A stretch of DNA of 64,000 nucleotides, from IMG/VR virus record IMGVR_UViG_3300042905_004373, positions 1 to 64,000 of that record. The stretch is one strand, 5' to 3'. Below, piece by piece: positions 1 through 64,000 of this stretch. Made by a program: the position numbers and the translations under genes. The number at the start of each line of letters is the position of its first letter. Positions within the stretch are counted from its first letter, which is position 1. Source of the DNA: a virus. Below the pieces are notes generated by a model. That model had not been told where the DNA came from, ran no database searches, and saw only the letters and a program-made list of their open reading frames with translations.

Positions 1-449
1 CAAGTTTCATCAAACGTCTGATTACTTCTGCCGTGAACCAATCGGTTGATGAATATCCTGCTCTGGAAGTGAACAGCAGTCTGGATAAGATTCAAGAAAC
101 TATCAAACAGAATCTGAATCTGTCTCTGGAGAAGAACAACCTTGCCGGTAAGATTGATATTGAATCCGTTGTGGTTGTGAAAGCAGACCTGCCTGACGCA
201 CTGGTTGCCTCTGTGAACCGTGTGGTTGCTGCCCAATCGGCAAATAAAGAGCAAGAGGTGAAAACTCGCACTGCTCAACTGAAAGCAGAAGAGAATAAGG
301 CACTTGCTTCTACTGTGACGACTCAATCTCTGGAGTATCAACGTAACGAAATCCTCAAAGCAGCATTTGAGAATGGTAGCATCCAAAAGATGGTGATTAT
401 CAACGGTGCTAAGATGGATTTCCTGCCTGGTGGTCTGACTGGTAAGTGA
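1..449 (+). CDS. SPFH/band-7 (flotillin/prohibitin-like) family protein, C-terminal part; gene begins upstream of window
   Basis: Reading frame open from nt 1 (no stop before track start 33); Ala/Gln/Lys-rich helical segment then ...KMVIINGAKMDFLPGG tail reminiscent of bacterial SPFH C-termini; stop at 449 immediately before a promoter cassette. Confidence 0.45.
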   Translation, partial: SFIKRLITSAVNQSVDEYPALEVNSSLDKIQETIKQNLNLSLEKNNLAGKIDIESVVVVKADLPDALVASVNRVVAAQSANKEQEVKTRTAQLKAEENKALASTVTTQSLEYQRNEILKAAFENGSIQKMVIINGAKMDFLPGGLTGK

Positions 450-450
450 T

Positions 451-508
451 GACACTTTGACAACTGGCACAGGGCATCCTTCGGGGTGCCCTTTCTTGCC
501 TTATAATA
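451..508 (+). promoter_or_regulatory. Class-A early cassette (PeSL-like): GACACtTTGAcAACTGGCACA box + GGGCAUCC-UUCG-GGGUGCCC hairpin + U-run + CCTTATAAT
   Basis: Stop codon of upstream gene embedded in box; hairpin with UUCG tetraloop followed by TTTCTT (intrinsic-terminator-like); TATAAT 33 nt before ATG 528; element recurs ~10 times. Confidence 0.55.
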
Positions 509-527
509 CTCTCATACGCAAAGAATA

Positions 528-896
528 ATGAAAAAACTTTTCCTTCTTTCCGCACTTCTGTTTGCTCCGATTCCCGTGATGGCACAACAAGTGAATAACT
601 TTGCAGTCTGCACTCAGAATCAAGAAGTCTATCGACCCGGTGGATATGATCGTTATGGTAATTATGTACCTGGCGGTGTAAGTGTTCAAACTTACAATGT
701 TCCTTGCAATGGTGCAAATCAGTACTATAGTAATGGTGGTAAGGCAACTAATCCAAACTGTAATCCTACAAGAACTGTATTGGGTGCCGTACTTGGTGGT
801 GCAATTGGTCGTGCTGCTGCCATGAATTATCCACGAAATTATGGTTGGGCAACTGCATTGGGTGCATCACTTGGAGGACTTACTTTTGCTTGCTGA
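528..896 (+). CDS. secreted/periplasmic small protein with glycine-zipper motif
   Basis: N-terminal signal peptide MKKLFLLSALLFAPIPVMAQQ; C-terminal GxxxG zipper VLGAVLGGAIGRAAA...ALGASLGGL; SD-spaced ATG after cassette. Confidence 0.7.
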   Translation: MKKLFLLSALLFAPIPVMAQQVNNFAVCTQNQEVYRPGGYDRYGNYVPGGVSVQTYNVPCNGANQYYSNGGKATNPNCNPTRTVLGAVLGGAIGRAAAMNYPRNYGWATALGASLGGLTFAC

Positions 897-1057
897 TGAA
901 TGAATTCACTTTTCGTCAAATTATGTTTCTTTTGCATGAAGATTCTTCGGATCAAGCATATGCTGCAATGGAATATTTTTTCTATGAATATGTGCCAGAT
1001 AATGTAGATCCCAATGTTACATTAATTGATTATCTTGATAATAGGATGTATGTATGA
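896..1057 (+). CDS. hypothetical small protein (53 aa)
   Basis: ATG overlaps upstream TGA (TGATGA); in frame with track ORF 845..1057. Confidence 0.4.
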   Translation: MNEFTFRQIMFLLHEDSSDQAYAAMEYFFYEYVPDNVDPNVTLIDYLDNRMYV

Positions 1058-1224
1058 CTAATCTTGAAATTCGGCAACAACTTGATTTACTAATGTATAC
1101 TATTAGAGAATTTTATGATTATAGTTCAGAGGAAGATTATGAAGAAGATGATGTTGAACTTTATCATGAATCCATAAAAGTTTATAAGCATCTAAGATCT
1201 TATTTTAAAGATGACAACAACTGA
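1054..1224 (+). CDS. hypothetical acidic small protein (56 aa)
   Basis: ATGTATGA overlap with previous stop; MTNLEIRQQLDLL...; not in track (<60 aa). Confidence 0.35.
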   Translation: MTNLEIRQQLDLLMYTIREFYDYSSEEDYEEDDVELYHESIKVYKHLRSYFKDDNN

Positions 1225-1251
1225 CAAACTCATTTTCATTTCTTCGTTCAT

Positions 1252-1749
1252 TTGGTTTTTGCACTGGGGTTCATGTATTACATTAAGACTTCTGGATACG
1301 GTTATTCTAAACGCCTCTGTGAGGACATTACCGTTTGGTTTCTGAATAAGTTTCTTCCACGACATAAAATTGAAGTGGAGATTCTGCATCGTGGACTGAA
1401 GCGTGAATTTGTCTACGGTTGGTGTGATTTTGAGGATGATTTTAGACGACCACGCAGTTTTCTGATTGAACTTCAGACTCATATGAATGAGGAGTTGTAT
1501 ATAAAAACTCTTTTTCATGAACTGGTTCATCTACGACAGTGGGTGATGGGTTCCCTGCAGTTCCGTCGTGGAAAAATGCTTTATTGTAAAGAACCAGTGG
1601 AATTTTATGCTTATGACGATCAACCACACGAAATTGAGGCACGGGAGCAAGAAGAAACGCTATATCTGGAGTATATTCTGGAGAAAAACCCTGTGCCACC
1701 TCTTGAACTGGCACAGCACTTCCCGAACCGCCTGCTGCAGGCAGTATAA
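1252..1749 (+). CDS. HExxH-motif protein (putative zinc metallopeptidase-like)
   Basis: LFHELVHLRQW contains HExxH; 165 aa; true start may lie upstream (alternative start codons). Confidence 0.55.
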   Translation: MVFALGFMYYIKTSGYGYSKRLCEDITVWFLNKFLPRHKIEVEILHRGLKREFVYGWCDFEDDFRRPRSFLIELQTHMNEELYIKTLFHELVHLRQWVMGSLQFRRGKMLYCKEPVEFYAYDDQPHEIEAREQEETLYLEYILEKNPVPPLELAQHFPNRLLQAV

Positions 1750-1776
1750 TTACAAGGTAATCAAGGGAACGAACCC

Positions 1777-1974
1777 ATGACTCTTCCATCCCACAACGCG
1801 ATCTCCTTCCGTTCTGAAGAGGAGCATCAGGCAGCACTCTACGATGCTTGCCTGCTGATTGTGAACACCTACAATCAGACTGATATGCTTGATGGTTATG
1901 ATGGTCTTGGTTTGACTTCATATGGTTTCATGAAGTTTGCCCGAAACATTATCAACAATTTTGAAGGCAACTGA
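1777..1974 (+). CDS. hypothetical protein
   Basis: Leader AAGGTAATCAAGGGAACGAACCCATG recurs at 13480; 65 aa. Confidence 0.5.
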   Translation: MTLPSHNAISFRSEEEHQAALYDACLLIVNTYNQTDMLDGYDGLGLTSYGFMKFARNIINNFEGN

Positions 1975-2223
1975 AATGATTCGAAGATTGAATATTAAAG
2001 AAATTCTTCTAGACCCAAAGAAGAAAAAAGAACTGATTGATCGTGTAGTAGAAACCCTAAGATTGCCTTGGATTAAATGACTTACATCGTTACAATAGAA
2101 ACTCTTAACGGAGAGTATTTTCAAGAGATTGTGGAAACCAATTCCGAATCATCTGTTCTCTGTGAGCGCATCTTTAATCAAACTCCAAATGTTCGTTCAG
2201 TTGAAGTAAATCCCACATAATTA

Positions 2224-2433
2224 ATGAATATGACAGAAACACAAGTAAATCTAAATGTGCATGAGATTGGTATTATCCTCTCTGCACTTCAAAATCTAGA
2301 GAATATTGATCAAATTCACATTGCCAGAGACTATGGGAGTGCGCCAGCACTCTATAACAAACTCTATTCTGTGATGGAGCGGATGGACAGTTCGCAAACT
2401 GGACTACGGTACGACCTGACCCCCTCCTTCTGA
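2224..2433 (+). CDS. hypothetical protein
   Basis: 69-aa ORF, compact spacing. Confidence 0.45.
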   Translation: MNMTETQVNLNVHEIGIILSALQNLENIDQIHIARDYGSAPALYNKLYSVMERMDSSQTGLRYDLTPSF

Positions 2434-2467
2434 CCTATAATACTCATATACACACAAGACACCGAAC

Positions 2468-2884
2468 ATGGGTTACTACACTTACTACGAACTGAGCATT
2501 GACAATTCTCAAGACAAAGGTCATGTTGAGAAAAAGAAACAATCCGAAATTGAAGAAATTCAACAATCAAATATCTCTGATGAGTTGAAGAAACGACTCA
2601 TCAAAGATGTTGAAAAGATGTATGAGACCAGCATTGCTACTCAAAATGATGTGGTTAATTTTCTAACTTTCAATCCATTTGGTGTTCAACAAAAATGGTA
2701 TGACCACACTGAGGATATGTGTAGGCTTTCTAAGGAATATCCGAATGTGCTGTTCATTCTTACTGGTAAGGGTGAAGAACCTGAGGATATGTGGGTCAAG
2801 TATTTTATGAATGGTAAAGTTCAAGTTGAAAATGCAGTCATCACTTATGGCAAGTTTGATCCGAAAAAACTGGTAGCAGTGTGA
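2468..2884 (+). CDS. hypothetical protein
   Basis: 138-aa ORF ending in GTGACACTCTGACAACTGGCAC cassette. Confidence 0.6.
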   Translation: MGYYTYYELSIDNSQDKGHVEKKKQSEIEEIQQSNISDELKKRLIKDVEKMYETSIATQNDVVNFLTFNPFGVQQKWYDHTEDMCRLSKEYPNVLFILTGKGEEPEDMWVKYFMNGKVQVENAVITYGKFDPKKLVAV

Positions 2885-2937
2885 CACTCTGACAACTGGC
2901 ACAGGGCACTCCACATCACCCTGGATGCCCTATAATA
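2883..2937 (+). promoter_or_regulatory. Class-A cassette (GACACTCTGACAACTGGCACA ... GGGCA..TGCCC hairpin ... CCTATAAT)
   Basis: Same architecture as 451..508. Confidence 0.5.
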
Positions 2938-2959
2938 CTTTCATACACACAGAGGACTG

Positions 2960-3103
2960 ATGAAACCAACTTACATCTTTCTTGCATTCATTGCCATTCT
3001 GATGTATAATGTAGTTCTGATCAAACGTGATCAAGAACTCTTCAAGGCATATGACACTAAATGTGCCGAAATCTCACATCCCCATTGCCATCTTTCCAAA
3101 TGA
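2960..3103 (+). CDS. small hydrophobic membrane protein (47 aa)
   Basis: MKPTYIFLAFIAILMYNVVLI... single TM; first ATG after cassette. Confidence 0.4.
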   Translation: MKPTYIFLAFIAILMYNVVLIKRDQELFKAYDTKCAEISHPHCHLSK

Positions 3104-3303
3104 ACGATTCTGATATTAACCAATTCATCAAGGCACTTAAGGATTTCATCAAACATGCCGAAGTGGAAAAACTGTACCATCAGAGTAAGATGGCATATCT
3201 GAACTCTAAGAAAACTGCTCAAAAAACAGTTCATGATGAGATTGAAAAAAAAGCGGCAGAACTGGAAGTGACGGTTGATTACTATCTTGCCGAATTCATG
3301 TGA
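3100..3303 (+). CDS. hypothetical protein (67 aa)
   Basis: ATGA overlap with previous stop; MNDSDINQFIKALKDF... Confidence 0.45.
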   Translation: MNDSDINQFIKALKDFIKHAEVEKLYHQSKMAYLNSKKTAQKTVHDEIEKKAAELEVTVDYYLAEFM

Positions 3304-3304
3304 T

Positions 3305-3475
3305 ATGAATGAGAAAAGCAAACTGATTCTGGCACTTCTACAGATTGATAATCTCACTTCTCTTCTGAAGGGAAATGAGTATCAATCTTTTCTGTATTCA
3401 CATCTCATTTCACTTCAAATTGAAGTTCAAAGACAATTGACAAATCTCACACATTCATCTACAATTAAGGAGTAA
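3305..3475 (+). CDS. hypothetical protein (56 aa)
   Basis: TGATATGAATG coupling; in frame with track ORF 3275..3475. Confidence 0.35.
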   Translation: MNEKSKLILALLQIDNLTSLLKGNEYQSFLYSHLISLQIEVQRQLTNLTHSSTIKE

Positions 3476-3488
3476 TTTACAAAAACAA

Positions 3489-3719
3489 ATGAAGTATCTT
3501 TATATCGTTGATTACTGGGTTCCGTTTCCAGCATCTGAAGGTGGTGGTCTGATCAATCTGATTGCTCAATCTGATACTGAGGCATTTGAACTTCTTGTTG
3601 CAGAAAAGCAATTTGATGATCGCTATACAGATCGGATTATGGATCGTGTAGTCAATGCACAAAAGTTCGCTCTTGTTGATGAATATGAATCTGGCATTCT
3701 GGAGGCATTTACCACATGA
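3489..3719 (+). CDS. hypothetical protein
   Basis: 76-aa ORF. Confidence 0.5.
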   Translation: MKYLYIVDYWVPFPASEGGGLINLIAQSDTEAFELLVAEKQFDDRYTDRIMDRVVNAQKFALVDEYESGILEAFTT

Positions 3720-3883
3720 CACAATTGTATCGTATTGAAGAATTGTTTACAAATGGTTGGGAGTTGATTGACGAGTCAGCAACCAAACTTACAAAGGAAC
3801 AATGTAATCAAAAACTTCAACATTATCTTACTCAGGGATATAATCCCAATTGTCTTCGTGCAGTATTAGATTTGGAAGAATGA
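3716..3883 (+). CDS. hypothetical protein (55 aa)
   Basis: ATGA overlap; MTQLYRIEELFTNGWELIDE... Confidence 0.35.
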   Translation: MTQLYRIEELFTNGWELIDESATKLTKEQCNQKLQHYLTQGYNPNCLRAVLDLEE

Positions 3884-4116
3884 GTTATGTTCCAAAAGTC
3901 AATGATTATGTGACATGGAAAAGAAATGTTGAAGGTTGGGTTTATTTCAAGGATTCTGACTACATTACTATTGAGGTTTTGGTAAAACCAAAAAATCAAA
4001 TTAATTATAAGGCATCGTCAATTCATGCAAATGATCGTCTTTTGGTTTTATGTTATCAGAAACAGTGGAATGAACTTAACTACTTGAAGTCAAGAACATC
4101 AATTTATGAAAAATAA
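3880..4116 (+). CDS. hypothetical protein (78 aa)
   Basis: ATGA-type overlap; MSYVPKVNDYVTWKRNVEGW... Confidence 0.45.
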   Translation: MSYVPKVNDYVTWKRNVEGWVYFKDSDYITIEVLVKPKNQINYKASSIHANDRLLVLCYQKQWNELNYLKSRTSIYEK

Positions 4117-4195
4117 AATATCATGAAAATATTTGTCGCTGGTGCTATCTTTGGTGTAATTCTGGCATTTGTATTGCACTGATAGACCACTTTTC

Positions 4196-4245
4196 AAACT
4201 GGCACAGTCTGATGGCATTTGCCTCATAAGATACCTTATAATACA
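4196..4245 (+). promoter_or_regulatory. Class-A cassette (AAACTGGCACAG ... CCTTATAAT)
   Basis: TGGCACA box and TATAAT upstream of ATG 4269 with AAGGAGG SD. Confidence 0.45.
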
Positions 4246-4268
4246 TTTGACAATAAGGAGGAATTCTC

Positions 4269-4538
4269 ATGCAAACCCCAATGATTGAAATTAATGAACA
4301 TAACTATTGTGATCAGAAACCAGTCACAATAGAGTTTTCATTTGAAGAACATAGTCTTTTCAATGATGTTCTGAATCATTTTCTGGACATTTATGATTTT
4401 GTTGGATATGGTGAGATCTATGATCTTTCCGATGATTCTGAAATCAAAAAGAAATATAACATGGTTATGAATATGAAAGAACGATCTCATCAACTCTGGG
4501 CACATCGTTTTGACAATCCACCATACAATAATGATTGA
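4269..4538 (+). CDS. hypothetical protein
   Basis: 89 aa; strong SD AAGGAGG. Confidence 0.6.
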   Translation: MQTPMIEINEHNYCDQKPVTIEFSFEEHSLFNDVLNHFLDIYDFVGYGEIYDLSDDSEIKKKYNMVMNMKERSHQLWAHRFDNPPYNND

Positions 4539-4565
4539 GGGTGAGATCTAAATACAAATAAAAAC

Positions 4566-4649
4566 ATGAAGACCTTCTCACAGTTCATGTCCGAAAGTGG
4601 TGGATCTCCATATCAACCATATAAACCAGTGCCACAACCAGAACCTTAA
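4566..4649 (+). CDS. 27-aa ORF with capsid-targeting-sequence-like N-terminus MKTFSQFMSE (possible remnant)
   Basis: Same MK(T/S)F.QF motif as 5189/6873/7694/8507/56902 genes. Confidence 0.3.
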   Translation: MKTFSQFMSESGGSPYQPYKPVPQPEP

Positions 4650-4654
4650 GTCTT

Positions 4655-5161
4655 ATGAACCTTAAAATTACTGCATACAAAACTGAATATGGCATTTGGG
4701 CATTCGATCATGAGCATCAAAATACAGTTGCCGAAGCACTCTGCAATGGAACTGAATTGGTTTTAGATGAGTATTTCCGAATTGGAATGAATCGTGATCC
4801 AAAACTTCAAGATGAGATTGAAGTTTATGTGAGTACTGAAGATTTTGATGATTCTGATACGGTTCTTTCATTTCAATCAACAAATGATCAAGGAACCACA
4901 TATCTTGATATGGTTCTCTTTGAAAAAGTATGGTTGTGCCCCTGGTTGCAATCTTATTTTGGATACAAACCAACCGAATTATATGTTAAACTGACACCAG
5001 TAAATCCTGGTCTCAAGAATTTTAATAAAAACTATGCGAATCCATTTGCCAAATATGTAAAAAAGAATGAGGATGAACTTGATAAAATGTTGGAAGGAAT
5101 TAGTGAAGAAGAATTGACTGATTTTATCAATTCAAGTTATAGTAATGATGGTAAGTTATAA
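4655..5161 (+). CDS. hypothetical protein
   Basis: 168 aa. Confidence 0.6.
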   Translation: MNLKITAYKTEYGIWAFDHEHQNTVAEALCNGTELVLDEYFRIGMNRDPKLQDEIEVYVSTEDFDDSDTVLSFQSTNDQGTTYLDMVLFEKVWLCPWLQSYFGYKPTELYVKLTPVNPGLKNFNKNYANPFAKYVKKNEDELDKMLEGISEEELTDFINSSYSNDGKL

Positions 5162-5188
5162 ATAACCCTAGAGGTCAAATCAAAATCA

Positions 5189-6217
5189 ATGAAGACTTTT
5201 AGAGAGTTTTTAGAAATATCAGAAAAATATTACGAACCAGATGAACCCTTACCATCAGGAAAGACTCCTTATGGTAAGGCGACTTCTTCGTATTATAGAC
5301 AAAAAGGTGAATTTAAGAGAGATCCAACTAGAACATCGGATCAAGCTTTTAGAATTGCAAGACAAGGTAGTAGAAGAAGAAATGAAGTCAGTCGAGGTGC
5401 TAACAATCCTGACTTTGATGCAAGACCTGATAAAACTGGTAAATATGACATAGATGCCGACGCAGGTTATAGTATGAGAGTGCGTGATACTAAGAATGAT
5501 CTTGAGATGAGAATTCGTCAAAAGGATCAGATTGCTCCATCTCAAGGTAATAAACCAGTTTATGATGTTGAGTGGTATAATCAGTCGGGAAAAAGAAGAC
5601 ATAATCCTGGTGAAGCAAGATCTGTTGCAAGAAATGTTGCAGATATGTGGAAGAATCAAGTTGCTCCACGTATTCCAAGTAACTCAATTTTAACAAACTT
5701 CCCCATCAGTAACGATACTAGTGAGCGTAATACAAGATCAAAATTATACTCTAAGATTGCTGGATTTGGCAAACCGGGAATGCAAGGAAGGCAATATGCC
5801 AATGTTGGTCGCAATCCATCACCAAGACAAGCGGCAAAGGGTGCTCAGCGCATTACACCACTTTCTGGAAATCTTGATCCAAAATGGGCAAGTAGGGATG
5901 AATTGGTTGATATGGACGCTAAAAGAATGCATTTACCTAGAGACAGTCGAATTAAATTGGATAAAGAATTTGGTAAACCAAGACAAATTGCACCAGCAAA
6001 ACCATCTAGACCTTCACAGACTAAAGCATTGAATGCATTAAAGTCAACTCCAAAAACCAAGGCACCATCTTTACCAAAACCTCCTACAGTAAAACCATCT
6101 GCAATTTCTAAAGTACCAAGAATTAAATTAAGAGGATCTGGAAAGGCAGCACTTGCTGGTGCAGCATTAACTGGTGCAGCTGCCTTAATTAACTCATTGC
6201 GATCCAAAAAAAAATAA
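5189..6217 (+). CDS. internal-protein-like highly basic protein with CTS-like N-terminus (MKTFREFLEISE)
   Basis: N-terminus matches T4 IP capsid-targeting sequence MKTYQEFIAE; I-S-E site fits gp21 protease L/I-x-E rule; extremely R/K/S/P-rich 342 aa. Confidence 0.7.
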   Translation: MKTFREFLEISEKYYEPDEPLPSGKTPYGKATSSYYRQKGEFKRDPTRTSDQAFRIARQGSRRRNEVSRGANNPDFDARPDKTGKYDIDADAGYSMRVRDTKNDLEMRIRQKDQIAPSQGNKPVYDVEWYNQSGKRRHNPGEARSVARNVADMWKNQVAPRIPSNSILTNFPISNDTSERNTRSKLYSKIAGFGKPGMQGRQYANVGRNPSPRQAAKGAQRITPLSGNLDPKWASRDELVDMDAKRMHLPRDSRIKLDKEFGKPRQIAPAKPSRPSQTKALNALKSTPKTKAPSLPKPPTVKPSAISKVPRIKLRGSGKAALAGAALTGAAALINSLRSKKK

Positions 6218-6250
6218 ATAAATAATATAAAGGCAAATTTAAGTAGACCT

Positions 6251-6868
6251 ATGAATAATCAAAATATCGCACATGATTTAAAAGAGTTATATTATACTCA
6301 AGTATATTCTGAAGGTGCATTTGGTAGTGCTTCTATGCCTGCTGCATCATCCGATGCTGCAAAAGGAGCTGCTGACAAACACAGAAAAGCAGCAGAAACG
6401 GCAACAAGTGCTAGTGATAGAAGGCGTCACAGAGATTCTGCAGCTCGTTATGAAGTAACTGCAAGACGCATGAGTATGACTGCAGATCACTATGAGTTTT
6501 TAACTGGTTATTTAATTGCAGAGAATTTTGCATCAGATTTAGATTCTGCTTATGCAATTATTGAAAATATGAGTGATGAATGGATGCAGTCAATCTTTGA
6601 GCAAAATTTAAATGAAGTTCGTGGACTTGGTAAGGTTCTATTCAGGGGTCTTTCAAATGCTCGTAATCGTGGTATGAGAGTAGATCCAGAAACTAAATCT
6701 TTCTATAAGGAAACACAATTAGATGATACGATTGAAACATTAAGGACTAGAATTCATCAGTCTAATCGAGGTGTGAAGGGTGCTCCTATTCCAGCAAATA
6801 ACCCAACTATTCGCAATTTAGAAGCAAGAAGAGATAAAATTAATCAAGTTAGAAATACTGCAAAATAA
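6251..6868 (+). CDS. hypothetical protein embedded in internal-protein array
   Basis: 205 aa, Ala/Arg-rich N-terminal half; no CTS motif. Confidence 0.55.
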   Translation: MNNQNIAHDLKELYYTQVYSEGAFGSASMPAASSDAAKGAADKHRKAAETATSASDRRRHRDSAARYEVTARRMSMTADHYEFLTGYLIAENFASDLDSAYAIIENMSDEWMQSIFEQNLNEVRGLGKVLFRGLSNARNRGMRVDPETKSFYKETQLDDTIETLRTRIHQSNRGVKGAPIPANNPTIRNLEARRDKINQVRNTAK

Positions 6869-6872
6869 TAAA

Positions 6873-7697
6873 GTGAAAACATTTCAAGAGTTTCTTGAGG
6901 AAAGTGCCCTTGCAAGATTGGCACTTCGGGGTATAAGATCTGCATCAAGAGTTGCAAGAACTGCTGATGGTGGAAGAAGAGTTACATCAGCAGCAAGAGC
7001 AACAAGAAATGTAAGATCAAGAGTAGTAGAACCAAAAGGAATGCCCGAAACAGGTACAACAAGATACTTTGATCGTAAATTAGGTAATAGCGATCTTGCA
7101 GCATTTAAAAAAGCAAATTTTAGAACAAGTCGATCTGACGCTAGAGATTATGACAGAACCAGACCACGGTCTTACAGTTATAAATCAACACCATCAGGAG
7201 AACCCTCTTTTTATACAACAATTGTTTCAAAATATCCGAATCAAGCGGCATATGCACAGAGACAATTGCCAGATAAAAAGTCTTATGGTTTCAATGCAAG
7301 AACACAACAAAGTGGATTTAAGGTAACTCCATCAAGAGAAAGAGCATTCTTTGCAAGTCAGTTAAGAAAACAACTGGGAGGAACAAGAACTCCTAAACAA
7401 GTTGCAGATATTGAAATTGGAACAAAATCAGATTATTATAGAAAAAATGATCCGACAGATCTGATCGGAAGAGGTAAAGAATTTGTTCAAACACTAAAAG
7501 ATGTTCCACAAAGACTTGCAACATCGAATGTGAAACCAGGTGATAAAGTCACTGCTCATCCAGCAGCAGTGATGCCAGGTGAAACAAATAAAGTAATGGG
7601 AAGAAAAAAAAGAGCAGATCTTTATAAGAGGATTGCAGGAAATAGGATGACAAAAATGAATCCTGTGACTCAGGCACTTGTAGGTACAATGCAATGA
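6873..7697 (+). CDS. internal-protein-like basic protein, paralog B (MKTFQEFLEES, GTG start)
   Basis: CTS-like N-terminus; shares 52-nt identical stretch and C-terminal similarity with 7694..8476. Confidence 0.7.
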   Translation: MKTFQEFLEESALARLALRGIRSASRVARTADGGRRVTSAARATRNVRSRVVEPKGMPETGTTRYFDRKLGNSDLAAFKKANFRTSRSDARDYDRTRPRSYSYKSTPSGEPSFYTTIVSKYPNQAAYAQRQLPDKKSYGFNARTQQSGFKVTPSRERAFFASQLRKQLGGTRTPKQVADIEIGTKSDYYRKNDPTDLIGRGKEFVQTLKDVPQRLATSNVKPGDKVTAHPAAVMPGETNKVMGRKKRADLYKRIAGNRMTKMNPVTQALVGTMQ

Positions 7698-8476
7698 AGA
7701 CATTTCAAGAGTTTAACGAAAGTGCTGCTATTGCAAGAGGTGCCTTAAAATTACTTAGATCAGCATCCAGAGCAGGTAAAGTCGCAAGAACCGCTGATGG
7801 TGGAAGAAGAGTTACATCAGCAGCAAGAGCAACAAGAAATGTAAAATCAAAAGCAGTTCCTCCTCGTGGTCCAGGTGAAAATACATGGGATAGACTAGAT
7901 GCTAGAAGAAGTATTTCAGATAAAGTAGTACTAAAAAAGGCAGGATTCAAGAGACGTGATCCTAACGAACAACCTAAAGAAACTGAAGCATGGGCATCAC
8001 CTCATCATTCCACTATGGTCCGCACTTATAAAAATCAAAGTGATTACGTTATAGATCAAGTACCACATAAAAATCTTGCATCTGGAAGAGCAACAAGAAA
8101 AGTAAGATCAACTGCATCTATAGTAAGACACGCAAAAGCATTAAGAAAGCAGTTAGGTGGTGATCGTACATCAAAACCAGTACATGATGTTGCAATTCTA
8201 AGTGATAGATCTTATGCTAAAAATGACCCAGAAGATTTGATCTCAAGAGGTAGAAGTTTCAGGAAAGAAGTTGGTGCCGTACCTAGTGCATTATGGAAAG
8301 CAGGTGCAAACCCAGGTGATAAAGTTACGTCAGAACCTTCAGGAATTATGAGTGGTGAAGACATAATAAAAGGAAAAGAAAAAAGAGACAAGATCTATAC
8401 GAAGGTATTGAAAGCAAAGATGAATCCAAAGACTGGTAAGACGATGGGTACATATAGAGATATGGATAATAACTAA
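7694..8476 (+). CDS. internal-protein-like basic protein, paralog C (MKTFQEFNES)
   Basis: ATGA overlap with paralog B; clear paralogy (ARTADGGRRVTSAARATRNV...; NDP.DLI.RG..F). Confidence 0.7.
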   Translation: MKTFQEFNESAAIARGALKLLRSASRAGKVARTADGGRRVTSAARATRNVKSKAVPPRGPGENTWDRLDARRSISDKVVLKKAGFKRRDPNEQPKETEAWASPHHSTMVRTYKNQSDYVIDQVPHKNLASGRATRKVRSTASIVRHAKALRKQLGGDRTSKPVHDVAILSDRSYAKNDPEDLISRGRSFRKEVGAVPSALWKAGANPGDKVTSEPSGIMSGEDIIKGKEKRDKIYTKVLKAKMNPKTGKTMGTYRDMDNN

Positions 8477-8506
8477 AACCTAAATGTTCTTTATTCCCTA
8501 AAATAA

Positions 8507-8632
8507 ATGAAAAACTTTCAGCAATTTCAAGAAAGTGCTGCTATTGCAAGAGGTGCCTTAAAATTACTTAGATCAGCATCCAGAGCAGGTAAAGTCGCAA
8601 GAACTGCTGATGGTGGAGATGTCAAGAAGTAA
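8507..8632 (+). pseudogene. truncated 41-aa copy of internal-protein paralog C (MKNFQQFQESAAIARGALKLLRSASRAGKVARTADGG...)
   Basis: ~100 nt near-identical to 7713..7810, then cut off by class-A cassette at 8641. Confidence 0.5.
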
Positions 8633-8640
8633 GTAGGACA

Positions 8641-8695
8641 CCTGAACAACTGGCACACAGGGCACTTCACAGGTGCTCTTTCTTGTCTTATAATA
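8641..8695 (+). promoter_or_regulatory. Class-A cassette (CCTGAACAACTGGCACACAGGGCAC ... TTTCTTGTCTTATAAT)
   Basis: Consensus copy. Confidence 0.5.
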
Positions 8696-8717
8696 CTCTC
8701 ATACGCAAAGGACTCAA

Positions 8718-9449
8718 ATGTTCCAATTCGCAGAAGTCGGTGGTGCAGTCCGAGACAAGTTTCTTGGTGTAGATTCCAAGGATGTTGATTTCGTTGCAAT
8801 CCCGATAAATCCAAAGATGTTCGCAAATGCCGATGAGGCATTTGCTACCTTAGTGAATGTTTTGAAAGTTGATGGATTTGAGGTTTTTCTAGAAACTCCT
8901 GAGTTCTTCACTGTTCGGGCACAAGTTCCAACGTGGCATCCTGTGAGGAAAAGAACTACTGTTGCTGACTTTGTTCTGGCACGGAAAGATGGTCCGAGTA
9001 GTGATGGTCGTCGTCCTGATTTTGTTCTTCCCGGAACCCTGATGGATGACCTGCAACGACGGGATTTTACCGTGAATGCGATGGCAATTCTGGATGGGGA
9101 ACTGGTGGATCCTTTCGGTGGTCGTGAAGACCTTGAGAATAATCTTCTTCGGTTTGTGGGTAATCCTACTGACCGAATTGCAGAAGATGGTCTGAGGGTT
9201 ATGAGGGCACTGCGGTTTCACATTACCAAAGGGTTTAATATTGAAGGACAAACTTGGGATGCAGTCAATAGCGATTTTGCTGCTGAAATGCTGAACAAGG
9301 TTTCGGTTGAACGTATCCGTGAGGAACTTGAAAAAATGTTTCTTGCAAATACCGTTGCTACTATGGAGACCCTCAGTGATGTGAGGCGTAAAATGAAAAA
9401 TGCCATCTTCCGTGATGGTCTGCGTCTGATGCCCACTCTGAAAAAGTAA
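8718..9449 (+). CDS. tRNA nucleotidyltransferase / poly(A) polymerase family head-domain protein (CCA-adding-enzyme-like, 243 aa)
   Basis: GGAVRD (GGxVRD) and RRDFTVNA (RRDFTxNA) class-II nucleotidyltransferase motifs; DPFGG..DL; RALRF. Confidence 0.75.
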   Translation: MFQFAEVGGAVRDKFLGVDSKDVDFVAIPINPKMFANADEAFATLVNVLKVDGFEVFLETPEFFTVRAQVPTWHPVRKRTTVADFVLARKDGPSSDGRRPDFVLPGTLMDDLQRRDFTVNAMAILDGELVDPFGGREDLENNLLRFVGNPTDRIAEDGLRVMRALRFHITKGFNIEGQTWDAVNSDFAAEMLNKVSVERIREELEKMFLANTVATMETLSDVRRKMKNAIFRDGLRLMPTLKK

Positions 9450-9455
9450 ATCACT

Positions 9456-9563
9456 ATGCTTGCTCTTATTTGCCTTTCTCCATTCGTAGTAATTTTTCTC
9501 CTAGTATTACTTTTCGATGATGATATTGAAACTTTAGATAAAAACCACCACCTCAAAAAGTAA
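9456..9563 (+). CDS. 35-aa hydrophobic peptide ending DDDIETLDKNHHLKK
   Basis: MLALICLSPFVVIFLLVLL...; its 3' 60 bp duplicated at 9855..9904. Confidence 0.3.
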   Translation: MLALICLSPFVVIFLLVLLFDDDIETLDKNHHLKK

Positions 9564-9569
9564 ATCATT

Positions 9570-9797
9570 ATGAACGACCTGATTGAAGCACTCCAAATAT
9601 TTTCCAAGTACGGAAATCCAGATTATCCAACTCATTGTGAACACGAAGAACTAACTATCTCTGCAGAAATTGACCCAGATGATGTGCCTTATGATGATAG
9701 GATTAGGTTGGAGAAGTTGGGGTTTTTTGTAAGTTATATTGATGGTGATGATTCTGGAGTTAGTATTTTTAAATCCTTTAGGTTTGGTAGTTGCTGA
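9570..9797 (+). CDS. hypothetical protein
   Basis: 75 aa. Confidence 0.5.
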   Translation: MNDLIEALQIFSKYGNPDYPTHCEHEELTISAEIDPDDVPYDDRIRLEKLGFFVSYIDGDDSGVSIFKSFRFGSC

Positions 9798-9805
9798 TTA
9801 TTAAA

Positions 9806-9904
9806 ATGAATGAACCTCAAAGAACATCTAAAACAACGGCACCTAAACCTTTCGTTGATGATGATATTGAAACTTTAGATAAGAACCACCACCTCAAAAA
9901 GTAA
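9806..9904 (+). CDS. 32-aa ORF MNEPQRTSKTTAPKPFVDDDIETLDKNHHLKK (mosaic of two local repeats)
   Basis: N-part duplicated at 10105..10145, C-part duplicated at 9513..9563. Confidence 0.25.
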   Translation: MNEPQRTSKTTAPKPFVDDDIETLDKNHHLKK

Positions 9905-9910
9905 ATCATT

Positions 9911-10150
9911 ATGAAACTACATTACGAAATCAAACACCCTAAAGAGTTGGAAACTATGAAAGAAAATGGTGATATTCAAGATTATTCTCTTTATGATAAT
10001 GATTTTGGGGAGACTCTTGAAATTACATTTCCTTCAGGTAAAACTCTAGTAGTTCATAACTGGGGTGCAGAATACAACTGTTATCTTGATTTTACACAAA
10101 CTCCAGATGAACCTCAAAGAACATCTAAAACAACGGCACCTAAACCTTGA
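9911..10150 (+). CDS. hypothetical protein
   Basis: 79 aa; C-terminus ...DEPQRTSKTTAPKP repeats 9806 ORF N-terminus. Confidence 0.5.
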   Translation: MKLHYEIKHPKELETMKENGDIQDYSLYDNDFGETLEITFPSGKTLVVHNWGAEYNCYLDFTQTPDEPQRTSKTTAPKP

Positions 10151-10220
10151 ACTACATCGTCCATTTTTAGATGAAGAACTCAACATCGCCACTTTTTATT
10201 GCTGGAACCCATCAGGACAA

Positions 10221-10637
10221 ATGGTAGGATACCAACAATACAACCCAAATGGTGATAAGAAAATCTTTAATTCTAAATTGGAGGGCAAATACTATACCTA
10301 CAGAAACAAGAATCACCAAACAGTAGTTGTATGGGGCACCGAAAGTCTCTATCAGTCAGATGGTGTTGTCTATCTGACTGAAGGAATCTTTGATGCTGCC
10401 CGTATGACAAATATGGGGCAATCTGCTCTTGCTGCTATGGCAAATAATCCTCCAAAGGATTATAGAAACTGGTTGCAAATGCTAAATCGTCCTGTGGTTG
10501 CTGTTTGTGATAATGATGATGCAGGAAGAAAACTTGCCAAGTTCGGGCATTATGTAGAAGTAGTTCCTGATGGTAAAGATTTGGGTGATGCTCCTGATGA
10601 TTATGTCAGGTATCTACTCACCAAGTATGCCACCTGA
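10221..10637 (+). CDS. stand-alone TOPRIM-domain protein (DnaG-type)
   Basis: LTEGIFDA (EGxxD) and CDNDDAGRK (DxDxAG) TOPRIM motifs; first in-frame ATG after 9911 ORF stop (track ORF 10065 opens earlier, overlapping). Confidence 0.6.
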   Translation: MVGYQQYNPNGDKKIFNSKLEGKYYTYRNKNHQTVVVWGTESLYQSDGVVYLTEGIFDAARMTNMGQSALAAMANNPPKDYRNWLQMLNRPVVAVCDNDDAGRKLAKFGHYVEVVPDGKDLGDAPDDYVRYLLTKYAT

Positions 10638-10687
10638 CGAACTGGCACACTGAGGCACTCCAGACTCCTCTGGATGCCCTATAATAG
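10633..10687 (+). promoter_or_regulatory. Class-A cassette (CCTGACGAACTGGCACACTGAGGCAC ... 10-bp bulged hairpin ... CCCTATAAT)
   Basis: Consensus copy; near-identical duplicate at 11501..11560. Confidence 0.5.
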
Positions 10688-10715
10688 TCTCATACACACA
10701 AAGGAGAGTTTCCAA

Positions 10716-11198
10716 ATGGGTCTTGATATGTATCTCTATGCCGAAAAGAGATTTGGTTTTTGTAGTTGGGATAAAGAAGGAAAGGATAATGAAAAGTTTG
10801 ATAAACTTGTAGAGTTTGCAGAACTGAGTGATGTTGTGGATAAACAAATTGGGTCTGTTTCCGCATATGTCAAAGTTGAAGTTGGGTATTGGCGAAAGGT
10901 AAATGCCATTCACGAATACTTTGTGGGTAACTGTGCTAATGGTGTAGATGAATGTCAAGAGATTGAAGTTTATCGAGAAACTTTGGTTGCTCTGAAAGAT
11001 ATTTGTGGTCAACTGAGTTTGACTAAAGATGCAGAACAAGCAAAAGAACTTCTTTGCCCTAAAGGTGGTTTCTTCTTCGGAAGCACTGAGATTAATGAAT
11101 ACTACTTTGATAATATTGAATACACTTATGAACTTCTGACTAAGATTCTGGAAAATACACCAGAAGATTATCACTTCATCTATCGAGCATCCTGGTAG
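10716..11198 (+). CDS. hypothetical protein
   Basis: 160 aa from ATG with AAAGGAGAG SD after cassette. Confidence 0.6.
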   Translation: MGLDMYLYAEKRFGFCSWDKEGKDNEKFDKLVEFAELSDVVDKQIGSVSAYVKVEVGYWRKVNAIHEYFVGNCANGVDECQEIEVYRETLVALKDICGQLSLTKDAEQAKELLCPKGGFFFGSTEINEYYFDNIEYTYELLTKILENTPEDYHFIYRASW

Positions 11199-11204
11199 AC
11201 ACTT

Positions 11205-11255
11205 CCCAAACCGGCACAAGACCCCTCCACAGGGGCACCAGATGCCTTATAATAG
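11205..11255 (+). promoter_or_regulatory. Class-A cassette variant (AAACCGGCACAAG ... GATGCCTTATAAT)
   Basis: CCGGCACA instead of CTGGCACA. Confidence 0.4.
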
Positions 11256-11283
11256 TCTCATACACACAAAGGAGGTTCTCCAA

Positions 11284-11508
11284 ATGTCTTTTACTGCTGA
11301 AGGAACTATTGAAATTGATTTGGCAGAGTTCTTCACTTGGATTTACCAAAACTACGCACCTGTAAATGGTGTTGAGTATCAGTATGGTGTTCCTCGTGTG
11401 AATAAGAGTAATCAAACACTTGAGATTGATTTTGCGATGGCAACTGATTGTAATCCAAAGGATTGGATTGAACAACCTGATGCAGTCAATCAGTGGAAGG
11501 ACACTTGA
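11284..11508 (+). CDS. hypothetical protein (74 aa)
   Basis: ATG 8 nt after AAAGGAGG. Confidence 0.55.
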   Translation: MSFTAEGTIEIDLAEFFTWIYQNYAPVNGVEYQYGVPRVNKSNQTLEIDFAMATDCNPKDWIEQPDAVNQWKDT

Positions 11509-11560
11509 CGAACTGGCACACTGAGGCACTCCAGACTCCTCTGGATGCCCTATAATAGTC
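11501..11560 (+). promoter_or_regulatory. Class-A cassette (near-identical copy of 10633..10687)
   Basis: CTTGACGAACTGGCACACTGAGGCACTCCAGACTCCTCTGGATGCCCTATAAT. Confidence 0.5.
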
Positions 11561-11581
11561 TCATACACACAGAAACCTCCT

Positions 11582-11794
11582 ATGAAAATCAGCACTCAAA
11601 TTACTATCCAAGATCATAATGGTTTTTGGTATCAGGTAGAAGATATTCATACTGATGTGGGTTGTCCTGGTTGCACTATTTCCTATTGGGAAGAAGATAG
11701 TGAGCGAGGTGATAAACGACATTCATTCATTTGTATGAATAAGGAAGAAGCACTTGCTATTGCTGATGCCATCTACAAACTCTTTAAGAACTGA
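11582..11794 (+). CDS. hypothetical protein
   Basis: 70 aa. Confidence 0.55.
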   Translation: MKISTQITIQDHNGFWYQVEDIHTDVGCPGCTISYWEEDSERGDKRHSFICMNKEEALAIADAIYKLFKN

Positions 11795-11967
11795 TGGACT
11801 ACGAAACTTACATAGACATCAAGCAGTATTCTACTGATTGTTATTTTTCTTACACCCTCAGGGTTACAGATGTAATGAATATGGATTACTACTATAGTGG
11901 TACTGCTAAAACTCTTGATGATGTTATGGATTGTATCAAACTTCACCTCAAACAACACCAGAACTGA
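11794..11967 (+). CDS. hypothetical protein (57 aa)
   Basis: TGATGG overlap. Confidence 0.35.
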   Translation: MDYETYIDIKQYSTDCYFSYTLRVTDVMNMDYYYSGTAKTLDDVMDCIKLHLKQHQN

Positions 11968-11968
11968 A

Positions 11969-12154
11969 ATGACCATCAAATCTGTGATTGTAACACGCTC
12001 TATTGAGTATTCTCCCGAAGTATATCTTGAGTGTTGTGAAGAAACTGGTGAAACTCCTACACAAGAAGGATTCATTGAATTCATCCAAGATTGGATTTAT
12101 GATGACTTTAGGTGTGGTAACACCACACAAGAAATCACCGAACTCAACTACTGA
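11969..12154 (+). CDS. hypothetical Cys-containing protein (61 aa)
   Basis: in frame with track ORF 11897. Confidence 0.4.
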   Translation: MTIKSVIVTRSIEYSPEVYLECCEETGETPTQEGFIEFIQDWIYDDFRCGNTTQEITELNY

Positions 12155-12156
12155 AA

Positions 12157-12381
12157 ATGACTATTTTTTCCCGAACTCTTGATAGAGGAAATTACAAGAG
12201 TGTTGCTCAGTGTGAAGAACTACTATTTGTTTATGGTGAATATCGTGAGATGGCAAACGATATTTCAAATGATTGTGGCAGAACTATCAGTAGTGCTTCG
12301 TTGATTATGCTTCTTCAACAAATGACTGACCGCATTTGTGACCTTGAACGTGAAATCGCAAAACTCAACGGAGAAAATTGA
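12157..12381 (+). CDS. hypothetical protein
   Basis: 74 aa. Confidence 0.5.
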   Translation: MTIFSRTLDRGNYKSVAQCEELLFVYGEYREMANDISNDCGRTISSASLIMLLQQMTDRICDLEREIAKLNGEN

Positions 12382-12382
12382 A

Positions 12383-12598
12383 ATGACTGAAAAAGACACC
12401 TATGCATACTGCGAACACCTTATTCAAAAAGAAATTGATGAGGTATTTGTGACTGTTAGTAGTTGGAGCAGAGAATGTGCCGACCATAATGAAGAGTTTA
12501 TTTCTTTCAAACAAAGAAAAAGTGAAGAACTCAAAAACCTCTACAAACACTTGGAGAACATTCAAAAACTGAAAACCTCTTATCTTACTGGACGATAA
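12383..12598 (+). CDS. hypothetical protein (71 aa)
   Basis: in frame with track ORF 12338. Confidence 0.45.
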   Translation: MTEKDTYAYCEHLIQKEIDEVFVTVSSWSRECADHNEEFISFKQRKSEELKNLYKHLENIQKLKTSYLTGR

Positions 12599-12774
12599 TG
12601 ACTAACCAAATTACCAAAGAACAACTAATCCGAGTTAAAATTCTTCCTCAACTTGAAAGTGTTTCTGATTTTTTGCTTGATTGTCACGACAATTCCACAG
12701 CAAAGCATTTTGGTAGGAAACTGGATAAAATTACTGAAGAACTCATCACTATTTTGAACGACGAGGACACCTGA
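12598..12774 (+). CDS. hypothetical protein (58 aa) ending ...DEDT*
   Basis: ATAATG overlap; stop codon lies inside cassette GACACCTGAACAACTGGCAC. Confidence 0.4.
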   Translation: MTNQITKEQLIRVKILPQLESVSDFLLDCHDNSTAKHFGRKLDKITEELITILNDEDT

Positions 12775-12824
12775 ACAACTGGCACACAGGGCACTTCACA
12801 GGGGAACCAGATGCCTTATAATTG
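12766..12824 (+). promoter_or_regulatory. Class-A cassette
   Basis: GACACCTGAACAACTGGCACACAGGGCAC...GATGCCTTATAAT. Confidence 0.5.
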
Positions 12825-12845
12825 ATTCATAAGCAACCCAACCAA

Positions 12846-13430
12846 ATGAACATCAACGGATACGAAATCAAACCTGGTGCTAACCTTGTGGGTGCTTACC
12901 TTGGGTGTGCTTACCTTGTGGGTGCTAACCTTAGCGGTGCTCACCTTGTGAGTGCTAACCTTGTGAGTGCTAACCTTAGGGGTACTAACCTTAGTGGTGC
13001 CGACCTTGAGGGTGCCGACCTTAGTTGTGCCGCCCTTAGGGGTGCCGACCTTTATGGTGCCATCCTTAGGGGTGCCTACCTTAGGGATGCCAACCTTAGT
13101 TGTGCCGCCCTTAGGGGTGCTGACCTTAGGGGTGCTGACCTTAGGGGTGCTTACCTTGAGGGTGCCATCCTTAGGGGTGCTGACCTTTATCGTGCCGACC
13201 TTAGGGGTGCCGACCTTAGGGGTGCCTACCTTTATCGTGCCGACCTTAGGTATGCCAACCTTGAGGGTGCCAACCTTGAGGGTGCAAATGTAACAGAAAC
13301 CATTCTTGATGGGAAAGAAGAACCTTCTCAAGATACCACTTCACTTTCTGAAAAAGTTAAAGAACTTGAGGAAGAAAACAAGAAACTTAAGGATACACTT
13401 AAGGCAATTCTGGCACTTCTGGACACCTGA
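12846..13430 (+). CDS. pentapeptide-repeat protein (28 tandem A[D/N]LxG repeats) with C-terminal coiled coil
   Basis: GANLV GAYLG ... GADLR GAYLE ...; 15-bp DNA periodicity; C-terminal KVKELEEENKKLKDTLKAILALL; start at ATG 12846 rather than track TTG 12822. Confidence 0.8.
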   Translation: MNINGYEIKPGANLVGAYLGCAYLVGANLSGAHLVSANLVSANLRGTNLSGADLEGADLSCAALRGADLYGAILRGAYLRDANLSCAALRGADLRGADLRGAYLEGAILRGADLYRADLRGADLRGAYLYRADLRYANLEGANLEGANVTETILDGKEEPSQDTTSLSEKVKELEEENKKLKDTLKAILALLDT

Positions 13431-13480
13431 ACAACTGGCACACAGGGCACTTCACAGGGGAACCAGATGCCTTATAATAC
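13424..13480 (+). promoter_or_regulatory. Class-A cassette (exact copy of 12766 box)
   Basis: GACACCTGAACAACTGGCACACAGGGCACTTCACAGGGGAACCAGATGCCTTATAAT. Confidence 0.5.
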
Positions 13481-13504
13481 AAAGGTAGTCAAGGGAACAC
13501 TCCC

Positions 13505-13642
13505 ATGAACATGAGACCCAAACGGTACTTCTTCTTCGATGAGTATGGTGCATGGTACAAGGTGATTGCAAGTTGTCTTGCTGCTGCTACTGCACAACTT
13601 CCTGCCGATTTTGAGTACGATTACTACGAGGTTCACAAATGA
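13505..13642 (+). CDS. hypothetical protein (45 aa)
   Basis: ATG after conserved leader; ATGA overlap with next gene. Confidence 0.35.
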   Translation: MNMRPKRYFFFDEYGAWYKVIASCLAAATAQLPADFEYDYYEVHK

Positions 13643-14226
13643 TTACCTTTGATTATGTCGTTCACAAACTCTACTGTGATCGTAAAGAATGGGAATGCTA
13701 TTCTTACACTCCCGATTCAGTCATTGAAGAGATCAATGCACTTGTTTATGCAGTAATCACAACCAACACTGAACCTATAATTGCACAGAAGATCATTTAT
13801 GATACGATCTATGCAAATGAGATGTATCGTGGATATGGTTTCAGTGATTCTGAGTGCGATCAGTGTACGACCAATATCATCAATGAGTATTATGGTAGTG
13901 ACATTGATCGTTGGGTAAATCGTTCTCTAATTGCAGAACATAAGAATGAGAAGTGGATTCATAACGTAACACCTCAAAAAAACAACACACAGGAGAAAAA
14001 AGCAGTGGGACTTACACAACAAAGTTACGAACGACTTGCTGAAGCACTTGCTGATGAAGTATCCTGTTATATTGCTGAGGATGACAGGTTTCGGGAAATG
14101 ATTCTGAAGTTGATTCCTGAAGCAATTCAGAGTAAACTTGGTCTTGTTGATGCTGAAGTTATTGGTGAGTTGACTGCTCATCTTGCACCTAGAATGGTTC
14201 TTGTTGATATGGAATTCAATGTCTGA
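13639..14226 (+). CDS. hypothetical protein
   Basis: 195 aa. Confidence 0.6.
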   Translation: MITFDYVVHKLYCDRKEWECYSYTPDSVIEEINALVYAVITTNTEPIIAQKIIYDTIYANEMYRGYGFSDSECDQCTTNIINEYYGSDIDRWVNRSLIAEHKNEKWIHNVTPQKNNTQEKKAVGLTQQSYERLAEALADEVSCYIAEDDRFREMILKLIPEAIQSKLGLVDAEVIGELTAHLAPRMVLVDMEFNV

Positions 14227-14509
14227 AAATTACTCTCTACTTGAACCGATTCCTGCTTGCCGCGATTGTAAGCATTGTCGTTTGATTCCTGGTCTTTTTC
14301 ATGTTTGCCAAAAGCATTATGTTGAAGAATTGGATTACATTAAAGGCATAGTTTATGCTGTTGATATGGTTTGTATTGAAGTCAGGAAAGATAAATCTCT
14401 CTGTGGTCGAAATGGAAAGGATTTTGAGCAGAGGGAAAACCCACTTGAAGAAGACAAACCCAAATCAACTTGGTGGCATCTCAAGCAAATGATTAAAGAA
14501 TTCTTTTAA
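14219..14509 (+). CDS. Cys-rich hypothetical protein (CRDCKHC...C)
   Basis: ATGTCTGA overlap with upstream stop; in frame with track ORF 14183. Confidence 0.5.
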   Translation: MSENYSLLEPIPACRDCKHCRLIPGLFHVCQKHYVEELDYIKGIVYAVDMVCIEVRKDKSLCGRNGKDFEQRENPLEEDKPKSTWWHLKQMIKEFF

Positions 14510-14514
14510 GCATA

Positions 14515-14781
14515 ATGAATTACGAAACTGAAATCATAGATGGACACAAAGCAGTTGTCCGTCATTTCTTCAAACATCATGAAATCCAAGTTGGTTCTCG
14601 TTGGGCACGGGCAGATGGTTCCAAGGGTTATGTGACCGTTGAGGGTTTTAATTCTTATGGTTCTACTGACCCTTGGTATGAGGTTGTTTATTCTTGGGAA
14701 GAGAATGGTGTGAAGAAAACCTGGCAAAAAGAAACTTTTGCTTTCCAGTGCCGTTATTGCTTGATTGTTGAGGACACCTGA
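14515..14781 (+). CDS. hypothetical protein ending ...VEDT*
   Basis: 88 aa; stop within cassette. Confidence 0.55.
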   Translation: MNYETEIIDGHKAVVRHFFKHHEIQVGSRWARADGSKGYVTVEGFNSYGSTDPWYEVVYSWEENGVKKTWQKETFAFQCRYCLIVEDT

Positions 14782-14832
14782 TTAACTGGCACAGCAGGGC
14801 ACTTCAGACTCCTCTGGATGCCCTACAATAGT
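14774..14832 (+). promoter_or_regulatory. Class-A cassette variant (CCTGATTAACTGGCACAGCAGGGCAC ... CCCTACAAT)
   Basis: TACAAT -10 variant. Confidence 0.45.
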
Positions 14833-14854
14833 CTCATACACACAGAAACCTCAC

Positions 14855-15328
14855 ATGACCTTCTCTGACTTCGTTGCAACCCGTCCTATGGTTCAGGCAC
14901 AAGTGAACGATGTGCTTCGTTATACTGAATCTCTGGTCAATGCTCTGGATGAGAACTATCGTCTTCACACTACGAAATCTCATCAGAATGCCATTGCCAA
15001 GAATGGTATTGTGGATGAATCTTATGTTCCCTATCATGAGAAGTGTCTGGAGCAAATTCGCAATGGCACTTATGATTATCGTATGAATTTCTATATTGTG
15101 GAGAGTCGTAAGTATCTGCGTATTGAAATGGAAACTGGTGTCAATCATGATGGTAGTGTGAAGCAAAAGAGTATTCATGCCTTCATTGATAAGAAGACTG
15201 GTGAAGTGTATAAACCTGCAACCTGGAAGTCTCCTGCCAAGCATGTGCGTTTTAATCTCATGGATAAGCAATCCCGTGATAATTGCTATCGTCGTGCTGA
15301 CTGGGCAGGATCTTATCTGTACAAATGA
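14855..15328 (+). CDS. hypothetical protein
   Basis: 157 aa. Confidence 0.6.
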   Translation: MTFSDFVATRPMVQAQVNDVLRYTESLVNALDENYRLHTTKSHQNAIAKNGIVDESYVPYHEKCLEQIRNGTYDYRMNFYIVESRKYLRIEMETGVNHDGSVKQKSIHAFIDKKTGEVYKPATWKSPAKHVRFNLMDKQSRDNCYRRADWAGSYLYK

Positions 15329-15522
15329 TGTTTGATCCACTTAAGGAAGGATTCTACTATGTTGAGTACACTTATATGAATTGTACTCTGAAGGCAGTAT
15401 ATTTTGAATTAGAATCCGCACAGGAAGCAATGGTTAAGATGATGAAGAGAGGTGTTGAGTGTCATGGTCTTCATCAATGGAAACCTAAGTTAGAAATAGT
15501 ATCAATTAAAAAAAGGTATTAA
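15325..15522 (+). CDS. hypothetical protein
   Basis: 65 aa; ATGATG overlap. Confidence 0.45.
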   Translation: MMFDPLKEGFYYVEYTYMNCTLKAVYFELESAQEAMVKMMKRGVECHGLHQWKPKLEIVSIKKRY

Positions 15523-15808
15523 AAAATATATAATTGTTTTTTATAATGATAGTGTTATATGATGTTATTATCTTTTAATACTTTGAGTCTTATGCTTTCT
15601 AAATGCCTTATAATGCCTTATAAATGGTCGATTCTTATGCAAGTTTGGCGAGCGCATTATAACACACTCACTTCGCAAAGTCAACCCCCCGCGCCACCAT
15701 AAGAACTGGCACAACCTCACAAGATCTCAATATCATCATATAACACTATCATGATATGTTAGTATTTCAATATATTTGTACTTTATAAGTGCTATATAAT
15801 CTTATGTG

Positions 15809-15992
15809 AATCTCGACGAGACCTGCACGACTGCTTGCAATCTCGACGAGATCATGCTACAATATCAAAGTCACTCACAGAATCTCGACGAGCATTATGT
15901 ACGACGACTACGATCTCGACTACACATTTGGTAATGATTACAATCTCGACGAAGACTCATATGCCGAACTAGGTGCATCAGATCTCGAAGAG
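15809..15992. repeat. six direct copies of (A/G)ATCTCGA(C/A)GA(G/A) iteron-like repeat, 30-42-bp spacing, within 740-bp non-coding gap next to AT-rich tract
   Basis: copies at 15809, 15839, 15881, 15912, 15942, 15981; AT-rich 15523..15600. Confidence 0.6.
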
Positions 15993-16261
15993 GATTATGC
16001 GCGAGATGGTCAAGACTATCAAAGTCTTGCATATCGCCACTATGCATGATAGAATTCAGTACAATCGCATTTAATTCTCATGATCGCACAAAAACGACAG
16101 GTAAGAGTTGTTCTAGACATCGAGTGTTATGATGATCTGGATCTGGAAGATATTAATTGGCGCGAAGTACTTCAATTGGAAGGTGGGGAAGAAGTACATT
16201 ATAACATCAAAGACCTAGATCCCTTTATGTGATGTGACAATAAAAAAAGCGGCACAAGGAC

Positions 16262-16480
16262 ATGAGATCCCGTGCCGCTTTGTGGTCTATAATGACTGCA
16301 GTTCACACAACTCTCATGGAACTGAACATCAACCGAACTGATTTCACTGCTCTGGAGACTATTGCAACGGTTTTGAAGGTTTATGAGAACAACTTTCCGA
16401 ATCTGTCGGAAGGTGAGAATGCTCTATGGGCAATTGCGATGATTAAGCATGAGGTTGAGCAGACTGGTAGGACACTCTGA
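16262..16480 (+). CDS. hypothetical protein
   Basis: 72 aa (alt. start 16291). Confidence 0.45.
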   Translation: MRSRAALWSIMTAVHTTLMELNINRTDFTALETIATVLKVYENNFPNLSEGENALWAIAMIKHEVEQTGRTL

Positions 16481-16552
16481 CAACTGGCACAATGGCACTG
16501 GACTTCCTGCCGGTGCTCTGCTACATTACATTCGTACCTGAGACACCTCATG
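16471..16552 (+). promoter_or_regulatory. Class-B cassette (GACACTCTGACAACTGGCACAATGG ...)
   Basis: TGGCACA box after embedded stop. Confidence 0.4.
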
Positions 16553-16987
16553 TCCTACACTCAATTTGTTTGCACCTCCAAGTGTCAAGTTGCTGATGAT
16601 TTCAACCTGGAAGATTATCTGAAATCTCTGGTTGATTTCGTTGGTAATCATGTAGATGATCTCAGTGAGAGTATCACATGGTTGACAGAAATGGAGTATG
16701 ATGATGTGATCACGGAGTTTGAAAAGTACGTGTGGCAGAATGGGAATGAAGTTCTCATTAACTGTGACACCGAAGAGGATAATCATGACACTGATCTCTG
16801 GGATTGGTTGAGTGATCAAATCCGCCAAGATGTCATGATTTCTAAGTTCATGACCATCAATTCCACCACAATTGATTCTCGGGCAGGTGTCGATCCTTAC
16901 CAGGCATTTGTAATGAAGGATGGTACACAGATTGGTCCTACTGAAATCTCCAACATTGTGGAGCAGTATGTAAAGATGTCCAGTTGA
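16550..16987 (+). CDS. acidic hypothetical protein
   Basis: 145 aa, D/E-rich. Confidence 0.6.
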   Translation: MSYTQFVCTSKCQVADDFNLEDYLKSLVDFVGNHVDDLSESITWLTEMEYDDVITEFEKYVWQNGNEVLINCDTEEDNHDTDLWDWLSDQIRQDVMISKFMTINSTTIDSRAGVDPYQAFVMKDGTQIGPTEISNIVEQYVKMSS

Positions 16988-17061
16988 GGGACTGGCACAA
17001 GGGGTCTTGAGGTTCTTCAGGATCCCTGCCATACTTACATCGTTCACCACACATCACTGAC
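16988..17061 (+). promoter_or_regulatory. Class-B cassette (GGGACTGGCACAAGGGG ... CCATACT ... CGTTCACCACACATC)
   Basis: recurrent motif. Confidence 0.4.
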
Positions 17062-17532
17062 ATGGGAACTCGTTCACGCATTGGCATCGAAATGCCCGAT
17101 CACACTGTAGTTTCTGTCTACTGCCACTGGGATGGTTATCCTGAAGGGAATGGTAGACTTCTGGTTCAACATTATCTTGACCGTGATGATGTTCAAGAAC
17201 TGATTGATGGTGGTGGTATCTCATCACTGAGGACTCGTGGTTCTTGGAATCATGAATCTCCTCTTCGTGATGATAAGGGAGAGTACATTCATGACTCTCA
17301 AGGATACATGATGTATGAGAATGATCGTGATCCTCAACCACTCTTTTATACTGAGCGTGGAGAAGAAATCGACATTCAACACACCAGTTTCGATGAGTTT
17401 ATCTCAGGAAATCTGGGTGGTGAAGAGTATGCTTACCTGTTCGATCTGAATGATAACTGGAAAGCATACAAGACGGGTCTGTTTGATGCTGCTGAACGGG
17501 TGGAGATTCCCAACTATGTGACAGCAGCATAA
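17062..17532 (+). CDS. hypothetical protein
   Basis: 156 aa. Confidence 0.6.
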   Translation: MGTRSRIGIEMPDHTVVSVYCHWDGYPEGNGRLLVQHYLDRDDVQELIDGGGISSLRTRGSWNHESPLRDDKGEYIHDSQGYMMYENDRDPQPLFYTERGEEIDIQHTSFDEFISGNLGGEEYAYLFDLNDNWKAYKTGLFDAAERVEIPNYVTAA

Positions 17533-17604
17533 GTGGCACAAGGGGCACCTAGGATCGCCTACAGTGCCCCTATACTTAAGAAGTCAACCAACCACCACAT
17601 CATC
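17531..17604 (+). promoter_or_regulatory. Class-B cassette (GTGGCACAAGGGGCACCTAGGATCGCCTACAGTGCCCCTATACTTAAGAAGTCAACC)
   Basis: identical core copy at 18391..18469. Confidence 0.45.
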
Positions 17605-18072
17605 ATGGGTTACTACGTCAGCATTGAAGAAAGCACCTTTATGATTCCTGCTGAGAATCTGGATGCTGCTTATAAGGCAATGTGTGAACTAAACTATACT
17701 GTTCCTAACAGTCAGAAACGAGGTGGATCTTATCCCGATAAGGATAAGGCACCTGAGTATGGTCCTCATAAGTCCTGCTGGTTCTCATGGATGGATTGGA
17801 ACTATCATGAGACTTGTAAGGATGCTGAAAAGATTCTTCAGGAAGTTGGTTTCTACACTTCCATTGGTGAGAATGGAAATCTTCACATTGATGGGTATGG
17901 TAATAAGACTGGGCAGGAAGATTTGTTTCTGAAGTCTATCTGTTCACTTGCCAAAGGTTACATTGTGTGGAAAGGTGGAGAAGGTGAGTATTGGGGTGAG
18001 ACTTATGGTGGAGATAGGGTAATCGTAAAGGAACGATCCCGCCAGGATTTCAGTGATCTTGTGACACTCTGA
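17605..18072 (+). CDS. hypothetical protein (155 aa)
   Basis: ATG after CACATCATC leader; in frame with track ORF 17533. Confidence 0.55.
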   Translation: MGYYVSIEESTFMIPAENLDAAYKAMCELNYTVPNSQKRGGSYPDKDKAPEYGPHKSCWFSWMDWNYHETCKDAEKILQEVGFYTSIGENGNLHIDGYGNKTGQEDLFLKSICSLAKGYIVWKGGEGEYWGETYGGDRVIVKERSRQDFSDLVTL

Positions 18073-18144
18073 CAACTGGCACCAGAGGCACCTAAGACCC
18101 GCTCTGGGTGCCTTAAGATTAACAAGTCAACCACCGACACTCCA
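18062..18144 (+). promoter_or_regulatory. Class-B cassette
   Basis: GTGACACTCTGACAACTGGCACC...CTTAAGATTAACAAGTCAACC. Confidence 0.4.
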
Positions 18145-18393
18145 ATGAAACTCGTCAAGGTTCATTCTTCTAAGAGCATCAACTTCACCAAAAATGCATC
18201 ATTCTGGTGTGAGATGACTAATCTGTATAAGAAATGTTACCCAAAGCATTCTTTTAAGAGAATGGCAGATCATCTTGGTCTGACTGAGACTAATGCTCGC
18301 CGCTACTATTATGGTATTCATCATAAGAACTTTGGATACCTTGGACAAGGTGGTTATACTCAAATGCGTCAAGGTGCCTGTGTGACACTCTGA
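18145..18393 (+). CDS. hypothetical small basic protein (possible HTH)
   Basis: 82 aa; ...MADHLGLTETNARRYYYG... Confidence 0.5.
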   Translation: MKLVKVHSSKSINFTKNASFWCEMTNLYKKCYPKHSFKRMADHLGLTETNARRYYYGIHHKNFGYLGQGGYTQMRQGACVTL

Positions 18394-18469
18394 CAACTGG
18401 CACAGGGGGCACCTAGGATCGCCTACAGTGCCCCTATACTTAAGAAGTCAACCACACACACCCGACACC
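18391..18469 (+). promoter_or_regulatory. Class-B cassette (copy of 17531)
   Basis: CTGGCACAGGGGGCACCTAGGATCGCCTACAGTGCCCCTATACTTAAGAAGTCAACC. Confidence 0.45.
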
Positions 18470-18601
18470 ATGGAAGACACCCTCTGGATCGAAATTGCTG
18501 ATGCTCCCGGCGAAATCTTCGACATTCCTGAACTGCAGGATGAAGAAGACAATGATGAGCACACTTGGAACGCTTTCCTCAACTCTAACTGGGATTTCTG
18601 A
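18470..18601 (+). CDS. acidic mini-protein (43 aa)
   Basis: MEDTLWIEIADAPGEIFDIPELQDEEDNDEH... Confidence 0.35.
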   Translation: MEDTLWIEIADAPGEIFDIPELQDEEDNDEHTWNAFLNSNWDF

Positions 18602-18603
18602 TA

Positions 18604-18711
18604 ATGAACCAAGATCTTCTCATCATCCACTATAAGGATGGCACATCCCAAACTCTGAAGATGTATCATCTTCTGGCAATTCTTCCTTTGTTTGTTTTTC
18701 TGATCCGATGA
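18604..18711 (+). CDS. 35-aa membrane peptide
   Basis: ...MYHLLAILPLFVFLIR; ATGA-coupled chain. Confidence 0.3.
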   Translation: MNQDLLIIHYKDGTSQTLKMYHLLAILPLFVFLIR

Positions 18712-18836
18712 CACCTGACACTTACAACTTTACTGGCGACTCTGTGACAGTTCTCGGACTGGTCGGAGTGATCTCCACTGGCATCATTCTGGTGCTATGC
18801 TTCACTCGTTACTTCAATTCTCCCCTGAGAAAATGA
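18708..18836 (+). CDS. 42-aa membrane peptide
   Basis: ...VLGLVGVISTGIILVLCF...; ATGA overlap both ends. Confidence 0.3.
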   Translation: MTPDTYNFTGDSVTVLGLVGVISTGIILVLCFTRYFNSPLRK

Positions 18837-19048
18837 CACTCACTCCCGAACAGATTTCTGAGATTGTTGAAAAGTATTGTGATCGTGTCGTAGATGAAAT
18901 GGATACGAAAACAATGGAGCAGATGGTTTATGAACTGCTAGTTGATTCTTTCGCTCATGAATCTGAGAATGACATGGAATCTCTTATCACCTCAATCTAT
19001 GGTGAGGAATACTATCAAGAACTGGTGGAGAGTGTGACAGTTCAGTAA
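18833..19048 (+). CDS. hypothetical acidic protein (71 aa)
   Basis: in frame with track ORF 18797. Confidence 0.5.
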   Translation: MTLTPEQISEIVEKYCDRVVDEMDTKTMEQMVYELLVDSFAHESENDMESLITSIYGEEYYQELVESVTVQ

Positions 19049-19117
19049 GTGGCACACGGGGGCTTGAAATGCCCCCCATTTGCTGCCATACTACATTTGT
19101 TGAGAGGGAGACCCCTA
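19049..19117 (+). promoter_or_regulatory. Class-B cassette (GTGGCACACGGGGGCTTGAAATGCCCCCC ... GCCATACT)
   Basis: hairpin GGGGGC..GCCCCCC. Confidence 0.4.
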
Positions 19118-19363
19118 ATGACAATGACCGTTCGCCAAATGATTGAATGGATGTCCACCTTTGAGGATCAGGATGCCATCGTTGAAGTAGTTGTCCACAG
19201 TGAGGGTCGTGGTTATTACGACCGAGGTGGAAATGCTGATACTATGGAGTTCAATCCTGAGCAGCACGTAGATTACACCGATTTGCGTGGCAATCCGTTT
19301 GTGGACGAATCCTCTCCTTACCACAATCGTAGATCTGTGGTGTTGGGTGCGGTGAACGGTTAA
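19118..19363 (+). CDS. hypothetical protein (81 aa)
   Basis: in frame with track ORF 19049. Confidence 0.5.
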   Translation: MTMTVRQMIEWMSTFEDQDAIVEVVVHSEGRGYYDRGGNADTMEFNPEQHVDYTDLRGNPFVDESSPYHNRRSVVLGAVNG

Positions 19364-19504
19364 CCGTACCTGAACTGTGACAGTTCAGTAAGTGGCACAC
19401 AAGGGTTGACACCACTGCCAACCCGTGCCATACTAGATTCATCAGCGGGGGTGAAGCATCCCGCTCAAAACACTTCACTCAAACCTTACTTTTTTGTTTT
19501 TATT

Positions 19505-19717
19505 ATGTTCAAGTTCCAATCCAGCGCCATCGAAAACATCAGCGATGTGCAAGATGAGCAAGTGACCATCACCTTCATGGGTGGTCGTAACTATACCTAT
19601 AAGGTTGCTGAACCCAGCAACTTTGTGTCTGATCTGAATACTGTGATTGCCAAAGAGGAATCTGTTGGTAGTTTCATCAACTCTGCTATTCGTAGCGAGC
19701 GACTGCTGTCGATCTGA
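19505..19717 (+). CDS. hypothetical protein (70 aa)
   Basis: MFKFQSSAIENISDVQDEQV... Confidence 0.45.
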   Translation: MFKFQSSAIENISDVQDEQVTITFMGGRNYTYKVAEPSNFVSDLNTVIAKEESVGSFINSAIRSERLLSI

Positions 19718-19772
19718 TAGCATCTAGAGGGAGATTCTTCTCCCTCTTTCATTCTCTTTCTTGGAGTAATTC

Positions 19773-19919
19773 ATGAACAAAGAAATTATGACAACTCTTC
19801 TGGACCAAGGCACTGATGGGAACAGCATCCTTTCGATTCTTGATGCACTGTGTTCTGGGATGGACAGTGGTGAATCTAGTCAAGATAATGTCCCCACACT
19901 AGACGAGATTGAGTTCTAA
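19773..19919 (+). CDS. hypothetical acidic mini-protein (48 aa)
   Basis: MNKEIMTTLLDQGTDGNSILSILDAL... Confidence 0.3.
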   Translation: MNKEIMTTLLDQGTDGNSILSILDALCSGMDSGESSQDNVPTLDEIEF

Positions 19920-20049
19920 AACTCGACGAGGTGTGCCACATCATCTAGTGGCACATTCAATCTCGACGAGTCATGAGACATCAACTAGATTATGTACATC
20001 TCGACGAGCACATCATGGAAACCGCATTCGTTATTCCAATCTCGAAGAA
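19919..20049. repeat. four copies of (A)ATCTCGACGAG-type repeat plus GTGCCAC-N9-GTGGCAC palindrome
   Basis: copies at 19919, 19959, 19998, 20038; palindrome 19933..19954. Confidence 0.55.
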
Positions 20050-20203
20050 AGCAAAGAATCGCTTTGCAAACATGATGCAATCAAACGATGAATGTATCAT
20101 CGAGCAACACAAAGGAAACAAACTGTTTCTTGCATCTATGAATCAGAAATACTTTTTTTGGGTTTCACTTGACAATGATCCAGACTGGATGGTAGACTTT
20201 TGA
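20015..20203 (+). CDS. hypothetical protein (62 aa)
   Basis: METAFVIPISKKAKNRF...; upstream part of track ORF 19973 overlaps repeats. Confidence 0.35.
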   Translation: METAFVIPISKKAKNRFANMMQSNDECIIEQHKGNKLFLASMNQKYFFWVSLDNDPDWMVDF

Positions 20204-20281
20204 TACACGGGGAATGAGATGCGCCCCATCCTTAAGAAAAGACACTCAATGCGTAGAGAACAGATAATCATAGCATACATG

Positions 20282-20314
20282 ATAGGTGAAAGTGGATCTT
20301 GAGGATCAGGGTGG
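20282..20314 (+). terminator. intrinsic terminator-like hairpin AGGATCAGG-gtggtg-CCTGATCCT + TTTTTCTTTTC
   Basis: perfect 9-bp stem followed by T-run. Confidence 0.55.
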
Positions 20315-20471
20315 TGCCTGATCCTTTTTCTTTTCTTTATCTTATTATTTTTTGACAGGTTCCGTGGCGATGTATTGTTCAGTAGAGATACCCTTCTCCC
20401 GTTGGTGCTGGTTGTCCTCTTAAGATACTGCCAGACTGCCCACAAAACCCTGATGCTGTGCCAGTTCGATC

Positions 20472-20560
20472 AGTGGCACAATGGTGGTTGATCGGGTCGG
20501 TTCTGGCATGGCATCATTCACTCAACGGCGCACCAATGACGCCGCCTCACTTCTAAAATC
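20472..20560 (+). promoter_or_regulatory. Class-B cassette (CAGTGGCACAATGG ...)
   Basis: TGGCACA box upstream of ATG 20561. Confidence 0.35.
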
Positions 20561-21040
20561 ATGAGCAACGCCACTGTTCAAGTTGTTATCAACGGCAACC
20601 AAGTTCAAGGTAAGATTGATGAGATCGCCAAGATTCTGAGCGTTGTAAGTGACACTCTGGCGCCAACAGTTGCTCCTGTTGTTTCTAACAATGTGGAAGA
20701 ACTTGCACTCAAGTTCGTTGACTTTTTTGCCACTGAACTTGATAGTCACATTAGTGGTGGAAAGTTGTTTGTTCATGAACTCAACCGACTGCGCCACAAT
20801 GGTAACACTTACCGTGCCATGATTCGCGTTTATCATGATTTGGTTAATAAAGGTGCGGAAGGATGGGCAAAGCGCCGCCAACTGTTGCTAACTGCCAGCG
20901 CAATCTGGCGTTATACTTTCCGGGGTTCCGAAAAGTCTAAACTTCGCTATCAGATTGAGGCAGTTATTGAATGTGACGATTGTGGGCAGTTTGCTACTGC
21001 AATGGTGAATCGCATGAAGAAAGAGAAACTCTGGGTGTGA
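20561..21040 (+). CDS. hypothetical protein
   Basis: 159 aa. Confidence 0.6.
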   Translation: MSNATVQVVINGNQVQGKIDEIAKILSVVSDTLAPTVAPVVSNNVEELALKFVDFFATELDSHISGGKLFVHELNRLRHNGNTYRAMIRVYHDLVNKGAEGWAKRRQLLLTASAIWRYTFRGSEKSKLRYQIEAVIECDDCGQFATAMVNRMKKEKLWV

Positions 21041-21046
21041 CAATCC

Positions 21047-21132
21047 GATAACTGGCACAAGGGGGGCAGCGATGCCTCCCATCCTGCCCGCTGATGCTGT
21101 AGGATAACTGCAGTTCACACCACACCGCCACC
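21047..21132 (+). promoter_or_regulatory. Class-B cassette (AACTGGCACAAGGGGGGCAGCGATGCCTCCC ... CTGTAGGATAACTGCAGTTCACACCACACC)
   Basis: leader shared with 22406..22443. Confidence 0.45.
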
Positions 21133-21867
21133 ATGCTGAACTTCACCAAGGGTAACGCCAAACTGGGCAAGCAAACTCTGATCTTTAACCTGCCAGCAGG
21201 TAAGACTTGCCCCGGTGCAATGTATTGCAAATCGTTCGTTGTTGTTGATAACGGCGAGCGTCACATTCAAGATGGCGAGCATACTATTTTCCGATGCTTT
21301 GCTGCATCCAGTGAGGTGCAATACGATGCAGCATTCAACAATCGCGCCAACAATCTGCGCCTGATTGTTGATGCTCTGAAGGATGGATCTGCAGCAGATC
21401 TTATCAATGAGGGCATTCAAGAACACCGCACAAAAAATACCAAACTGGTGCGGATTCATGAGAGCGGAGACTTTTTCTCTGGTGCATATTTGGATGCCTG
21501 GATTGAAGTTGCACAGCGCAATCCTGATCTGAAATTCTACTGCTACTCTAAGAGTCTGCAGTTGTTTCTTAACTTTAAGATGCCTGCTAACTTCTACTTC
21601 ACTGCCTCTTATGGTGGCAAATGGGATAGTCTGATTGATGCAGGATTGTTCACTCGTTATGCTAAAGTCTTCATGACCGAAGGTGATGCTAACGCTGCAG
21701 GTCTTGAAGTAGATCATGACGACTCTCACTGTTTCGGTGAGAAACCGTTTGCTCTGTTGGTGCATGGAACTCAACCGAAAGGTTCACTCTGGGGCAAGGC
21801 AATTCGCGCCCGTCGTTCTAATCAACAGTTCAGCGGTTACAGTAAGAAACTGCCTGTGACAGTCTGA
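21133..21867 (+). CDS. conserved-looking hypothetical protein with Cys/His motifs (GKTCPGAMYC ... RIHESGDFF ... HDDSHC)
   Basis: 244 aa; possible metal-binding enzyme. Confidence 0.6.
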   Translation: MLNFTKGNAKLGKQTLIFNLPAGKTCPGAMYCKSFVVVDNGERHIQDGEHTIFRCFAASSEVQYDAAFNNRANNLRLIVDALKDGSAADLINEGIQEHRTKNTKLVRIHESGDFFSGAYLDAWIEVAQRNPDLKFYCYSKSLQLFLNFKMPANFYFTASYGGKWDSLIDAGLFTRYAKVFMTEGDANAAGLEVDHDDSHCFGEKPFALLVHGTQPKGSLWGKAIRARRSNQQFSGYSKKLPVTV

Positions 21868-21947
21868 CCACTGTCCACCACGGGGCGCTCCGGCGCCCCA
21901 TCCTGCCATCCGATCCTGTAGACTTACAGAGTCAACCACACCGCACC
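21868..21947 (+). promoter_or_regulatory. Class-B-like cassette with GGGGCGC-tccg-GCGCCCC hairpin, CATCCTGCC and CTGTAGACTTACAGAGTCAACCACACC leader
   Basis: no TGGCACA box here. Confidence 0.35.
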
Positions 21948-22190
21948 ATGATCCCCGATCCCACCCAGGCAACCGCCATCCTCAACCGCTGCGACGCCTT
22001 CACCGTTGCCGGTGCTACTCTCCCGGTTTGGGAGCGTATCCTTAACGATCTCACAATCCCCACCGACCTTTATGATAAGGTTGAGGATCTCATTGAGATC
22101 CTGGAATACATCGAAGGTTGGCAACCTTCCGATGCTGACATGATCGCCGCGAACAGTTGCGGTACAGCATGGCATGACGGTTGCCGCTGA
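21948..22190 (+). CDS. hypothetical protein
   Basis: 80 aa. Confidence 0.5.
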   Translation: MIPDPTQATAILNRCDAFTVAGATLPVWERILNDLTIPTDLYDKVEDLIEILEYIEGWQPSDADMIAANSCGTAWHDGCR

Positions 22191-22365
22191 TTGATTATAC
22201 TTAAGGGGGCACAAGTTGCCTCCTTTTTTTATACTTTTTGCGCCATTATTTTATGGCAGGTTCGGTGGCGATAGTTGTTCAACCGGCGACCCTGCCGGTG
22301 TTGGTGCTGATTGTCTCCATAGTCTACAGGCACCACAGACCCATAAGACCGCCATGGTGGACAGT

Positions 22366-22443
22366 TCCACAAGTGGCACAACCCCCCATAGACGGATCCG
22401 ATCCCTGTGCTGTAGGATAACTGCAGTTCACCACACCACTCCG
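22366..22443 (+). promoter_or_regulatory. Class-B cassette (CACAAGTGGCACAACC ... GCTGTAGGATAACTGCAGTTCACCACACC)
   Basis: 34-bp exact repeat with 22789..22824. Confidence 0.45.
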
Positions 22444-22698
22444 ATGAACTTCTACAGTTTCTCCTCCCTGAACTTCTTTGATTCCTGTGGTGCCCGCCTG
22501 GCACGACATACCTTTGCGAATGGTTGGGTGATCAGTGTTGCAGCAGGTTCGAAGGATTCTGGAATCTACGGTGACATCGAGCACAATACCTTTGAGGTCG
22601 GGATTATCCGTCCCAATGGTAACATGCTGGAGGATGTTATCAGTTGGCAGACTCCAGAAGAGATCACTACCATAATGGGTGTGATTAAAATGCTATAA
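22444..22698 (+). CDS. hypothetical protein (84 aa)
   Basis: ATG after CACCACACCACTCCG leader; track ORF 22216 extends upstream through cassette (spurious). Confidence 0.5.
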   Translation: MNFYSFSSLNFFDSCGARLARHTFANGWVISVAAGSKDSGIYGDIEHNTFEVGIIRPNGNMLEDVISWQTPEEITTIMGVIKML

Positions 22699-22703
22699 GA
22701 ATC

Positions 22704-22729
22704 GGGAGCATCTTTGCTCCCTTTTTTTA
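22704..22729 (+). terminator. hairpin GGGAGCA-tctt-TGCTCCC + T7
   Basis: stem-loop followed by TTTTTTT; part of 65-bp block duplicated at 23525. Confidence 0.55.
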
Positions 22730-22805
22730 TACCTAACCCCACCAAAAATAGGTTCTACCTTCATCCTAGCACGGCACCCGCCTTCTAATCCGCCATGGTG
22801 GACAG

Positions 22806-22881
22806 TTCCACAAGTGGCACAACCTGATGGCACTGCGCCCCGTCTGCCCCCATACTGGTATCAGTTCACCACACCACTCCG
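22806..22881 (+). promoter_or_regulatory. Class-B cassette (AAGTGGCACAACC ... CCCCATACTGGTATCAGTTCACCACACC)
   Basis: recurrent. Confidence 0.45.
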
Positions 22882-23133
22882 ATGAACTTCTCTGCTCTCA
22901 CCCGCACCATGGTTCGCAGCATCCTCATCCAGCAGGGACCCCAAACCTGCTCCGACATCGTTCGGGGCATGGGACTGGATCCCCGCCGCCATAAGGGCAC
23001 TGTTCACGCTATCATGGTGGACATGGAGCGTGACGGCATCCTGAGCGCCACCATGAAAGGCAAGCGGCGCGATCTCTGGAGCATCAGCACCATCCGCAAG
23101 CGTGACAGGATCCTTGCTGCCCTGATCGGTTGA
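22882..23133 (+). CDS. small basic protein, possible winged-helix DNA-binding regulator
   Basis: 83 aa; ...TCSDIVRGMGLDPRRHKGTVHAIMVDMERDGIL... Confidence 0.5.
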   Translation: MNFSALTRTMVRSILIQQGPQTCSDIVRGMGLDPRRHKGTVHAIMVDMERDGILSATMKGKRRDLWSISTIRKRDRILAALIG

Positions 23134-23216
23134 ACCCCTACGGGGCGCAGAGCGCCCCTTCTACCATGCTCAACGCTCTAACCTGCTCCCGCTCCCCTAA
23201 ATTCCACCGTGCCACC

Positions 23217-23333
23217 ATGCTGCGCCTTCTGATCGCTGCTCTGCTGCTCTACTGGTTCTGGGAACCAATCCGCCCCATCCGCAATGTGACAGGTGAAGCA
23301 CTGTCCACTGCTGCTGAAATGATCCGCCGCTGA
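23217..23333 (+). CDS. 38-aa hydrophobic peptide
   Basis: MLRLLIAALLLYWFWEPIRPI... Confidence 0.3.
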   Translation: MLRLLIAALLLYWFWEPIRPIRNVTGEALSTAAEMIRR

Positions 23334-23368
23334 CCCTGTAGACTTCTCTCAGTTCACACCACTGAACC

Positions 23369-23503
23369 ATGACCTACGCTTTCACTGACGATCTCCAGGT
23401 TGAAGAGTACATCCCCACTGAGGATGATTGGGCATCCTATTATGAGGACGATCAGGCACTTGAAGAGTATTCTCTGGAGTGTGCATTTGGTCCTGAAGAA
23501 TGA
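23369..23503 (+). CDS. acidic mini-protein (44 aa)
   Basis: MTYAFTDDLQVEEYIPTEDDW...; after CAGTTCACACCACTGAACC leader. Confidence 0.35.
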   Translation: MTYAFTDDLQVEEYIPTEDDWASYYEDDQALEEYSLECAFGPEE

Positions 23504-23691
23504 CACAAACTGGGGGGCAATCGCCTCCCTTTTTTTATACCTAACCCCACCAAAAATAGGTTCTACCTTCATCCTAGCACGGCACCCGCACCCCTTGTCA
23601 ATCCCCTGACCCATTAGCATTGCTGATCGTTCAACCCCTTGACTCTGGTGCCGTTTGGGGCAATACTGGTATCAGTTCACCACATTACACA

Positions 23692-24042
23692 ATGACTAAA
23701 CCGACAGAAATTCATCCTGCAATTGCTGCAAATCTTGGATGGGATATTGATGCTGCCTCAAATGATAATTTGGTTACTGTAGTACGCCATCGCATCATTT
23801 TGGAAGAGGTAGTGATGACCAGGGAAGAATTTAATACGATGAATGAAAATGTAAAGAATGAAGAATCTTGTTGGAATGAAATTGAATGGCAAGATGCACA
23901 GTGGGATGATTATTGTGAAGAGCGTACAACCTATACTGCATTTCCCGGAGATGTAACATCATTCACTGATGATTGCGTTGCATTCTTATATCCCGAAGCA
24001 GAATGGGTGGAATGCTTTGAAACTGTGAAATGTGCCAATTGA
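23692..24042 (+). CDS. hypothetical acidic protein (116 aa)
   Basis: in frame with track ORF 23620; ATG after CAGTTCACCACATTACACA leader. Confidence 0.5.
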   Translation: MTKPTEIHPAIAANLGWDIDAASNDNLVTVVRHRIILEEVVMTREEFNTMNENVKNEESCWNEIEWQDAQWDDYCEERTTYTAFPGDVTSFTDDCVAFLYPEAEWVECFETVKCAN

Positions 24043-24044
24043 GG

Positions 24045-24116
24045 CACTGGCACAAGGGGATCGGCAACGGTCCCCACCCATCCTGTAGAATTCTCTCAGT
24101 TCACACCACACCACCC
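24045..24116 (+). promoter_or_regulatory. Class-B cassette (GGCACTGGCACAAGGGGATCGGCAACGGTCCCCACCCATCCTGTAG ... CAGTTCACACCACACC)
   Basis: recurrent. Confidence 0.45.
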
Positions 24117-24239
24117 GTGACTCTCTCACCTGCCACCTCCCTGCAGACTCGCCAACTGGTCTGGGTCCGCAATGGCGTTAAGATTCACTCAGCACCAGCA
24201 GCAACCTGGGCGGCACTGGGGCGCAACGGTCGCCTCTGA
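24117..24239 (+). CDS. possible 40-aa ORF with GTG start
   Basis: leader ends ...CACCCGTG; weak. Confidence 0.25.
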   Translation: MTLSPATSLQTRQLVWVRNGVKIHSAPAATWAALGRNGRL

Positions 24240-24293
24240 TCTGATACAATACAGGGGAGGCACAATCCTCCCCACATTCTTCACCCTTTCATC

Positions 24294-24482
24294 ATGGAAA
24301 CTATTCTCACCCCCGAAGAAATCACCGAACTGAATACTACCGGAAAGGTGACTCTTACCGATGATCTTATGATTCGCATGAAGCAATTCTGCGATCTTGT
24401 TGATACCAAAATCACAGAATCTTATGAGGATTCTGATTGGTTTAATGATCCGAATTGTGTAATGTCAAGGCATCATTATTGA
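24294..24482 (+). CDS. hypothetical protein
   Basis: 62 aa. Confidence 0.45.
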   Translation: METILTPEEITELNTTGKVTLTDDLMIRMKQFCDLVDTKITESYEDSDWFNDPNCVMSRHHY

Positions 24483-24525
24483 ATCTCGTCGAGACGCGCA
24501 CACAAGTTCACATGATCTCGACGAG
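24482..24525. repeat. two copies (one inverted) of ATCTCGACGAG repeat
   Basis: AATCTCGTCGAG (24482) and GATCTCGACGAG (24514). Confidence 0.45.
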
Positions 24526-25094
24526 ATTACACACATTTCACACACATTCGCAACTAGATTCATGTTCATCATTCGTTATCAAACTCCTTACAATAATTGT
24601 GAATGGCGCACACAATCATTCACCACAATTCAAGAGGCAGAAAGAATGATTGCATTTTATAAGTCTTGTGGATCACCTGCAGAGTTAGTTAAATGAATGA
24701 AGAATGAAAGTATAAAGAATAGAGAATGAATCTTAAGTAGTTCTTTATTCTTTATACTTTTCCTGAGCATAAAGAACTAACTCAGGATTAAGTGTAGAAT
24801 GTTAGTCAGTGGTGTGGTTTAGTTTTCTACATTTAGTCCTGTCTTAGTTTTTTATACTTAGCACTGTTTGAGTTTAATTCATTTAGCACTGTTTGAGTTC
24901 TTTATACAAACTGCCTGACGCTGGTGCGATTCCAACCACGCCAACCGCCCATCCGTCAAGCGTTTGACCCATTAGCGTTGCTGATGAATGGGGTTGCCGT
25001 TTGGTATTGGTTGATACAGTCTGCTCGGGGCGCTGGCGGTTAATGTTGTTTCAACGGATCGAAAACGACCTTTCAACCGATCCGCCCCAGACCA

Positions 25095-25433
25095 ATGGCA
25101 AACTCCTACGATCTGCCCGCCGCCATCGTTTCGGATACGCTCGAAACCCTTATGGGGCATCTCGCAACTGCTGACGCTAAGTGTAAAGAGGCGGAGGCAG
25201 AATGCAAGCGTCTGCGTGATGAGATCGCTGGCATCATGATGGCCGCTGATGTAACCTCTGAGCGCACTTGCTGGGGGTTGGTATCACTAACCTCCCGCGA
25301 TAAAGTTACGTATTCTCCCGCGATTAAGGTTCTTGAGATTAACCTTAAGGCAGAAAAGGATAAAGAGGTTGCAACTGGAATCGCTAAAGTTGCAGAGGGT
25401 GATAAGTTTATCCGCGTAACTTGGGCGAAGTAA
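25095..25433 (+). CDS. hypothetical protein
   Basis: 112 aa. Confidence 0.55.
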   Translation: MANSYDLPAAIVSDTLETLMGHLATADAKCKEAEAECKRLRDEIAGIMMAADVTSERTCWGLVSLTSRDKVTYSPAIKVLEINLKAEKDKEVATGIAKVAEGDKFIRVTWAK

Positions 25434-25494
25434 GTTACATTCAGGGGTGACGTTCTCACCCCTATTCTTTACACTTTCCACCGTTATTCTTGTC

Positions 25495-25827
25495 ATGACC
25501 GCTACAATCGACCTACAACCTTACGTGATTCCTTCACACTTTATGTGTGCAATTGTCAACGATGATTATACGGGACTTGATGATAAAGAGGAAGCGATTG
25601 TATCTCAATTCCTAGAAGATTTGGGAGATCGTTATCTTTTTGTTGCCCCATCTGATGAGGATAATTATTTCACACGATGCCATGATTTTCGTGATTATGG
25701 TATCCTTGCCTGCGATTGTGTGGCAGTTGAGATAGCGTTTCGCCCCGAATCCGAACCCGATTATGATGCTGATGACGCTATCTGCAACCGTTACAACAGC
25801 ATCGTCTGCGGCATGTTGCTGGGTTAA
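25495..25827 (+). CDS. hypothetical acidic protein (110 aa)
   Basis: in frame with track ORF 25447. Confidence 0.5.
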   Translation: MTATIDLQPYVIPSHFMCAIVNDDYTGLDDKEEAIVSQFLEDLGDRYLFVAPSDEDNYFTRCHDFRDYGILACDCVAVEIAFRPESEPDYDADDAICNRYNSIVCGMLLG

Positions 25828-25839
25828 TTGTTAGTTAGT

Positions 25840-25904
25840 GGGCGGCAGTTAGGTATACTCTGCCGCCCTAATCACGAACGATTAGTATTCCTTATTCGTT
25901 CGTG
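25840..25904 (+). terminator. tandem hairpins GGGCGGCAG-N11-CTGCCGCCC and CACGAACG-N16-CGTTCGTG + TTT at GC-rich/AT-rich boundary
   Basis: perfect 9-bp and 8-bp stems. Confidence 0.5.
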
Positions 25905-26064
25905 TTTGACAGTTAAGCGATCCTAATTGAAAAACCCAACACTACCCTAACCTACAAAGTGTTACGGAAGCGAGAGAAATATAAGACTCTATAATAAAAA
26001 AATCCCCCCACCAAAAAATTTCAAAAACCCCGCATATATAAAATCAAAACTTATATTCACTCAA

Positions 26065-26238
26065 ATGAAAAAAAATTCCGGGGATATTTTTGCGCCCATA
26101 GAGATCGATCCAATCAGTGGTCAATACTTCATCACAATTCCTGAGCAAATCATGAATGACTTAGAATGGTATGAAGACACAGAAATCTCATTTAATCTTG
26201 AAGGAAATGAACTAATTCTGTCAGAACGCAGTTCTTGA
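26065..26238 (+). CDS. 57-aa AbrB/MazE (SpoVT-AbrB swapped-hairpin)-like protein
   Basis: ISGQYFITIPEQIMNDLEWYEDTEISFNLEGNELIL matches AbrB/MazE-fold pattern (GQvtIPkei...l.eGd.l.i...g..lil). Confidence 0.45.
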   Translation: MKKNSGDIFAPIEIDPISGQYFITIPEQIMNDLEWYEDTEISFNLEGNELILSERSS

Positions 26239-26285
26239 CATCATATAGATAATACTGTATGATACTGAAGTAATTACAAAAAATT

Positions 26286-27044
26286 ATGGCTAAAGGATTT
26301 ACTGTAAAAGCAGCAAAAAGTCCCTCAGTTCAGCAAGAACAAGAATGGGACTATAATTTGGCAAGAGAGATGGTAAGAGGAAAATCTATCGTCTTCTGTC
26401 TGCCTGGCAGGGGAGTTTCTTATACTTACCTCAAGAGTTTTGTTCAACTGTGTTTTGATCTAGTACAGTCAGGAGCAAGTATTCAGATCTCGCAAGACTA
26501 TTCATCCATGGTAAACTTTGCAAGATGCAAATGTTTAGGTGCGAATGTTCTAAGAGGACCGAATCAAATTCCTTGGGATGGAAAACTTCAATATGATTGG
26601 CAACTCTGGATTGACTCAGATATTGTTTTCAATACTGAAAAGTTTTGGCAACTGGTTCTGATGGACAAAGATATTGCGGCAGGTTGGTATGCCACAGAAG
26701 ATGGTCATACAACATCAGTCGCACATTGGTTGGATGAAGAAGATTTCAGAGGAAATGGTGGTGTCATGAATCATGAGACCGTTGAAAGCATTTCCAAGCG
26801 TCGTAAACCATTCACAGTTGACTATACTGGATTTGGCTGGGTTCTGATTAAGAATGGAGTCTTTGAACATTCTGAAATGAAGTATCCTTGGTTTGCTCCA
26901 AAGATGCAAGTCTTTGAATCTGGAGAAGTTCAGGATATGTGTGGAGAAGATGTATCATTCTGTCTGGATGCAATAGAGGCAGGTTTCCAAATTTGGTGCG
27001 ATCCACGTATCAGAGTTGGTCACGAAAAAACAAGAGTGATTTGA
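26286..27044 (+). CDS. glycosyltransferase-like protein (DxD; GEDVSFCLDA...W.DP.IRVGH C-terminal motif)
   Basis: 252 aa; DSD in WIDSDIVF; first gene of AT-rich block. Confidence 0.55.
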   Translation: MAKGFTVKAAKSPSVQQEQEWDYNLAREMVRGKSIVFCLPGRGVSYTYLKSFVQLCFDLVQSGASIQISQDYSSMVNFARCKCLGANVLRGPNQIPWDGKLQYDWQLWIDSDIVFNTEKFWQLVLMDKDIAAGWYATEDGHTTSVAHWLDEEDFRGNGGVMNHETVESISKRRKPFTVDYTGFGWVLIKNGVFEHSEMKYPWFAPKMQVFESGEVQDMCGEDVSFCLDAIEAGFQIWCDPRIRVGHEKTRVI

Positions 27045-27238
27045 TGAGCAACGAGCGTTACAATATTCTCTGTAAGGGAAGAAAAATTTATACTTGTCTT
27101 ACAGAGGAAGAATATTTCAATACAATGGAGGATCTGTCAATTGATTTTTATCAGACAGGTTCTCCAAAACCTGAAGATCTTGAAACTGAAATTTTAGTGG
27201 AGAATAACTTATGGCTACAAAAGCAAAAGGTGGACTGA
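27044..27238 (+). CDS. hypothetical protein (64 aa)
   Basis: TGATGAGC overlap; in frame with track ORF 26939. Confidence 0.4.
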   Translation: MSNERYNILCKGRKIYTCLTEEEYFNTMEDLSIDFYQTGSPKPEDLETEILVENNLWLQKQKVD

Positions 27239-27366
27239 ATAAAAGCAGTTCTTATATTCCTGGACCTCCTAAGAAATCCCGTCAGGGAGATGGAGATGGT
27301 ACTAAGTATTCTGCAACATCTCGTAATGGGGCAAGAAAAAAGTATAGAGGACAGGGGAAAGGATAA
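27211..27366 (+). CDS. small basic protein (51 aa)
   Basis: MATKAKGGLNKSSSYIPGPPKKSRQG...; TAATG overlap with next gene. Confidence 0.3.
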   Translation: MATKAKGGLNKSSSYIPGPPKKSRQGDGDGTKYSATSRNGARKKYRGQGKG

Positions 27367-27956
27367 TGTATCACCTAGATGTCAATGATGAATGGAATCA
27401 TATACATCCATCAGACCTCTGGGTTTATAATAAATTATTTCTAAGTCGGATATTGGGTTATACATGTGGTCCTGTTGGAACCACTGTTCCCGAATCCGAC
27501 TTTTATATTGTTCGTCCATCCTTTAATTTACTCGGAATGGGCCGTCTTGCTCGTAAAGAATGGATAGAAAAAAGCACTGATCATTTTCATCCAGCAGAAT
27601 TTTGGTGTGAGATATTTACTGGTGATCACTTAAGTGTTGATTTTTATCAGCAAAAAGCAGAATTAGTGATCTTAGGTACTAAATCTGAGAATGATCCACT
27701 TTACAAATGGAAAAAGTGGGAAAAAATCAATAAAGAGGTTGAATTTCCTGAAATTTTAAAACAGTTAAAGGGGAACTATGACTATATTAACTGTGAATTT
27801 ATTGGAAATAAGTTAATTGAGGTTCATTTTCGACAAAATCCTAATTTTAGATATGGAAATTCGATTGCTATACCAGTTTGGGACGATGAAAAAATTAAAA
27901 ATATGAATTTTATTGAAGATAGTGACTATTTTCGTAAGGGATTTTATATTCAATAA
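27366..27956 (+). CDS. hypothetical protein
   Basis: 196 aa. Confidence 0.6.
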   Translation: MYHLDVNDEWNHIHPSDLWVYNKLFLSRILGYTCGPVGTTVPESDFYIVRPSFNLLGMGRLARKEWIEKSTDHFHPAEFWCEIFTGDHLSVDFYQQKAELVILGTKSENDPLYKWKKWEKINKEVEFPEILKQLKGNYDYINCEFIGNKLIEVHFRQNPNFRYGNSIAIPVWDDEKIKNMNFIEDSDYFRKGFYIQ

Positions 27957-27979
27957 ATAAATTTTTCGCAAAAAGTAAA

Positions 27980-28321
27980 TTGAAACAGTTTTCGATGGGT
28001 AAACATCTACTTTTAGAGGTTTACAATGTCGATTTTAACCTTTTAAATGACGGAATTGCCATCCAAGCAATTATGGAAAATGGTATAAATCGTGCTGGAA
28101 TGACAATTCTCAACATTTACCAACATTGTTTTATTCCTCAGGGATGTACCATAGTCATTGCCCTTTCAGAAAGTCATGTTTCATGCCATACTTGGCCCGA
28201 AAATGGATGTATTGCGATTGATGTTTATACCTGTGGTGAAGGAAATCCAAAATTAATAGCATTAGAACTACTAAAATACTTAAATTCAGATAATTATAAG
28301 TTAAGAGAATTAGATCGTTAA
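27980..28321 (+). CDS. speD: S-adenosylmethionine decarboxylase proenzyme (SpeD-like, bacterial class I)
   Basis: LSESHVSCHTWPENGCIAIDVYTCG matches SpeD ESHxSxHTWPE...D.ftCG signature; ~110 aa (start may be ATG 27995). Confidence 0.8.
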   Translation: MKQFSMGKHLLLEVYNVDFNLLNDGIAIQAIMENGINRAGMTILNIYQHCFIPQGCTIVIALSESHVSCHTWPENGCIAIDVYTCGEGNPKLIALELLKYLNSDNYKLRELDR

Positions 28322-28327
28322 ATACTT

Positions 28328-28630
28328 ATGGGAGATAGCAACCTCCTTTATAAAAGTTCTGTTTTATTCTTTAAAACAGGAGCTAAAATGTCTAATTTAC
28401 CAGTCGATAGAGATAGTAATTACATGTATGAGATGTGGGGAACTAAAAAATTGATCACTGATTATGATGAAATGAAACCAAAGAGAGTCATTCAAGAAGT
28501 TATGCATGATCTTGCACCGAAGCATAATCTCAAAAAACAGACTGATCTACATGAAAAAATAAGAAACGATGAAGATTATGATGATTGGAATTATGGAACT
28601 GAACCAACATACGGATCATCCTGGAAATAG
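28328..28630 (+). CDS. hypothetical protein
   Basis: 100 aa. Confidence 0.5.
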   Translation: MGDSNLLYKSSVLFFKTGAKMSNLPVDRDSNYMYEMWGTKKLITDYDEMKPKRVIQEVMHDLAPKHNLKKQTDLHEKIRNDEDYDDWNYGTEPTYGSSWK

Positions 28631-28632
28631 GC

Positions 28633-28639
28633 ATAAATA
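28633..28639 (+). promoter_or_regulatory. T4-type late promoter-like ATAAATA
   Basis: CATAAATAG 23 nt before gp25 ATG. Confidence 0.4.
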
Positions 28640-28661
28640 GATAAAGAATTTTCTATGTACA

Positions 28662-29063
28662 ATGGCAATAACTAGGATATCTAGATCCTTTAGAGATATT
28701 AGTTTATCCTTTGAACCACATCCTGTGACTCGTGATCTGCCTATTCTTAATAACGAAAGAGCGATTATAAGATCCGTTCGCAATTTAGTTGAAACAATTC
28801 GTACTGAAAGATTTTTTAATTCTTCTCTCGGTTCAAATGTAAGATCAAGTTTGTTTGAATTTGTCGATTATGCATCAGCATCAATCATACAAGATCAAAT
28901 TAAAGAAGTTGTTACAAATTATGAGCCGAGAGTATCTGATTTAATCGTTCAAGTAGATCCCAAACCAGATTCAAATGAATTTGAAGTGACTATTCAATTT
29001 GTTATTATTGGTCAAGAAATTCCATCTCAACAATTTTCATTCATATTAGAGGCAACAAGATAA
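28662..29063 (+). CDS. 25: baseplate wedge subunit gp25
   Basis: 133 aa (T4 gp25 ~132 aa); NYEPRV core matches T4 gp25 NYEPRI; followed by gp6. Confidence 0.85.
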   Translation: MAITRISRSFRDISLSFEPHPVTRDLPILNNERAIIRSVRNLVETIRTERFFNSSLGSNVRSSLFEFVDYASASIIQDQIKEVVTNYEPRVSDLIVQVDPKPDSNEFEVTIQFVIIGQEIPSQQFSFILEATR

Positions 29064-29064
29064 A

Positions 29065-31011
29065 ATGCCTTTTACAAAATTTACCAATTTAGATTTTGAT
29101 CAGATAAAAACCTCAATCAAAGATTATCTTCGTGCGAATTCAAATTTCACGGACTTTGATTTTGAAGGTTCTAATTTTTCAATTTTAATTGATACATTAG
29201 CATATAACACTTATATTACTGCATTTAATTCAAATATGGTTGTTAATGAGTCTTTTCTAGACTCTGCAACTGTAAGAGAAAATGTCGTGTCCTTGGCAAG
29301 AAATATTGGTTATGTTCCAAAATCCAGAACGGCAGCAAGTGCTGTTGTGTCTTTTAGTGCTCAACCAAAGGTTTTAACGACAACTTTAACTTTACAATCT
29401 GGATTGGTATGTACTGGATCTGTGAGTGGTACTTCTTATGTGTTTTCAATACCAGACAACGTTACTGTTCCTGTTAAAAACAATATTGCCAACTTTAAAA
29501 ATATTACAATTAAACAGGGAACATTTTTAAAAAAGCAATTTACAGTTGATGGATCTATAGATCAAAAATTTATACTAGATAACGCATATATTGATACGTC
29601 CACTATAAGAGTTTATGTGAAGGGAATAAGTGATAATGGAATCGGAAGATCATATAAACAAGTAGATGATATTTTAAATATTGATTCAAATTCTGAAATT
29701 TATTTGATTCAAGAAATCAAAGATGAAAAATACGAAATTATCTTTGGTGATGGAATATTTGGAAAAAAACTTCAGAACAATGAGATTATTACAGTAACTT
29801 ATATCATTACTGACGGAAAAGAAGGAAATGGAGCAGGTTCTTTTACTTTTTCTGGAACATTTCGAGATGAAGATGATAATATTGCAATTTTAAATGATAA
29901 TACAGTAGTAACAATTACAACTTTACAAAATTCTCAGAATGGATCTGATATTGAAAATATTGATTCAATTCGAAATTTTGCACCAAAACTCTATTCAGCA
30001 CAAAATAGGGCTGTTACTGTAAAAGATTATGAGTCAATTATCAAATCAAAAATATATCCAAATACTGAATCAATATCAGTTGTAGGTGGAGAAGAATTAA
30101 TTCCTCCACAATATGGAAAAGTATTGATCAGTATTAAACCAAAAAATGGAACCTTTGTTTCGGATTTTGATAAAAAACAAATAAAGGATAAACTTAAAAA
30201 TTATTCTGTAATTGGTATTAATCCAGAAATTATTGATCTTAAAATATTGTATGTTGAAATTGATTCATCAGTATATTATAATTATTCGAAGATTTCAAGT
30301 ATAGAAGATTTAAAAACTAAAGTAATCAAATCCTTAAATGAATATTCACAATCAACTAATTTGAATTCATTTGGTGGAAGATTCAAATATAGTAAAGTTT
30401 TACAGATAATTGATAATACTGATTTATCAATTACATCAAATATTACAAAGGTAAGAATCAGAAGAGATTTAAAAGTAAAAATTAATGCCCAAACTCAGTA
30501 TGAAATTTGTTATGGAAATAAGTTTCATGTAAATCCTGAAGGTAAAAATATTAAATCTACGGGATTTAAGATTGCAAATGAACCTGATATGGTTTATTTT
30601 ACTGATACTCCTAGGAAAAAATCTGATGGAACTGTATCTAACTTCGGAGACATATCAATTATAAGAGAAAAGTTAACATCAATAACTTCTGAATCTACAC
30701 CAATTTTTAAAACATCAATTGCGGTTCAGTCTGCTGGAGTAGTAAATTATGAAACTGGCGAAATAAAGTTAAATGCGATTACGATTACTTCTACAGTTCT
30801 TAATGAAGATATTATAGAAATACAAGCTTTTCCAGAATCAAATGATATTGTTGGATTAAAAGATCTATATCTATCATTTGATGTTTCAAAAAGTAAAATA
30901 AATATGATTAAAGATATTATGTCTTCTGGTGAAGATATGTCTGGAGTTTTATTCTCTTCTAATGATTATTACAGTTCAAGTTATTCAAATGGGGATCTAA
31001 AGAGGTCGTAA
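29065..31011 (+). CDS. 6: baseplate wedge subunit gp6
   Basis: 648 aa (T4 gp6 ~660); N-terminus FTDFDFEGSNFSILIDTLAYNT ~ T4 gp6 FLDYDFEGSRLNVLCDLLAYNT. Confidence 0.85.
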   Translation: MPFTKFTNLDFDQIKTSIKDYLRANSNFTDFDFEGSNFSILIDTLAYNTYITAFNSNMVVNESFLDSATVRENVVSLARNIGYVPKSRTAASAVVSFSAQPKVLTTTLTLQSGLVCTGSVSGTSYVFSIPDNVTVPVKNNIANFKNITIKQGTFLKKQFTVDGSIDQKFILDNAYIDTSTIRVYVKGISDNGIGRSYKQVDDILNIDSNSEIYLIQEIKDEKYEIIFGDGIFGKKLQNNEIITVTYIITDGKEGNGAGSFTFSGTFRDEDDNIAILNDNTVVTITTLQNSQNGSDIENIDSIRNFAPKLYSAQNRAVTVKDYESIIKSKIYPNTESISVVGGEELIPPQYGKVLISIKPKNGTFVSDFDKKQIKDKLKNYSVIGINPEIIDLKILYVEIDSSVYYNYSKISSIEDLKTKVIKSLNEYSQSTNLNSFGGRFKYSKVLQIIDNTDLSITSNITKVRIRRDLKVKINAQTQYEICYGNKFHVNPEGKNIKSTGFKIANEPDMVYFTDTPRKKSDGTVSNFGDISIIREKLTSITSESTPIFKTSIAVQSAGVVNYETGEIKLNAITITSTVLNEDIIEIQAFPESNDIVGLKDLYLSFDVSKSKINMIKDIMSSGEDMSGVLFSSNDYYSSSYSNGDLKRS

Positions 31012-31012
31012 T

Positions 31013-34000
31013 ATGGTAAATTCAAAATTTGATTCTAGAGTTAAAATTCAACAAATTATTGATAGTCAGATTCCAGAATTTATTTTAGATGAAAATCCAA
31101 AAGCAGCGGAATTTCTAAAGCAATATTATATTTCACAAGAATATCAAGGTGGCCCAATTGATATTGTTGAAAATTTAGATCAATATTTAAAATTAGATAA
31201 TTTACTTCCAGAAGTTATTGTAGGATTTACGAGTTTAACATCTGGTATTTCTTCATCTTCTACAAATATTGTCGTTAATTCAACCAAAGGATTCCCTTCG
31301 AAATATGGGTTGTTGAAAATAGATGATGAAATTATTACTTATACTGGAATAACTACGAATACCTTTACTGGTTGCATTCGTGGATTTAGTGGAATTACAA
31401 ATTATCATAAGAATTTGCAATATGAAGAATTGGTTTTTAGCGAATCAGTATCAGAACCTCATAATTTTGAATCAAAGGTAGAAAATCTTAGTTCCTTATT
31501 TTTAAAAGAATTTTATAAAAAAATTAAATTTACTTTAACTCCAGGATTAGAAGAATTAAATTTCAATGAAAATTTAAATGTAGGCAATTTTATAAAAGAA
31601 TCAAAGAGTTTGTATGAAACAAAAGGAACTCCAGAATCTTTTAGAATATTATTTAATGTTCTTTTTGGAGAAACTCCAAAAATAATTAACCTAGAACAAT
31701 TTTTAATTAAGTCATCCGATTCAGATTATATAAGAAGAAATGTAGCAGTAATTAAAGCAATTTCCGGAGACCCAACTAAATTAACTGGACAAACAATTAA
31801 AAAATCTACCGATGAGGGAACCAGTGCTTCAGTTTCTGAAGTAGAAACAATCACAAGAAAAAGTAAGACATACTATAAACTTAACTTTTTTGTTGGATAT
31901 GATGATAGTTATCCAAATATTACTGGCACGTTTTCAGTCACTCCAAATACAAAAGTAATTGATAATGTAATATTATCTTCTACTAAAACTGGAGTAGTTA
32001 CAGTAGATTCTACAATTGGATTTGCGGAATCTGGAAGTTTTTTTTATGAGGACTATGAGGTATTTTATTCCAGAAAAACAATCAACCAATTTTTAGGTTG
32101 TTATATTAATTCTAATGAATCAGTCAATGTACTCAAAAAATCTTTATTGATTTCAAATGAAACTTATTATGGATATGAAAATGGCGATTTAGAAAAAAAA
32201 GTAGAATTTATAATCACTGGAGTTATATCTGATATTTTTGTAAGTGATAATTCTTACAATTTTATTGAAGGAGATGAAATATATCCTCAAAATTTAGGTG
32301 AGATTATTTCGCAAGGAAAAAGTAATAAGCAAATTTTTGCAAATAGTTGGATTTACAATACAAGTTCAAGATATCAAGTAGATAATTTTTCTGGATTTAC
32401 AATTACTATAAAATCAAAAATAGATTCTGTAAGTATTTCAGTTGGTGACACAATTGAAATACTTGATAGAAATACTGAAAATGTAATTTCTACTGCAATT
32501 ATTACTGGTATTGATCTTAACGCCAATCAAATTACAATAAATCAGAATATTAATTTATCTGGAAATTATGATATTAGAAGAATACTTAAAAAGGCAAATT
32601 CGCCAATAGTTCCAATCGAATTTGGAAATGATAAGATTACATCCGATATTCAAAATGTATACAATGAAAATGATGCATATATGTATGTTGCATCTAATTC
32701 TTTACCATCCTATCAAATACAAAAAAATGTATTTGAATATACTATAACCAAACTGAGTGGAAAGAATGACGATGATGAGTATAGTATCATTGAGTTTAAT
32801 GATGTAATTTCATTCATAACCGGAGATAAGGTATTATACTACACAGATGAAAATTCCACAATTGTAGGTTTGGTGGAAGGTCCTTATTTTGTGGAGGTTT
32901 TATCGGACAAAAAATCAATTAAACTTCATTTAAGTTCCTCTACAATTGGTAGTAGTGATTTTGTAACATTTGGACAATTTTCGAATGGTTCAATCGTAGG
33001 AAATCATAAGGTTATACTTTATTCTCAAAAATCTAAAACTATTTCTCCACAAAAATTACTAAAAAAGTTTCCATTAGATAGAAAAACTTCAGATAATAAA
33101 ATTTACGAAACAATTCCAGGATCAATTGGAATGTTAAAAAATGGAGTTGAAATATACAATTATAAAACAAATGATAAAATTTATTATGGACCTTTAGAAA
33201 ATGTAGACGTTTTAAGTGGTGGAAATAATTATGATGTAATAAATCCACCAGTCTTAACAATATCTACAGGGTCTGCTGTTCTTTATCCAGTGATAACTGG
33301 TTCCGTTAAAAAAATATTTGTAGATCCTCAAGAATTTGATATTGATGTAAATATATCAATACAATTAAGTGGTGGAAATGGATCAAATTCTTCATTTAAA
33401 CCAATTTTTGAAAAGTATGCGAGAGAAATTGAATTTGATGCTAGATCTATTTTAAATGGTGGTGGAATAGATTCTGTAGATGAAGTTATAGCATTCAAAG
33501 AAAATCACAATCTAATTAATGGACAACCACTTGTTTATAATAACAACAACTTTAATTCTATTGGAATAGGAACTTTTAAGGGTTCTAATTTGGATCAAGG
33601 TAAAACATTAGTAAAAAATGCAATTTATTATACAGAAGTAATTAATGATAAAACAATTCGACTATATCAAAATTTTTCAGACTATTCATCAGGAATCAAT
33701 ACTGTAGGATTCACTACTATTGGAAATTCTGGAACTCATAAGTTCAAAACTGAAGTAAAAAATAGATTAGTTGATATACAAGTTATTTCCGAAGGAAGTG
33801 GTTATTCAAATAGAAAAATTAGAGTATCTCCATCTGGAATTTCAACTTTTGATCATACTATAAATTTTAAAAATCATGGGTTTTCTGATGGAGAAGTAGT
33901 CTCATATGAATATCAAACTTCCAATATTTCTGGATTAACAACATCAAATTCATATAAAGTTCTAAAACTAAATTCTGATAATTTTAGGATTTGTGATATT

Positions 34001-37000
34001 GGAATAGGTGGAACTGATAATTCCAATTTTACTAGAAAAAATTATGTAAAATTTTCATCTACTGGTTCGGGATATCAGTTTTTTAGTTACCCAAAAATTA
34101 TCTTATCAGTTGATTATACTTCTGTTGGTCTTGGGAGTACTCAAGTCAGAGGTTTAATTAATGCAGTTCCATTAATTAGAGGATCTATTGAAGATGTTTA
34201 TATCTATGAAAAAGGATCAGATTACGGATCTCTTATTTTAAATAATCACCAAAGACCTCAAATTACTATTAAAAATGGAAGAGAAGCAGAATTAAAACCA
34301 GTTATTATAAATGGAAGAATTACATCAGTTCAAGTTCTATATGGAGGTTTTGAATATTACTCAACTCCAGATTTACTTGTTTTGGGTAATGGAGTTGGTG
34401 CATCATTAAGACCAGTAGTTACAAATAATAAAATTTCAAGCATTATAGTTATTAACTCTGGGGCAGGATATGATGAGAATACTACCTCTATAATTGCAAT
34501 TTCTGCAGGTCAAAATGCAAAACTTCAACCAAATATAAGATCATTAACATTAAATAATTCTTATAAGTATGGTATTCAAAATGCATTATATAGAGATCCT
34601 GCTAGTGAAATTTTAGTAGAAACTGAGAATAATCTCAAATATGCAATTGTAGGATATACCACACATATTAAAGATGCCGGAAATGCCTCAACACATTCGG
34701 ATATTATTGGATGGGCATATGATGGAAATCCAATTTATGGGCCTTATGGTTATTCTGACCCATATTCATCTTCATCAGTTAAAGTATTAAGTTCTGGATA
34801 TTCTAAAGTAACTGTTGAAAATAGACCAAATTTCCCAGAAGGATATTTTGTAGAAGATTATGCATTTACTAATGCAGGTGATTTAGATGAATATAATGGA
34901 AGATTTGGTAAGACTAAAGATTTTCCAAATGGAACATATGCTTATTTCACAACTATTGAATCCAATAATGATGGTAACAATATTGGTAAATTTCCATATT
35001 TTATTGGAAACAAATACAGATCTATGAATTTGAATGAAAATTCAAACTTAGATCAATCTTTTAGTTTCAATAGTTCAAATTTAATTAGAAATACTACTCC
35101 ATATAAAGTCAAAGAAGAATATGCCGATAATGATTTTATTGTAGAATCAAATGAAATCATTGAGCAAAAAACTTTAATTGAATCCGTTTCATATGGTAGT
35201 GTTTCAGAATTGAAAATTTTAAATTCTGGTTCTGACTATAAAGTAGGAGATCAAATAAATTTCGAATCCAATGATAGTGGTGGGGGAATTTTAGCAAAAG
35301 TTTCCGAAATAACCGGAAAAGAAATTGAACAAATCGAGACAACTGTAGATTATTACAATGATTCAGTAGTAACTTGGGAAAATGGTAATTCCATAAATGT
35401 ACACATTTACCCATATCATAATCTATCGAATAAAGATATTATCAATATATCAGGAGTATCAACTCAGGTTTCTGTTTTAGATGGATCATATCAAATTGGA
35501 GTAACTTCTTATTTCGCTAAATTAGAAAAGGAAATACCTGCATATTCACTTACTGGAATAGTTACTGACATTTATTTAACATCTATTCCTGAAAATATTT
35601 CTGTAGGAAGTAGTTTTAAAATCAACAATGAACTATTTTCAATTTTAAATATTTACAACAACTATGGAGTTATAAGAGTAAGTAGGGAAACTAGTGGCGG
35701 AATACACACTCAATCATCTTCAATATACTTTCTCCCGGATACATTTACAATAAACAAATTAACAGAATATTTTGATTCTACAGTAAATTCAAAAGTATTT
35801 TTTAATCCAACAAAATCTGTTGGCATTGGTACAATAGTTGGTGTAGGAACAAATGTTAATTATAACATTGGAATTACATCTTATTCAGAATTTATACCGA
35901 CACAAAGTATTTTTATACCAAATCACCGCTTCAAAACAGGTCAAAAAGTAATATTCAAAAAACCAACTGGTGGAGATTCTATTGCTGTATCTGAAACTCC
36001 TACAAGTCTATCTTTCAATATTCTAAGTGGAAGTTCTGAAGTATTGTATGTTATCAATAAGTCATTAGATTATATTGGTATTGTCACTAATGTAGGATTA
36101 ACGACAAATAGTTCTGGTTTATTCTTTAGAAATACTACGTGGAATTCTGGTCATGATAGTTATCAATATTCTATAGAATCAGATTTAAATCAAATTAAAG
36201 TAGATATCAGCAAAATAAAATCTGTAGTATCTGTTTCAACATCTCATAACTTACAGATTGGTGACAAAATATCTTTAAGAGTAAATCCAAATTTAAATGT
36301 TGGTATTGGAACCTCAACATCAGTAAAGATTAAACTTGATCCTCTGATTCAGAAAATAATTATCAATCCTACTCAATTTAGTTCTTCGGGAATAAACACA
36401 ACATCTGATACTATTCTATTAAATTCTCATAGTTTAAATACTGGCGATAAAATTATTTTTAATACACTTGGTTCTATACCTTCAGGAATAACAACTGGTT
36501 GCTATTTTATATACAAAGTAGATAATGATAATATCAAATTATGTGAAACATATTACGATTCAGTGGTTAATCCACCTGAAACATTGAAATTAACCACTCA
36601 GGGAAGTGGAATTCACGAAATTAGTTTAATTAATCCAAAAATAAATCAAATCAAAAATAATAATTTAATTTTTGATTTATCAGATTCTTCTCTGTCTGGA
36701 TACAACTTTAAAATTTACTCAGATAAAGATTTTAAAAAGGAATTTGTTTCAATTGAAAATTCTAATACAAAAGTAGTATCGGGTGTTGGAACTGTTGGAG
36801 TGTCCACAAATGCATCATTGACTATAAATTATAAAGATTTTGTTCCTGAAAAAATTTATTATAATTTAGAAAAATCTGGGTATATTAGTACTGCAGATTC
36901 AGAAGTAAATAATTACTCTGAAATACTGTTTACCGATAGTTTATATTATGGTACTTATAATGTAAGTGGAATTGGAACAACTACTTTTACAATTTCACTA

Positions 37001-40000
37001 AAAAATACTCCAGAGAAATTAAACTATTATCAGTCTGAATGTGATATTTTAAAATATAATACTACATCTAAAACTTCAACTGGAGGAATCAGTAAAATAA
37101 ATCTCTTATCCGGTGGATATGGATATAAATCTTTACCAGATTTTATAGGTTCAAATTCTTTAAATGGAAAAGGTGCATTTATTATTCCATATTCAAATAC
37201 TATTGGAAAAATAACAAAAAGTAGAATTATAAATGAAGGATTTGAATATTCTTCAGATAAAACACTGAGACCAACAGCAGCAATTCCACAAGTTGCTTAT
37301 ATAGCATCATCAAATACTATTGATACGATTGATGTATTAAGTGGTGGTAAAAATTATATTTCACCCCCTGATCTAATTTTAATAGATTCCAGTACTGAAG
37401 AATCTATTAACTCTGGATTTTTAAAAGCAAAGTTAAATGGATCTTCTATTGGTTCAGTAGATATTGAAATACCCCCAAAAGGTTTACCAATTAATCCCGT
37501 TACAATTAAATCAATTAACAATACAAATGGGATAACAATTGATAAAGTTCAAAGTTCTTCTTCAGGAATAGTTACTTGTTTTATCACTACTCCTTTACTT
37601 GGATTTTCAATACAACCATTCCAACCTGGAGATAGGATATTTGTAGAAGGAATAGAAAAAACAAATTCCTCTGGAGATGGATTTAATTCTCCAGATCATG
37701 GATATAATTTTTTTGAAGTTAAAAATTACTATGCATTAAATCCAGACAAAGTAGAATTTGATATATCAGACTTTACAAATAATCCGGGAGTAGCAAAAAC
37801 TATTCAAGAATCAAATGCTTCAATTGTAAATTATAAAAATTATCCAGAATTTAAAGTAATTCAAAAATTCTCTCCTTTTTCTATTGGAGAGCAATTATCT
37901 TCCGATAATGGATTTGGATTTATTTCTAGAAATTTGAAAGTTGTTGATTGTCGAGAAAATGTAATTAGAGTAGTAGGTAGTTATTCTCTATCTATTGGGG
38001 AAAAAATAAGAGGATTGCAATCAGATAATGTAGCAGTTATAGACTCATTATCTTCAACAAATGGAATTTATAATACTAATTCCTTTAATCTTCAAAATTT
38101 TGGATGGGAGAATGATACTGGAAAACTTAGTTATGATACTCAAGTAACTCCAGATAATGATTACTATCAAAATCTTTCATATACGGTAAAAAGCACTAAA
38201 ACTTGGGAAGAGATATCATCCCCAGTATATGATTTATTACATACTAGTGGAACTAAAAATTTTTCAGATACTCAATTTATTGAAAATGCACAATCAGGAA
38301 TAGGAACTGTTGAATCTATTTTATCGTTAGTTAGTATGTTTGTTGAGGAAAATAGAGTAGATACAATTAATAATTTTGATTTAGTTGTTGATGTGGATGT
38401 TATTGGAAATAAATCTAAATTTATAAAATTTGAAAAAGTCAGACTTAGTGATTATATTCTATGTAAAACAAATAGAGTCTTACAAATTGATGATATTAGT
38501 AATGAGTTTTCAAGTTCTAATGACGAAATAGAGAATGTTGCGAATATTTTACCATTGAATTCAGAAAGTGGATATAATAGATTTCTTGTTCAAGTTAAAA
38601 ATATTTTATCTAATGAAATTCAATTTAATGAAATAATCACTTTAAATGATAATGAAAATATTTTTACTTTATCCGTTTCGGAAATTGTAAGTAATAGTAC
38701 TTTAGCAAACATCAGTGGATATGTTACTGAAGATAACAATTTTTATCTAAAATTTGACCCATCTGATCCGTACAATTCAAATTACAATATTAAAATATTA
38801 AGAGATACCTTTACAAGTAAAACTGCAATAGGATCTACTGAAAATTTAAATTGTGTTGATTTAATTGCTCAAAATAAAGTAGTTGCAAGTGGAATAACTA
38901 CCTCAATCATAAGTTTAGATTCTTCCAAATATTCTTCAATCTACTCCAATATTCACATATTAAATACAAATAGTTCTAACATGAACTATGTTCAAATTTA
39001 TCTAGTTCATGATGGAACTGATACTTATATCAGTGAATATTATTTTGACGATGAAAGTTATGAAAGTTATGGATTTATAGGATCTTTTGGAGCATCTTTA
39101 AATGGTGGAATTTTATCCTTAAACTATACAAATACAGAAAATGAAAATATTATAGTAAGATCAAAAAATATTGGATTTGGATCAACTTCTTTAGGAACAG
39201 ATTTCTATAGATTTAAGTTACCTGGGCAAATAGATGGTAATGAGAGAACTGTGGTTTTTGAATCAAACTACAATAATGTATCTTCAGGATCTACAAGTAT
39301 TTTTGTTTTGGATAAAAATTTATTCAATTCAGTAAAATCTACAGTAAAAATTGGTGTAGGACAAACAAGTTCTTTACATCAAATAATGACTGTTTATGAT
39401 GGATCTGATATCTTCATAACTCAATACCCATTCTTATCTGTAGGAAGTACTACAGGAATAGGTTCATTTGGTGCGACCGTAGATTCTACAAATATCATAC
39501 TGAATTTTTATCCAGATCCTTTAATATCTGAAGAAAAAGAAATAATTTCTTTTAACGAATGTTTCTATTCTGATTTGGATCTTGTAAACCTTCCCCCAGA
39601 TTTAGTTTATTCTCCAATCAGACAATCTGTAAGTGCTTCTAAGTTTTATGGCAAAAATTCACCATTTATTGATAAATTAGATTTTGAATCATATTCAAAT
39701 GATATTCCAATATTCATGAAAACTTTTGATCCAATAACAACTATTGATATATCAACTGGAATATGTACAATTCCTAATCATTTCTTCAATACTGGAGAAA
39801 GATTGATTTACAATCCAAAATCTACTTTTATTGGCATAGGTACATCAGCAATAGGAATAGGTGCAACAGAAAACTATGTCGGTATAGTTACAACATTATT
39901 ACCAGAAGTTCTTTATGCAATTAGAATTGATAGTAATACTTTCAGATTAGCAACTAAAAAAGAATATGCTGATCAAGGAATTGGAGTATCTTTTACTTCT

Positions 40001-42721
40001 TTTGGTACTGGAAATGCTCATGAATTGGAGATGTTCAAAAAAAATGAAAAGTCATTAATTACAATTAATAATCTTGTTCAATATCCAGTTACATATTCCA
40101 ATGTAACTCATACTTTATCTGGAAATGATGGTCAAATTAGTGCAGCATCTACTATATTTTCTCTTAGTGGTATTTCTTCAATAAATCCAAATGATTTATT
40201 AAAAGTAGATAATGAATATATGAAAGTAACGAATGTTGGATTGGGAACAACAAATGCTGGGCCAATAACTTTCTCAGGAGATGTACCTTTAGTTGAAGTT
40301 ACTAGAGCATTTTTGGGTTCTAGTTCCGGAATTCATACTGATACTTCTAATGTTGATATTCATAGAGGTTCATATAATATTTTTGGAAATAAAATTTATT
40401 TTACAGAACCTCCAAGAGGTAATCAATTAGATTTAATCGGACCAGATGAAAGTAATCTTCCTAGAGAAAGAGCAACTTTTACTGGACGGGTATTCTTGAG
40501 ACAAGATTATACATCAAATCAAATATATGATGATATTTCAAATCAATTTACAGGAATTGGACAAACTTTTATTTTAACATCTCAAGGAATTAATACCGTT
40601 GGATTGGGTACAAGTGGTGGAAATGGTATTGTTTTTATTAATAATATTTTCCAATCACCAACTACTCTGAATAATTCAAATAATAATTATATCATTGAAG
40701 AAGATACTGCTGTTGGAATTAGTAGTATATTATTTACCGGAGTATCATCAAATTCTGGTTTGTTTATATCAGATTATGATATTAATATGAATCAATTACC
40801 TAGAGGTGGTATTATAGTGTCCTTAGGATCTACTCCAGGTTTAGGTTATGCTCCCCTTGTAGGATCTTCAGTAACTGCAGTTATTGGTGTTGGTGGATCT
40901 ATTGTATCTGTAGGATTGGGGACAATGGACATTATTGGATCTGGATATAATGGAGTGGTATCTGTAGCAGTTACTGAATATGGTCATAGTGGTTCAGTTG
41001 CCAATATTATTGCTTCAGTTGGTGCTGGTGGAACACTTTCATTTAATATTATAGATGGAGGATCTGGATATAGTGAACCAATGATTAATATATCTTCACC
41101 ATCATATGAAAATCTTCCTATTATTGGAGTTTCTAGAATTGGAATAGGAACAACAACAGACACTGGAACAGGATTATTATTGAATGTTGAAGTTGGAGCA
41201 AGTTCTACTACAGGAATAGGATCTACACTATTTGAAGTCACAAACTTCAAAATTGTAAGAAATGGATACTCATTTAGGAGAGGTGATGTATTTAAACCGA
41301 TTGGACTAGTAACTGCTTTAGGTTTGTCGGAACCAATTAGTGAATTTGAACTAACAGTTCTTGATACTTTTACTGATTCATTTGCTGCATGGCAATTTGG
41401 AGAATTGGATTATATAGATTCAGTTAAAAATTATCAAGATGGAATAAGAACTAGATTTCCTTTATATTATAACTCAGATCTTTTAAGTTTTGAAGTTGAT
41501 TCTGGGGTTAATGATTCTCAGTTAATAGATTTGGCATCAGTTTTATTAATTTTTATAAATGGAATTCCTCAGGAACCAAATATTTCTTACGAATTTAGTG
41601 GCGGAACATCATTTACATTCACTACTGCACCTAAACCAGAAGATAATATTTCAATATTCTTCTATAGAGGAACTAGGGATCAAGATAGTCTTCTGTTTAA
41701 TATTACAGAAACTATTAAAGTTGGAGATACTGTTCAGATTTATAGCAATAACAAAAATATTAATAATACAATTACACAAAACAAGAGAATTGTATCAAAT
41801 ATATCTGGTTCTGATAAAATTCAGACTGAGACATATACTTATCAAGGTATTGATAGTGTAAATAAAAAACCATTGTATTGGACAAAGCAAAAAATTGACC
41901 TCGAAATCAATGGAGATATTGTATATAAATCTAGAGAATCTATTGAACCACAAATTTATCCAACTGCAAGTATTATAAAAAATTTCAATCCTAGTGATGG
42001 TGAAATCTTCGTAGATAGTGCTTCTTTATTCAATTATGAGCGACAAACATCTGATCAATTTGATTGTATTATATTTTCAAATAATAATGTGGGAATTGCT
42101 ACTACTAATTTTTCTACTCAGTATGAAAAAATAACTGACATCAATATGTCAGGTCTTAGAGGATTTGATGCATCTATTACAGGAATAGGAACTACATCAG
42201 GTATTGGAGCACCATTGGCAATTAAGTTTCAAATTAATATCCCATCAGTAAATTCAGTAAATCAATATGGAGATATTTCTGATCTTCAAGTTGGATATCC
42301 AATTTATATTTCAAACACTATAGTTGGATCTGGTGTTACTTCCATCAATACAAATGATTCAGATGTTCTTGCAATAAGTACATCTCATTTGAATAATATT
42401 TACTTTGTTCATGCATTTGACTCGGTAACAGGAATTATAACTTGTAACATTCATTCTAATACTTCAATTGTTGGAGTTGCAACTACAGGAAGTTTAAATT
42501 ATCCCGTTGGAAAAATATCATGGGGCAAATTATCTGGTTTTACTAGATCATCATCACCAATTTCTATTGCAATAACTGGTGCGGTTTCTAGCATAGGAAT
42601 AAGCACTGAAGGATATGGTGCTGGATTATCTACCTATCCATTTATTCAGAGAAGAAATATTGGATTTAATGATAATGGTTCAATTATTAAGGATAATTTA
42701 CTCAATTCTGCTGATTTCTAA
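31013..42721 (+). CDS. giant virion protein (3902 aa) in gp7 (baseplate wedge initiator) position, with many xSGGxGY...P.I repeat modules
   Basis: uninterrupted 11.7-kb ORF between gp6 and gp8; recurrent LSGG(N/K/Y)(N/G)Y..P repeat units. Confidence 0.8.
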   Translation: MVNSKFDSRVKIQQIIDSQIPEFILDENPKAAEFLKQYYISQEYQGGPIDIVENLDQYLKLDNLLPEVIVGFTSLTSGISSSSTNIVVNSTKGFPSKYGLLKIDDEIITYTGITTNTFTGCIRGFSGITNYHKNLQYEELVFSESVSEPHNFESKVENLSSLFLKEFYKKIKFTLTPGLEELNFNENLNVGNFIKESKSLYETKGTPESFRILFNVLFGETPKIINLEQFLIKSSDSDYIRRNVAVIKAISGDPTKLTGQTIKKSTDEGTSASVSEVETITRKSKTYYKLNFFVGYDDSYPNITGTFSVTPNTKVIDNVILSSTKTGVVTVDSTIGFAESGSFFYEDYEVFYSRKTINQFLGCYINSNESVNVLKKSLLISNETYYGYENGDLEKKVEFIITGVISDIFVSDNSYNFIEGDEIYPQNLGEIISQGKSNKQIFANSWIYNTSSRYQVDNFSGFTITIKSKIDSVSISVGDTIEILDRNTENVISTAIITGIDLNANQITINQNINLSGNYDIRRILKKANSPIVPIEFGNDKITSDIQNVYNENDAYMYVASNSLPSYQIQKNVFEYTITKLSGKNDDDEYSIIEFNDVISFITGDKVLYYTDENSTIVGLVEGPYFVEVLSDKKSIKLHLSSSTIGSSDFVTFGQFSNGSIVGNHKVILYSQKSKTISPQKLLKKFPLDRKTSDNKIYETIPGSIGMLKNGVEIYNYKTNDKIYYGPLENVDVLSGGNNYDVINPPVLTISTGSAVLYPVITGSVKKIFVDPQEFDIDVNISIQLSGGNGSNSSFKPIFEKYAREIEFDARSILNGGGIDSVDEVIAFKENHNLINGQPLVYNNNNFNSIGIGTFKGSNLDQGKTLVKNAIYYTEVINDKTIRLYQNFSDYSSGINTVGFTTIGNSGTHKFKTEVKNRLVDIQVISEGSGYSNRKIRVSPSGISTFDHTINFKNHGFSDGEVVSYEYQTSNISGLTTSNSYKVLKLNSDNFRICDIGIGGTDNSNFTRKNYVKFSSTGSGYQFFSYPKIILSVDYTSVGLGSTQVRGLINAVPLIRGSIEDVYIYEKGSDYGSLILNNHQRPQITIKNGREAELKPVIINGRITSVQVLYGGFEYYSTPDLLVLGNGVGASLRPVVTNNKISSIIVINSGAGYDENTTSIIAISAGQNAKLQPNIRSLTLNNSYKYGIQNALYRDPASEILVETENNLKYAIVGYTTHIKDAGNASTHSDIIGWAYDGNPIYGPYGYSDPYSSSSVKVLSSGYSKVTVENRPNFPEGYFVEDYAFTNAGDLDEYNGRFGKTKDFPNGTYAYFTTIESNNDGNNIGKFPYFIGNKYRSMNLNENSNLDQSFSFNSSNLIRNTTPYKVKEEYADNDFIVESNEIIEQKTLIESVSYGSVSELKILNSGSDYKVGDQINFESNDSGGGILAKVSEITGKEIEQIETTVDYYNDSVVTWENGNSINVHIYPYHNLSNKDIINISGVSTQVSVLDGSYQIGVTSYFAKLEKEIPAYSLTGIVTDIYLTSIPENISVGSSFKINNELFSILNIYNNYGVIRVSRETSGGIHTQSSSIYFLPDTFTINKLTEYFDSTVNSKVFFNPTKSVGIGTIVGVGTNVNYNIGITSYSEFIPTQSIFIPNHRFKTGQKVIFKKPTGGDSIAVSETPTSLSFNILSGSSEVLYVINKSLDYIGIVTNVGLTTNSSGLFFRNTTWNSGHDSYQYSIESDLNQIKVDISKIKSVVSVSTSHNLQIGDKISLRVNPNLNVGIGTSTSVKIKLDPLIQKIIINPTQFSSSGINTTSDTILLNSHSLNTGDKIIFNTLGSIPSGITTGCYFIYKVDNDNIKLCETYYDSVVNPPETLKLTTQGSGIHEISLINPKINQIKNNNLIFDLSDSSLSGYNFKIYSDKDFKKEFVSIENSNTKVVSGVGTVGVSTNASLTINYKDFVPEKIYYNLEKSGYISTADSEVNNYSEILFTDSLYYGTYNVSGIGTTTFTISLKNTPEKLNYYQSECDILKYNTTSKTSTGGISKINLLSGGYGYKSLPDFIGSNSLNGKGAFIIPYSNTIGKITKSRIINEGFEYSSDKTLRPTAAIPQVAYIASSNTIDTIDVLSGGKNYISPPDLILIDSSTEESINSGFLKAKLNGSSIGSVDIEIPPKGLPINPVTIKSINNTNGITIDKVQSSSSGIVTCFITTPLLGFSIQPFQPGDRIFVEGIEKTNSSGDGFNSPDHGYNFFEVKNYYALNPDKVEFDISDFTNNPGVAKTIQESNASIVNYKNYPEFKVIQKFSPFSIGEQLSSDNGFGFISRNLKVVDCRENVIRVVGSYSLSIGEKIRGLQSDNVAVIDSLSSTNGIYNTNSFNLQNFGWENDTGKLSYDTQVTPDNDYYQNLSYTVKSTKTWEEISSPVYDLLHTSGTKNFSDTQFIENAQSGIGTVESILSLVSMFVEENRVDTINNFDLVVDVDVIGNKSKFIKFEKVRLSDYILCKTNRVLQIDDISNEFSSSNDEIENVANILPLNSESGYNRFLVQVKNILSNEIQFNEIITLNDNENIFTLSVSEIVSNSTLANISGYVTEDNNFYLKFDPSDPYNSNYNIKILRDTFTSKTAIGSTENLNCVDLIAQNKVVASGITTSIISLDSSKYSSIYSNIHILNTNSSNMNYVQIYLVHDGTDTYISEYYFDDESYESYGFIGSFGASLNGGILSLNYTNTENENIIVRSKNIGFGSTSLGTDFYRFKLPGQIDGNERTVVFESNYNNVSSGSTSIFVLDKNLFNSVKSTVKIGVGQTSSLHQIMTVYDGSDIFITQYPFLSVGSTTGIGSFGATVDSTNIILNFYPDPLISEEKEIISFNECFYSDLDLVNLPPDLVYSPIRQSVSASKFYGKNSPFIDKLDFESYSNDIPIFMKTFDPITTIDISTGICTIPNHFFNTGERLIYNPKSTFIGIGTSAIGIGATENYVGIVTTLLPEVLYAIRIDSNTFRLATKKEYADQGIGVSFTSFGTGNAHELEMFKKNEKSLITINNLVQYPVTYSNVTHTLSGNDGQISAASTIFSLSGISSINPNDLLKVDNEYMKVTNVGLGTTNAGPITFSGDVPLVEVTRAFLGSSSGIHTDTSNVDIHRGSYNIFGNKIYFTEPPRGNQLDLIGPDESNLPRERATFTGRVFLRQDYTSNQIYDDISNQFTGIGQTFILTSQGINTVGLGTSGGNGIVFINNIFQSPTTLNNSNNNYIIEEDTAVGISSILFTGVSSNSGLFISDYDINMNQLPRGGIIVSLGSTPGLGYAPLVGSSVTAVIGVGGSIVSVGLGTMDIIGSGYNGVVSVAVTEYGHSGSVANIIASVGAGGTLSFNIIDGGSGYSEPMINISSPSYENLPIIGVSRIGIGTTTDTGTGLLLNVEVGASSTTGIGSTLFEVTNFKIVRNGYSFRRGDVFKPIGLVTALGLSEPISEFELTVLDTFTDSFAAWQFGELDYIDSVKNYQDGIRTRFPLYYNSDLLSFEVDSGVNDSQLIDLASVLLIFINGIPQEPNISYEFSGGTSFTFTTAPKPEDNISIFFYRGTRDQDSLLFNITETIKVGDTVQIYSNNKNINNTITQNKRIVSNISGSDKIQTETYTYQGIDSVNKKPLYWTKQKIDLEINGDIVYKSRESIEPQIYPTASIIKNFNPSDGEIFVDSASLFNYERQTSDQFDCIIFSNNNVGIATTNFSTQYEKITDINMSGLRGFDASITGIGTTSGIGAPLAIKFQINIPSVNSVNQYGDISDLQVGYPIYISNTIVGSGVTSINTNDSDVLAISTSHLNNIYFVHAFDSVTGIITCNIHSNTSIVGVATTGSLNYPVGKISWGKLSGFTRSSSPISIAITGAVSSIGISTEGYGAGLSTYPFIQRRNIGFNDNGSIIKDNLLNSADF

Positions 42722-42736
42722 TCATATGCTTAAACA

Positions 42737-42744
42737 TATAAATA
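42737..42744 (+). promoter_or_regulatory. T4-type late promoter TATAAATA
   Basis: exact TATAAATA 20 nt upstream of gp8 ATG. Confidence 0.5.
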
Positions 42745-42763
42745 TAAAAAAAGAATCATATAA

Positions 42764-44368
42764 ATGTCTGCAATAGTAACAGATCAATTTAGAATATTGA
42801 ATGCTACCAATTTTATAGATTCGGTAGAAAATCAATCAAATTCCTTTTATGTTTGGGTTGGATTGGCAAATCCTGGAATATATACTGGATTTGCGCGAGA
42901 TGCAAATTGGGATGGATCTGAGACTGCAGATCCATTAAATGCTGTTGTCCCAAATCCAATAGATAATTTAGATTATTTAACTCATTATAGTGATACTATT
43001 CTTTTTGGTAAAAAAATTACAGGAACAAATATACGAAGAGTTATTAAAAGAGTTGATTGGGTAAGAGGAAAGAAATATGACATGTATAGGCATGACTATA
43101 GTATTCTTAACAAAAGTCCTATAGCTCAAAGAGCAAGACTTTATGATTCTGAATATTATGTTATGAACACTGATTATAAAGTTTATATTTGTATACGAAA
43201 TGGATCAAGTGGGATTAATTCCACGGGAAATCAATCATTATATGAACCAGATTTTACTGATCTTGAACCATCAGTTTCTGGACTAGGAAATGATGGATAT
43301 CTTTGGAAATACTTATTTACAGTCTCTCCTAGTGACATTGTAAAATTTGATTCTACAGAATATATTACTTTGCCAAATAATTGGAACAGTTCTACAGATT
43401 CTCAAATTGTTTCTGTTAGAGAAAATGGAGATTCTAGTATCAATAATAATCAAATAAAAACTGTATACATTGATAATCCTGGAAAAAATTATCAGGGAGG
43501 TGAAAATAATGTAAAAGAAGTTGATATTTTAGGTGATGGTACTGGAGGAAAAGTTTCTATAACAGTAAATGCTAATGGAGAAATAATAGAAACAAATGTC
43601 ACTTCTGGGGGAACAGGATATACCTATGGAATAGTTGATTTGGGAACAATGCAACCATCTGGAAATATTTCAAATCCTGCAAAATTAATCCCAATAATTC
43701 CACCATCTAAAGGGCATGGATATGATTTATATAAAGAACTTGGTGCGGATAAAATTATGATTTATTCTAGATTTGATGATTCGACAAGAGATTTCCCAAT
43801 TAATACTAAATTTTGTCAAATTGGAATTCTTAAAAATCCAGAAAAATATGGATCTATTGGAACTTTCACAGACTCACAGTTTTCGGGACTTTATGCAATA
43901 CAGTTTAGTAGTGTAAACCAAATTGCCCCTCAGATTGGAGAAAAAATCATTCAAAATTCTACAGGGGCATTTGGTTATATTGCTTCATATGACACAGACA
44001 CTAAAGTTTTAAAATATTTTAAAGATAGATCTTTATATTATGGATCATCATATGATCAAACTGATTATATTGGAATATCTAGTAGTAAAAATGCTAATGT
44101 GAATTTTATTAATCCACAAATACCAACATCAGAAGATACCATAGTTGGAACCAATAGTGGATTCAATGGAACTCAAATTTCATCTCTAACCGGAATCACC
44201 ACAACTATTAATGGTTCCGTTATAAATTTGGGTAGTTCTTTCACAAATGGTCTTGCCAATCCTGAGATAAATAAAAAGACGGGAGATATTATCTACATTG
44301 ACAATAGACCCCTAGTATCAAGAAATATTAGGCAAAAAGAAGACATTAAAATTATTCTGGAATTCTAA
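42764..44368 (+). CDS. 8: baseplate wedge subunit gp8
   Basis: GNDGYLWKYLFTVSPSDI ~ T4 gp8 GDGYVWEYLFEIPPDV; C-terminus IYIDNRPLVSRNIRQKEDIKIILEF ~ T4 IYMENRPPIIMAMDQTEEINILFTF. Confidence 0.85.
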   Translation: MSAIVTDQFRILNATNFIDSVENQSNSFYVWVGLANPGIYTGFARDANWDGSETADPLNAVVPNPIDNLDYLTHYSDTILFGKKITGTNIRRVIKRVDWVRGKKYDMYRHDYSILNKSPIAQRARLYDSEYYVMNTDYKVYICIRNGSSGINSTGNQSLYEPDFTDLEPSVSGLGNDGYLWKYLFTVSPSDIVKFDSTEYITLPNNWNSSTDSQIVSVRENGDSSINNNQIKTVYIDNPGKNYQGGENNVKEVDILGDGTGGKVSITVNANGEIIETNVTSGGTGYTYGIVDLGTMQPSGNISNPAKLIPIIPPSKGHGYDLYKELGADKIMIYSRFDDSTRDFPINTKFCQIGILKNPEKYGSIGTFTDSQFSGLYAIQFSSVNQIAPQIGEKIIQNSTGAFGYIASYDTDTKVLKYFKDRSLYYGSSYDQTDYIGISSSKNANVNFINPQIPTSEDTIVGTNSGFNGTQISSLTGITTTINGSVINLGSSFTNGLANPEINKKTGDIIYIDNRPLVSRNIRQKEDIKIILEF

Positions 44369-44371
44369 AAA

Positions 44372-47300
44372 ATGGCCCAAAAAACAAATTTAAATGTAAG
44401 TCCATATTTTGATGATTTTGACTCTGAAAAAAACTTTTATAGAGTTCTTTTTAATCCGGGAAGGCCAGTACAAACAAGAGAACTAAACAATATTCAATCA
44501 ATTTTACAAAATCAAATTGAATCTTTTGGTAGTCACATTTTTAAGGAAGGTTCTGTAGTAATTCCTGGAAATGTCACTTACGATTCTCAATTTTTTGCAG
44601 TTAAGTTAAATTCAACTTCTTTGGGAGTCAATATATCAAATTATATTGAGCAATATGTTGGTAAAAAAATTGAAGGGCAAATATCAGGAATAACTGCTAT
44701 AGTACAAAAGGTTGAAATTCCAAATAATACAAATGATCTAGAATATATTACAATATATGTAAAATACTTAGATTCTGATAATAATTTCACAATAAATCCA
44801 TTTACAGATGGTGAATCTTTAATATCAACTGAAAGTATCCTTTATGGAACTACAACTATTTTTTCAGGAACTCCATTTGCAACATTAATTTCATCAGAAT
44901 CCACATCTACTGGATCTGCAGCATCTATTAATGATGGAGTTTATTTTGTAAGGGGATCTTTTGTAGCGATAACAAAAGAAACTATAATTTTAGATTATTA
45001 TTCAAATATTCCAACTTATCGCATAGGATTGAAAGTATCTGAAGAAATAATAACAGCCAAAGAAGATCCTTCATTGTATGATAATGCAAAAGGATTCACA
45101 AATTATGCTGCCCCTGGTGCAGATAGATTTAAAATATCTTTATCATTAACAAAAAAAAGCATAGACAGTGTAGAAACTGATACTGATTTTATTGAACTTC
45201 TGAGAGTTGAAAATGGAGAAATAAAAAAGGTAAGTACAAAAACACAATATTCTCTAATTAGAGATTATCTTGCACAAAGAACTTTTGATGAATCTGGAAA
45301 TTATTCAATAACTCCATTTAAAATATCTTTACACAATTCTTTAAATAATAGACTTGGTAATGATGGATTATTTTTAGAAAATCAAAAAACAGAAGCAGGT
45401 AACACTCCTTCCGATGATTTGATGTGTATAAAGTTATCTCCAGGAAAATCATACGTTAAGGGATATGATATTGAAAAAACAAATACTACTATTTTAGATG
45501 TAGAAAAACCAAGAACAACTCAAAAAGTTGAAAATGTTTCAATTCCATTTGAAATGGGCAATTTGTTGAGGATTAATAATGTAACGGGATCACCAAAACA
45601 AAATTTACCTGTAGAATTACACTCAGTAAGAAGAAGTGCATCGGGAACTCCTTCCTCTTCTACGAAAATTGGGGATGCTAGAGTTTATAATTTTAGAGTT
45701 ACTGATGCTGCGTATAAAGATGAAACTACTAATTGGGATCTATATCTTTATGATATACAGACATATACTGTATTGACTTTGAATCAACCTTTATCAAGTT
45801 CAGAACTACCAACTACATCTTTTGTTAAAGGTAAGAGTAGTGGTGCTAGTGGATTTGCAGTTTCTGCGGGAAATAATACAACAACAGTTACATTAACTCA
45901 AACATCTGGAACATTTATAAAAGGTGAGCAAATTTATATTAATGGCATTGAGTTATATTCTAGATCTATTGTAAATATAGATGTTTATGATGCATCAGAT
46001 ATTAAACAAATTTATCAGTCAACTTCTGTATCTCTATTTGGCGCACCTTTTATAGGAGATTCTGTATTAACTAAAAATTTACCTATAGGATTTAATGCTT
46101 CTGATACTATTAATATTAATTCTTCAGGAACAGTTACTTGCCCAGGAAAGTTTTTTAATTCAATCAAACCTGGTAGTATTATTAGATACCAACCATCATC
46201 AGGATCTTTAGAAAAGTATAATAGAGTATCCAGTGTAAGTTCTACTGGTTCATCAATGACCCTCGTAAGTGTCGCAAATGTTAATGGTATTTGTGATGGG
46301 TCTGTTGGAGTAGCAACAAACATATCATTTAGCATTGGATATCCAACAATTAGAAATAATGAAAAGGGATTTTTATATGCAGAATTACCAAATTCTAATA
46401 TTTCTTCTGTAGATTTGAATGATTCAATTTTAACATTCTGCGCTCAATCTACAAGTTCAAAATCCTCAAATAGTCCTATAGTATTATCTGTATCAGATTT
46501 TCCTCTACCTTCAGGAATATCAACAGCATTATTTCAAAGTTTTGATGAAGAGAGATACTCAGTACATTATAGTGATGGAACCACAGAATCTTTAACACCA
46601 GATAAATTCTCACTTATCAACAATCAAGTTACATTATCAAATTTAACACCAGGGAAAACAACATCAGCAATTAATGCAACATTTATAAAAAATGGTGTTC
46701 AAAGTAAACAAAAACAATTTAATAGAAGTCAAACAATAAATGTAATTTATTCAAAATATCCAGAATCTGGTACTGGAATCAGTACATCAGTAAATGATGG
46801 ATTAATTTATAATCCATATTATGGACTTAGAGTTCAAGATGAAGAAATTTGTCTTAATTATCCAGATGTATCTAAAGTTTTAGCAATTTATGAATCTTTG
46901 GATACAAATAATCCAATTTTAGATTCTCTTTCATTTAGTGTTACATTAAATGTTGGTACAAATGCATTAATTGGGGAAAATATTACAGGTTCTGAAAGTG
47001 GTTGTATTGCTAGAATTGTTACTAAGTTTGGAAATAGTGTAGGTATTATCTATTTAAATTCAAACAGATTTTTAAATAATGAAAATGTAAAATTTAATGA
47101 GAGTAATATAATTGGTGAAATTGATACATTAACTCTAGGAAGTTATACTGATATAACAAATAGATTCAAATTGGAAAAGGGACAAAAAGGGCAATATTAT
47201 GATTACTCAAAAATTATTAGAGCAGAGGGTGAAACATCACCATCAAAAAGATTATTAATTATTTTTGATTATTATAATGTTCCTCAGACAGATAATGGAG

Positions 47301-50300
47301 ATGTTTTCACTGCTCTCAGTTATAAAAAAGAACAGTTTGCTGAAAATGTACCACTTTTAGGTTCGAATAATATAAGAGCAACTGATACTTTGGATTTTAG
47401 ACCAATAGTTCCTGTATTTTCAAGTATTGCATCTTCACCATTCCACTTTACAAACAGAAACTTTGATTCATCAATTAAATTTAATCTTACCTCAAATGAA
47501 AGTAGCATTGTAAGTTACGATTATTATGTGGGTAGAATAGATAAAATTTATTTGGATAAAAATGGAGATTTTATATATTTAAAAGGTTTATCAACTCTTG
47601 ATCCAAAATCCCCAATTAAAACTAATGATGTAATGGAGTTGGCTACCATTACTTTACCACCATATCTTTACAATGTAAAAAATGCTTCTATTTCACTAGT
47701 TGACAATAGAAGATATACTATGAGAGACATTGGATCTATTGAAAACAGGGTGCAAAACCTTGAAAGAGTTACATCCCTTTCTCTACTAGAGTTAAGCACT
47801 CAAACACTACAAATACAAGATTCTGAAGGATTTAATCGATTTAAGACTGGATTTTTTGTTGATGATTTTAAAAATTATGAAAGAATTAATTCAAACTTAT
47901 CCCTGATTGAAGTTGATTCCGATTCTCAAGAATTAACACCTATAGTATCTAGAAATAGTTTAAAGAATTATTTGGCACCACAATTAAGTATAATTGATGA
48001 AGAAATAGATCTTTCATCTAATTATAATTTAGTAGATTCAAATGTTCAAAAAACCGGAACCACAGTAACATTGAAATATGAGTCTAAAAAATGGATTGAA
48101 CAACCACTGGCAACTCAAGTAGAAAATGTAAATCCATTTCATGTAGTATCATATACTGGATCAGTAAAATTATCACCAAATAGGGATAATTGGGTAAGAA
48201 CAATACAATTACCCAATAAGAGTATATCAGTTACAAATAATCTGTTATTAGAAAGAGATCAAGTTTTATTCGAAGAAAGAACTAATGTTGTAAATGTTGC
48301 TAATGTTGAAAGAAGAGGAGAAGTAGAAGTAAGTTCTCCTCAGTTATCTGCATCTCAGAATATTTCAGAAAGTACAAATAGAACTACAACAACATCAAGT
48401 GTAACAAACTTAACTCAAACAAGTCCAGAAGAATTCATGAGATCAAGAAATACTGAATTTAGTATTTCTAATTTGAAACCATATACTCAATACTATCAAT
48501 TTTTAGATGGTAATGGTTCTGTAGACTTTGTTCCAAAACTTGTTGAAATATCAAGCAATAGTTCTTTAAATGATTTTGGTTCTTCATCCACATTCAATGT
48601 TGGTGAGAAAGTTTTAGGATATGATGCAAATAATAATTTGATTATATCCTTTAGAGTTGCCGCATCAAATCACAAGTCTGGTAGTTATAATTTACCATCA
48701 ACAGTATTTGATACCAATCCTTATAATAAAAATGAAAATATTTCAGATGGTTACAGTCCATCATCTAAAGTATTGAATGTAGATACTTATTCATTATCAG
48801 AAGAGGCTCAAGGATTATATTCAGGATTTTTAGTTAAGGGTGCAAAATTAGTTGGGCAGAGTAGTGGTGCTATAGCATATGTTAAAGATCTCAGATTAAT
48901 ATCTGATAATTATGGAGATTTAATAGGAACCTTCTATATTAGAGATCCTCATACAAGTCCTCCCCCAAATGTGAGAATTAATACTGGAAATAAAACTTAT
49001 AAAATTACATCCAGTCCAACAAATGAGACTGCTGCTGCTGGTAGTACAACAATTTCTAGTGGAGAAACTAACTATATTTCAGTTGGAACAATAGAATTTT
49101 ATGAAACTACAATCACAAATACGACCAATGTAACTACTACCAGAACAAGAACAACTACCTTAACAAATACAACAACAGTCACTAATTACTACGATCCCCT
49201 AGCACAATCTTTTAGTGTTGGTGGTAGTCAAACCAGAAATGATGATGAAAATGGAATATTCCTAACATCAGTTGATCTTTATTTCTATAAAAAAGATTCT
49301 GGAACAAATCCATTAACTGTTCAGATAAGAACAGTTGAATTAGGAACTCCAACTAGAACTATTTTAGGAAATTCTGTTACATTGAGACCAGATCAAATTA
49401 ATACCTCAGAAGATTCGAGTGTTGCAACAAAAGTTACATTTGATTATCCAGTATATCTTGATCCTGGATTAGAATATTGTATTGTATTACTTGCTCCAGA
49501 AAGTGTAGAATATGAAGTTTTCATCGCTGAAATGGGCAAGAAAACAATTCAAAGTGCAAATCTCCCAGATTCAGAATCTGTAGTATATACTCAGCAGTTT
49601 GCTCTTGGAAGTCTATTTAAATCTCAAAATGGATCTATTTGGACTGCAAATCAATATCAAGATATGAAATTTAGATTATATAGAGCTGAATTTATTTCTG
49701 ATACTCCATCTACAGTTTATTTCTACAATCCATCATTAGATAGAAGTAATGGATATGTTAAAAATTTACAAACAAATCCAATTACGGTAATTCCTAGAAA
49801 ATTAAAAGTTGGTATTACTACTATAACAGATTCAAACCTAGTACAAATTTTCAATAATGGTAGAAAAATTAGTGAAGGTGGTGTAAGTTCTAAAACTTAT
49901 AACTATGGATATGTTTTCGGTACTGGATGTTCCGTTTCTTCTGTGGGTATTACTACTGGTGGATTTAACTATGTTACATCTTCTCCAGTATCAACATATA
50001 ATATCAATGGAAATGGTTCAGGATTAACTCTTAATATCACTGCAAGTGGTGGACTAATTACCAATGCTACTATTGCAAATCCTGGAAATGGTTATGCAAT
50101 TGGTGATATAGTTGGAATAGTAACTTCTAGTGTTACAAGTTCTAGCGGAAGAGATGCTAGAATAACAATTACCGGAAACAATAATGGAATTGATACATTA
50201 TACTTATCAAATGTTCAGGGAAATTCATTCACTTCAGGAAAAAATTTGGTATATTACGATTCATCGAATACTGCCATTTCTTTAGCATCAACAACAATAG

Positions 50301-51676
50301 CAAATTCAACCCCAATAGGTTCTATTTACGATGGAAACTTTATTCGTGTGAATCATTTTAATCATGGTATGTATTCTAAAAACAATAAAGTTTCAATTTC
50401 TGGAGTATTTTCTAATGTATTGCCAACTACTTTAACACAACCTATCATTACATCTTCAACTACAATTTCAGTTGCAAGTACTGCAAATTTTGCAACTTTT
50501 GAAGGTAAGTCTGTGGGTAATTTAAATCCTGGATATATAATCGTTGGAAATGAAATCATTAAATATGAAAGTGTTAATGTAAACTCATTAACTGCAATAT
50601 CAAGAGCACAAGATTATACAATAGCAATTCCTCATAATGTTGGTGATCAAGTTTACAAATATGAATTTGAAGGTGTTTCTTTAAGAAGAATCAATAATAC
50701 TCATGATATTAGTGATGTTGGTTTAGATATTGATAGTTACTATATTGAATTTGATAGAACAACCAATGGTGTAAATAGATCAACTGATGGTACACCAACT
50801 GAACATCCTCAGTTATCTTTCTCCTCAGAATTGACCGGAGGAGGATCTGATGTATTTGCCTCAGAAAATATTCAATATGATGCATTAATTCCATTTTATG
50901 ATTTAATAACTCCATCGCCATTAACTTCGGTAACTGCAAAAATTAGATCTGTCAGTGGAACCAGTGTAAGTGGAAATGAAAAATCCTTTGATGATTTGGG
51001 ATATGAAGATATTCAGTTGAATACATTGAATAGACTATATTCATCTAGAATAGTTTGCTCCAAACCGAATGAAGAAGCATATCTAACTGCACTTCCAAGG
51101 AAAAAGTCATTTACAACTGCACTAACATTATATTCTTCAAATAAGTACCTTTCTCCTCAAATATTTTTAGATGGTTCGTTTACTGATTTCCATAGTAATA
51201 GAATAAATTCACCAGTATCAGACTATGCATTAGATGGTAGAGTTAATTCTATTTTCAATGATCCACATGTTGCTATTTACATTTCAAATACTGTATTGCT
51301 ATCTCAATCAGCAACTTCTCTAAAAGTTATTTTATCTGCATATAGACATGCAAGTGCAGACTTTAGAGTTCTGTATAAATTAATTAGACCAGATTCTAGT
51401 GAGGTTGAACAAGTATTTGAATTATTCCCAGGTTATGATAATCTTACAATAGATAATAATAATGATGGGTATTTAGATGTTGTCGATTCAAAAAATAATA
51501 ATGGACTGCCTGATACTCTTGTTCGTGAAAGTAAAGCAAATGAATTTCTAGAATATGAATTTTCTGCAAATAATCTTGGAAGTTTTACTGGATACACCAT
51601 TAAGATTGTAATGACTACAACAAATCAAGCATATCCACCAAGAATTAAAGATCTAAGAACTATTGCATTGGCATAA
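44372..51676 (+). CDS. giant virion protein (2434 aa) occupying the gp9-gp12/wac (baseplate periphery / fibre) position
   Basis: 7.3-kb ORF starting 4 nt after gp8; Ser/Thr/Asn-rich; shares GxGY repeat units with gp7-like, gp8 and gp14. Confidence 0.75.
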   Translation: MAQKTNLNVSPYFDDFDSEKNFYRVLFNPGRPVQTRELNNIQSILQNQIESFGSHIFKEGSVVIPGNVTYDSQFFAVKLNSTSLGVNISNYIEQYVGKKIEGQISGITAIVQKVEIPNNTNDLEYITIYVKYLDSDNNFTINPFTDGESLISTESILYGTTTIFSGTPFATLISSESTSTGSAASINDGVYFVRGSFVAITKETIILDYYSNIPTYRIGLKVSEEIITAKEDPSLYDNAKGFTNYAAPGADRFKISLSLTKKSIDSVETDTDFIELLRVENGEIKKVSTKTQYSLIRDYLAQRTFDESGNYSITPFKISLHNSLNNRLGNDGLFLENQKTEAGNTPSDDLMCIKLSPGKSYVKGYDIEKTNTTILDVEKPRTTQKVENVSIPFEMGNLLRINNVTGSPKQNLPVELHSVRRSASGTPSSSTKIGDARVYNFRVTDAAYKDETTNWDLYLYDIQTYTVLTLNQPLSSSELPTTSFVKGKSSGASGFAVSAGNNTTTVTLTQTSGTFIKGEQIYINGIELYSRSIVNIDVYDASDIKQIYQSTSVSLFGAPFIGDSVLTKNLPIGFNASDTININSSGTVTCPGKFFNSIKPGSIIRYQPSSGSLEKYNRVSSVSSTGSSMTLVSVANVNGICDGSVGVATNISFSIGYPTIRNNEKGFLYAELPNSNISSVDLNDSILTFCAQSTSSKSSNSPIVLSVSDFPLPSGISTALFQSFDEERYSVHYSDGTTESLTPDKFSLINNQVTLSNLTPGKTTSAINATFIKNGVQSKQKQFNRSQTINVIYSKYPESGTGISTSVNDGLIYNPYYGLRVQDEEICLNYPDVSKVLAIYESLDTNNPILDSLSFSVTLNVGTNALIGENITGSESGCIARIVTKFGNSVGIIYLNSNRFLNNENVKFNESNIIGEIDTLTLGSYTDITNRFKLEKGQKGQYYDYSKIIRAEGETSPSKRLLIIFDYYNVPQTDNGDVFTALSYKKEQFAENVPLLGSNNIRATDTLDFRPIVPVFSSIASSPFHFTNRNFDSSIKFNLTSNESSIVSYDYYVGRIDKIYLDKNGDFIYLKGLSTLDPKSPIKTNDVMELATITLPPYLYNVKNASISLVDNRRYTMRDIGSIENRVQNLERVTSLSLLELSTQTLQIQDSEGFNRFKTGFFVDDFKNYERINSNLSLIEVDSDSQELTPIVSRNSLKNYLAPQLSIIDEEIDLSSNYNLVDSNVQKTGTTVTLKYESKKWIEQPLATQVENVNPFHVVSYTGSVKLSPNRDNWVRTIQLPNKSISVTNNLLLERDQVLFEERTNVVNVANVERRGEVEVSSPQLSASQNISESTNRTTTTSSVTNLTQTSPEEFMRSRNTEFSISNLKPYTQYYQFLDGNGSVDFVPKLVEISSNSSLNDFGSSSTFNVGEKVLGYDANNNLIISFRVAASNHKSGSYNLPSTVFDTNPYNKNENISDGYSPSSKVLNVDTYSLSEEAQGLYSGFLVKGAKLVGQSSGAIAYVKDLRLISDNYGDLIGTFYIRDPHTSPPPNVRINTGNKTYKITSSPTNETAAAGSTTISSGETNYISVGTIEFYETTITNTTNVTTTRTRTTTLTNTTTVTNYYDPLAQSFSVGGSQTRNDDENGIFLTSVDLYFYKKDSGTNPLTVQIRTVELGTPTRTILGNSVTLRPDQINTSEDSSVATKVTFDYPVYLDPGLEYCIVLLAPESVEYEVFIAEMGKKTIQSANLPDSESVVYTQQFALGSLFKSQNGSIWTANQYQDMKFRLYRAEFISDTPSTVYFYNPSLDRSNGYVKNLQTNPITVIPRKLKVGITTITDSNLVQIFNNGRKISEGGVSSKTYNYGYVFGTGCSVSSVGITTGGFNYVTSSPVSTYNINGNGSGLTLNITASGGLITNATIANPGNGYAIGDIVGIVTSSVTSSSGRDARITITGNNNGIDTLYLSNVQGNSFTSGKNLVYYDSSNTAISLASTTIANSTPIGSIYDGNFIRVNHFNHGMYSKNNKVSISGVFSNVLPTTLTQPIITSSTTISVASTANFATFEGKSVGNLNPGYIIVGNEIIKYESVNVNSLTAISRAQDYTIAIPHNVGDQVYKYEFEGVSLRRINNTHDISDVGLDIDSYYIEFDRTTNGVNRSTDGTPTEHPQLSFSSELTGGGSDVFASENIQYDALIPFYDLITPSPLTSVTAKIRSVSGTSVSGNEKSFDDLGYEDIQLNTLNRLYSSRIVCSKPNEEAYLTALPRKKSFTTALTLYSSNKYLSPQIFLDGSFTDFHSNRINSPVSDYALDGRVNSIFNDPHVAIYISNTVLLSQSATSLKVILSAYRHASADFRVLYKLIRPDSSEVEQVFELFPGYDNLTIDNNNDGYLDVVDSKNNNGLPDTLVRESKANEFLEYEFSANNLGSFTGYTIKIVMTTTNQAYPPRIKDLRTIALA

Positions 51677-51882
51677 TGATTCCAGTAAAAGGGTATCCAA
51701 ATTTATATCGTGATGAGCAAAGTAATGCTATAATTAATTGTGATGATAAATCATACAATCAATATATGAATGCAGTGAAAAATAGACAACTGCAACAAAA
51801 AGAAATAGATCAAATAAAAAAAGACATCAATGAGATTAAATCTTTATTAAAGGAGTTTATAGATGAATCCAGAGGAAATTAA
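51676..51882 (+). CDS. small coiled-coil protein
   Basis: ATAATGA overlap with giant gene stop; 68 aa. Confidence 0.45.
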   Translation: MIPVKGYPNLYRDEQSNAIINCDDKSYNQYMNAVKNRQLQQKEIDQIKKDINEIKSLLKEFIDESRGN

Positions 51883-52082
51883 TTTAGAATCTTTTGACAG
51901 ATTATTTGAATATGAAAAACATGTTAGACTTATTGATAAATTGGATGTAGAAGAATTAAAAAATTTTGCAAAATTATACTGCAAATTATATTTGAAACAG
52001 CAAGAAGTTTTGGCATCAATTAATTAAAGTAAATCATAAATAATCAAAGAATGCTACTTTTAGAAAATAAAGAATTATACTA

Positions 52083-52925
52083 ATGTCAAAACCTTCAAGT
52101 AGACAAGAATTAATTGATTATTGTTTAAGAAGATTGGGAGCTCCAATATTGGAGATTAATATTGCAGATGAACAAATTGATGATTTAGTCGATGATGCAT
52201 TACAATACTTCTATGAAAGGCATTTTGATGGTGTCGAAAGAATGTATTTAAAATACAAAGTTACTCAAGATGATATAGATAGGGGAAAGGCAAAAAACAC
52301 AAGTGGTGTAGGAATTGTAACAACAACATCAGAAGCAAATATTTCGGGAATTGGAACGGTAACATATAATTTCTATGAAAATTCCAATTTCATTCAAGTT
52401 CCTGATAGTATAATTGGTATTGAAAAAGTTTTTAAATTTGACACTAGTTCTGTTTCTGGTGGAATGTGGAGTATAAAATATCAATTATTTTTAAATGATC
52501 TATATTACTTTAATTCAGTTGAACTTTTACAATATGCGATGGTGAAATCATATTTAGAAGATATTGATTTTCTATTATCTCCAGATAAGCAAATTAGATT
52601 TAACAAAAGACAAAATAGATTATATCTAGATATTGATTGGGGAGCAAAGTCTAAAGATACCTTTATAGTTATAGACTGCTACAGAATATTAAATCCCAAT
52701 GAATATACAAAAGTGTATAATGATAGTTTTTTGAAAAAATATTTAACTGCATTAATGAAAAGACAATGGGGGCAAAATTTAATTAAATTGAGAGGTGTAA
52801 AACTTCCAGGTGGTGTTGAATTAAATGGTGAAAGAATATACGAAGATGGTGAAAGGGAATTGCAGCAGATTAAAGAAAGAATGTCAATGGATTATGAATT
52901 ACCTCCTTACGATTTTATTGGATAA
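52083..52925 (+). CDS. 13: neck (head completion) protein gp13
   Basis: [41 protein letters not shown] ~ T4 gp13 [41 protein letters not shown]; C-terminal [12 protein letters not shown] also matches. Confidence 0.9.
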   Translation: [280 protein letters not shown]

Positions 52926-54325
52926 TGACACTTAATTCATTTTTTTTAAATAATTCCCCAAATGAGCAAAGACTCATACAAGATCTAGTAAATGAAAATC
53001 TAAGGTTAGCTGGAATTGAAATATACTATATTCCAAGAAAAATAGTAAGAAAAGAAACAGTACTTAAAGAAATTTCATCCTCAAAATTCAATGATAATTT
53101 TGCAATAGAAGCTTACTTAGTTAATTATGATGGATATACTGGACAAGGTGATTTATTAACTAAGTTTGGAGTTAGTTTGAAAGATGAAGTTAGTTTATTA
53201 ATTTCCAAAGAAAGATATGAAGATTTTATTTCATATTTCTTAGACGAAGATGATCCAGAAATAGAGTTAAATTCTCGACCAAGAGAAGGTGATTTGGTAT
53301 ATTTTCCTTTAGGAAAAAGATTATTTGAGGTTAAATTTGTTGAACATGAAAGTTCATTCTATCAACTTGGAAAACTTTATGTTTATGAATTGAAGTGTGA
53401 ACTATTTGAATATGAAGATGAGATAATAGATACTACAGTTGATGAAATTGATACCAGTATTAAGAATGAAGGATATATTACTGAAATTCAATTAACTAGA
53501 AGTGGTGAGACAGCAACTGCGATTGCTTCTATTGGAACTGGATATGTAAATAAGATTTATTTAACTAATGATGGTTATGGATATACTTCCACTCCATCTA
53601 TAGAAATATCTCCAGCACCTTTTGGTGGATCTAATGCATCTGCGGTTGCCATTACTTCATCATATGGTTCTTTCAGATCAATTAAGGAAATAATACTATC
53701 TAATCCAGGTTTTGGATATACTATCCCACCAAAAATTACAATAACTGGTGGTGGTGGTGTAGGTGCTTCGGCAACATGTGCTATAGAAACTGTTAATACA
53801 GGAATAACAAGCATATCTATGATTAACAAAGGTTCTGGATATATGTCTAAACCTTCAATATCCTTTTCTTCCCCAATTCCAGGTATTGGAGTAACACCTA
53901 TAGGAATATCTTCACTATCAAATATGGGACAGATTGAGGCAATATTGTTATCAAATTCTGGAATAGGTTATAGTTCTGCTCCGATTATAACCATTTCTCC
54001 ACCACCAACTTCAGGTATAGACACTTCTATTATCAATTATAAATTTAATGAAATTGTAACTGGATCTATATCAGGAACAACTGCAAGAGTAAAATCTTGG
54101 GATTTAGATACTAAAGTTTTAAAAGTTTCATTTATAGATGATGTTAGTGCAAAGGGATTTTATCCTGGAGAAATTATTACTGGATCTGATTCCAATACGT
54201 CTTATGCTACGGTATCATTTGATTCTTTTGATAATAATGATAAATATAGTGAGAATAAAACAATTGAAACAGAAGCTGAACAAATAATAGACTTCTCAGA
54301 AAAAAATCCATTTGGTACTTACTGA
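52925..54325 (+). CDS. 14: neck protein gp14 homolog (by position), expanded with GxGY Ig-like repeats
   Basis: follows gp13 with TAATG overlap; 466 aa vs ~256 in T4; C-terminal repeats DGYGYTSTPSIEISP / NPGFGYTIPPKITIT / NKGSGYMSKPSISFS / NSGIGYSSAPIITIS. Confidence 0.55.
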   Translation: MTLNSFFLNNSPNEQRLIQDLVNENLRLAGIEIYYIPRKIVRKETVLKEISSSKFNDNFAIEAYLVNYDGYTGQGDLLTKFGVSLKDEVSLLISKERYEDFISYFLDEDDPEIELNSRPREGDLVYFPLGKRLFEVKFVEHESSFYQLGKLYVYELKCELFEYEDEIIDTTVDEIDTSIKNEGYITEIQLTRSGETATAIASIGTGYVNKIYLTNDGYGYTSTPSIEISPAPFGGSNASAVAITSSYGSFRSIKEIILSNPGFGYTIPPKITITGGGGVGASATCAIETVNTGITSISMINKGSGYMSKPSISFSSPIPGIGVTPIGISSLSNMGQIEAILLSNSGIGYSSAPIITISPPPTSGIDTSIINYKFNEIVTGSISGTTARVKSWDLDTKVLKVSFIDDVSAKGFYPGEIITGSDSNTSYATVSFDSFDNNDKYSENKTIETEAEQIIDFSEKNPFGTY

Positions 54326-55173
54326 TGCTAGGAACTTATTTTTATCACGAAATTATACGAAGAACTGTTATATCTTTTGGTACTTTATTTAATAATATTA
54401 ATATAAGGCATAAAAATTCATCAGATGAAAATATAAGTGAAATAAAAGTTCCTCTTGCCTACGGACCAATTCAAAAGTTCTTAGCTAGAATTGAACAACA
54501 ACCAGAATTAAATAAACCTATTGCAATGACTTTGCCAAGAATGGCATTCGAAATGACCTCAATTCAGTATGATCCATCAAGAAAAGCAAATATTACTCAA
54601 ACATTTAAAGCTTCAGATGGAAATAATTTTAAAAAAGTATTTTTACCAGTTCCATATAATATTGGATTTCAACTTAATTTGATCAGTAAATTGCAAGATG
54701 ATGCTTTACAGGTTATAGAACAAATATTACCATATTTTCAACCAGCATTCAACTTAACTGTAAATTTAATAGATTCAATTGGAGAAAAAAGAGACATACC
54801 AGTTGTTTTGGATAGTGTATCTTTTACTGATGATTATGAGGGTGATTTTTCTACAAGAAGAATATTAATTTATACCTTTAACTTTACAGCAAAAACTTAT
54901 CTCTTTGGTCCAATTGCTGATAGTACTGATGGACTTATTCGTAAGGTTCAAGTTGATTATTATACTGGAACAGATACTCAAACTGCTAAGAGAGAGATGA
55001 GATATACTGTTACTCCCGATCCAATAGATGCTGAACCATATGAAGACTTTGGATTTAATGAATCAATAGAGATGTTCTTTGATGGTAAAGAATATAGTCC
55101 AACACAACAACAAGACATAGACTATATACAAAGTGGTAGTGGAACTGCTAATGAAGGTCCTATGCCCTTTTAA
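54325..55173 (+). CDS. 15: tail sheath stabiliser / completion protein gp15
   Basis: IEQILPYFQPAFNLTV ~ T4 gp15 VEQILPYFQPHFNTTM; N-terminus MLGTYFYHEIIRR ~ T4 MFGYFYNSSFRR. Confidence 0.85.
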   Translation: MLGTYFYHEIIRRTVISFGTLFNNINIRHKNSSDENISEIKVPLAYGPIQKFLARIEQQPELNKPIAMTLPRMAFEMTSIQYDPSRKANITQTFKASDGNNFKKVFLPVPYNIGFQLNLISKLQDDALQVIEQILPYFQPAFNLTVNLIDSIGEKRDIPVVLDSVSFTDDYEGDFSTRRILIYTFNFTAKTYLFGPIADSTDGLIRKVQVDYYTGTDTQTAKREMRYTVTPDPIDAEPYEDFGFNESIEMFFDGKEYSPTQQQDIDYIQSGSGTANEGPMPF

Positions 55174-55175
55174 TT

Positions 55176-55598
55176 ATGAAAAATAACTATGAAAATTTGG
55201 ATTCTACTTTTAACATTGAAAGTAAAATTGTTGAGGTAGAGAATGTAAATGATCAACTCAATATTTCTCCATTAAAACCAGATGACATTCAAAAAGATTA
55301 TGAGTACACTCGTGCTAATTTATACTCTTTAATTGAAAAGGGGCAAGAGGCAATTAATGGAATCATGGAACTTGCTGGAGAAGGTGGAAGTTCAAGAGCA
55401 TATGAAGTTGCTGGACAACTCATAAAAAGTGTTGGAGATGTAACAGATAAATTAATAGATTTACAGAAAAAACTTAAAGAAGTCGAAGAAGATACCATCA
55501 AAACGACAACTAATACTACGAATAATGCTATTTTTGTTGGTTCAACTTCAGAATTATCAAAATTACTCAAGCAAGGTTTTCTAAATAATAAAGAGTAA
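55176..55598 (+). CDS. 16: terminase small subunit gp16
   Basis: 140 aa; position and C-terminal NNAIFVGSTSELSKLLKQ ~ T4 gp16 NATVFMGSPTELMDEIG. Confidence 0.7.
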   Translation: MKNNYENLDSTFNIESKIVEVENVNDQLNISPLKPDDIQKDYEYTRANLYSLIEKGQEAINGIMELAGEGGSSRAYEVAGQLIKSVGDVTDKLIDLQKKLKEVEEDTIKTTTNTTNNAIFVGSTSELSKLLKQGFLNNKE

Positions 55599-55610
55599 CT
55601 TTTTAATTCT

Positions 55611-56900
55611 GTGAATAAGTTAAAGTCCCATAAAACAGTTGAACAAATTGCCAAGAAACATCGCCTTGAAGTTTCTTTTGTGAAGAATCAACTTAAAATG
55701 GGAATTCCTATTGAGCATGAACACACAAAAGATAAGGATCTTGCTACTGACATTGCTCTTCAACATCTTGATGAAATTCCCGATTACTATACACGACTAA
55801 AAAAAATGGAATCCTCAGCAAAGAAATCGCATAAAAAATATAAGGATGTTACTGAAGGAAAAAAAATGAAAGGTGAAGATCCTTGTTGGAAGGGATATCA
55901 GATGGTTGGTAAAAAGAAAAAAAATGGTAAAGAGGTTCCAAATTGCGTTCCAGTGAAGGAAGAAAATGGAATGATGAGATATTGCCCCAAATGTCAAAAA
56001 GATGAGACTCGTTCAGAGTGTAAGTATGGTCCAAAATTCTGGGATATGTATTCTTTACCAAAAACTTTGGGTAAAGATTATCATGCAAATTCGCCTCATC
56101 CAGGAAACTTTCCAGAATCTTATGATCATGAGCATTCGATGGCAAGATCAGAACTCTCAACTATTGCATCTGCAGTAAAAAGACTTAAGAAAAAAATGAA
56201 AGGTGAAGGAAATATAGAAGCATGGGTTCAATCAAAGATTACTAAAGCAGCAGATTATCTTGATACTGCAGCGGATTATGTTGATAGTGGTGAAATGAAA
56301 GAGCAGGTTGCAGGTACTGATTCTCCAGCAGATAACCCAAATATTGAAAGATTTAGTACAGCAATTAAAGCAATTGGAAAAAGAAAACTACCAGATTCTC
56401 AAAAAATAGGTGCTCTTAAACAAGCTGCACAAATATATCGTGGTATGCGTGAAGAAATTAGTTTTGAAATCGGTTCTGGTCATAAACAGGTACAAAAACA
56501 GGCAAAAATTAGAAATCTTGCAGAGAGAACTACTAACCAAAATGAAAAATCTGCTGCACAAAGAAAACTTTCTGGACCTTCATTACCTCTTGCAGATTCT
56601 TACGAATACTCAAATTGGAGAGTAGAATTTGGATTATCTGAAGATTGGCAAAAAGTAAATCGTAAAGATAAGACCGATGGATTAAGTCAAAAAGCAGTTA
56701 ATGCTTATCGTAAAGAAAATCCAGGTTCAAAACTTCAAACTGCAGTAACTGAAAAGAATCCAAAAGGAAAAAGGGCAGGGCGTCGTAAAAGATTCTGTAG
56801 TCGTATGTCTGGAATGAAGGACAAACTCACTTCTGCAAAAACTGCAAGAAATCCGGATTCAGATATCAATAAAACACTACGTCGTTGGAACTGTAACTAA
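55611..56900 (+). CDS. Lys-rich hypothetical protein with Cys clusters, inserted between terminase genes (GTG start)
   Basis: 429 aa; CWKGY...NCVP...CPKCQKDETRSEC; very basic C-terminus. Confidence 0.6.
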   Translation: MNKLKSHKTVEQIAKKHRLEVSFVKNQLKMGIPIEHEHTKDKDLATDIALQHLDEIPDYYTRLKKMESSAKKSHKKYKDVTEGKKMKGEDPCWKGYQMVGKKKKNGKEVPNCVPVKEENGMMRYCPKCQKDETRSECKYGPKFWDMYSLPKTLGKDYHANSPHPGNFPESYDHEHSMARSELSTIASAVKRLKKKMKGEGNIEAWVQSKITKAADYLDTAADYVDSGEMKEQVAGTDSPADNPNIERFSTAIKAIGKRKLPDSQKIGALKQAAQIYRGMREEISFEIGSGHKQVQKQAKIRNLAERTTNQNEKSAAQRKLSGPSLPLADSYEYSNWRVEFGLSEDWQKVNRKDKTDGLSQKAVNAYRKENPGSKLQTAVTEKNPKGKRAGRRKRFCSRMSGMKDKLTSAKTARNPDSDINKTLRRWNCN

Positions 56901-56901
56901 A

Positions 56902-57210
56902 ATGAAATCATTTCAACAGTTTATTTCAGAAAGCATCAATATTGCCGGAGATTTTAACGGCAATCTTTATATGAATTCTTCCGAACCAGAAACGGCAAAC
57001 GAATCTTTTCTTGCTGATGTAGTTTGGAAAGGAAGATTATATCGCATGGAAGTTGAAGGTAAAATGATGAACAAGAATGAACTTGCTGAACAACTTCAAA
57101 GAGAATATCCTGGGGCAATTGTTCATAACATTTACCCAGTAACAGAAAATTCATTAACAGTTAAAAACGCACAAAGATACAGACCAGAAAGATTATCATG
57201 GAGTGATTGA
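56902..57210 (+). CDS. small protein with CTS-like N-terminus MKSFQQFISES (internal-protein-like)
   Basis: N-terminal motif shared with 5189/6873/7694/8507 genes; I-S-E cleavage-like site. Confidence 0.55.
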   Translation: MKSFQQFISESINIAGDFNGNLYMNSSEPETANESFLADVVWKGRLYRMEVEGKMMNKNELAEQLQREYPGAIVHNIYPVTENSLTVKNAQRYRPERLSWSD

Positions 57211-57213
57211 TTC

Positions 57214-58815
57214 ATGGCACAATTTAATAAGAATGAACAAGATTTCCTGAATCAGGAAAGAACACTGTTTGAAGTGAATATGATCGCCAATAAGAATGGC
57301 GAAGTCGTTACAATTGATAATCCATTTCCAGTATCTCTTGGAAGTTCCAATATTACTATTAATGGTAATATTACAATTCCAGGAATAGTAACAGTTACAA
57401 GCACTCCAGATAATCCAGTTCATAATCACATAGTTGAAGTTGGGACAGGTGGAACATTAACAACTCCATATCTTCCAGTCGGTATTTCTACATTACTGAA
57501 TACTGTAGGTATTGGAACCACTGGGCAAGTATCAATCAACCTCAACAATTCACCAGTCAGCACCACAAATCCATTTCCTGTTACTGGAAATATTGATATT
57601 GAATTACCACCAATAGCAACTGATGCATTTGGTCGTTTAAGAACTTCAACACCACTTACACTTTTTGATAGTTCCCACAGATACAGGGACAATAATCTTT
57701 GGAGTAGTCTAGTTGTTGGTACTGGTTCAACAGTTGGATTTGTAACTGCACAAGGTTTAGTAAATTTAACTGTTGGTGTTGGAAGCACCGCATCAATCAT
57801 CAGAGAAACGACAAAAGTATTCTCATATCAACCAGGAAAGTCATTAGAAATTTTAACTACTTTTGTAATGAACCCAGCAAAAGCAAATCTTCGCCAAAGA
57901 GTAGGATACTTTGGTGCAGATAATGGAATGTATCTGGAACTTGATGGAAGTAGTTTATATTTTGTAGAAAGAACTTATGTTCCGGGAATTACAACAGAAA
58001 CAAGAGTAGCACAAGCAGATTGGAATATTGATACGATGCTTGGTGCAGGGCACCGCAATCCATCAGAGGTCACATTAGATATTAGTAAGGCACAAATTCT
58101 TTGGATGGATATTGAATGGTTGGGACTTGGAACAGTTAGATTGGGTTTTGTAGTTGATGGTAAGTTTATTCATTGTCATTCATTTCATCACGCAAATAGA
58201 ATTAACACAACTTACATCACAACAGCATCACTACCTTTAAGATATGAAATTGCTAATACGGGAATTACAACCAGTGCAAGCACACTCAAACAAGTTTGCT
58301 CTACTGTAATTTCAGAAGGTGGATATGAACTTCGTGGATTGCAGCAAGCAATAGGAACACCAGTTCAAACACCAGTTGATTTAACAACAGCAGGAACTTA
58401 TTATACAGTTTCATCAATTCGTCTTAAAACAACGCCAAATAGATTAGATGCAATTGTAATTCTAACTGCACTTTCTATTTTAGGTATTACAAACAATGCA
58501 ACCTATAACTGGCAAGTAAGAGCAAGTGGAACGTCTAATGGTGGAACTTGGACTGATGCTGGTCTAGATAGTGCTGTTGAATATAAGATTGGTGGAGGAA
58601 CTTATACTGGCGGAAGAATACTAGCATCTGGATATACGTATGGTTCCAATCAAGGTTCATCATCAGTAGATATTCTTAAAGAGGCATTATTTAAGTTTCA
58701 GTTGGAAAGGGATGCATTAACAGGAACACCTTATGAACTTTCTATTGTATGTGCTTCTAATGCTAATGGTGCAGATATTCACGCTTCTATGGACTGGGAA
58801 GAAATTAGTAGGTAA
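57214..58815 (+). CDS. hypothetical Thr/Gly-rich beta-rich protein (533 aa), probable virion protein
   Basis: tightly packed between CTS-protein and large terminase; composition typical of structural proteins. Confidence 0.6.
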   Translation: MAQFNKNEQDFLNQERTLFEVNMIANKNGEVVTIDNPFPVSLGSSNITINGNITIPGIVTVTSTPDNPVHNHIVEVGTGGTLTTPYLPVGISTLLNTVGIGTTGQVSINLNNSPVSTTNPFPVTGNIDIELPPIATDAFGRLRTSTPLTLFDSSHRYRDNNLWSSLVVGTGSTVGFVTAQGLVNLTVGVGSTASIIRETTKVFSYQPGKSLEILTTFVMNPAKANLRQRVGYFGADNGMYLELDGSSLYFVERTYVPGITTETRVAQADWNIDTMLGAGHRNPSEVTLDISKAQILWMDIEWLGLGTVRLGFVVDGKFIHCHSFHHANRINTTYITTASLPLRYEIANTGITTSASTLKQVCSTVISEGGYELRGLQQAIGTPVQTPVDLTTAGTYYTVSSIRLKTTPNRLDAIVILTALSILGITNNATYNWQVRASGTSNGGTWTDAGLDSAVEYKIGGGTYTGGRILASGYTYGSNQGSSSVDILKEALFKFQLERDALTGTPYELSIVCASNANGADIHASMDWEEISR

Positions 58816-58820
58816 CAACT

Positions 58821-60521
58821 ATGTCTGATAATATCTATTTGGGAAATCCAAACCTGAAAAGGGCAAATACACAAATACAATTCACTGAAGAACAAATCAT
58901 TGAATTCTTAAAGTGTAAGGAAGATCCTGTTTATTTTGCAAAGAATTATATCAAGATTGTTTCTCTGGATCATGGTCTTGTTCCGTTTGAAATGTATCCA
59001 TTTCAAGAGAAACTTGTAAAGAACTTCCACGAAAATAGATTTAACATTTGTAAGATGCCACGGCAGACTGGTAAATCAACCACCTGCGTATCCTACCTGC
59101 TCCACTATGCCGTGTTTAATGATAATGTGAATATTGCTATCTTAGCAAACAAAGCATCTACTGCAAGGGATCTTTTGGGAAGATTGCAACTTGCATATGA
59201 GAATCTACCGAAGTGGATGCAGCAGGGTATTATATCATGGAATAAAGGATCACTTGAATTAGAAAATGGATCTAAAATTTCATCCAACTCAACCTCATCA
59301 TCTGCTGTTCGTGGTGGATCTTATAATGTCATCTTTTTGGACGAATTTGCTTTCATTCCAAATCACATTGCTGATGACTTCTTTGCATCTGTTTATCCTA
59401 CTATTTCTTCTGGACAGAGTACGAAGGTAATTATTGTTTCCACACCTCGCGGTATGAATCACTTCTACCGCATGTGGCATGACGCTGAGAGGGGTAAGAA
59501 TGAATATATTCCTACAGATGTCCATTGGTCGGAAGTGCCCGGTAGAGACGAAGCATGGAAGGCACAGACGATTGCAAACACTAGTGAGCAGCAGTTCAAG
59601 GTTGAGTTTGAATGTGAATTCTTAGGTTCGGTCAATACATTAATTAATGCGGCAAAACTTCGCAACCTAGTTTATGATGATCCAATAAAAAGAAATGCTG
59701 GACTGGATGTTTATGAACATCCAAAAGAAGACCATAATTATTTGATTACGGTTGATGTTGCTCGCGGTATTGGTAATGATTACTCTGCCTTTATTGTGTT
59801 TGATATCACAAATTTTCCATATAAAGCTGTTGCAAAATATAGAAATAATGAAATTAAACCAATGCTATTCCCAAGTATTATTCATGAAGTTGCAAAGGGA
59901 TATAATAATTCTTGGTTATTAATTGAAGTCAATGATATTGGAGATCAGGTAGCAAATATTCTTCATTTTGATTTAGAGTATGATAATGTTTTAATGTGCT
60001 CTATGAGAGGTAGGGCAGGACAAATTGTTGGTTCTGGTTTTAGTGGTAAAAAATCTCAACTAGGTGTCAGAATGACTGCCGCAGTTAAGAAGTTAGGTTG
60101 TTCTAACTTGAAAACTTTGATGGAAGATGATAAATTATTAACTAATGATTATGATATTATCTCAGAACTGACTACTTTTGCACAAAAACACAATTCTTTT
60201 GAGGCAGAAGAAGGTTGTAATGATGATTTAGCAATGTGCCTTGTAATTTTTTCTTGGTTGGTTGCTCAGGATTACTTTAAAGAAATGACGGACAATGATG
60301 TTCGTAAAAGAATTTATGAGGAGCAGAAAAATCAAATTGAACAAGATATGTCACCTTTTGGATTTATTTCAGATGGGTTGGAAGATATGAATGTAACAAT
60401 TGATGTTGAAACGGGAGATAGGTGGATTGTAGCAACAAAAAATGGTGATGAAAATAATCCTTTAGAGACATGGAATTTAGATGAATATGGTGATAGGTCA
60501 TATATGTGGGAATATAATTAA
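58821..60521 (+). CDS. 17: terminase large subunit gp17
   Basis: Walker A PRQTGKST, FLDEFAF Walker-B-like, nuclease half; 566 aa. Confidence 0.9.
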   Translation: MSDNIYLGNPNLKRANTQIQFTEEQIIEFLKCKEDPVYFAKNYIKIVSLDHGLVPFEMYPFQEKLVKNFHENRFNICKMPRQTGKSTTCVSYLLHYAVFNDNVNIAILANKASTARDLLGRLQLAYENLPKWMQQGIISWNKGSLELENGSKISSNSTSSSAVRGGSYNVIFLDEFAFIPNHIADDFFASVYPTISSGQSTKVIIVSTPRGMNHFYRMWHDAERGKNEYIPTDVHWSEVPGRDEAWKAQTIANTSEQQFKVEFECEFLGSVNTLINAAKLRNLVYDDPIKRNAGLDVYEHPKEDHNYLITVDVARGIGNDYSAFIVFDITNFPYKAVAKYRNNEIKPMLFPSIIHEVAKGYNNSWLLIEVNDIGDQVANILHFDLEYDNVLMCSMRGRAGQIVGSGFSGKKSQLGVRMTAAVKKLGCSNLKTLMEDDKLLTNDYDIISELTTFAQKHNSFEAEEGCNDDLAMCLVIFSWLVAQDYFKEMTDNDVRKRIYEEQKNQIEQDMSPFGFISDGLEDMNVTIDVETGDRWIVATKNGDENNPLETWNLDEYGDRSYMWEYN

Positions 60522-60537
60522 TTAAAGGGTAGGAAAT

Positions 60538-60545
60538 TATAAATA
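60538..60545 (+). promoter_or_regulatory. T4-type late promoter TATAAATA
   Basis: exact TATAAATA 36 nt upstream of gp18 ATG. Confidence 0.5.
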
Positions 60546-60580
60546 CTTTTAGATAATTCTGGATAGTACGGAGAATAAAG

Positions 60581-62752
60581 ATGCCGCTAAATTTAGCATC
60601 TCCTGGAATTGTAGTAAGGGAAATTGATTTAACCACTGGAAGAACACAACCATCGTCCAATAAAACTGGAGCAATTGTTGCACCCTTTGCTAAAGGACCT
60701 GTAGAAGTACCAACTTTAGTAGAAAATGAGAACGATTTATTAAAAAATTTCGGAGAGCCATATGCTACCGATAAACATTATGAGCATTGGTTAAGTGCAT
60801 CATCATATCTAGCATATGGTGGATCTTTAAGAGTAGTAAGAGCAGATGATGTTGATTTAAGAAATGGATTTGTTCCTACTTCAGATGGTGCTGCTTCTAG
60901 TGTAAAAATCAAAAGTTTAGAGCACTATAAAGAACTGGGATATGATGAAAACACTCTCAATGGAGTTGTAGTTGCATCAAGAAATCCAGGTTCTTGGTCT
61001 AATGGCATTAGAGTAGCAATTATTGACAGTAAAGCAGATCAAACTTTATCTGGAATTGTTACCTCTAGTTTATCAATTGGAATGGGAGTAACTCAATCAG
61101 TTGATGGAAGACAACTTGCAGGTGTTGGATCTACTTCTGTTCTTGATGGATATCTCAAAGGAATCATTACCGAAATTGGTTCTTCATCCATTTCGGTAAA
61201 AGTTCTCAATCATGTATCTAATGTTGGAAATGAAAGTGTAGTAGATTATCAACCATCTGGTGTATATGCATTTTCAACGTCTGGGACAGTAGGATTTACT
61301 TCAACTTCACAGACAACTTCATTCGGATCAACTACTTATACATCTACACTTGATTGGTTTGATCAACAAACTATAGGTCTTACAAGTACTTCATCAATTT
61401 ATTGGAATAATATTGCACCAAGACCAGGAACTTCTGCATATGCTGCAGCAAGAAACTCAAGATTTGATGAAGTTCATGTAGTTGTAATTGATGCTCTTGG
61501 AACAATCACAGGTAATGCCGGAGCAATTTTAGAAAAGCACACAGGTCTTTCTAAAGCATCTAATGCAACATTCTCCGTTGGAGATCCTTCATATTGGAGA
61601 TCTTATCTTTCAAGCAATTCTTCATATATCTTTGGACTTGGAGCACCTACAGGAATTGTAACTACAGGATACTCTTCCGATTTTAATCTTGCAGATGATG
61701 TTGCATGGGATCAAGAAGCAGATGGAATAATCTTTGCAGCCTCTGGATCATCAACAAACACTTTAACTGAAGGTAAAGATTATAGTGGAAATGCTAACAT
61801 TGAAGAAACTAATTCCCTTAAAGTTGATCTTTCAGGTCTTTCATCTGGATATGATTTATTTGAAAATACTGAAAACTTTAAAGTAGATTTTCTCTTAATG
61901 GGTTCTGCCGCATATGAGAAAGAAACTGCACAGGCACTTGCAAATAAAATTATTTCTGTTGCAGAATTGAGAAAGGATGCAATTGCATTTGTTTCACCAT
62001 ATAGAGGTTCTCAACTAACTGACACTTCTTCTCAAACCAGTGTGACAGTGAGATCTGCTGCGGATATTACAGATAAACTGATTTCATTCTATTCCCCAGT
62101 AGCATCTTCATCATATGGAGTATTTGATAGTGGATATAAGTACATGTATGATAGATTCTCAAATACTTTCAGATATGTCCCATTAAATGGTGATATGGCT
62201 GGACTTTGTGCTCGTAATGATATTAATAACTTCCCATGGTATTCTCCAGCAGGAACAACAAGAGGTGCGATTTTAAATGCAGTTAAACTTGCATACAATC
62301 CAACAAAATCTCAAAGAGATGTTCTTTATAGCAATAGAATCAATCCAGTAATCTTCTCACCTGGAGCTGGAATTATTCTATTTGGAGATAAGACTGGTTT
62401 AGCAAAAGCATCAGCATTTGATCGTATTAATGTTCGTCGTCTTTTTGTATATCTTGAGGATGCTATTTCAAGAGCAGCAAAGGATGTTTTATTTGAATTT
62501 AATGATGAGATTACCAGAACAAACTTTGTAAATACTATTGAACCATTCCTTCGTGATGTTCAATCAAAGAGAGGAATTTTTGATTATATCGTTGTTTGTG
62601 ATGAAACAAACAACACTAGTGCAGTGATCGACAATAATGAATTTATTGCCGATATTTACATCAAACCATCAAGATCAATCAATTATATTGGACTTAATTT
62701 TATTGCCACCAAAACTGGTGTTGATTTCCAAGAAGTCATCGGTAACTTTTAA
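60581..62752 (+). CDS. 18: tail sheath protein gp18
   Basis: C-terminal region ...PLNGDMAGLCARND...SPAGTTRGAIL...FDRINVRRLF...IVVCDETNNTSAVIDNNEF...SINYIGLNFIATKTG closely parallels T4 gp18. Confidence 0.92.
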   Translation: MPLNLASPGIVVREIDLTTGRTQPSSNKTGAIVAPFAKGPVEVPTLVENENDLLKNFGEPYATDKHYEHWLSASSYLAYGGSLRVVRADDVDLRNGFVPTSDGAASSVKIKSLEHYKELGYDENTLNGVVVASRNPGSWSNGIRVAIIDSKADQTLSGIVTSSLSIGMGVTQSVDGRQLAGVGSTSVLDGYLKGIITEIGSSSISVKVLNHVSNVGNESVVDYQPSGVYAFSTSGTVGFTSTSQTTSFGSTTYTSTLDWFDQQTIGLTSTSSIYWNNIAPRPGTSAYAAARNSRFDEVHVVVIDALGTITGNAGAILEKHTGLSKASNATFSVGDPSYWRSYLSSNSSYIFGLGAPTGIVTTGYSSDFNLADDVAWDQEADGIIFAASGSSTNTLTEGKDYSGNANIEETNSLKVDLSGLSSGYDLFENTENFKVDFLLMGSAAYEKETAQALANKIISVAELRKDAIAFVSPYRGSQLTDTSSQTSVTVRSAADITDKLISFYSPVASSSYGVFDSGYKYMYDRFSNTFRYVPLNGDMAGLCARNDINNFPWYSPAGTTRGAILNAVKLAYNPTKSQRDVLYSNRINPVIFSPGAGIILFGDKTGLAKASAFDRINVRRLFVYLEDAISRAAKDVLFEFNDEITRTNFVNTIEPFLRDVQSKRGIFDYIVVCDETNNTSAVIDNNEFIADIYIKPSRSINYIGLNFIATKTGVDFQEVIGNF

Positions 62753-62771
62753 TTTAGAGGTTTAAAAAACT

Positions 62772-63362
62772 ATGGCAACTAGACAACAACTAAATCCACC
62801 TCCACTAAGAAAGATTACTGACTTCAAAAGTAAGTTAACTGGTGGTGGTGCTCGTTCTAACTTATTTGAAGTCGTTCTTTCTTTCCCAGATATTGCTGCA
62901 GCAGACATTAATGTTCTAGATAAAGCAAGATTTTTGGTCAAAGGTGCAAATTTACCAGCATCAAATGTAGCTCCACTAGATGTTCCATTTAGAGGAAGAA
63001 CTTTAAAAGTTGCTGGAGACAGATCATTTGAAAGTTGGACAGTAACTGTAATCAATGACACCGATTTTTCAATCCGTTCTGCTATGGAAAATTGGATGAA
63101 TAAAATTAACAGAGTTTCTGATAACACTGGTGAAACTAATCCAGCATCATATACTGCAGATGCATTTGTATACCAACTTGATCGTGATGGATCTACTTTA
63201 AGAGCATATCATTTCTATGACATTTTCCCAACATCAATTGGAGCAATTCCTTTGGATTATAATACAAGTACAATTCAGGAATTCCCCGTAGAGTTTCAAA
63301 TTCTTTGGTGGGAAGCTGTTAAAGGTAATTCACCTTCTGCTGGTGGGGAAGACATCAACTAA
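62772..63362 (+). CDS. 19: tail tube protein gp19
   Basis: NLFEVVLSFPD / VAGDRSFESWTVTVINDTD ~ T4 gp19 NLFQVEISYLG / VAGDRTFDDWTVTVMNDEA. Confidence 0.9.
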   Translation: MATRQQLNPPPLRKITDFKSKLTGGGARSNLFEVVLSFPDIAAADINVLDKARFLVKGANLPASNVAPLDVPFRGRTLKVAGDRSFESWTVTVINDTDFSIRSAMENWMNKINRVSDNTGETNPASYTADAFVYQLDRDGSTLRAYHFYDIFPTSIGAIPLDYNTSTIQEFPVEFQILWWEAVKGNSPSAGGEDIN

Positions 63363-63393
63363 ATAGTTTATACAAGCAATTTAAGTTTATAAA

Positions 63394-64000
63394 ATGGCGA
63401 AACTTTTTGGTTTTTCAATTGAAAATAATGATAAAAAATCTAAGTCTATAGTTTCCCCCGTACCTCCAAATAATGAGGACGGGGTTGATTATTTTATTCA
63501 ATCTGGATTTTATGGCCAATATGTAGATATTGAAGGAGTCTATAGAACAGAATATGATCTAATTAGAAGATATCGTGAAATGGCACTTCACCCAGAATGT
63601 GATAATGCCATAGAAAGTGTTGTTAATGAAGCAATAGTTAGTGATTTATATGATTCTCCAGTAGAAATTGAATTATCTAATTTAAATGCTAGTGATCGTT
63701 TGAAGGAAATTATTAGAGCAGAATTTAGATATATTAAAGAAATGATGGACTTTGATAAAAAGTGCCATGAAATTTTTAGAAATTGGTACATTGATGGACG
63801 TTTATTTTATTTAAAAGTCATTGATCAAAAAAATCCAGAATCAGGTATTCAGGAATTGAGATATGTTGATCCAATGAAAATGAAGCATGTTCGTCAAGAA
63901 AAAAAGACTGAAAATCAATTAGAAGGATATAGAAATTTAAATTTAAGATCTGGAAATGATGCAGATCAATATGCTTTTCCAGAAATAGAAGAGTATTTTG
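63394..64000 (+). CDS. 20: portal vertex protein gp20, N-terminal part (runs off window end)
   Basis: HEIFRNWYIDGRLFYLKVIDQKNPESGIQELRYVDP ~ T4 gp20 [34 protein letters not shown]; ORF open to nt 64000. Confidence 0.88.
   Translation, partial: MAKLFGFSIENNDKKSKSIVSPVPPNNEDGVDYFIQSGFYGQYVDIEGVYRTEYDLIRRYREMALHPECDNAIESVVNEAIVSDLYDSPVEIELSNLNASDRLKEIIRAEFRYIKEMMDFDKKCHEIFRNWYIDGRLFYLKVIDQKNPESGIQELRYVDPMKMKHVRQEKKTENQLEGYRNLNLRSGNDADQYAFPEIEEYF

What the first reader, a model, noticed from the sequence alone, without database searches (positions are those of the whole stretch)
451..14832. Class-A promoter-early stem-loop cassettes that include the upstream stop codon (modular shuffling units)
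About 10 copies share the consensus GACAC(C/T)TGA-(C/A)(A/G)AACTGGCACA-[GC hairpin, sometimes a UUCG tetraloop + U-run]-(C/T)CTTATAAT-ctcatacacacaaaggag-N7-ATG. They lie at 451, 2883, 4196, 8641, 10633, 11205, 11501, 12766, 13424 and 14774. The TGGCACA box sits about 45 nt upstream of TATAAT, in an activator or UP-like position. Several upstream genes end ...EDT*/...LDT* because their last codons are part of the cassette. This matches the PeSL elements proposed to drive modular gene exchange in T4-type phages. These copies are unusually uniform and dense.
Basis: partly seen in the sequence, partly recalled or inferred. Interest (0 to 1): 0.55.

Follow-up and report, generated by a model that had tools for sequence, protein, structure and literature searches.

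The report
Cyanophage early-promoter cassettes with upstream dyad
The repeats are real: about 27 compact control cassettes in front of small early genes of a T4-like cyanophage, each pairing a conserved 24-base two-part site with a -10 promoter box, a promoter type shared by many cyanophages and tied to early expression in a relative, so this is a dense new example of a largely known kind.

Summary
There are 26 + strand copies and at least one - strand copy between 448 and 24091, against 0-4 in shuffles.

The "TGGCACA box" is the right half of a 24-bp pseudo-dyad, TGTG(A/C)CA(G/C)TT-N4-AA(C/G)TGGCACA. It sits a fixed 29-31 bp upstream of a -10 hexamer, with no conserved -35. A GC hairpin fills the gap in about 60% of copies. 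The upstream gene's stop codon lies inside the dyad in about 14 of 26 copies.

The same dyad/-10 unit occurs in S-SRM01, Syn9, P-HM2 and at least 119 IMG/VR contigs. In P-HM2, published RNA-seq clusters put 8 of 12 dyad-headed genes in the early class and none in the late classes (P = 2e-7). These are therefore T4-like-cyanophage early promoters. From memory only, I think this is the early-gene element of Doron et al. 2016; I could not read that paper.

They work like PeSLs but fail two PeSL-defining features: no -35, and the stem-loop lies inside the promoter. Modular shuffling is partly supported. One clean cassette-bounded 0.86-kb indel against S-SRM01, one truncation joint and mosaic cassettes support it, but gene-order breakpoints show no general enrichment. 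The binding factor is unknown.

The parts
448..530 (+). Cassette 1. Dyad 448-471, UUCG hairpin 471-492 plus T-run, -10 TATAAT 502-507, ATG 528.
1692..1779 (+). Dyad 1692-1715 (TGTGCCA...TGGCACA), -10 1745-1750, ATG 1777.
2880..2962 (+). Cassette 3. Dyad 2880-2903; the upstream stop is the TGA at 2882, inside the dyad. Hairpin 2903-2931, -10 2931-2936, ATG 2960.
4183..4271 (+). Cassette 4. Dyad 4183-4206 (weak left half), weak hairpin, -10 4237-4242, AGGAGG, ATG 4269.
8634..8720 (+). Cassette 5. Dyad 8634-8657, hairpin 8659-8679 plus T-run, TTCACA-17-TATAAT, -10 8689-8694, ATG 8718. Joined to the truncated paralog 8507-8632.
10626..10718 (+). Cassette 6. Dyad 10626-10649 (stop TGA at 10635 inside), hairpin 10654-10678, -10 10680-10685, AAGGAG, ATG 10716.
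11195..11286 (+). Cassette 7. Dyad 11195-11218 (CGGCACA variant; stop TAG at 11196), -10 11248-11253, ATG 11284.
11497..11584 (+). Cassette 8. Dyad 11497-11520 (stop TGA at 11506, KDT*). Its spacer is 100% identical to that of cassette 6. -10 11551-11556, ATG 11582.
12763..12848 (+). Cassette 9. Dyad 12763-12786 (stop TGA at 12772, EDT*), -10 12817-12822, ATG 12846 (pentapeptide-repeat protein).
13419..13507 (+). Cassette 10. Dyad 13419-13442 (stop TGA at 13428, LDT*). Its spacer is identical to that of cassette 9. -10 13473-13478, ATG 13505.
14770..14857 (+). Cassette 11. Dyad 14770-14793 (stop TGA at 14779, EDT*), hybrid hairpin, -10 TACAAT 14824-14829, ATG 14855 (DUF7717, homolog of Syn9 gp69).
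15690..15752 (+). Atypical copy. Dyad 15690-15713, no hairpin, doubtful -10 at 15747-15752, no clear ORF downstream.
16233..16318 (+). Cassette 13. Dyad 16233-16256 (CGGCACA), -10 16288-16293, ATG 16316. The same dyad has a TATAAT 29 nt away on the - strand.
16468..16552 (+). Cassette 14. Dyad 16468-16491 (stop TGA at 16478), hairpin 16494-16517, -10 TACATT 16522-16527, ATG 16550.
16976..17064 (+). Cassette 15. Dyad 16976-16999 (stop TGA at 16985), 12-bp hairpin with 3 G.U pairs, -10 CATACT 17030-17035, ATG 17062 (homolog of the early gene PHM2_061).
17517..17607 (+). Cassette 16. Dyad 17517-17540 (stop TAA at 17530), hairpin 17541-17571, -10 TATACT 17571-17576, ATG 17605. Left boundary of the indel module.
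17600..18464 (+). Module of about 0.86 kb: ORFs 17605-18072 and 18145-18393 plus internal cassette 17. It is present here and absent from S-SRM01, and is bounded by near-identical cassette cores.
18060..18147 (+). Cassette 17. Dyad 18060-18083 (TGGCACC; stop TGA at 18070), -10 TAAGAT 18114-18119, ATG 18145.
18381..18472 (+). Cassette 18. Dyad 18381-18404 (stop TGA at 18391). Its spacer is 97% identical to that of cassette 16. -10 18435-18440, ATG 18470. Right boundary of the indel module.
19033..19120 (+). Cassette 19. Full-scoring (10/10 + 10/10) dyad 19033-19056 (stop TAA at 19046), hairpin 19058-19076, -10 CATACT 19087-19092, ATG 19118.
19376..19434 (+). Cassette 20. Dyad 19376-19399 is identical to that of cassette 19. 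-10 19429-19434. No convincing ORF follows.
19932..20017 (+). Cassette 21. Dyad 19932-19955, no hairpin, -10 TAGATT 19986-19991, ATG 20015.
20457..20563 (+). Cassette 22. Palindromic dyad 20457-20480, -10 CATCAT 20512-20517, ATG 20561.
20422..20480 (-). Divergent - strand promoter that uses the same palindrome 20480-20457, with TATCTT 29 nt downstream at about 20427-20422.
21036..21135 (+). Cassette 23. Dyad 21036-21059 (stop TGA at 21038), GCGA-loop hairpin. The -10 TAGGAT at 21100-21105 is 40 nt away, one helical turn more than usual. ATG 21133 (GP88 family).
22357..22446 (+). Cassette 24. Dyad 22357-22380, -10 TAGGAT 22413-22418, ATG 22444.
22798..22884 (+). Cassette 25. Dyad 22798-22821 is identical to that of cassette 24, but the spacer differs. 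-10 CATACT 22851-22856, ATG 22882 (83-aa ORF, weakly winged-helix-like).
24031..24119 (+). Cassette 26. Dyad 24031-24054 (stop TGA at 24040), GCAA-loop hairpin 24056-24075, -10 TAGAAT 24086-24091, GTG 24117.

Best explanation
Each repeat is a self-contained early-transcription cassette of a T4-like cyanomyovirus. Its nearest sequenced relative is the freshwater Synechococcus phage S-SRM01.

The core is a promoter with two parts. The first is a 24-bp pseudo-dyad, TGTG(A/C)CA(G/C)TT-N4-AA(C/G)TGGCACA. The second is a -10 hexamer (TATAAT to CATACT) 29-31 bp downstream. A conserved ATA about 12 nt after the start of the -10 is the probable transcription start, which places the dyad at about -66 to -43. 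There is no conserved -35.

My inference is that a protein binds the dyad. It would be a dimer or tandem DNA-binding factor, present at the moment of infection, so either host-encoded or delivered by the virion. It would recruit the host sigma-A RNA polymerase to what is otherwise a -10-only promoter.

The 30-bp gap between dyad and -10 is free to vary. In about 60% of the copies here it holds a GC-rich hairpin. I infer that this hairpin stops or insulates transcripts from the upstream gene, or stabilises their 3' end. The upstream ORF usually terminates inside the dyad, and a 14-24 nt leader runs to the next start codon, so stop-to-start is only about 90-110 nt.

Because the cassettes share 45-75 nt cores, homologous recombination between them can delete, insert or reshuffle the ORFan modules they flank, in the manner proposed for PeSLs.

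Shown here: the anatomy, the fixed spacing, conservation across cyanophages, the link to early expression in P-HM2, and one cassette-bounded indel. Inferred: protein binding, activation, the role of the hairpin, and how often recombination happens.
For: Enrichment in the window:
- 27 dyad/-10 units were found against 0-4 in shuffles, all within 448-24091.

Fixed spacing:
- In 119 IMG/VR loci, TATAAT lies 30 nt after TGGCACA in 157 cases, 29 nt in 67, 28 nt in 9 and 31 nt in 7.

The element is a dyad:
- The logo from 183 instances not used as seeds shows TGTGmCAsTT-N4-AAsTGGCACA.
- Palindromic copies serve divergent promoters, at window 20457-20480 and at P-HM2 39292/39315.

It is not selected as a hairpin:
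- Mirror positions -10/-1 are mostly C/C or G/G, and positions -13/+2 are mostly A/G.

No -35:
- There is no information content between the dyad and the -10.
- Sigma70 -35/-10 pairs are not enriched: 68 against 55 +/- 7.

Conservation:
- The unit is present in S-SRM01 and Syn9.
- P-HM2 has 21 hits against 0-4 in shuffles.
- At least 119 IMG/VR contigs hold the exact 19-base composite pattern.

Early timing:
- In P-HM2 the 12 intergenic dyad promoters head 8 Early(A) genes, 4 Mid(B) genes and no Mid(C) or Late genes. The two isolated early genes PHM2_135 and PHM2_136 are among them.
- The expression clusters come from Thompson 2016, S2 Table. The hypergeometric P is 2e-7.
- Window ORF 17062-17532 is homologous to the early gene PHM2_061, and 14855-15328 to Syn9 gp69. 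Each is preceded by a dyad in both genomes.

Hairpins:
- In the window, z < -2.3 in about 15 of 26 copies.
- Of 310 unique spacers, 41% have z < -2, and the sense strand is slightly more stable (p = 0.008).

Recombination:
- The single S-SRM01 cassette equals the left flank of window copy 17517 plus the right flank of copy 18381.
- The truncated paralog 8507-8632 is joined to cassette 8634.
- Dyad, spacer and leader segments reassort among cassettes.
Against: - No transcription start, binding or termination data exist for this phage. The early timing is transferred from P-HM2.
- The binding factor is unidentified. The dyad matches no cyanobacterial motif I know (NtcA GTA-N8-TAC, CRP TGTGA-N6-TCACA, LexA, HLR1).
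- A site centred near -54.5 is not on the classical -41.5/-61.5 faces used by CRP-type activators.
- Four of the 12 P-HM2 dyad promoters head Mid(B) genes rather than Early genes.
- PHM2_072-074 are early genes without a detected dyad.
- Only 2 of 26 hairpins are followed by a T-run. Terminator-like sites are not enriched: 10 against 11.6.
- In the window alone the hairpins show no strand asymmetry (p = 0.32).
- Gene-order breakpoints across 75 related loci are not enriched for cassettes (p = 0.65 and 0.39).
Confidence: 0.72

Rival explanations
1. The dyad is an operator for a phage-encoded repressor that shuts early promoters off at the early-to-middle switch. T4-like cyanophages lack AsiA and MotA. 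On this reading the -10 alone, with host sigma-A, gives early transcription.
For: - The element has the dyad symmetry typical of repressor operators.
- Picocyanobacterial promoters often work with only a -10 (my own knowledge).
- These phages encode small DNA-binding proteins: an annotated 'transcriptional regulator' (PHM2_239, Syn9 gp230), an AbrB-like protein in S-SRM01, and a weakly winged-helix-like 83-aa ORF at window 22882-23133.
Against: - A site at -66 to -43 does not overlap the core promoter, so simple occlusion is unlikely.
- The very tight 29-30 bp spacing is what face-of-helix activation predicts, not repression from a distance.
- PHM2_239 and Syn9 gp230 have no Pfam match.
- The 83-aa ORF is not conserved in Syn9 or P-HM2.
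Confidence: 0.13
2. The conserved element acts in RNA. The dyad and the GC hairpin would form a tandem stem-loop 3' UTR of the upstream mRNA, for termination, processing or stabilisation, and the nearby -10 would be incidental.
For: - The stop codon lies inside the element.
- UUCG and GNRA loops and G.U pairs occur in several hairpins.
- There is a slight sense-strand bias in stability across 310 spacers (p = 0.008).
Against: - The mirror positions of the dyad are systematically non-complementary (C/C, G/G, A/G).
- Spacing is fixed relative to the -10, not relative to the hairpin.
- Copies without any hairpin keep both the dyad and the -10 (15690, 19932, 20457).
- Palindromic copies have a -10 on both sides.
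- There is no Rfam match.
Confidence: 0.07
3. The cassettes are primarily selfish or mobile recombination sites, for example targets of a site-specific recombinase or homing endonuclease. On this reading their spread, not gene regulation, explains their number and uniformity.
For: - Cassette cores are near-identical and their segments are mosaic.
- There is a cassette-bounded indel.
- Their density is unusual: about 1.1 per kb over 24 kb.
Against: - No recombinase or endonuclease gene is associated with them.
- This reading does not explain the fixed distance to a -10, nor the match to experimentally early genes in P-HM2.
- Breakpoints are not generally enriched at cassettes.
Confidence: 0.05

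Closest known systems
Early-gene regulatory element of T4-like cyanophages (Doron et al. 2016, ISME J 10:1437, Syn9 and P-TIM40). Recalled from the abstract only; the paper is not held.
   Same: - It precedes early-class genes, shown here by proxy in P-HM2.
- It is not a host-like -35/-10 promoter.
- It is abundant and conserved among T4-like cyanophage genomes and metagenomes.
- It is present in Syn9's small-ORF region upstream of g25/g6.
   Different: - I could not compare the published logo with this dyad, so identity is inferred, not tested.
- The copies here are denser, often carry a nested hairpin, and overlap the upstream stop codon.
PeSL (promoter-early stem-loop) cassettes of RB49/phi1, T4/PST and KVP40/nt-1 (Arbiol 2010; Comeau 2014, PMC4122927)
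   Same: - Short composite units lie between small ORFs of a hyperplastic region of a T4-type phage.
- Each has an early promoter, a stem-loop, a short leader and a start codon.
- The copies are repeated and similar.
- At least one indel relative to a close relative is bounded by two copies.
   Different: - PeSLs have a sigma70 -35 and -10 with the stem-loop just upstream, preceded by an AT-rich region.
- Here there is no conserved -35. A GC-containing 24-bp dyad replaces the AT-rich/-35 part.
- The stem-loop lies inside the promoter, between the dyad and the -10.
- Most stem-loops lack a U-run.
T4 middle promoters (MotA box plus -10) and PmSLs of nt-1
   Same: It is a -10 hexamer combined with a phage-specific upstream box that takes the place of a -35. 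PmSLs also combine such a promoter with a stem-loop.
   Different: - The MotA box (TGCTT) is centred at -30 and needs the phage proteins MotA and AsiA, which cyanophages lack (PMC5780444).
- Here the box is a dyad at about -54 and drives early genes, not middle genes.
Activator-dependent bacterial promoters with a dyad site (CRP/NtcA type)
   Same: A dyad-symmetric site lies at a fixed distance upstream of a -10, with a weak or absent -35.
   Different: - The sequence and half-site spacing differ: TGTGNCANTT-N4-AANTGNCACA against TGTGA-N6-TCACA or GTA-N8-TAC.
- The centre is near -54.5 rather than -41.5 or -61.5.

Membership tests
PeSL (Arbiol 2010; Comeau 2014) | Sigma70-like promoter with a recognisable -35 (TTGACA-like), a 17-nt spacer and a -10 | tested here: not met
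   The -10 is present in all copies. There is no information content at the -35 position in 286 aligned instances. Only about 5 window copies have TTCACA, TCCACA or TTGACA by chance of the hairpin loop sequence.
PeSL (Arbiol 2010; Comeau 2014) | Stem-loop located just upstream of the promoter's -35 | tested here: not met
   The hairpins lie between the dyad and the -10, for example at 471-492, 10654-10678 and 17541-17571. The PeSL layout is taken from the legends of Figs 3-4.
PeSL (Arbiol 2010; Comeau 2014) | The stem-loop is an effective transcription terminator | not testable with these tools
   A T-run follows only 2 of 26 hairpins. Terminator-like sites number 10 against 11.6 expected. Across IMG/VR spacers, 36 of 131 strong hairpins have a T-rich tail.
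PeSL (Arbiol 2010; Comeau 2014) | Clustered between small non-essential ORFs of a hyperplastic region, ending in a leader and a start codon | tested here: met
   There are 26 copies in 24 kb of mostly ORFan genes upstream of the baseplate genes. The 5' UTRs are 14-24 nt long.
PeSL (Arbiol 2010; Comeau 2014) | Insertions, deletions and replacements between close relatives are bounded by the elements | tested here: inconclusive
   For: a clean indel at 17600-18464, a truncation joint at 8616-8634, and 14 of 47 block ends inside cassettes against 12.6% coverage (p = 0.0015, confounded by intergenic position). Against: no enrichment at gene-order breakpoints (p = 0.65 and 0.39).
PeSL (Arbiol 2010; Comeau 2014) | Formation of mini-circles by exchange between nearby elements | not testable with these tools
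   This needs PCR or sequencing of phage DNA.
T4-like cyanophage early-gene element (Doron 2016, recalled from memory) | Lies upstream of genes of the early expression class | tested here: met
   Shown by proxy in P-HM2: 8 of 12 dyad-headed genes are Early(A) and none are Mid(C) or Late, P = 2e-7. Window genes are homologous to the early gene PHM2_061.
T4-like cyanophage early-gene element (Doron 2016, recalled from memory) | Abundant and conserved among T4-like cyanophage genomes and metagenomes | tested here: met
   Found in S-SRM01, Syn9 and P-HM2. At least 119 IMG/VR contigs hold the exact composite pattern, and 75 loci share homologs of the window's early ORFs.
T4-like cyanophage early-gene element (Doron 2016, recalled from memory) | Sequence agrees with the published motif logo and mapped transcription starts | not testable with these tools
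   The paper is not held in the library. No citing paper that I read gives the sequence.
Sigma54 promoter (TGGCAC-N5-TTGC) | A -12 element TTGC five bases after TGGCAC, with the start about 12 nt further on | tested here: not met
   Variable hairpin sequence follows TGGCACA, with no TTGC at N5. Cyanobacteria lack sigma54 (my own knowledge).
NtcA- or CRP-dependent promoter | GTA-N8-TAC or TGTGA-N6-TCACA centred at -41.5 or -61.5 | tested here: not met
   The logo is TGTGmCAsTT-N4-AAsTGGCACA, with TGTG and CACA 16 bp apart and a centre near -54.5.
Rfam RNA families | A match at the gathering score | tested here: not met
   There are no matches in the whole window.

The most novel reading that the evidence does not exclude
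The 24-bp pseudo-dyad may be the docking site of a still unidentified factor that lets T4-like cyanophages start early transcription without a -35. The factor could be a regulator common to Prochlorococcus, marine and freshwater Synechococcus, or a virion-delivered protein. Nesting a hairpin inside this promoter and overlapping the upstream stop codon would then create a distinct, cyanophage-specific form of PeSL that moves ORFan modules by recombination between cassette cores. A hint of a host connection is that exact dyads are over-represented in cyanobacterial genomes: about 20 of 55 hits in a scan of 185,579 species. Seven of those hits are one orthologous Nostocales site.
Probability: 0.3. 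Interest if true: 0.6.

Novelty: new member of a known kind. Interest (0 to 1): 0.38.

Why it matters
T4-like cyanophages lack the T4 proteins MotA and AsiA, and how they time their genes is only partly understood. This window gives an unusually dense and clean set of their early promoters. It shows three things:
- The conserved upstream box is a 24-bp pseudo-dyad at a fixed helical distance from the -10.
- The gap between dyad and -10 tolerates a nested hairpin.
- The unit overlaps the upstream stop codon.

That anatomy gives a precise bait for finding the binding factor, and precise mutations and spacing changes for reporter tests. It also provides one clear case in which two such cassettes bound a gene module that differs between two related freshwater cyanophages. 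This extends the PeSL idea of module exchange to cyanophages, where an earlier study of S-PM2 found few PeSLs (PMC4503421).

Tried and rejected
- **Sigma54 reading of TGGCAC:** rejected. There is no TTGC at N5, and the hosts lack sigma54.
- **Dyad as a selected RNA or DNA hairpin:** rejected. Mirror positions are systematically non-complementary.
- **Hairpins as canonical intrinsic terminators:** not supported. A T-run follows 2 of 26, and terminator-like sites are not enriched.
- **Strand asymmetry of the hairpins within the window:** not significant (p = 0.32). It is only weakly significant in the larger set (p = 0.008).
- **A hidden -35:** none found.
- **Identifying the binding factor from host genomes:** the single genome-contig scan gave 55 hits. 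Seven of the cyanobacterial hits are one orthologous Nostocales site at the 3' end of purH, where an apparent 13-aa micro-ORF is just the antisense of the purH C-terminus. One hit is in Cyanobium, upstream of a PEP-CTERM-like gene. No regulon emerged.
- **Phage-encoded candidates:** PHM2_239 and Syn9 gp230 have no Pfam match. The window's 83-aa ORF matches BlaI only weakly and is not conserved.
- **General test of cassettes at gene-order breakpoints:** negative.
- **Literature:** the sequence of the Doron 2016 motif could not be obtained.
- **Rfam:** nothing.

Full report
**What the window is**

Megablast places the window in a T4-like cyanomyovirus. The closest isolate is the freshwater Synechococcus phage S-SRM01, with about 80% nucleotide identity in patches. 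The region from about 55 kb onward matches terminase and tail-sheath genes of S-SRM01, S-SKS1 and P-SSM2.

The first 26 kb is a run of small, mostly ORFan + strand genes. It lies just upstream of the baseplate genes, as in S-SRM01. Its G+C is 0.37-0.51, against 0.27-0.31 for 28-56 kb.

**Checking the observation**

- AACTGGCACA with up to 1 mismatch occurs 30 times against 3.15 expected.
- All ten reported copies are present.
- One copy inside the range was missed (1692).
- The series continues to 24054, well past the stated end of 14832.
- Scoring the full element with a -10 at 27-32 nt gives 27 sites against 0-4 in 20 composition-preserving shuffles. None of the sites beyond 26 kb is convincing.
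- The upstream ORF's stop codon lies inside the 24-bp element in about 14 of 26 copies. Other copies use the TGA of GTGACA or a stop within about 20 nt upstream.

**Anatomy**

The "TGGCACA box" is the right half of a 24-bp pseudo-dyad.
- In 183 instances from related viral contigs that were not selected by my search pattern, the consensus is TGTG(A/C)CA(G/C)TT-N4-AA(C/G)TGGCACA.
- Later copies score the maximum against this consensus, for example 19033-19056 and 19376-19399, and 20457-20480 is almost an exact palindrome.
- The palindrome at 20457-20480 has a -10-like hexamer at 29-31 nt on both sides, so it is a divergent promoter pair. P-HM2 has the same arrangement at 39292/39315.

The distance from the dyad to the -10 is tightly fixed.
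- In the related loci, TATAAT follows TGGCACA after 30 nt (157 cases), 29 nt (67), 28 nt (9) or 31 nt (7).
- In the window it is 29-31 nt in 21 of 26 copies. One copy, at 21036, is at 40 nt, one helical turn more.

Between the dyad and the -10 there is no conserved base, and in particular no -35. Generic sigma70 -35/-10 pairs are not enriched (68 against 55 +/- 7).

A conserved ATA about 12 nt after the start of the -10 is the likely transcription start. That puts the dyad at about -66 to -43, and leaves 14-24 nt leaders.

**The hairpin**

- A GC-rich hairpin fills the variable gap in about 15 of 26 window copies (z < -2.3). Its sequences vary, with UUCG, GCGA and GCAA loops.
- Copies such as 15690, 19932 and 20457 have no hairpin but keep the dyad and, except 15690 where it is doubtful, a -10.
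- Of 310 unique spacers from related contigs, 41% fold significantly. The sense strand is slightly more stable than the antisense strand (p = 0.008). Only 36 of 131 strong hairpins have a T-rich tail.
- In the window a T-run follows only 2 hairpins, and terminator-like sites are not enriched.

The hairpin is therefore a frequent but optional passenger in the free spacer. It probably acts on the upstream transcript, but a terminator role is not shown.

**Is the dyad itself a hairpin?**

No. Its mirror positions -10/-1 are mostly C/C or G/G, and -13/+2 are mostly A/G, so they are systematically non-complementary. These linked variants define two subtypes, GACAC...AAC and GACAG...AAG. Both are present in the window.

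**Relatives and timing**

The same dyad/-10 unit is found in:
- S-SRM01;
- Syn9, at 47204, 48558, 51000 and 52996 in its small-ORF region upstream of g25/g6, and at 127492 and 148742;
- P-HM2, with 21 hits against 0-4 in shuffles;

For P-HM2, Thompson et al. 2016 published expression clusters (S2 Table).
- The 12 intergenic, high-scoring dyad promoters head PHM2_053, 057, 060, 061, 064, 065/066, 068, 135, 136, 148, 189 and 198.
- That is 8 Early(A) genes, 4 Mid(B) genes and no Mid(C) or Late genes (hypergeometric P = 2e-7).
- The only two early genes outside the early block, PHM2_135 and cobS (PHM2_136), each have their own dyad promoter.

Orthology links the window to these genes.
- Window ORF 17062-17532 is homologous to the early gene PHM2_061. 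ORF 14855-15328 is homologous to Syn9 gp69. All of these are preceded by dyads.
- The P-HM2 early block lies just upstream of g25/g6, the same genomic place as window 1-26 kb.

From memory of its abstract, Doron et al. 2016 reported "a novel regulatory element" controlling early genes of Syn9 and P-TIM40, abundant and conserved among T4-like cyanophages. I believe this is that element, but the paper is not held, and no citing paper I read gives the sequence.

**Comparison with PeSLs**

Comeau et al. 2014 describe PeSLs as follows: an AT-rich region, a stem-loop just upstream of a sigma70 -35/-10 promoter, then a Shine-Dalgarno sequence and a start codon. PeSLs cluster in hyperplastic regions and lie next to indels.

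The present cassettes share the setting, the compactness and the promoter-plus-stem-loop idea. They fail two defining features: there is no -35, and the stem-loop sits inside the promoter. They work like PeSLs but are built on the cyanophage early promoter.

**Modular shuffling**

Evidence for:
- Relative to S-SRM01, the window carries an extra 0.86-kb module at about 17600-18464, made of two ORFans and an internal cassette.
- The single S-SRM01 cassette matches the left flank and dyad of window copy 17517, and the leader and ORF start of copy 18381. All three share the 45-nt hairpin/-10 core. This is exactly what recombination between two cassettes would produce.
- A tandem paralog that is intact in S-SRM01 is cut to 41 codons at 8507-8632. 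Its homology to S-SRM01 ends at about 8616, 18 nt before the cassette at 8634.
- Dyad, spacer and leader segments reassort among cassettes. For example, 10626 and 11497 have identical spacers, 10626 and 11195 have 92% identical leaders but 40% identical spacers, and 22357 and 22798 have identical dyads but different spacers.
- Homology-block ends fall in cassettes more often than their coverage predicts: 14 of 47 against 12.6% (p = 0.0015). This is confounded by their intergenic position.

Evidence against a general rule:
- Across 75 related loci, junctions where gene order differs from the window are no more likely to carry a cassette than conserved junctions. The counts are 9 of 49 against 18 of 116 (p = 0.65). 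Judged from the window side, the odds ratio is about 2 (p = 0.39).

**Who binds the dyad?**

This remains unknown.
- The dyad does not match the NtcA, CRP, LexA or HLR1 consensus sequences.
- A scan of one genome per species found 55 exact dyads, about 20 of them in cyanobacteria. Seven of those are one orthologous Nostocales site at the 3' end of purH, and only one is in Cyanobium.
- Small phage DNA-binding candidates gave nothing firm.

**Verdict**

The finding is real. It is a larger and more structured set than described, and it is best read as the early-promoter class of T4-like cyanophages, arranged here as dense PeSL-like cassettes. It is a good specimen of a largely known kind, with a useful anatomical refinement (pseudo-dyad, fixed spacing, nested hairpin, overlapping stop codon) and one clean recombination example.

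Noticed in passing
window 1-26000 vs 28000-56000: The early small-ORF region has much higher G+C (0.37-0.51, peaking at 22-24 kb) than the structural region (0.27-0.31). Possible reasons are a codon usage closer to the GC-rich host for genes translated before phage tRNAs appear, or foreign origin.
   Followed up: no
window 16468-24119: Cassettes in the second half have C/A-rich leaders (for example cagttcaccacaccactccgATG) with no Shine-Dalgarno sequence. Several in the first half have AAGGAG. This suggests two leader styles, or SD-independent initiation.
   Followed up: no
window 7694-8632: ORF 8507-8632 (41 aa) repeats the N-terminus of ORF 7694-8476. In S-SRM01 the second paralog is full length (L001 23655-24671). 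Here it is truncated 18 nt before cassette 8634.
   Followed up: yes
window 22882-23133: This 83-aa ORF, headed by a cassette, looks like a winged-helix DNA-binding protein. It has a weak Penicillinase_R/BlaI match (E = 0.017, below the cut-off). No homolog was found in Syn9, P-HM2 or the S-SRM01 stretch.
   Followed up: partly
window 8718-9449; 12846-13430; 21133-21867; 10107-10637: Cassette-headed genes with Pfam matches are a poly(A) polymerase/CCA-adding head domain protein, a pentapeptide-repeat protein and a GP88-family protein. A further ORF, 10107-10637, which lies upstream of cassette 6 rather than behind a cassette, has a weak Toprim-like match.
   Followed up: partly
window 19376-19520: Cassette 20 (dyad identical to cassette 19) is followed by a short hairpin (agcggg...cccgct) and a T6 run. 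No convincing ORF follows. It could be a small RNA or a decayed gene.
   Followed up: no
window 15700-16260: This AT-rich, ORF-poor stretch lies between an atypical dyad (15690, no hairpin, doubtful -10) and dyad 16233-16256. That dyad also has a TATAAT 29 nt away on the - strand, so it may be a divergent promoter.
   Followed up: no
L123, L127, L136, L142, L151, L166, L170 (Nostocales genomes): An exact copy of the dyad is conserved at an orthologous site just past the 3' end of purH in Anabaena, Nodularia and Cyanocohniella. The apparent 13-aa micro-ORF downstream is only the antisense of the conserved purH C-terminus.
   Followed up: partly
L169 3477-3500 (Cyanobium sp. CZS25K): A perfect palindrome, TGTGCCACTTGTGCAAGTGGCACA, lies 59 nt upstream of a PEP-CTERM-like gene, with a weak -10 (CAAACT) at about 29 nt. 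This is the only picocyanobacterial hit of the exact pattern.
   Followed up: no
P-HM2 125042 and 127350; Syn9 127492: The peptidase gene (T4-GC 146) carries its own dyad promoter in both P-HM2 and Syn9, far from the early block. cobS does so in P-HM2. Both P-HM2 genes fall in the early cluster in the light.
   Followed up: partly

Follow-up and report, generated by a model that had tools for sequence, protein, structure and literature searches.

A probable T4-type capsid-targeting leader on basic proteins of a freshwater cyanomyovirus marks candidate head-internal proteins

Genes of the leader locus

The window, the whole 64,000-nt stretch of DNA analysed here, comes from a freshwater T4-like cyanomyovirus, a Kyanoviridae-like relative of Synechococcus phage S-SRM01. 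Several of its genes begin with closely similar N-terminal peptides, which we call leaders. These genes and the features around them are as follows:

4566..4649, + strand: 27-aa leader ORF (MKTFSQFMSESGGSPYQPYKPVPQPEP; MKTFSQFMSE...), a truncated counterpart of basic leader peptides of 52-55 aa that relatives encode at this position
4655..5161, + strand: acidic DUF6717 protein (Pfam DUF6717, E 3.3e-8), 168 aa, pI 4.4, net charge -15
5157..5164, + strand: T4-type late-promoter motif TATAAATA, 32 nt 5' of the gene A ATG
5189..6217, + strand: gene A, 342 aa, leader MKTFREFLEISE, pI 10.45, net charge +36
6213..6224, + strand: two overlapping late-promoter motifs (NATAAATA at 6213 and 6217), 34-38 nt 5' of gene X, at the head of the X-B-C(-D) block
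6251..6868, + strand: gene X, 205 aa, without a leader, pI 9.1
6873..7697, + strand: gene B, 274 aa, GTG start, (M)KTFQEFLEES..., pI 10.7, net charge +31
7694..8476, + strand: gene C, 260 aa, MKTFQEFNES..., pI 10.5, net charge +28; paralog of B
8507..8632, + strand: gene D, 41 aa, MKNFQQFQES..., remnant of a third, roughly 340-aa subfamily
8659..8679, + strand: terminator-like hairpin with a T-run (consensus match only), closing the block
56902..57210, + strand: sixth leader gene, 102 aa, MKSFQQFISE followed by S (predicted cut site); acidic, pI 5.2; phrog_1742

The five leader-bearing ORFs of the first-pass annotation (4566, 5189, 6873, 7694 and 8507) all exist as it described them; the sixth, at 56902-57210, had been missed. 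The genes at 5189, 6873 and 7694 are not strictly consecutive, as had been stated, because the leaderless gene X lies between the first and the second. The start of gene C overlaps the stop of gene B (ATGA). Gene X had no family match in Pfam, PHROGs or NCBIfam, and its central domain recurs close to leader genes in other contigs.

The description of the locus as a tandem array of paralogs holds for B, C and D and has to be relaxed for the rest. B and C are 42.5% identical (E 1e-56), and D matches C at 92% identity over 37 aa. Gene A represents a separate family, at best a remote relative, tied to B/C solely by a distant hhalign profile match (probability 71%, E 3.6e-5), and gene X interrupts the series. 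Gene D is the truncated copy it had been taken for: an internal deletion joins its N-terminal 37 aa, comprising the leader and a basic module, to the C-terminal GGDVKK of the roughly 340-aa subfamily. The products of A, B and C are indeed hyper-basic (pI 10.45-10.71, net charge +28 to +36). From its N-terminus, A consists of the leader, an ISE site at residues 10-12, a conserved mature start KYYEPDEPLPSGKTP, a weakly GNAT-like folded core, a linker rich in Pro and Lys and a hydrophobic C-terminus rich in Gly and Ala; B consists of the leader, an LEE site at residues 8-10, a conserved basic module (ALARLAL...RTADGGRRVTSAAR) and a folded alpha/beta core.

The ORFs syntenic with 4566 encode 53 aa in S-SRM01, 52 aa in contig L065 and 55 aa in contig L125. 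The DUF6717 gene is a constant neighbour of leader genes, in S-SRM01, in L125 (two copies) and at eight IMG/VR loci. The gene at 56902 sits between the small and large terminase genes, in the head/packaging module, and its family (phrog_1742) is conserved at this interval in 135 cyanomyovirus records. Gene content at the locus differs among close relatives: S-SRM01 lacks A, the 340-aa type is a remnant here, and the gene order differs in L125. S-SRM01 is the only cultured carrier of these families.

The array could also be read as mainly decaying duplication debris of a hyperplastic genome region, with little current function: both D (41 aa) and 4566 (27 aa) are plainly truncated, and repeated junction cassettes lie close by, at 9.4-10.1 kb. 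We consider this extremely unlikely, since A, B and C are full length and the index of the collection lists the exact gene A protein in 52 blocks, with neighbour genes equal in length in the contigs examined. The A, B and C families also comprise 54 and at least 120 homologous clusters with conserved cores, and the A profile has 94 representatives at 50% identity.

The leader, its protease sites and its promoters

In the six-frame translation of the window, the pattern [MVL]K[TNS][FY].[EQ]F occurs six times, each time at the start of an ORF on the + strand; in mononucleotide shuffles of the window its mean count was 0.085 and its maximum 1. The leader codons of the window genes differ synonymously, and it is therefore the peptide that is conserved. 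The leader matches the N-terminus of T4 IPII and IPIII (MKTYQEFIAE, read from NC_000866), including residues 4, 7, 8 and 10, as can be seen for gene B ((M)KTFQEFLEE), and MKTFQEFIAEA is the N-terminus of many environmental leader proteins in IMG/VR. Mutagenesis in T4 identified positions 4 and 7 as the targeting determinants and positions 8 and 10 as governing processing (PMC9026906). All six ORFs (MK[TNS]F.[EQ]F) have the features of the T4 Ip-class leader, which spans about ten residues, of which residue 4 is aromatic and residue 7 is Phe. Neither F4 nor F7 varies in the B/C family; all A-family members have F7, and at least 90% have F4.

The T4 Ip class also involves a gp21 prohead protease and a gp22 scaffolding core. 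Both genes lie outside the 64,000-nt window and were read from contig L136, which is 99.75% identical to the window over 4.5 kb by sequence comparison, and from S-SRM01. Just past the point that corresponds to the window end, L136 encodes Portal_T4, Peptidase_S77 (gp21), T4_CASP (gp22) and Gp23, and S-SRM01 likewise encodes this set (Peptidase_S77 at 7.9e-37, T4_CASP at 3e-80).

An L/I-x-E site, after which the gp21 protease would cut, ends the leader of A (ISE, residues 10-12), B (LEE, 8-10) and the 56902 protein (ISE, 8-10), and 4566 has MSE. C (FNES) and D (FQES) have no L/I-x-E at the leader end, so that the earlier statement that I-S-E and L-E-E sites are present in these copies applies to 5189 and 6873 and fails for 7694 and 8507 (two of four). 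Targeting is possible without processing in T4 (PMC9026906). Among family members, [LIMV]xE is found at residues 6-16 in 110 of 112 A proteins, directly before a conserved (K/R)YYEPD, and hydrophobic-x-E stands at the leader end in 37 of 54 B/C proteins, the other 17 being without it.

Inside the mature parts such sites are strongly depleted. A, B and C contain no internal [LI]xE, and the depletion in their families is 8-10 fold, with 12 sites against 93.1 +/- 10.1 expected in the A family and 4 against 39.3 +/- 6.6 in the B/C family. Among the matches listed, leader ORFs of a 31-family set have 31 against 80.9 +/- 8.8, and the leaderless control ORFs of the window are not depleted (45 against 35.3 +/- 5.4); related sequences enter this test, which inflates its z-scores. 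Gene X is rich in [LI]xE (4 against 1.3 expected).

A search for the leader in other phage genomes, suggested as a check when the locus was first described, found the exact leader at the head of at least 31 unrelated and almost all basic families, often in tandem. An exact-leader DNA scan of IMG/VR returned more than 120 loci and at least 123 ORFs, nearly always with the leader at the ORF start, and the 31 or more body families are unrelated to one another among the matches listed. Of 129 leaders in the same listed matches, 100 carry I, M, V or L at position 8 and 77 carry E at position 10. When the leader pattern was relaxed slightly, a pI above 9 was found for 149 of the 155 leader ORFs listed, and tandem arrays of three to six leader genes recur. 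The leader was seen in freshwater and marine T4-like cyanophages and in at least one phage of a heterotroph (Paraglaciecola). The largest exact-leader family among the matches listed is Pfam S-AdoMet_lyase, and one environmental leader family is weakly PARP/ART-like. Some family members are fusions: P0167 joins an A body to a B/C body, and P0165, P0174 and L056 retain, where their modules meet, internal junctions of the form EF(I/L)E(L/I)(A/S)E(K/R)YY, a pattern that polyproteins cleaved there should show.

The motif NATAAATA, named as the cyanomyovirus late promoter (PMC2984593), has 11 matches on the + strand of the window and none on the - strand. Only three fall in the non-structural region at 1-26 kb, each of them 32-38 nt ahead of A or X; the remaining eight lie in the structural module. 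The family-A gene of L125 has the same motif upstream. Across the IMG/VR loci listed, the motif precedes 45 of 152 leader ORFs, at 17-31 nt from their starts, and 132 of 1689 other ORFs (odds ratio 5, p 1.5e-13). These motif matches suggest that leader genes are expressed late, at the time of head assembly.

Leader-like N-termini also occur on proteins of purified virions. Mass spectrometry of CsCl-purified S-CREM2 virions, as tabulated in Table 3 of PMC10665884, detected seven enzyme-like or hypothetical proteins of this kind: gp6 (SAM lyase, MKDFDSFLEE; a homolog of the S-AdoMet_lyase leader family), gp12 (..RFASFMAEA), gp13 (MKDLHSFLTE), gp14 (kinase-like, (M)KRFDAFLTEE), gp15 (MNFSEFNES), gp136 (MQTFSMFFSE) and gp154 (cytidylyltransferase, MKNFSSFLTE). 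Their leaders are variants (MKDFDSF...) that differ from the exact motif at positions 3, 5 and 6, and the proteins (ORF6, 12, 13, 14, 15, 136 and 154) belong to other families than A and B/C; ORF15 shares the EFNES variant with gene C. The term-searchable text of that paper makes no mention of the motif at the N-terminus, nor does it connect the proteins with the T4 signal. In our literature search, "cyanophage" and "capsid targeting sequence" occurred together only in one T4 review; internal proteins went unmentioned in the term-searchable text of cyanophage reviews, one of which, in the part consulted, records the core proteins gp67 and gp68 as absent.

The shared N-terminus could instead be a remnant of common descent, or a generic motif for translation initiation or stability, carried by nucleic-acid-binding proteins that act in the cytoplasm of the infected cell and are never packaged. 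B, C and D are true paralogs and must have inherited part of their N-terminal identity, and the acidic DUF6717 partner could hint at a cytoplasmic complex. This is nevertheless very unlikely given the unrelated bodies behind the leader and its synonymous codon variation, the agreement of its functional positions with the experimentally defined T4 signal, the confinement of protease-site depletion to leader proteins, the enrichment of late promoters upstream and the leader-like proteins listed for S-CREM2 virions. Together with the presence of gp21 and gp22, these observations give good support to the original proposal that the N-terminus is a T4-type capsid-targeting sequence, a signal that D and 4566 (degraded copies) and the small 56902 protein carry as well as A, B and C. 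From such a sequence at the N-terminus, packaged and protease-processed internal proteins are predicted.

The mature proteins and their possible roles

As the first-pass annotation had noted, nothing beyond the targeting peptide resembles the T4 internal proteins: the mature parts have no sequence similarity to any Ip. The profile and structure comparison it proposed for them gave a predicted folded core and no profile match among PDB sequences. AF2 predicts a conserved folded core in both A and B, with low confidence at B residues 1-61 and A residues 293-342. The core is weakly GNAT-like (Z below 8 throughout), which is the sole structural lead to the cargo. At the sequence level the proteins fall outside the GNAT acyl-CoA N-acyltransferases (Pfam Acetyltransf), which include the anti-CRISPR AcrVA5: Pfam GNAT gave no hit for A, B or C, nor in a scan of 38 remote and multi-domain members of the families, and of the CoA-binding motif Q/R-x-x-G-x-G/A, A has a partial NPGxA while B and C have NDPxDL and no G-x-G/A loop. 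Searches of Pfam, PHROGs and NCBIfam likewise related A, B and C to none of the known anti-defence proteins.

The proteins might be packaged in the same way and yet be structural, as DNA counter-ion or condensing proteins or as components of the prohead core, with no anti-defence function. A DNA-packing role fits their extreme basicity equally well as an anti-defence role does, and the high pI of nearly all listed leader proteins suggests that basicity itself is selected; the low-confidence segments of the AF2 models and the failure to match any anti-defence family in the three databases point the same way. We regard this alternative as possible but doubtful. The variable content of the locus in S-SRM01, L125 and this phage is more what one expects of accessory genes than of essential structural ones, a conserved folded core is present in each protein, and other leader cargoes are enzymes, such as SAM lyase. 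Moreover, the basic T4 proteins Ip1, Ip2 and Ip3 are all specific inhibitors of GmrSD enzymes (PMC12373910), which attack glucosyl-hmC DNA, a target that need not be relevant here.

A model for the leader proteins and its implications

On the evidence of their sequences, A, B and C are probably head-internal proteins of a T4-like cyanophage, made late, targeted by the leader, processed by gp21 and injected with the DNA. T4-type promoters would drive late transcription of the leader genes, and the leader, 10-12 residues with MKTFxEF and I/L-x-E, would bind the gp22 core of the assembling prohead, as in T4. The gp21-type protease would then remove it by cutting after the Glu of I/L-x-E, and C and D, which lack the site, would be packaged uncut. 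The mature basic proteins would stay with the packaged DNA, be ejected with it and act before any phage gene is expressed. Because each mature part has a folded, weakly GNAT-like core, the cargo would less likely be a simple counter-ion filler than an effector that acts on a host or nucleic-acid target by binding or modifying it.

This is not a new kind of system. The mechanism is known; what is new is the cargo, in a phage group in which this mechanism is not known to have been described. That T-even coliphages carry variable sets of non-homologous internal proteins with only the leader in common is established (PMC9026906, PMC3012670, PMC12373910). The genes described here resemble T4 IPI, IPII and IPIII and the T-even Ip loci in their leader of about ten residues, the hydrophobic-x-Glu at positions 8-10, the basic non-homologous cargoes, the clustered and variable gene sets, and the gp21 protease, gp22 scaffold and gp23 capsid of the phage. 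They differ in host phage (Tequatrovirus against a freshwater cyanomyovirus), in having Phe rather than Tyr at position 4, in cargo size (260-342 aa against 95-194 aa), and in their weakly GNAT-like core and conserved second basic module. T4 Alt, a packaged ADP-ribosyltransferase, and other capsid-delivered enzymes likewise enter the head, are trimmed by gp21 and reach the cell by injection, to act before phage transcription; A, B and C have no ART similarity, and any enzymatic activity is hypothesized from a weak fold match. The P1 Dar and SPN3US/phiKZ ejection proteins are also packaged in the head and delivered with the DNA, with processing by a prohead protease and, for some, an anti-restriction function, but they come from other phage lineages and use unrelated targeting signals and proteases.

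A more ambitious reading, which we think unlikely as a whole, is that MKTFxEF with (I/L)xE is a capsid-loading code of aquatic T4-like phages and that A, B and C are new injected effectors with a GNAT-like acyltransferase fold, which act within the first seconds of infection by sequestering or modifying a host defence or nucleic-acid target. If the code were real, one could read directly from sequence which proteins some of the most abundant lake and ocean viruses inject. The present data extend a near-identical leader, with the same functional positions, far beyond the T-even coliphages to dozens of unrelated cargo families, among them SAM lyase (a type of anti-restriction enzyme), an ART-like protein and the two families of the window. 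If confirmed, the 10-residue motif combined with protease-site depletion would be a cheap, sequence-only predictor of the proteins that cyanophages deliver together with their DNA. It would also account for the enzyme-like proteins in cyanophage virion proteomes, and would point to a pool of candidate counter-defence proteins in the arms race between phages and cyanobacteria.

Leader-bearing genes and their cargo families

The first-pass annotation had described five ORFs sharing an MKTFxEF-type N-terminus, likened to the T4 capsid-targeting sequence, and all five are present with the starts it gave. Searching the six-frame translation for [MVL]K[TNS][FY].[EQ]F returned six matches, every one at the start of a plus-strand ORF (shuffle mean 0.085), the sixth being a leader copy that had been missed. 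The genes of interest are:

4566-4649, plus strand: 27-aa leader ORF
5189-6217, plus strand: gene A, with leader
6251-6868, plus strand: gene X, 205 aa, without leader, separating A from B
6873-7697, plus strand: gene B, with leader
7694-8476, plus strand: gene C, with leader
8507-8632, plus strand: gene D, with leader
56902-57210, plus strand: the sixth copy, a 102-aa acidic protein beginning MKSFQQFISE followed by S, between terminase genes and conserved in 135 cyanomyovirus records

The leader codons vary synonymously from copy to copy, so selection acts on the leader peptide, and we reject DNA-level gene conversion as the cause of leader conservation on the same ground. A, B and C are highly basic (pI 10.45-10.71, net charge +28 to +36). 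They had been read with D as a tandem array of paralogs; this holds for B and C (42.5% identity, E 1e-56), with D the remnant of a third subfamily, but A belongs to another family and the leaderless X lies between A and B. D joins the first 37 residues of that roughly 340-aa subfamily to its last residues (GGDVKK) and is what an internal deletion left behind; Synechococcus phage S-SRM01 and many contigs have the intact form. S-SRM01, a cultured phage, encodes a 276-aa B-type protein (QPX48132), a 338-aa protein (QPX48133) and a 53-aa leader peptide.

The homologues of A form a family distinct from and larger than that of B and C (the B/C family). It comprises at least 120 clusters at 90% identity, and a search of 1.84 billion proteins gave 94 representatives at 50%. 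The only links between the two families are a natural fusion protein, P0167, bearing both bodies, and a remote match between the profiles of their cores (hhalign probability 71%, E 3.6e-5). Beyond the leader, the B/C family has a second conserved basic module at residues 11-45 (ALARLAL...RTADGGRRVTSAAR); identity between pairs of members averages 0.82 in the leader, 0.70 in this module, 0.39 over residues 46-165 and 0.49 in the C-terminal core. Pfam, PHROGs and NCBIfam gave no family match for A, B, C or X, the A and B/C alignment profiles gave only noise against all PDB sequences (E > 0.2), and Foldseek against BFVD returned only the S-SRM01 ortholog. The cores bear a weak fold likeness to GNAT; among 38 remote and multi-domain A-core homologs from an HMMER search of the 1.84 billion proteins, no GNAT Pfam domain was found, and unrelated Pfam domains appeared in two giant false positives only.

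Other termini are also conserved. The A family ends (window 6040-6217) in a conserved PRKIAPAKPSRPS, a Gly/Ala-rich hydrophobic stretch (GGGxAALAGAAxxGAGAL; AF2 pLDDT < 50) and KKK, a tail that may be membrane-active or cleaved. Remote A-core members P0233, P0237, P0240-P0244, P0251 and P0261 share a different N-terminus, MRDLYEEIQEYY(L/I)LxE..., which may be a second leader type ending in L-x-E. The terminase genes flank a 429-aa protein of DUF5661/phrog_727 (55611-56900) that is without leader here and in S-SRM01, and its homologs in at least eight IMG/VR loci begin MKTFQEFILEASC... followed by a Cys-rich segment; this virion-module protein, conserved in other respects, has gained or lost the leader.

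Leader conservation and the protease-site signature

T4 internal proteins IPII and IPIII begin MKTYQEFIAE, and B begins (M)KTFQEFLEE. The first ten residues of T4 IPIII suffice for packaging, and in the T4 leader targeting is set by residues 4 and 7 and processing by residues 8 and 10 (PMC9026906). Both phenylalanines, F4 and F7, are invariant across the B/C family, and A-family members always have F7 and keep F4 in at least 90% of cases.

We scanned IMG/VR for DNA encoding exactly MKTFQEF and found at least 120 loci and at least 123 ORFs; among the ORFs listed, almost all start at the motif and, with their first 12 residues removed, they fall into at least 31 unrelated families. Of the 129 leader matches listed, 100 have I, M, V or L at position 8 and 77 have E at position 10, and many environmental leaders read MKTFQEFIAEA, 9/10 identical to T4. 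Under a slightly looser pattern, 149/155 leader ORFs have a pI above 9. Tandem leader arrays occur elsewhere, with six consecutive copies in one locus (L068), four in another (L107) and three in a third (L056). The search across related phages that the annotation had proposed found members in P-SSM2, P-TIM68, S-SM2 and S-CREM2, as well as in a Paraglaciecola phage.

If the proteins reside in a prohead with a protease cutting after L/I-x-E, internal sites should be counter-selected. Internal [LI]xE sites number 4 in the B/C family (39.3 +/- 6.6 expected), 12 in the A family (93.1 +/- 10.1 expected) and 31 in the 31-family environmental set (80.9 +/- 8.8 expected), versus 45 in the leaderless window ORFs used as a control (35.3 +/- 5.4 expected). 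The depletion z-scores are inflated because family members are related; the effect is nevertheless large in three sets. Cleavage sites had been reported in the copies themselves: one is kept by 110/112 A-family members, exactly ahead of a conserved (K/R)YYEPDEPLPSGKTP, but C has FNES instead. In natural fusion proteins, internal EF(I/L)E(L/I)(A/S)E(K/R)YY junctions persist where modules meet, the pattern that polyproteins cleaved there should show.

In many contigs, basic leader genes have as neighbours the X-type domain and an acidic DUF6717 protein (4655-5161 here, pI 4.4). X, in contrast to the leader proteins, is rich in [LI]xE sites (four versus 1.3 expected); it may act as a chaperone, or be a degraded protein of the core.

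Genome setting and late-promoter motifs

A T4-type morphogenesis module fills the right half of the window (gp25, gp6, a 3902-aa gp7-like giant, gp8, a 2434-aa giant, gp13, gp14, gp15, small terminase, large terminase, sheath and tube), the two giant ORFs of the baseplate module lying at 31013-42721 and 44372-51676. By megablast of window 4500-9500, no GenBank phage is closely related at DNA level; the closest cultured phage at protein level is S-SRM01 (Kyanoviridae; freshwater reservoir, Singapore), in which the same locus is syntenic. A metagenomic contig (L136) 99.75% identical to window 58821-63362 runs on into the T4 portal, a gp21-type prohead protease (Peptidase_S77), a gp22 scaffold (T4_CASP) and gp23, and the phage therefore has the machinery acted on by the T4 capsid-targeting sequence.

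Between portal and protease on that contig (6859-7026, just past the window end, same phage population) is a 55-aa acidic ORF (MEELIDLIATDESPSKVSEKIKELLYAK...DDE) in the position of T4 gp67, resembling gp67 of Aeromonas phage 25 as quoted in a paper supplement; gp67 and gp68 are absent from cyanophages according to a review. GC content shifts sharply, from 35-50% in the non-structural left (1-26000; peak 0.507 at 22-24 kb) to 27-31% in the baseplate/neck module (26000-56000). This raised the question of an assembly chimera, which is unlikely because these genes are found again on numerous independent contigs. The non-structural region encodes a pentapeptide-repeat protein (12822-13430, Pfam E 5e-48), of a class in which some members mimic DNA. 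Gene junctions in 9438-10148 carry direct repeats that are nearly identical (9516-9574 = 9857-9915, 59 nt, 98%; 9810-9851 = 10107-10148, 42 nt, 100%; three copies of a 21-nt unit). The repeats duplicate DDDIETLDKNHHLKK and EPQRTSKTTAPKP, both C-terminal peptides, on adjoining small ORFs; they look like mobile junction cassettes shuffling genes. A tRNA scan found none in the window.

NATAAATA, the late-promoter motif of cyanomyoviruses (PMC2984593), has 11 plus-strand copies in the window and no minus-strand copy:

5157, plus strand: 32 nt upstream of A, exact TATAAATA
6213 and 6217, plus strand: 34-38 nt upstream of X, first gene of X-B-C
27952, 28632, 30897, 42737, 44266, 52035, 54239 and 60538, plus strand: eight copies upstream of structural genes

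Apart from the first three, no copy falls within the non-structural 26 kb. For most of the 11, the next gene start is 27-48 nt downstream, as with the one ahead of a speD-like gene at 27980. Across the IMG/VR loci, the motif stands 17-31 nt upstream of 30% of leader ORFs versus 8% of other ORFs (p 1.5e-13). Scans for sigma-70 promoters and terminators gave counts not above shuffles.

Virion proteins of S-CREM2 and a candidate packaging route

The T4-like cyanophage S-CREM2 offers an experimental proxy, since mass spectrometry of its CsCl-purified virions detected several enzyme-like or hypothetical proteins, according to the proteome table of the paper on it (PMC10665884, Table 3).

Table. S-CREM2 virion proteins with leader-like N-termini (protein; annotation; N-terminus; detection)
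gp6; SAM lyase; MKDFDSFLEE; 19 peptides in virions
gp12; annotated Cas9-like; RFASFMAEA close to start; 28 peptides in virions
gp13; MKDLHSFLTE; found in virions
gp14; kinase-like; (M)KRFDAFLTEE; 21 peptides in virions
gp15; MNFSEFNES; found in virions
gp136; MQTFSMFFSE; found in virions
gp154; MKNFSSFLTE; found in virions

Four of the five annotated genes with M[KR]x[FYL]xxF are in the virion proteome, versus 52/221 genes overall, in a census covering the first 150 of 175 kb. The gp6 protein is homologous to the largest exact-leader family among the matches listed (Pfam S-AdoMet_lyase, 2.3e-19 and 1.2e-6). The genes for gp6, gp12, gp13, gp14 and gp15, all leader-like and all virion-detected, form a minus-strand cluster (S-CREM2 3837-13331, our locus L131) resembling an island dedicated to 'injected proteins' in a cyanophage that has been cultured. 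The paper on S-SRM01 contains no virion proteomics.

Taken from sequence and T4 precedent, the proposed route would begin with late transcription of the leader genes; the leader would dock onto the scaffolding core, gp21 would cleave after I/L-x-E, and the basic mature proteins would stay with the DNA and be co-ejected. Copies like C, with FNES, would be loaded uncut; T4 permits loading when processing is blocked (PMC9026906). The cargo may counteract defence, modify a host target or chiefly neutralise the charge of the DNA. That leader proteins are uniformly basic speaks for at least an association with DNA, and an accessory-effector role is favoured on three points: gene content varies among relatives, the cores are folded, and T4 Ip1, Ip2 and Ip3 were recently each found to be a specific GmrSD inhibitor (PMC12373910).

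Variable sets of non-homologous internal proteins with only the leader in common are established in T-even coliphages (PMC9026906, PMC3012670, PMC12373910), and the central idea of the first-pass annotation is therefore an application of a known kind. What is new is the A and B/C cargo families, together with evidence suggesting that cyanomyoviruses, and further T4-like phages of aquatic habitats, use this leader too. Combining 'cyanophage' with 'capsid targeting sequence' in the searchable non-subscription literature returned only a T4 review, and term searches found no mention of internal proteins in the searched text of two cyanophage genomics papers or of the N-terminal motif in that of the S-CREM2 paper. 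The finding would make the injected proteome of abundant aquatic phages predictable and open to direct testing.

Follow-up and report, generated by a model that had tools for sequence, protein, structure and literature searches.

A short class-II tRNA nucleotidyltransferase gene of a cyanomyovirus-like genome segment encodes a head-and-neck catalytic core and probably a minimal CCA-adding enzyme

The gene and its position in the window

The window, that is, the whole stretch of 64,000 nucleotides that was analysed, is a Kyanoviridae-like cyanomyovirus segment with Synechococcus phage B23 as its best GenBank relative. B23 was found by protein-level search, and a megablast search for near-identical DNA among GenBank phages gave no match. 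On the plus strand, the window carries an open reading frame (ORF) of 243 amino acids (8718–9449), beginning with an ATG at 8718 and closed by a stop codon that ends at 9449. Direct reading of the sequence places an AAGGA ribosome-binding site (8708–8712, plus strand) five nucleotides before the ATG. Profile and structure matches identify the product as a short class-II tRNA nucleotidyltransferase that consists of head and neck without body and tail. The gene sits in a long run of small plus-strand ORFs, upstream of very large ORFs of up to 3902 amino acids, which are presumed to be structural genes.

A promoter-like element (8650–8694, plus strand) was identified directly upstream of the gene by a sigma-70-like scan. 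It is composed of CTGGCACA, a hairpin (8659–8679) and a TATAAT (8689–8694), and can alternatively be read as TTCACA-17-TATAAT (8666–8694) with 11 of 12 consensus matches. There are 18 copies of CTGGCACA in the window versus 1.08 expected, and the repeated promoter-like set is restricted to the first 24 kb. The element is kept upstream of the orthologues in the related loci L001, L009, L010, L012 and L013. Nothing usable came from a literature search for a known class of cyanophage promoters with the form CTGGCACA...TATAAT. As a repeated and conserved element, it would fit a co-regulated, possibly early, class of genes. The early region in which the first-pass annotation placed the gene is a possibility consistent with this promoter-like match.

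Domain architecture

Membership of the protein in the class-II nucleotidyltransferase and poly(A) polymerase (PAP) family, as read from the letters in the first-pass annotation, is borne out by three kinds of profile and sequence match. The head-domain profile search that had been proposed there gave a match to Pfam PF01743 (PolyA_pol head) over residues 7–145, with 65.4 bits against a gathering cut-off of 23 and an E value of 8e-18. The neck profile PF12627 (PolyA_pol_RNAbd) matched residues 172–214 with 30.4 bits against a cut-off of 22. PHROG 24229, annotated as 'tRNA nucleotidyltransferase', was matched with an E value of 3e-45 over profile positions 9–217 of 245. CCA-adding enzymes of the PDB were matched with E values of 1e-26 (6ibp) and 3e-22 (1miv), and all of these matches have ended by query residue 223, near the midpoint of chains of roughly 400 amino acids. 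The equivalog cut-off was reached by none of nine NCBIfam models, the best being NF009814 with 131.7 bits against 290.

An AlphaFold model built with 36 family sequences (mean pLDDT 92.5, pTM 0.85) comprises a beta-rich head at about residues 2–130 and then a helical neck at about residues 135–230, with low confidence in the last ten residues or so. The model superposes on the N-terminal 55% or so of solved class-II CCA-adding, A-adding and PAP enzymes, with a TM-score of about 0.70 on the query and of 0.42–0.51 on the CCA-adding, A-adding and PAP targets. When E. coli Cca is aligned with it, the phage protein reaches to about Cca residue 230, where the C-terminal half of Cca begins. A toxin fold of the MenT type was matched only marginally by Foldseek (6y56, E 0.037, probability 0.23, TM 0.21).

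The gene product is a complete catalytic core of head and neck in which the body and the tail are missing. The earlier claim that the C-terminal tRNA-binding domains are lacking holds for body and tail, by the alignments, the superposition of the model and the TM-scores on the targets. It fails for the neck. The label 'head-only' is wrong because a neck with a nucleotide-templating EDxxR motif is present, as seen from the PF12627 match, motifs C, D and E, and the helical neck of the model.

Conserved motifs and catalytic residues

Conservation was read from the 65 distinct proteins of the family sample, and all coordinates below are on the plus strand. The ORF and the two signatures that had been named for it, GGAVRD (residues 8–13) and RRDFTVNA (residues 114–121), are present in the sequence as claimed, and so are the DxD carboxylates, in the form D22-V-D24. 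Motif A (G8-G-A-V-R-D13 ... D22-V-D24; 8739–8789), which contains two catalytic carboxylates, was aligned to GGAVRD...DVD of 6ibp and 1miv, and G8, G9, R12, D22 and D24 are invariant. D84 (8967–8969), invariant in 65 of 65 members, is predicted to be the third of these carboxylates. It corresponds to chain position 79 of 1miv by gapless extension of the alignment (query 86 = chain 81), and the equivalent residues are Asp99 in TmCCA and Glu74 in AaL (PMC3925840). The catalytic Asp triad of D22, D24 and D84 is therefore intact, being invariant throughout the 65 members.

The BxA motif (R89-K-D91) and the flexible-loop region that follows it (residues 92–110), both as defined in PMC2910056, span 8982–9047 and align to RTESSYSDNRRPDSV of 6ibp. 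The loop region aligns to the loop of Bacillales CCA-adding enzymes, including the conserved RRP, and the spacing from BxA to DxxRRD is 19 residues, compared with 22 in E. coli Cca by the same count. Motif B (RRDFTVNA, residues 114–121; 9057–9080) was aligned to RRDFTINA of 6ibp, with R114, R115, D116 and N120 invariant, and motif C (DPFGGREDL, residues 131–139; 9108–9134) to DPFGGKEDL of the same structure, with D131 and G135 invariant.

Within the neck, motif D (E156-D-G-L-R160-V-M-R-A-L-R-F167, EDGLRVMRALRF; 9183–9218) holds the putative Asp/Arg template for CTP and ATP, a role of this residue pair that is described in PMC3925840. D157, R160, R163, R166 and F167 are invariant. Motif E (ERIREELEKMF, residues 198–208; 9309–9341) fits the pattern ERxxxExxxhh, a discriminator taken from PMC2910056. 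The protein closes with a family-specific C-terminal peptide, FRDGLRLMPTLKK (F..LxPT; 9408–9446), in which F231 is conserved in 63, L237 in 62, P239 in 56 and T240 in 60 of the 65 members. Eight of the C-terminal 30 residues of the phage protein are K or R.

Class-II activity predicted from published discriminators

The four class-II activities can be told apart by published sequence criteria (PMC2910056). According to them, PAPs carry the signature [LIV][LIV]G[RK][RK]Fx[LIV]h[HQL][LIV] in the stretch that separates motif A from the loop, CC-adding enzymes are marked by a flexible-loop deletion, and motif E reads ERxxxExxxhh in CCA- and CC-adding enzymes and sRxxxExxxhh in A-adding enzymes and PAPs (PMC2910056). 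Neither the window protein nor any of the 81 family members carries the PAP signature. A loop deletion was not seen, as the window protein keeps the loop region. The window protein also has E198 and thus the ER type of motif E, which is found in 58 of the 65 distinct members. By these discriminators, the core is predicted to be of the CCA-adding type rather than a PAP, a CC-adding or an A-adding enzyme.

The short form as a viral family

Among the viral loci, 80 of 80 ORFs measure 220–275 amino acids and stop 0–9 codons after the C-terminal peptide or the end of the match. Lengths of 241–243 amino acids are shared by more than 100 clusters with at least 76% identity, and a second clade around Arthrobacter phage Racecar has lengths of 237–318. 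Of representatives clustered at 50%, nearly all of the best 150 are 225–275 amino acids long, with alignments that run through to the C-terminal end of the query. Cellular relatives, searched in the genomes of 185,579 species, reach at most about 50% identity in the best segment and about 45% or less near full length. With few exceptions, the alignment of the best cellular relatives ends at about residue 231. The complete cellular ORFs that were examined (54 of 54) are 330–667 amino acids long, with none below 300. The short architecture is virus-specific in the samples examined, since the best cellular relatives are all long. It had been described as unusual, which is correct in relation to the characterised enzymes only, as the phage family of this short form is large and has been given a PHROG of its own.

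The gene is under purifying selection. Comparison with orthologues gave a pN of 0.09–0.18, a pS of 0.45–0.69 and a dN/dS of 0.05–0.27, with dS near saturation in several pairs. A decayed or truncated pseudogene was considered as well and is ruled out by the length, which is stable across hundreds of clusters, by the invariant catalytic residues and by the dN/dS of 0.05–0.27.

Longer proteins that bear the module were scanned for domain fusions as a clue to function. The scanned set, with lengths of 478–1748 amino acids and without proteins of 612 and 2190 amino acids, mixes unrelated phage domains (GNAT, topoisomerase I, L5 gp82), and these long proteins are probably merged gene calls.

A protein with 100% identity is already present in NCBI, JGI and ENA under the name that gp209 of B23 bears, 'CCA tRNA nucleotidyltransferase'. 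The gene is an ordinary member of a catalogued and annotated phage family, and its identification counts as ordinary annotation because this identical protein and gp209 of B23 are already labelled as CCA-adding enzymes. In the literature searched, with partial coverage of subscription journals, neither a biochemical study of the short class-II architecture nor an account of it as a virus-specific form was found.

Neighbourhood of the gene in related viruses

ORFs lying within 10 kb of the gene were clustered for 80 viral loci on the basis of simple ORF calling. Recurrent neighbours were an RNA ligase (PF09414 and PHA02142; 18 loci), a metallophosphoesterase (15 loci), the HAD domain of 'Swiss Army Knife' RNA-repair proteins (HAD_SAK; 13 loci), a Thg1-like enzyme (11 loci), PNKP (10 loci) and a T4 Rnl1-type ligase (7 loci). 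At least one RNA-repair neighbour (RNA ligase, Rnl1, PNKP, HAD_SAK or Thg1, with the metallophosphoesterase left out of the count) was present at 36 of 81 loci, which are not independent observations because many of the viral loci are near-duplicates and the 81 loci encode 65 distinct proteins.

The loci with such neighbours include those of the closest orthologues. The order at L009, where the protein is 85% identical, is RNA ligase, Rnl1, P-loop kinase and nucleotidyltransferase. Upstream of the nucleotidyltransferase at L010 (81% identical) are genes for Rnl1, a kinase and a PNKP phosphatase and another gene that resembles RNA ligase, with unannotated ORFs between them. Arthrobacter phage Racecar has the order RNA ligase, polynucleotide kinase and nucleotidyltransferase. 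The position of close orthologues beside Rnl1, kinase and phosphatase suggests a shared role in restoring damaged tRNAs. CCA-adding enzymes are among the commonest RNA-repair genes of jumbo phages (PMC7824862).

The window itself does not have these features. No tRNA gene was detected in its 64 kb by ARAGORN, and no Rfam family at gathering thresholds, so the tRNA cluster that the first-pass annotation had proposed to look for is not in the window. Likewise, tblastn gave no match to RNA ligase, PNKP, Thg1 or HAD_SAK genes, the queries being genes of these four kinds without the P-loop kinases that L009 and L010 encode as ORFs of their own, and a second nucleotidyltransferase copy was not found in the window. 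The contextual support consequently comes from the relatives, because the window is without a tRNA gene or repair genes. The role in tRNA 3'-end repair or maintenance that had been put forward earlier is thus backed by the RNA ligase, kinase, phosphatase and tRNA-array context of the relatives and finds no such backing inside the window.

The absence of these genes from the window also bears on an alternative reading. An enzyme with relaxed specificity could add tails to many RNA 3' ends, or add more than three nucleotides (poly(C/A) or CCACCA-like), and perhaps mark host RNAs for decay or remodel the RNA pool. The lack of a tRNA gene and of a repair cassette in the window would agree with such an activity, as would the absence of body and tail, including the elbow anchor. 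However, the PAP signature is missing throughout the family, the CCA type is seen in both the loop and motif E, and the neighbours that recur in relatives are tRNA genes and tRNA-repair enzymes rather than RNA-decay genes. Relaxed tailing is therefore considered unlikely.

In a number of more distant relatives, tRNA arrays enclose or adjoin the gene (L029, L068, L082, L073, L032 and L034). The arrays hold 27 tRNA genes in L029, 24 in L068, 17 in L073, 13 plus a tmRNA in L032 and 9 in L082. At most 4 of the 116 tRNA genes that adjoin family members have an encoded CCA. A single encoded C follows the discriminator in 86 of these 116 genes, as compared with a C background of 20.5%, and the 3'-end convention of ARAGORN was confirmed by a synthetic control. 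B23 has 14 tRNA genes, none of them with a clear encoded CCA.

The frequent single C bears on the possibility that the enzyme, for want of body and tail, is unable to build CCA from scratch and acts as a repair or finishing enzyme alongside that of the host, supplying A76 or C75-A76 to 3' ends of which a part already exists. If the encoded C were kept, only C75-A76 would be left to add to the 86 tRNAs concerned. The flexible loop and the BxA motif for A-addition are retained, and a split into CC- and A-adding enzymes is a known natural solution (PMC2910056, PMC3925840). On the other hand, motif E is the ERxxxE of CCA- and CC-adding enzymes and not the sRxxxE of A-adding enzymes and PAPs. According to Tretbar 2011, as cited in PMC3925840, body and tail block CC addition in A-adding enzymes, so that on this account the loss of both should widen and not narrow the activity. 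Such partial activity appears improbable, if somewhat less so than relaxed tailing.

It is also conceivable that the protein is one component of a bipartite enzyme, the tRNA being bound in trans by another protein of phage or host origin. The missing half is exactly the tRNA-binding half, and an ORF of about 207 amino acids (phrog_14949), the commonest of the neighbours, directly adjoins the nucleotidyltransferase in many distant loci. Yet phrog_14949, which the window lacks, has a mixed alpha/beta look and contains SGFH and DxD-like motifs, in contrast to body and tail, which are all-helical. Neighbours differ almost entirely from locus to locus within the cyanophage clade, and no neighbour cluster occurs in more than 28 of 81 loci, which speaks against a constant partner encoded nearby. 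The partner ORF for body and tail that had been suggested for the window was not found there either: 72 C-terminal halves of full-length enzymes (tblastn) and an HMM made from these halves matched nothing in six frames, a weak negative because body and tail are poorly conserved. A two-part enzyme is the least probable of the alternatives and very unlikely.

Proposed function

The reading preferred here is that the gene encodes an active, minimal class-II CCA-adding or repair enzyme that acts on tRNA 3' ends during infection. A probability of roughly 0.7 is given to this reading. The head would provide the two-metal catalytic centre (D22, D24 and D84), and the protein template formed by the Asp/Arg pair of the neck (D157 and R160) would select CTP and ATP. 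The retained BxA motif and flexible loop would be needed for the switch to A76. During infection, the enzyme would most likely add or restore the 3'-terminal CCA, or its missing parts, on tRNAs. Likely substrates would be tRNAs that the phage transcribes with no CCA, together with tRNAs of the host or the phage that have trimmed or damaged 3' ends.

Recognition of the tRNA would occur through the acceptor end contacting head and neck, possibly aided by the C-terminal F..LxPT peptide. It must rest on contacts of head and neck with the acceptor because the body and tail, which provide the acceptor/T-arm clamp and the elbow anchor, are absent. The substrate, the product (a full CCA or part of it), the independence from a partner protein and the timing of expression are all points that we infer.

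The tail with its elbow anchor is part of the models for tRNA specificity and termination in class-II enzymes (PMC3925840). A further question is whether the protein of 243 amino acids is self-sufficient, with tRNA recognition and the stop after CCA being achieved by head, neck and the C-terminal F..LxPT peptide alone. This is a real possibility, to which we give slightly less than even odds. If it is true, the virus-specific family would represent a minimal natural CCA-adding enzyme of class II, and elbow anchoring would be dispensable for specificity and length control. The conserved, virus-specific short form offers a natural experiment on the means by which class-II enzymes recognise their tRNA and limit addition to three nucleotides, and on whether body and tail are needed for this.

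Recent work has described defences, Cas12a3 being one of them, by which the 3' tails of tRNAs are cut (PMC12851939), and a compact phage CCA-repair enzyme may be a candidate counter-measure against them. The gene would gain in interest only if one of these two roles, CCA addition by a self-sufficient protein that has no tail or the countering of such tRNA-tail defences, were borne out.

Comparison with known systems

The solved class-II enzymes share the fold of head and neck with the phage protein (Foldseek E of about 1e-14, 27–32% identity), and the solved CCA-adding enzymes also share motifs A–E, BxA, the flexible loop with the conserved RRP and the ER-type motif E. They differ in being 377–404 amino acids long and in having a helical body and tail that bind the acceptor/T-arm and the elbow. 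In class-II enzymes, body and tail form a poorly conserved tRNA-binding site, of which the tail anchors the elbow. The phage protein, in contrast, ends near the boundary of neck and body and carries the short conserved F..LxPT peptide instead.

The closest homologue from a cultured phage is gp209 of Synechococcus phage B23 (QGT54824.1, 'CCA tRNA nucleotidyltransferase'), which has 243 amino acids, is 72% identical and is colinear over the full length. It shares the upstream promoter-like element and the location in a small-ORF region of a Kyanoviridae genome, whereas the flanking genes are largely different and only a Toprim-like ORF is common to both. The B23 genome is complete and has its tRNA array about 50 kb away from gp209, whereas the window is limited to 64 kb and is without a tRNA gene. 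More distantly, PHROG 24229 and the clade of Racecar gp185 share the short architecture (237–318 amino acids), the invariant catalytic residues and the C-terminal LxPT. Racecar gp185 differs in being about 40% identical and in lying in an RNA ligase/polynucleotide kinase cluster that is absent from the window.

A functional parallel is found in the tRNA repair of phage T4 by PNKP and Rnl1, since close orthologues of the gene adjoin Rnl1, polynucleotide kinase and phosphatase. The T4 pair reseals breaks in the anticodon loop, whereas the phage nucleotidyltransferase would have its target at the 3' end. For CCA addition, T4 depends on the enzyme of its host.

For the C-terminal peptide, the nematode mitochondrial CCA-adding enzymes of Ascaris and Romanomermis are of relevance, which can gain affinity for tRNA from short elements, namely basic C-terminal extensions or beta-turns (PMC12013499). 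They provide a precedent for the replacement of the elbow contact by a short peptide, although body and tail are kept in these enzymes and it is the tRNA itself that is truncated there.

A repeated promoter-like element

A promoter-like repeat recurs in intergenic positions between 464 and 24054 of the window and consists of CTGGCACA, about 30 nt and (C)TTATAAT. In many copies, the roughly 30-nt middle is a GC hairpin whose sequence varies from copy to copy. Examples are the copies at 465-507, 2897-2936, 8651-8694, 10643-10685, 11514-11556, 12780-12822 and 13436-13478. In the window, CTGGCACA was counted 18 times (16 on the + strand) versus 1.08 expected, and TGGCAC-N25-45-TATAAT 10 times versus 0.26 expected. 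The copies are confined to the small-ORF half, except for a match at 47973, which looks like a chance occurrence. Two giant ORFs of 3902 and 2434 aa (31013-42721 and 44372-51676, + strand) lie in the presumed structural half of the window. The element is also kept 5' of orthologues of the short tRNA nucleotidyltransferase (NTase), and it may mark one temporal gene class. Its TGGCAC is similar to the sigma-54 -24 box, but its spacing does not match.

Some copies are part of local duplications, found at 10643-10720 and 11514-11590. Here, identical 43-nt elements (10643-10685 and 11514-11556) are followed by ORFs (at 10674 and 11242) that have the N-terminus MPYNSLIHTKE in common. Two further copies, identical to each other (12780-12822 and 13436-13478), lie one on each side of a gene for a 202-aa pentapeptide-repeat protein (12822-13430; PF00805, E 5e-48), whose simple repeat also yields long out-of-frame and opposite-strand ORFs.

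Genes neighbouring the nucleotidyltransferase

Upstream of the NTase gene, three paralogous and very basic proteins of 342, 274 and 260 aa are encoded (5189-6217, 6873-7697 and 7694-8476), all of which start with MKTFxEF..ES. The same family is represented just 5' of the NTase promoter by an N-terminal fragment of 41 aa (8507-8632). Neither the three paralogues nor the fragment had a Pfam or PHROG match. Among the 80 viral loci carrying short NTase relatives, the 342-aa protein matched only one (L010) and the 274- and 260-aa proteins had no homologue; Synechococcus phage B23, the closest cultured relative, gave no match to any of the three.

The only neighbour recurring with NTase in the cyanophage clade is a stand-alone Toprim-like ORF of 190 aa (10065-10637), which was found in eight viral loci and as gp216 of B23 (59% identity to the window ORF). 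Its match to phrog_849 ("DNA primase") covers only profile positions 143-327 of 435. Across all viral loci, short NTase genes are most frequently accompanied by phrog_14949, a hypothetical protein of about 207 aa present in 28 loci, often immediately beside NTase and inside RNA-repair cassettes (for example L037 8804-9415, L075 11177-11830 and L086 14960-15631). Its motifs WI(I/V)DID and SGFH recall primase-polymerase or nucleotidyltransferase active sites. phrog_14949 was not found in the window.

Long database proteins with an NTase module

A few of the database proteins P0254-P0312 are very long (478-2190 aa) and contain a short NTase module. A domain scan of the members of 478-1748 aa detected GNAT, topoisomerase I or L5 gp82 domains besides this module. 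Merged gene calls, perhaps made on phages that have recoded a stop codon, are the probable explanation, rather than true NTase fusions.

tRNA 3' ends beside short NTase genes

In tRNA arrays beside short NTase genes (L029, L068, L073, L082, L032 and other viral loci), 86 of 116 phage tRNA genes have a single C after the discriminator, encoding C74 without C75-A76, versus a background C frequency of 20.5%. This excess may reflect a 3'-processing site or a need for CA addition only. In L068, L073 and L082, nearly all tRNA genes have the single-C ending.
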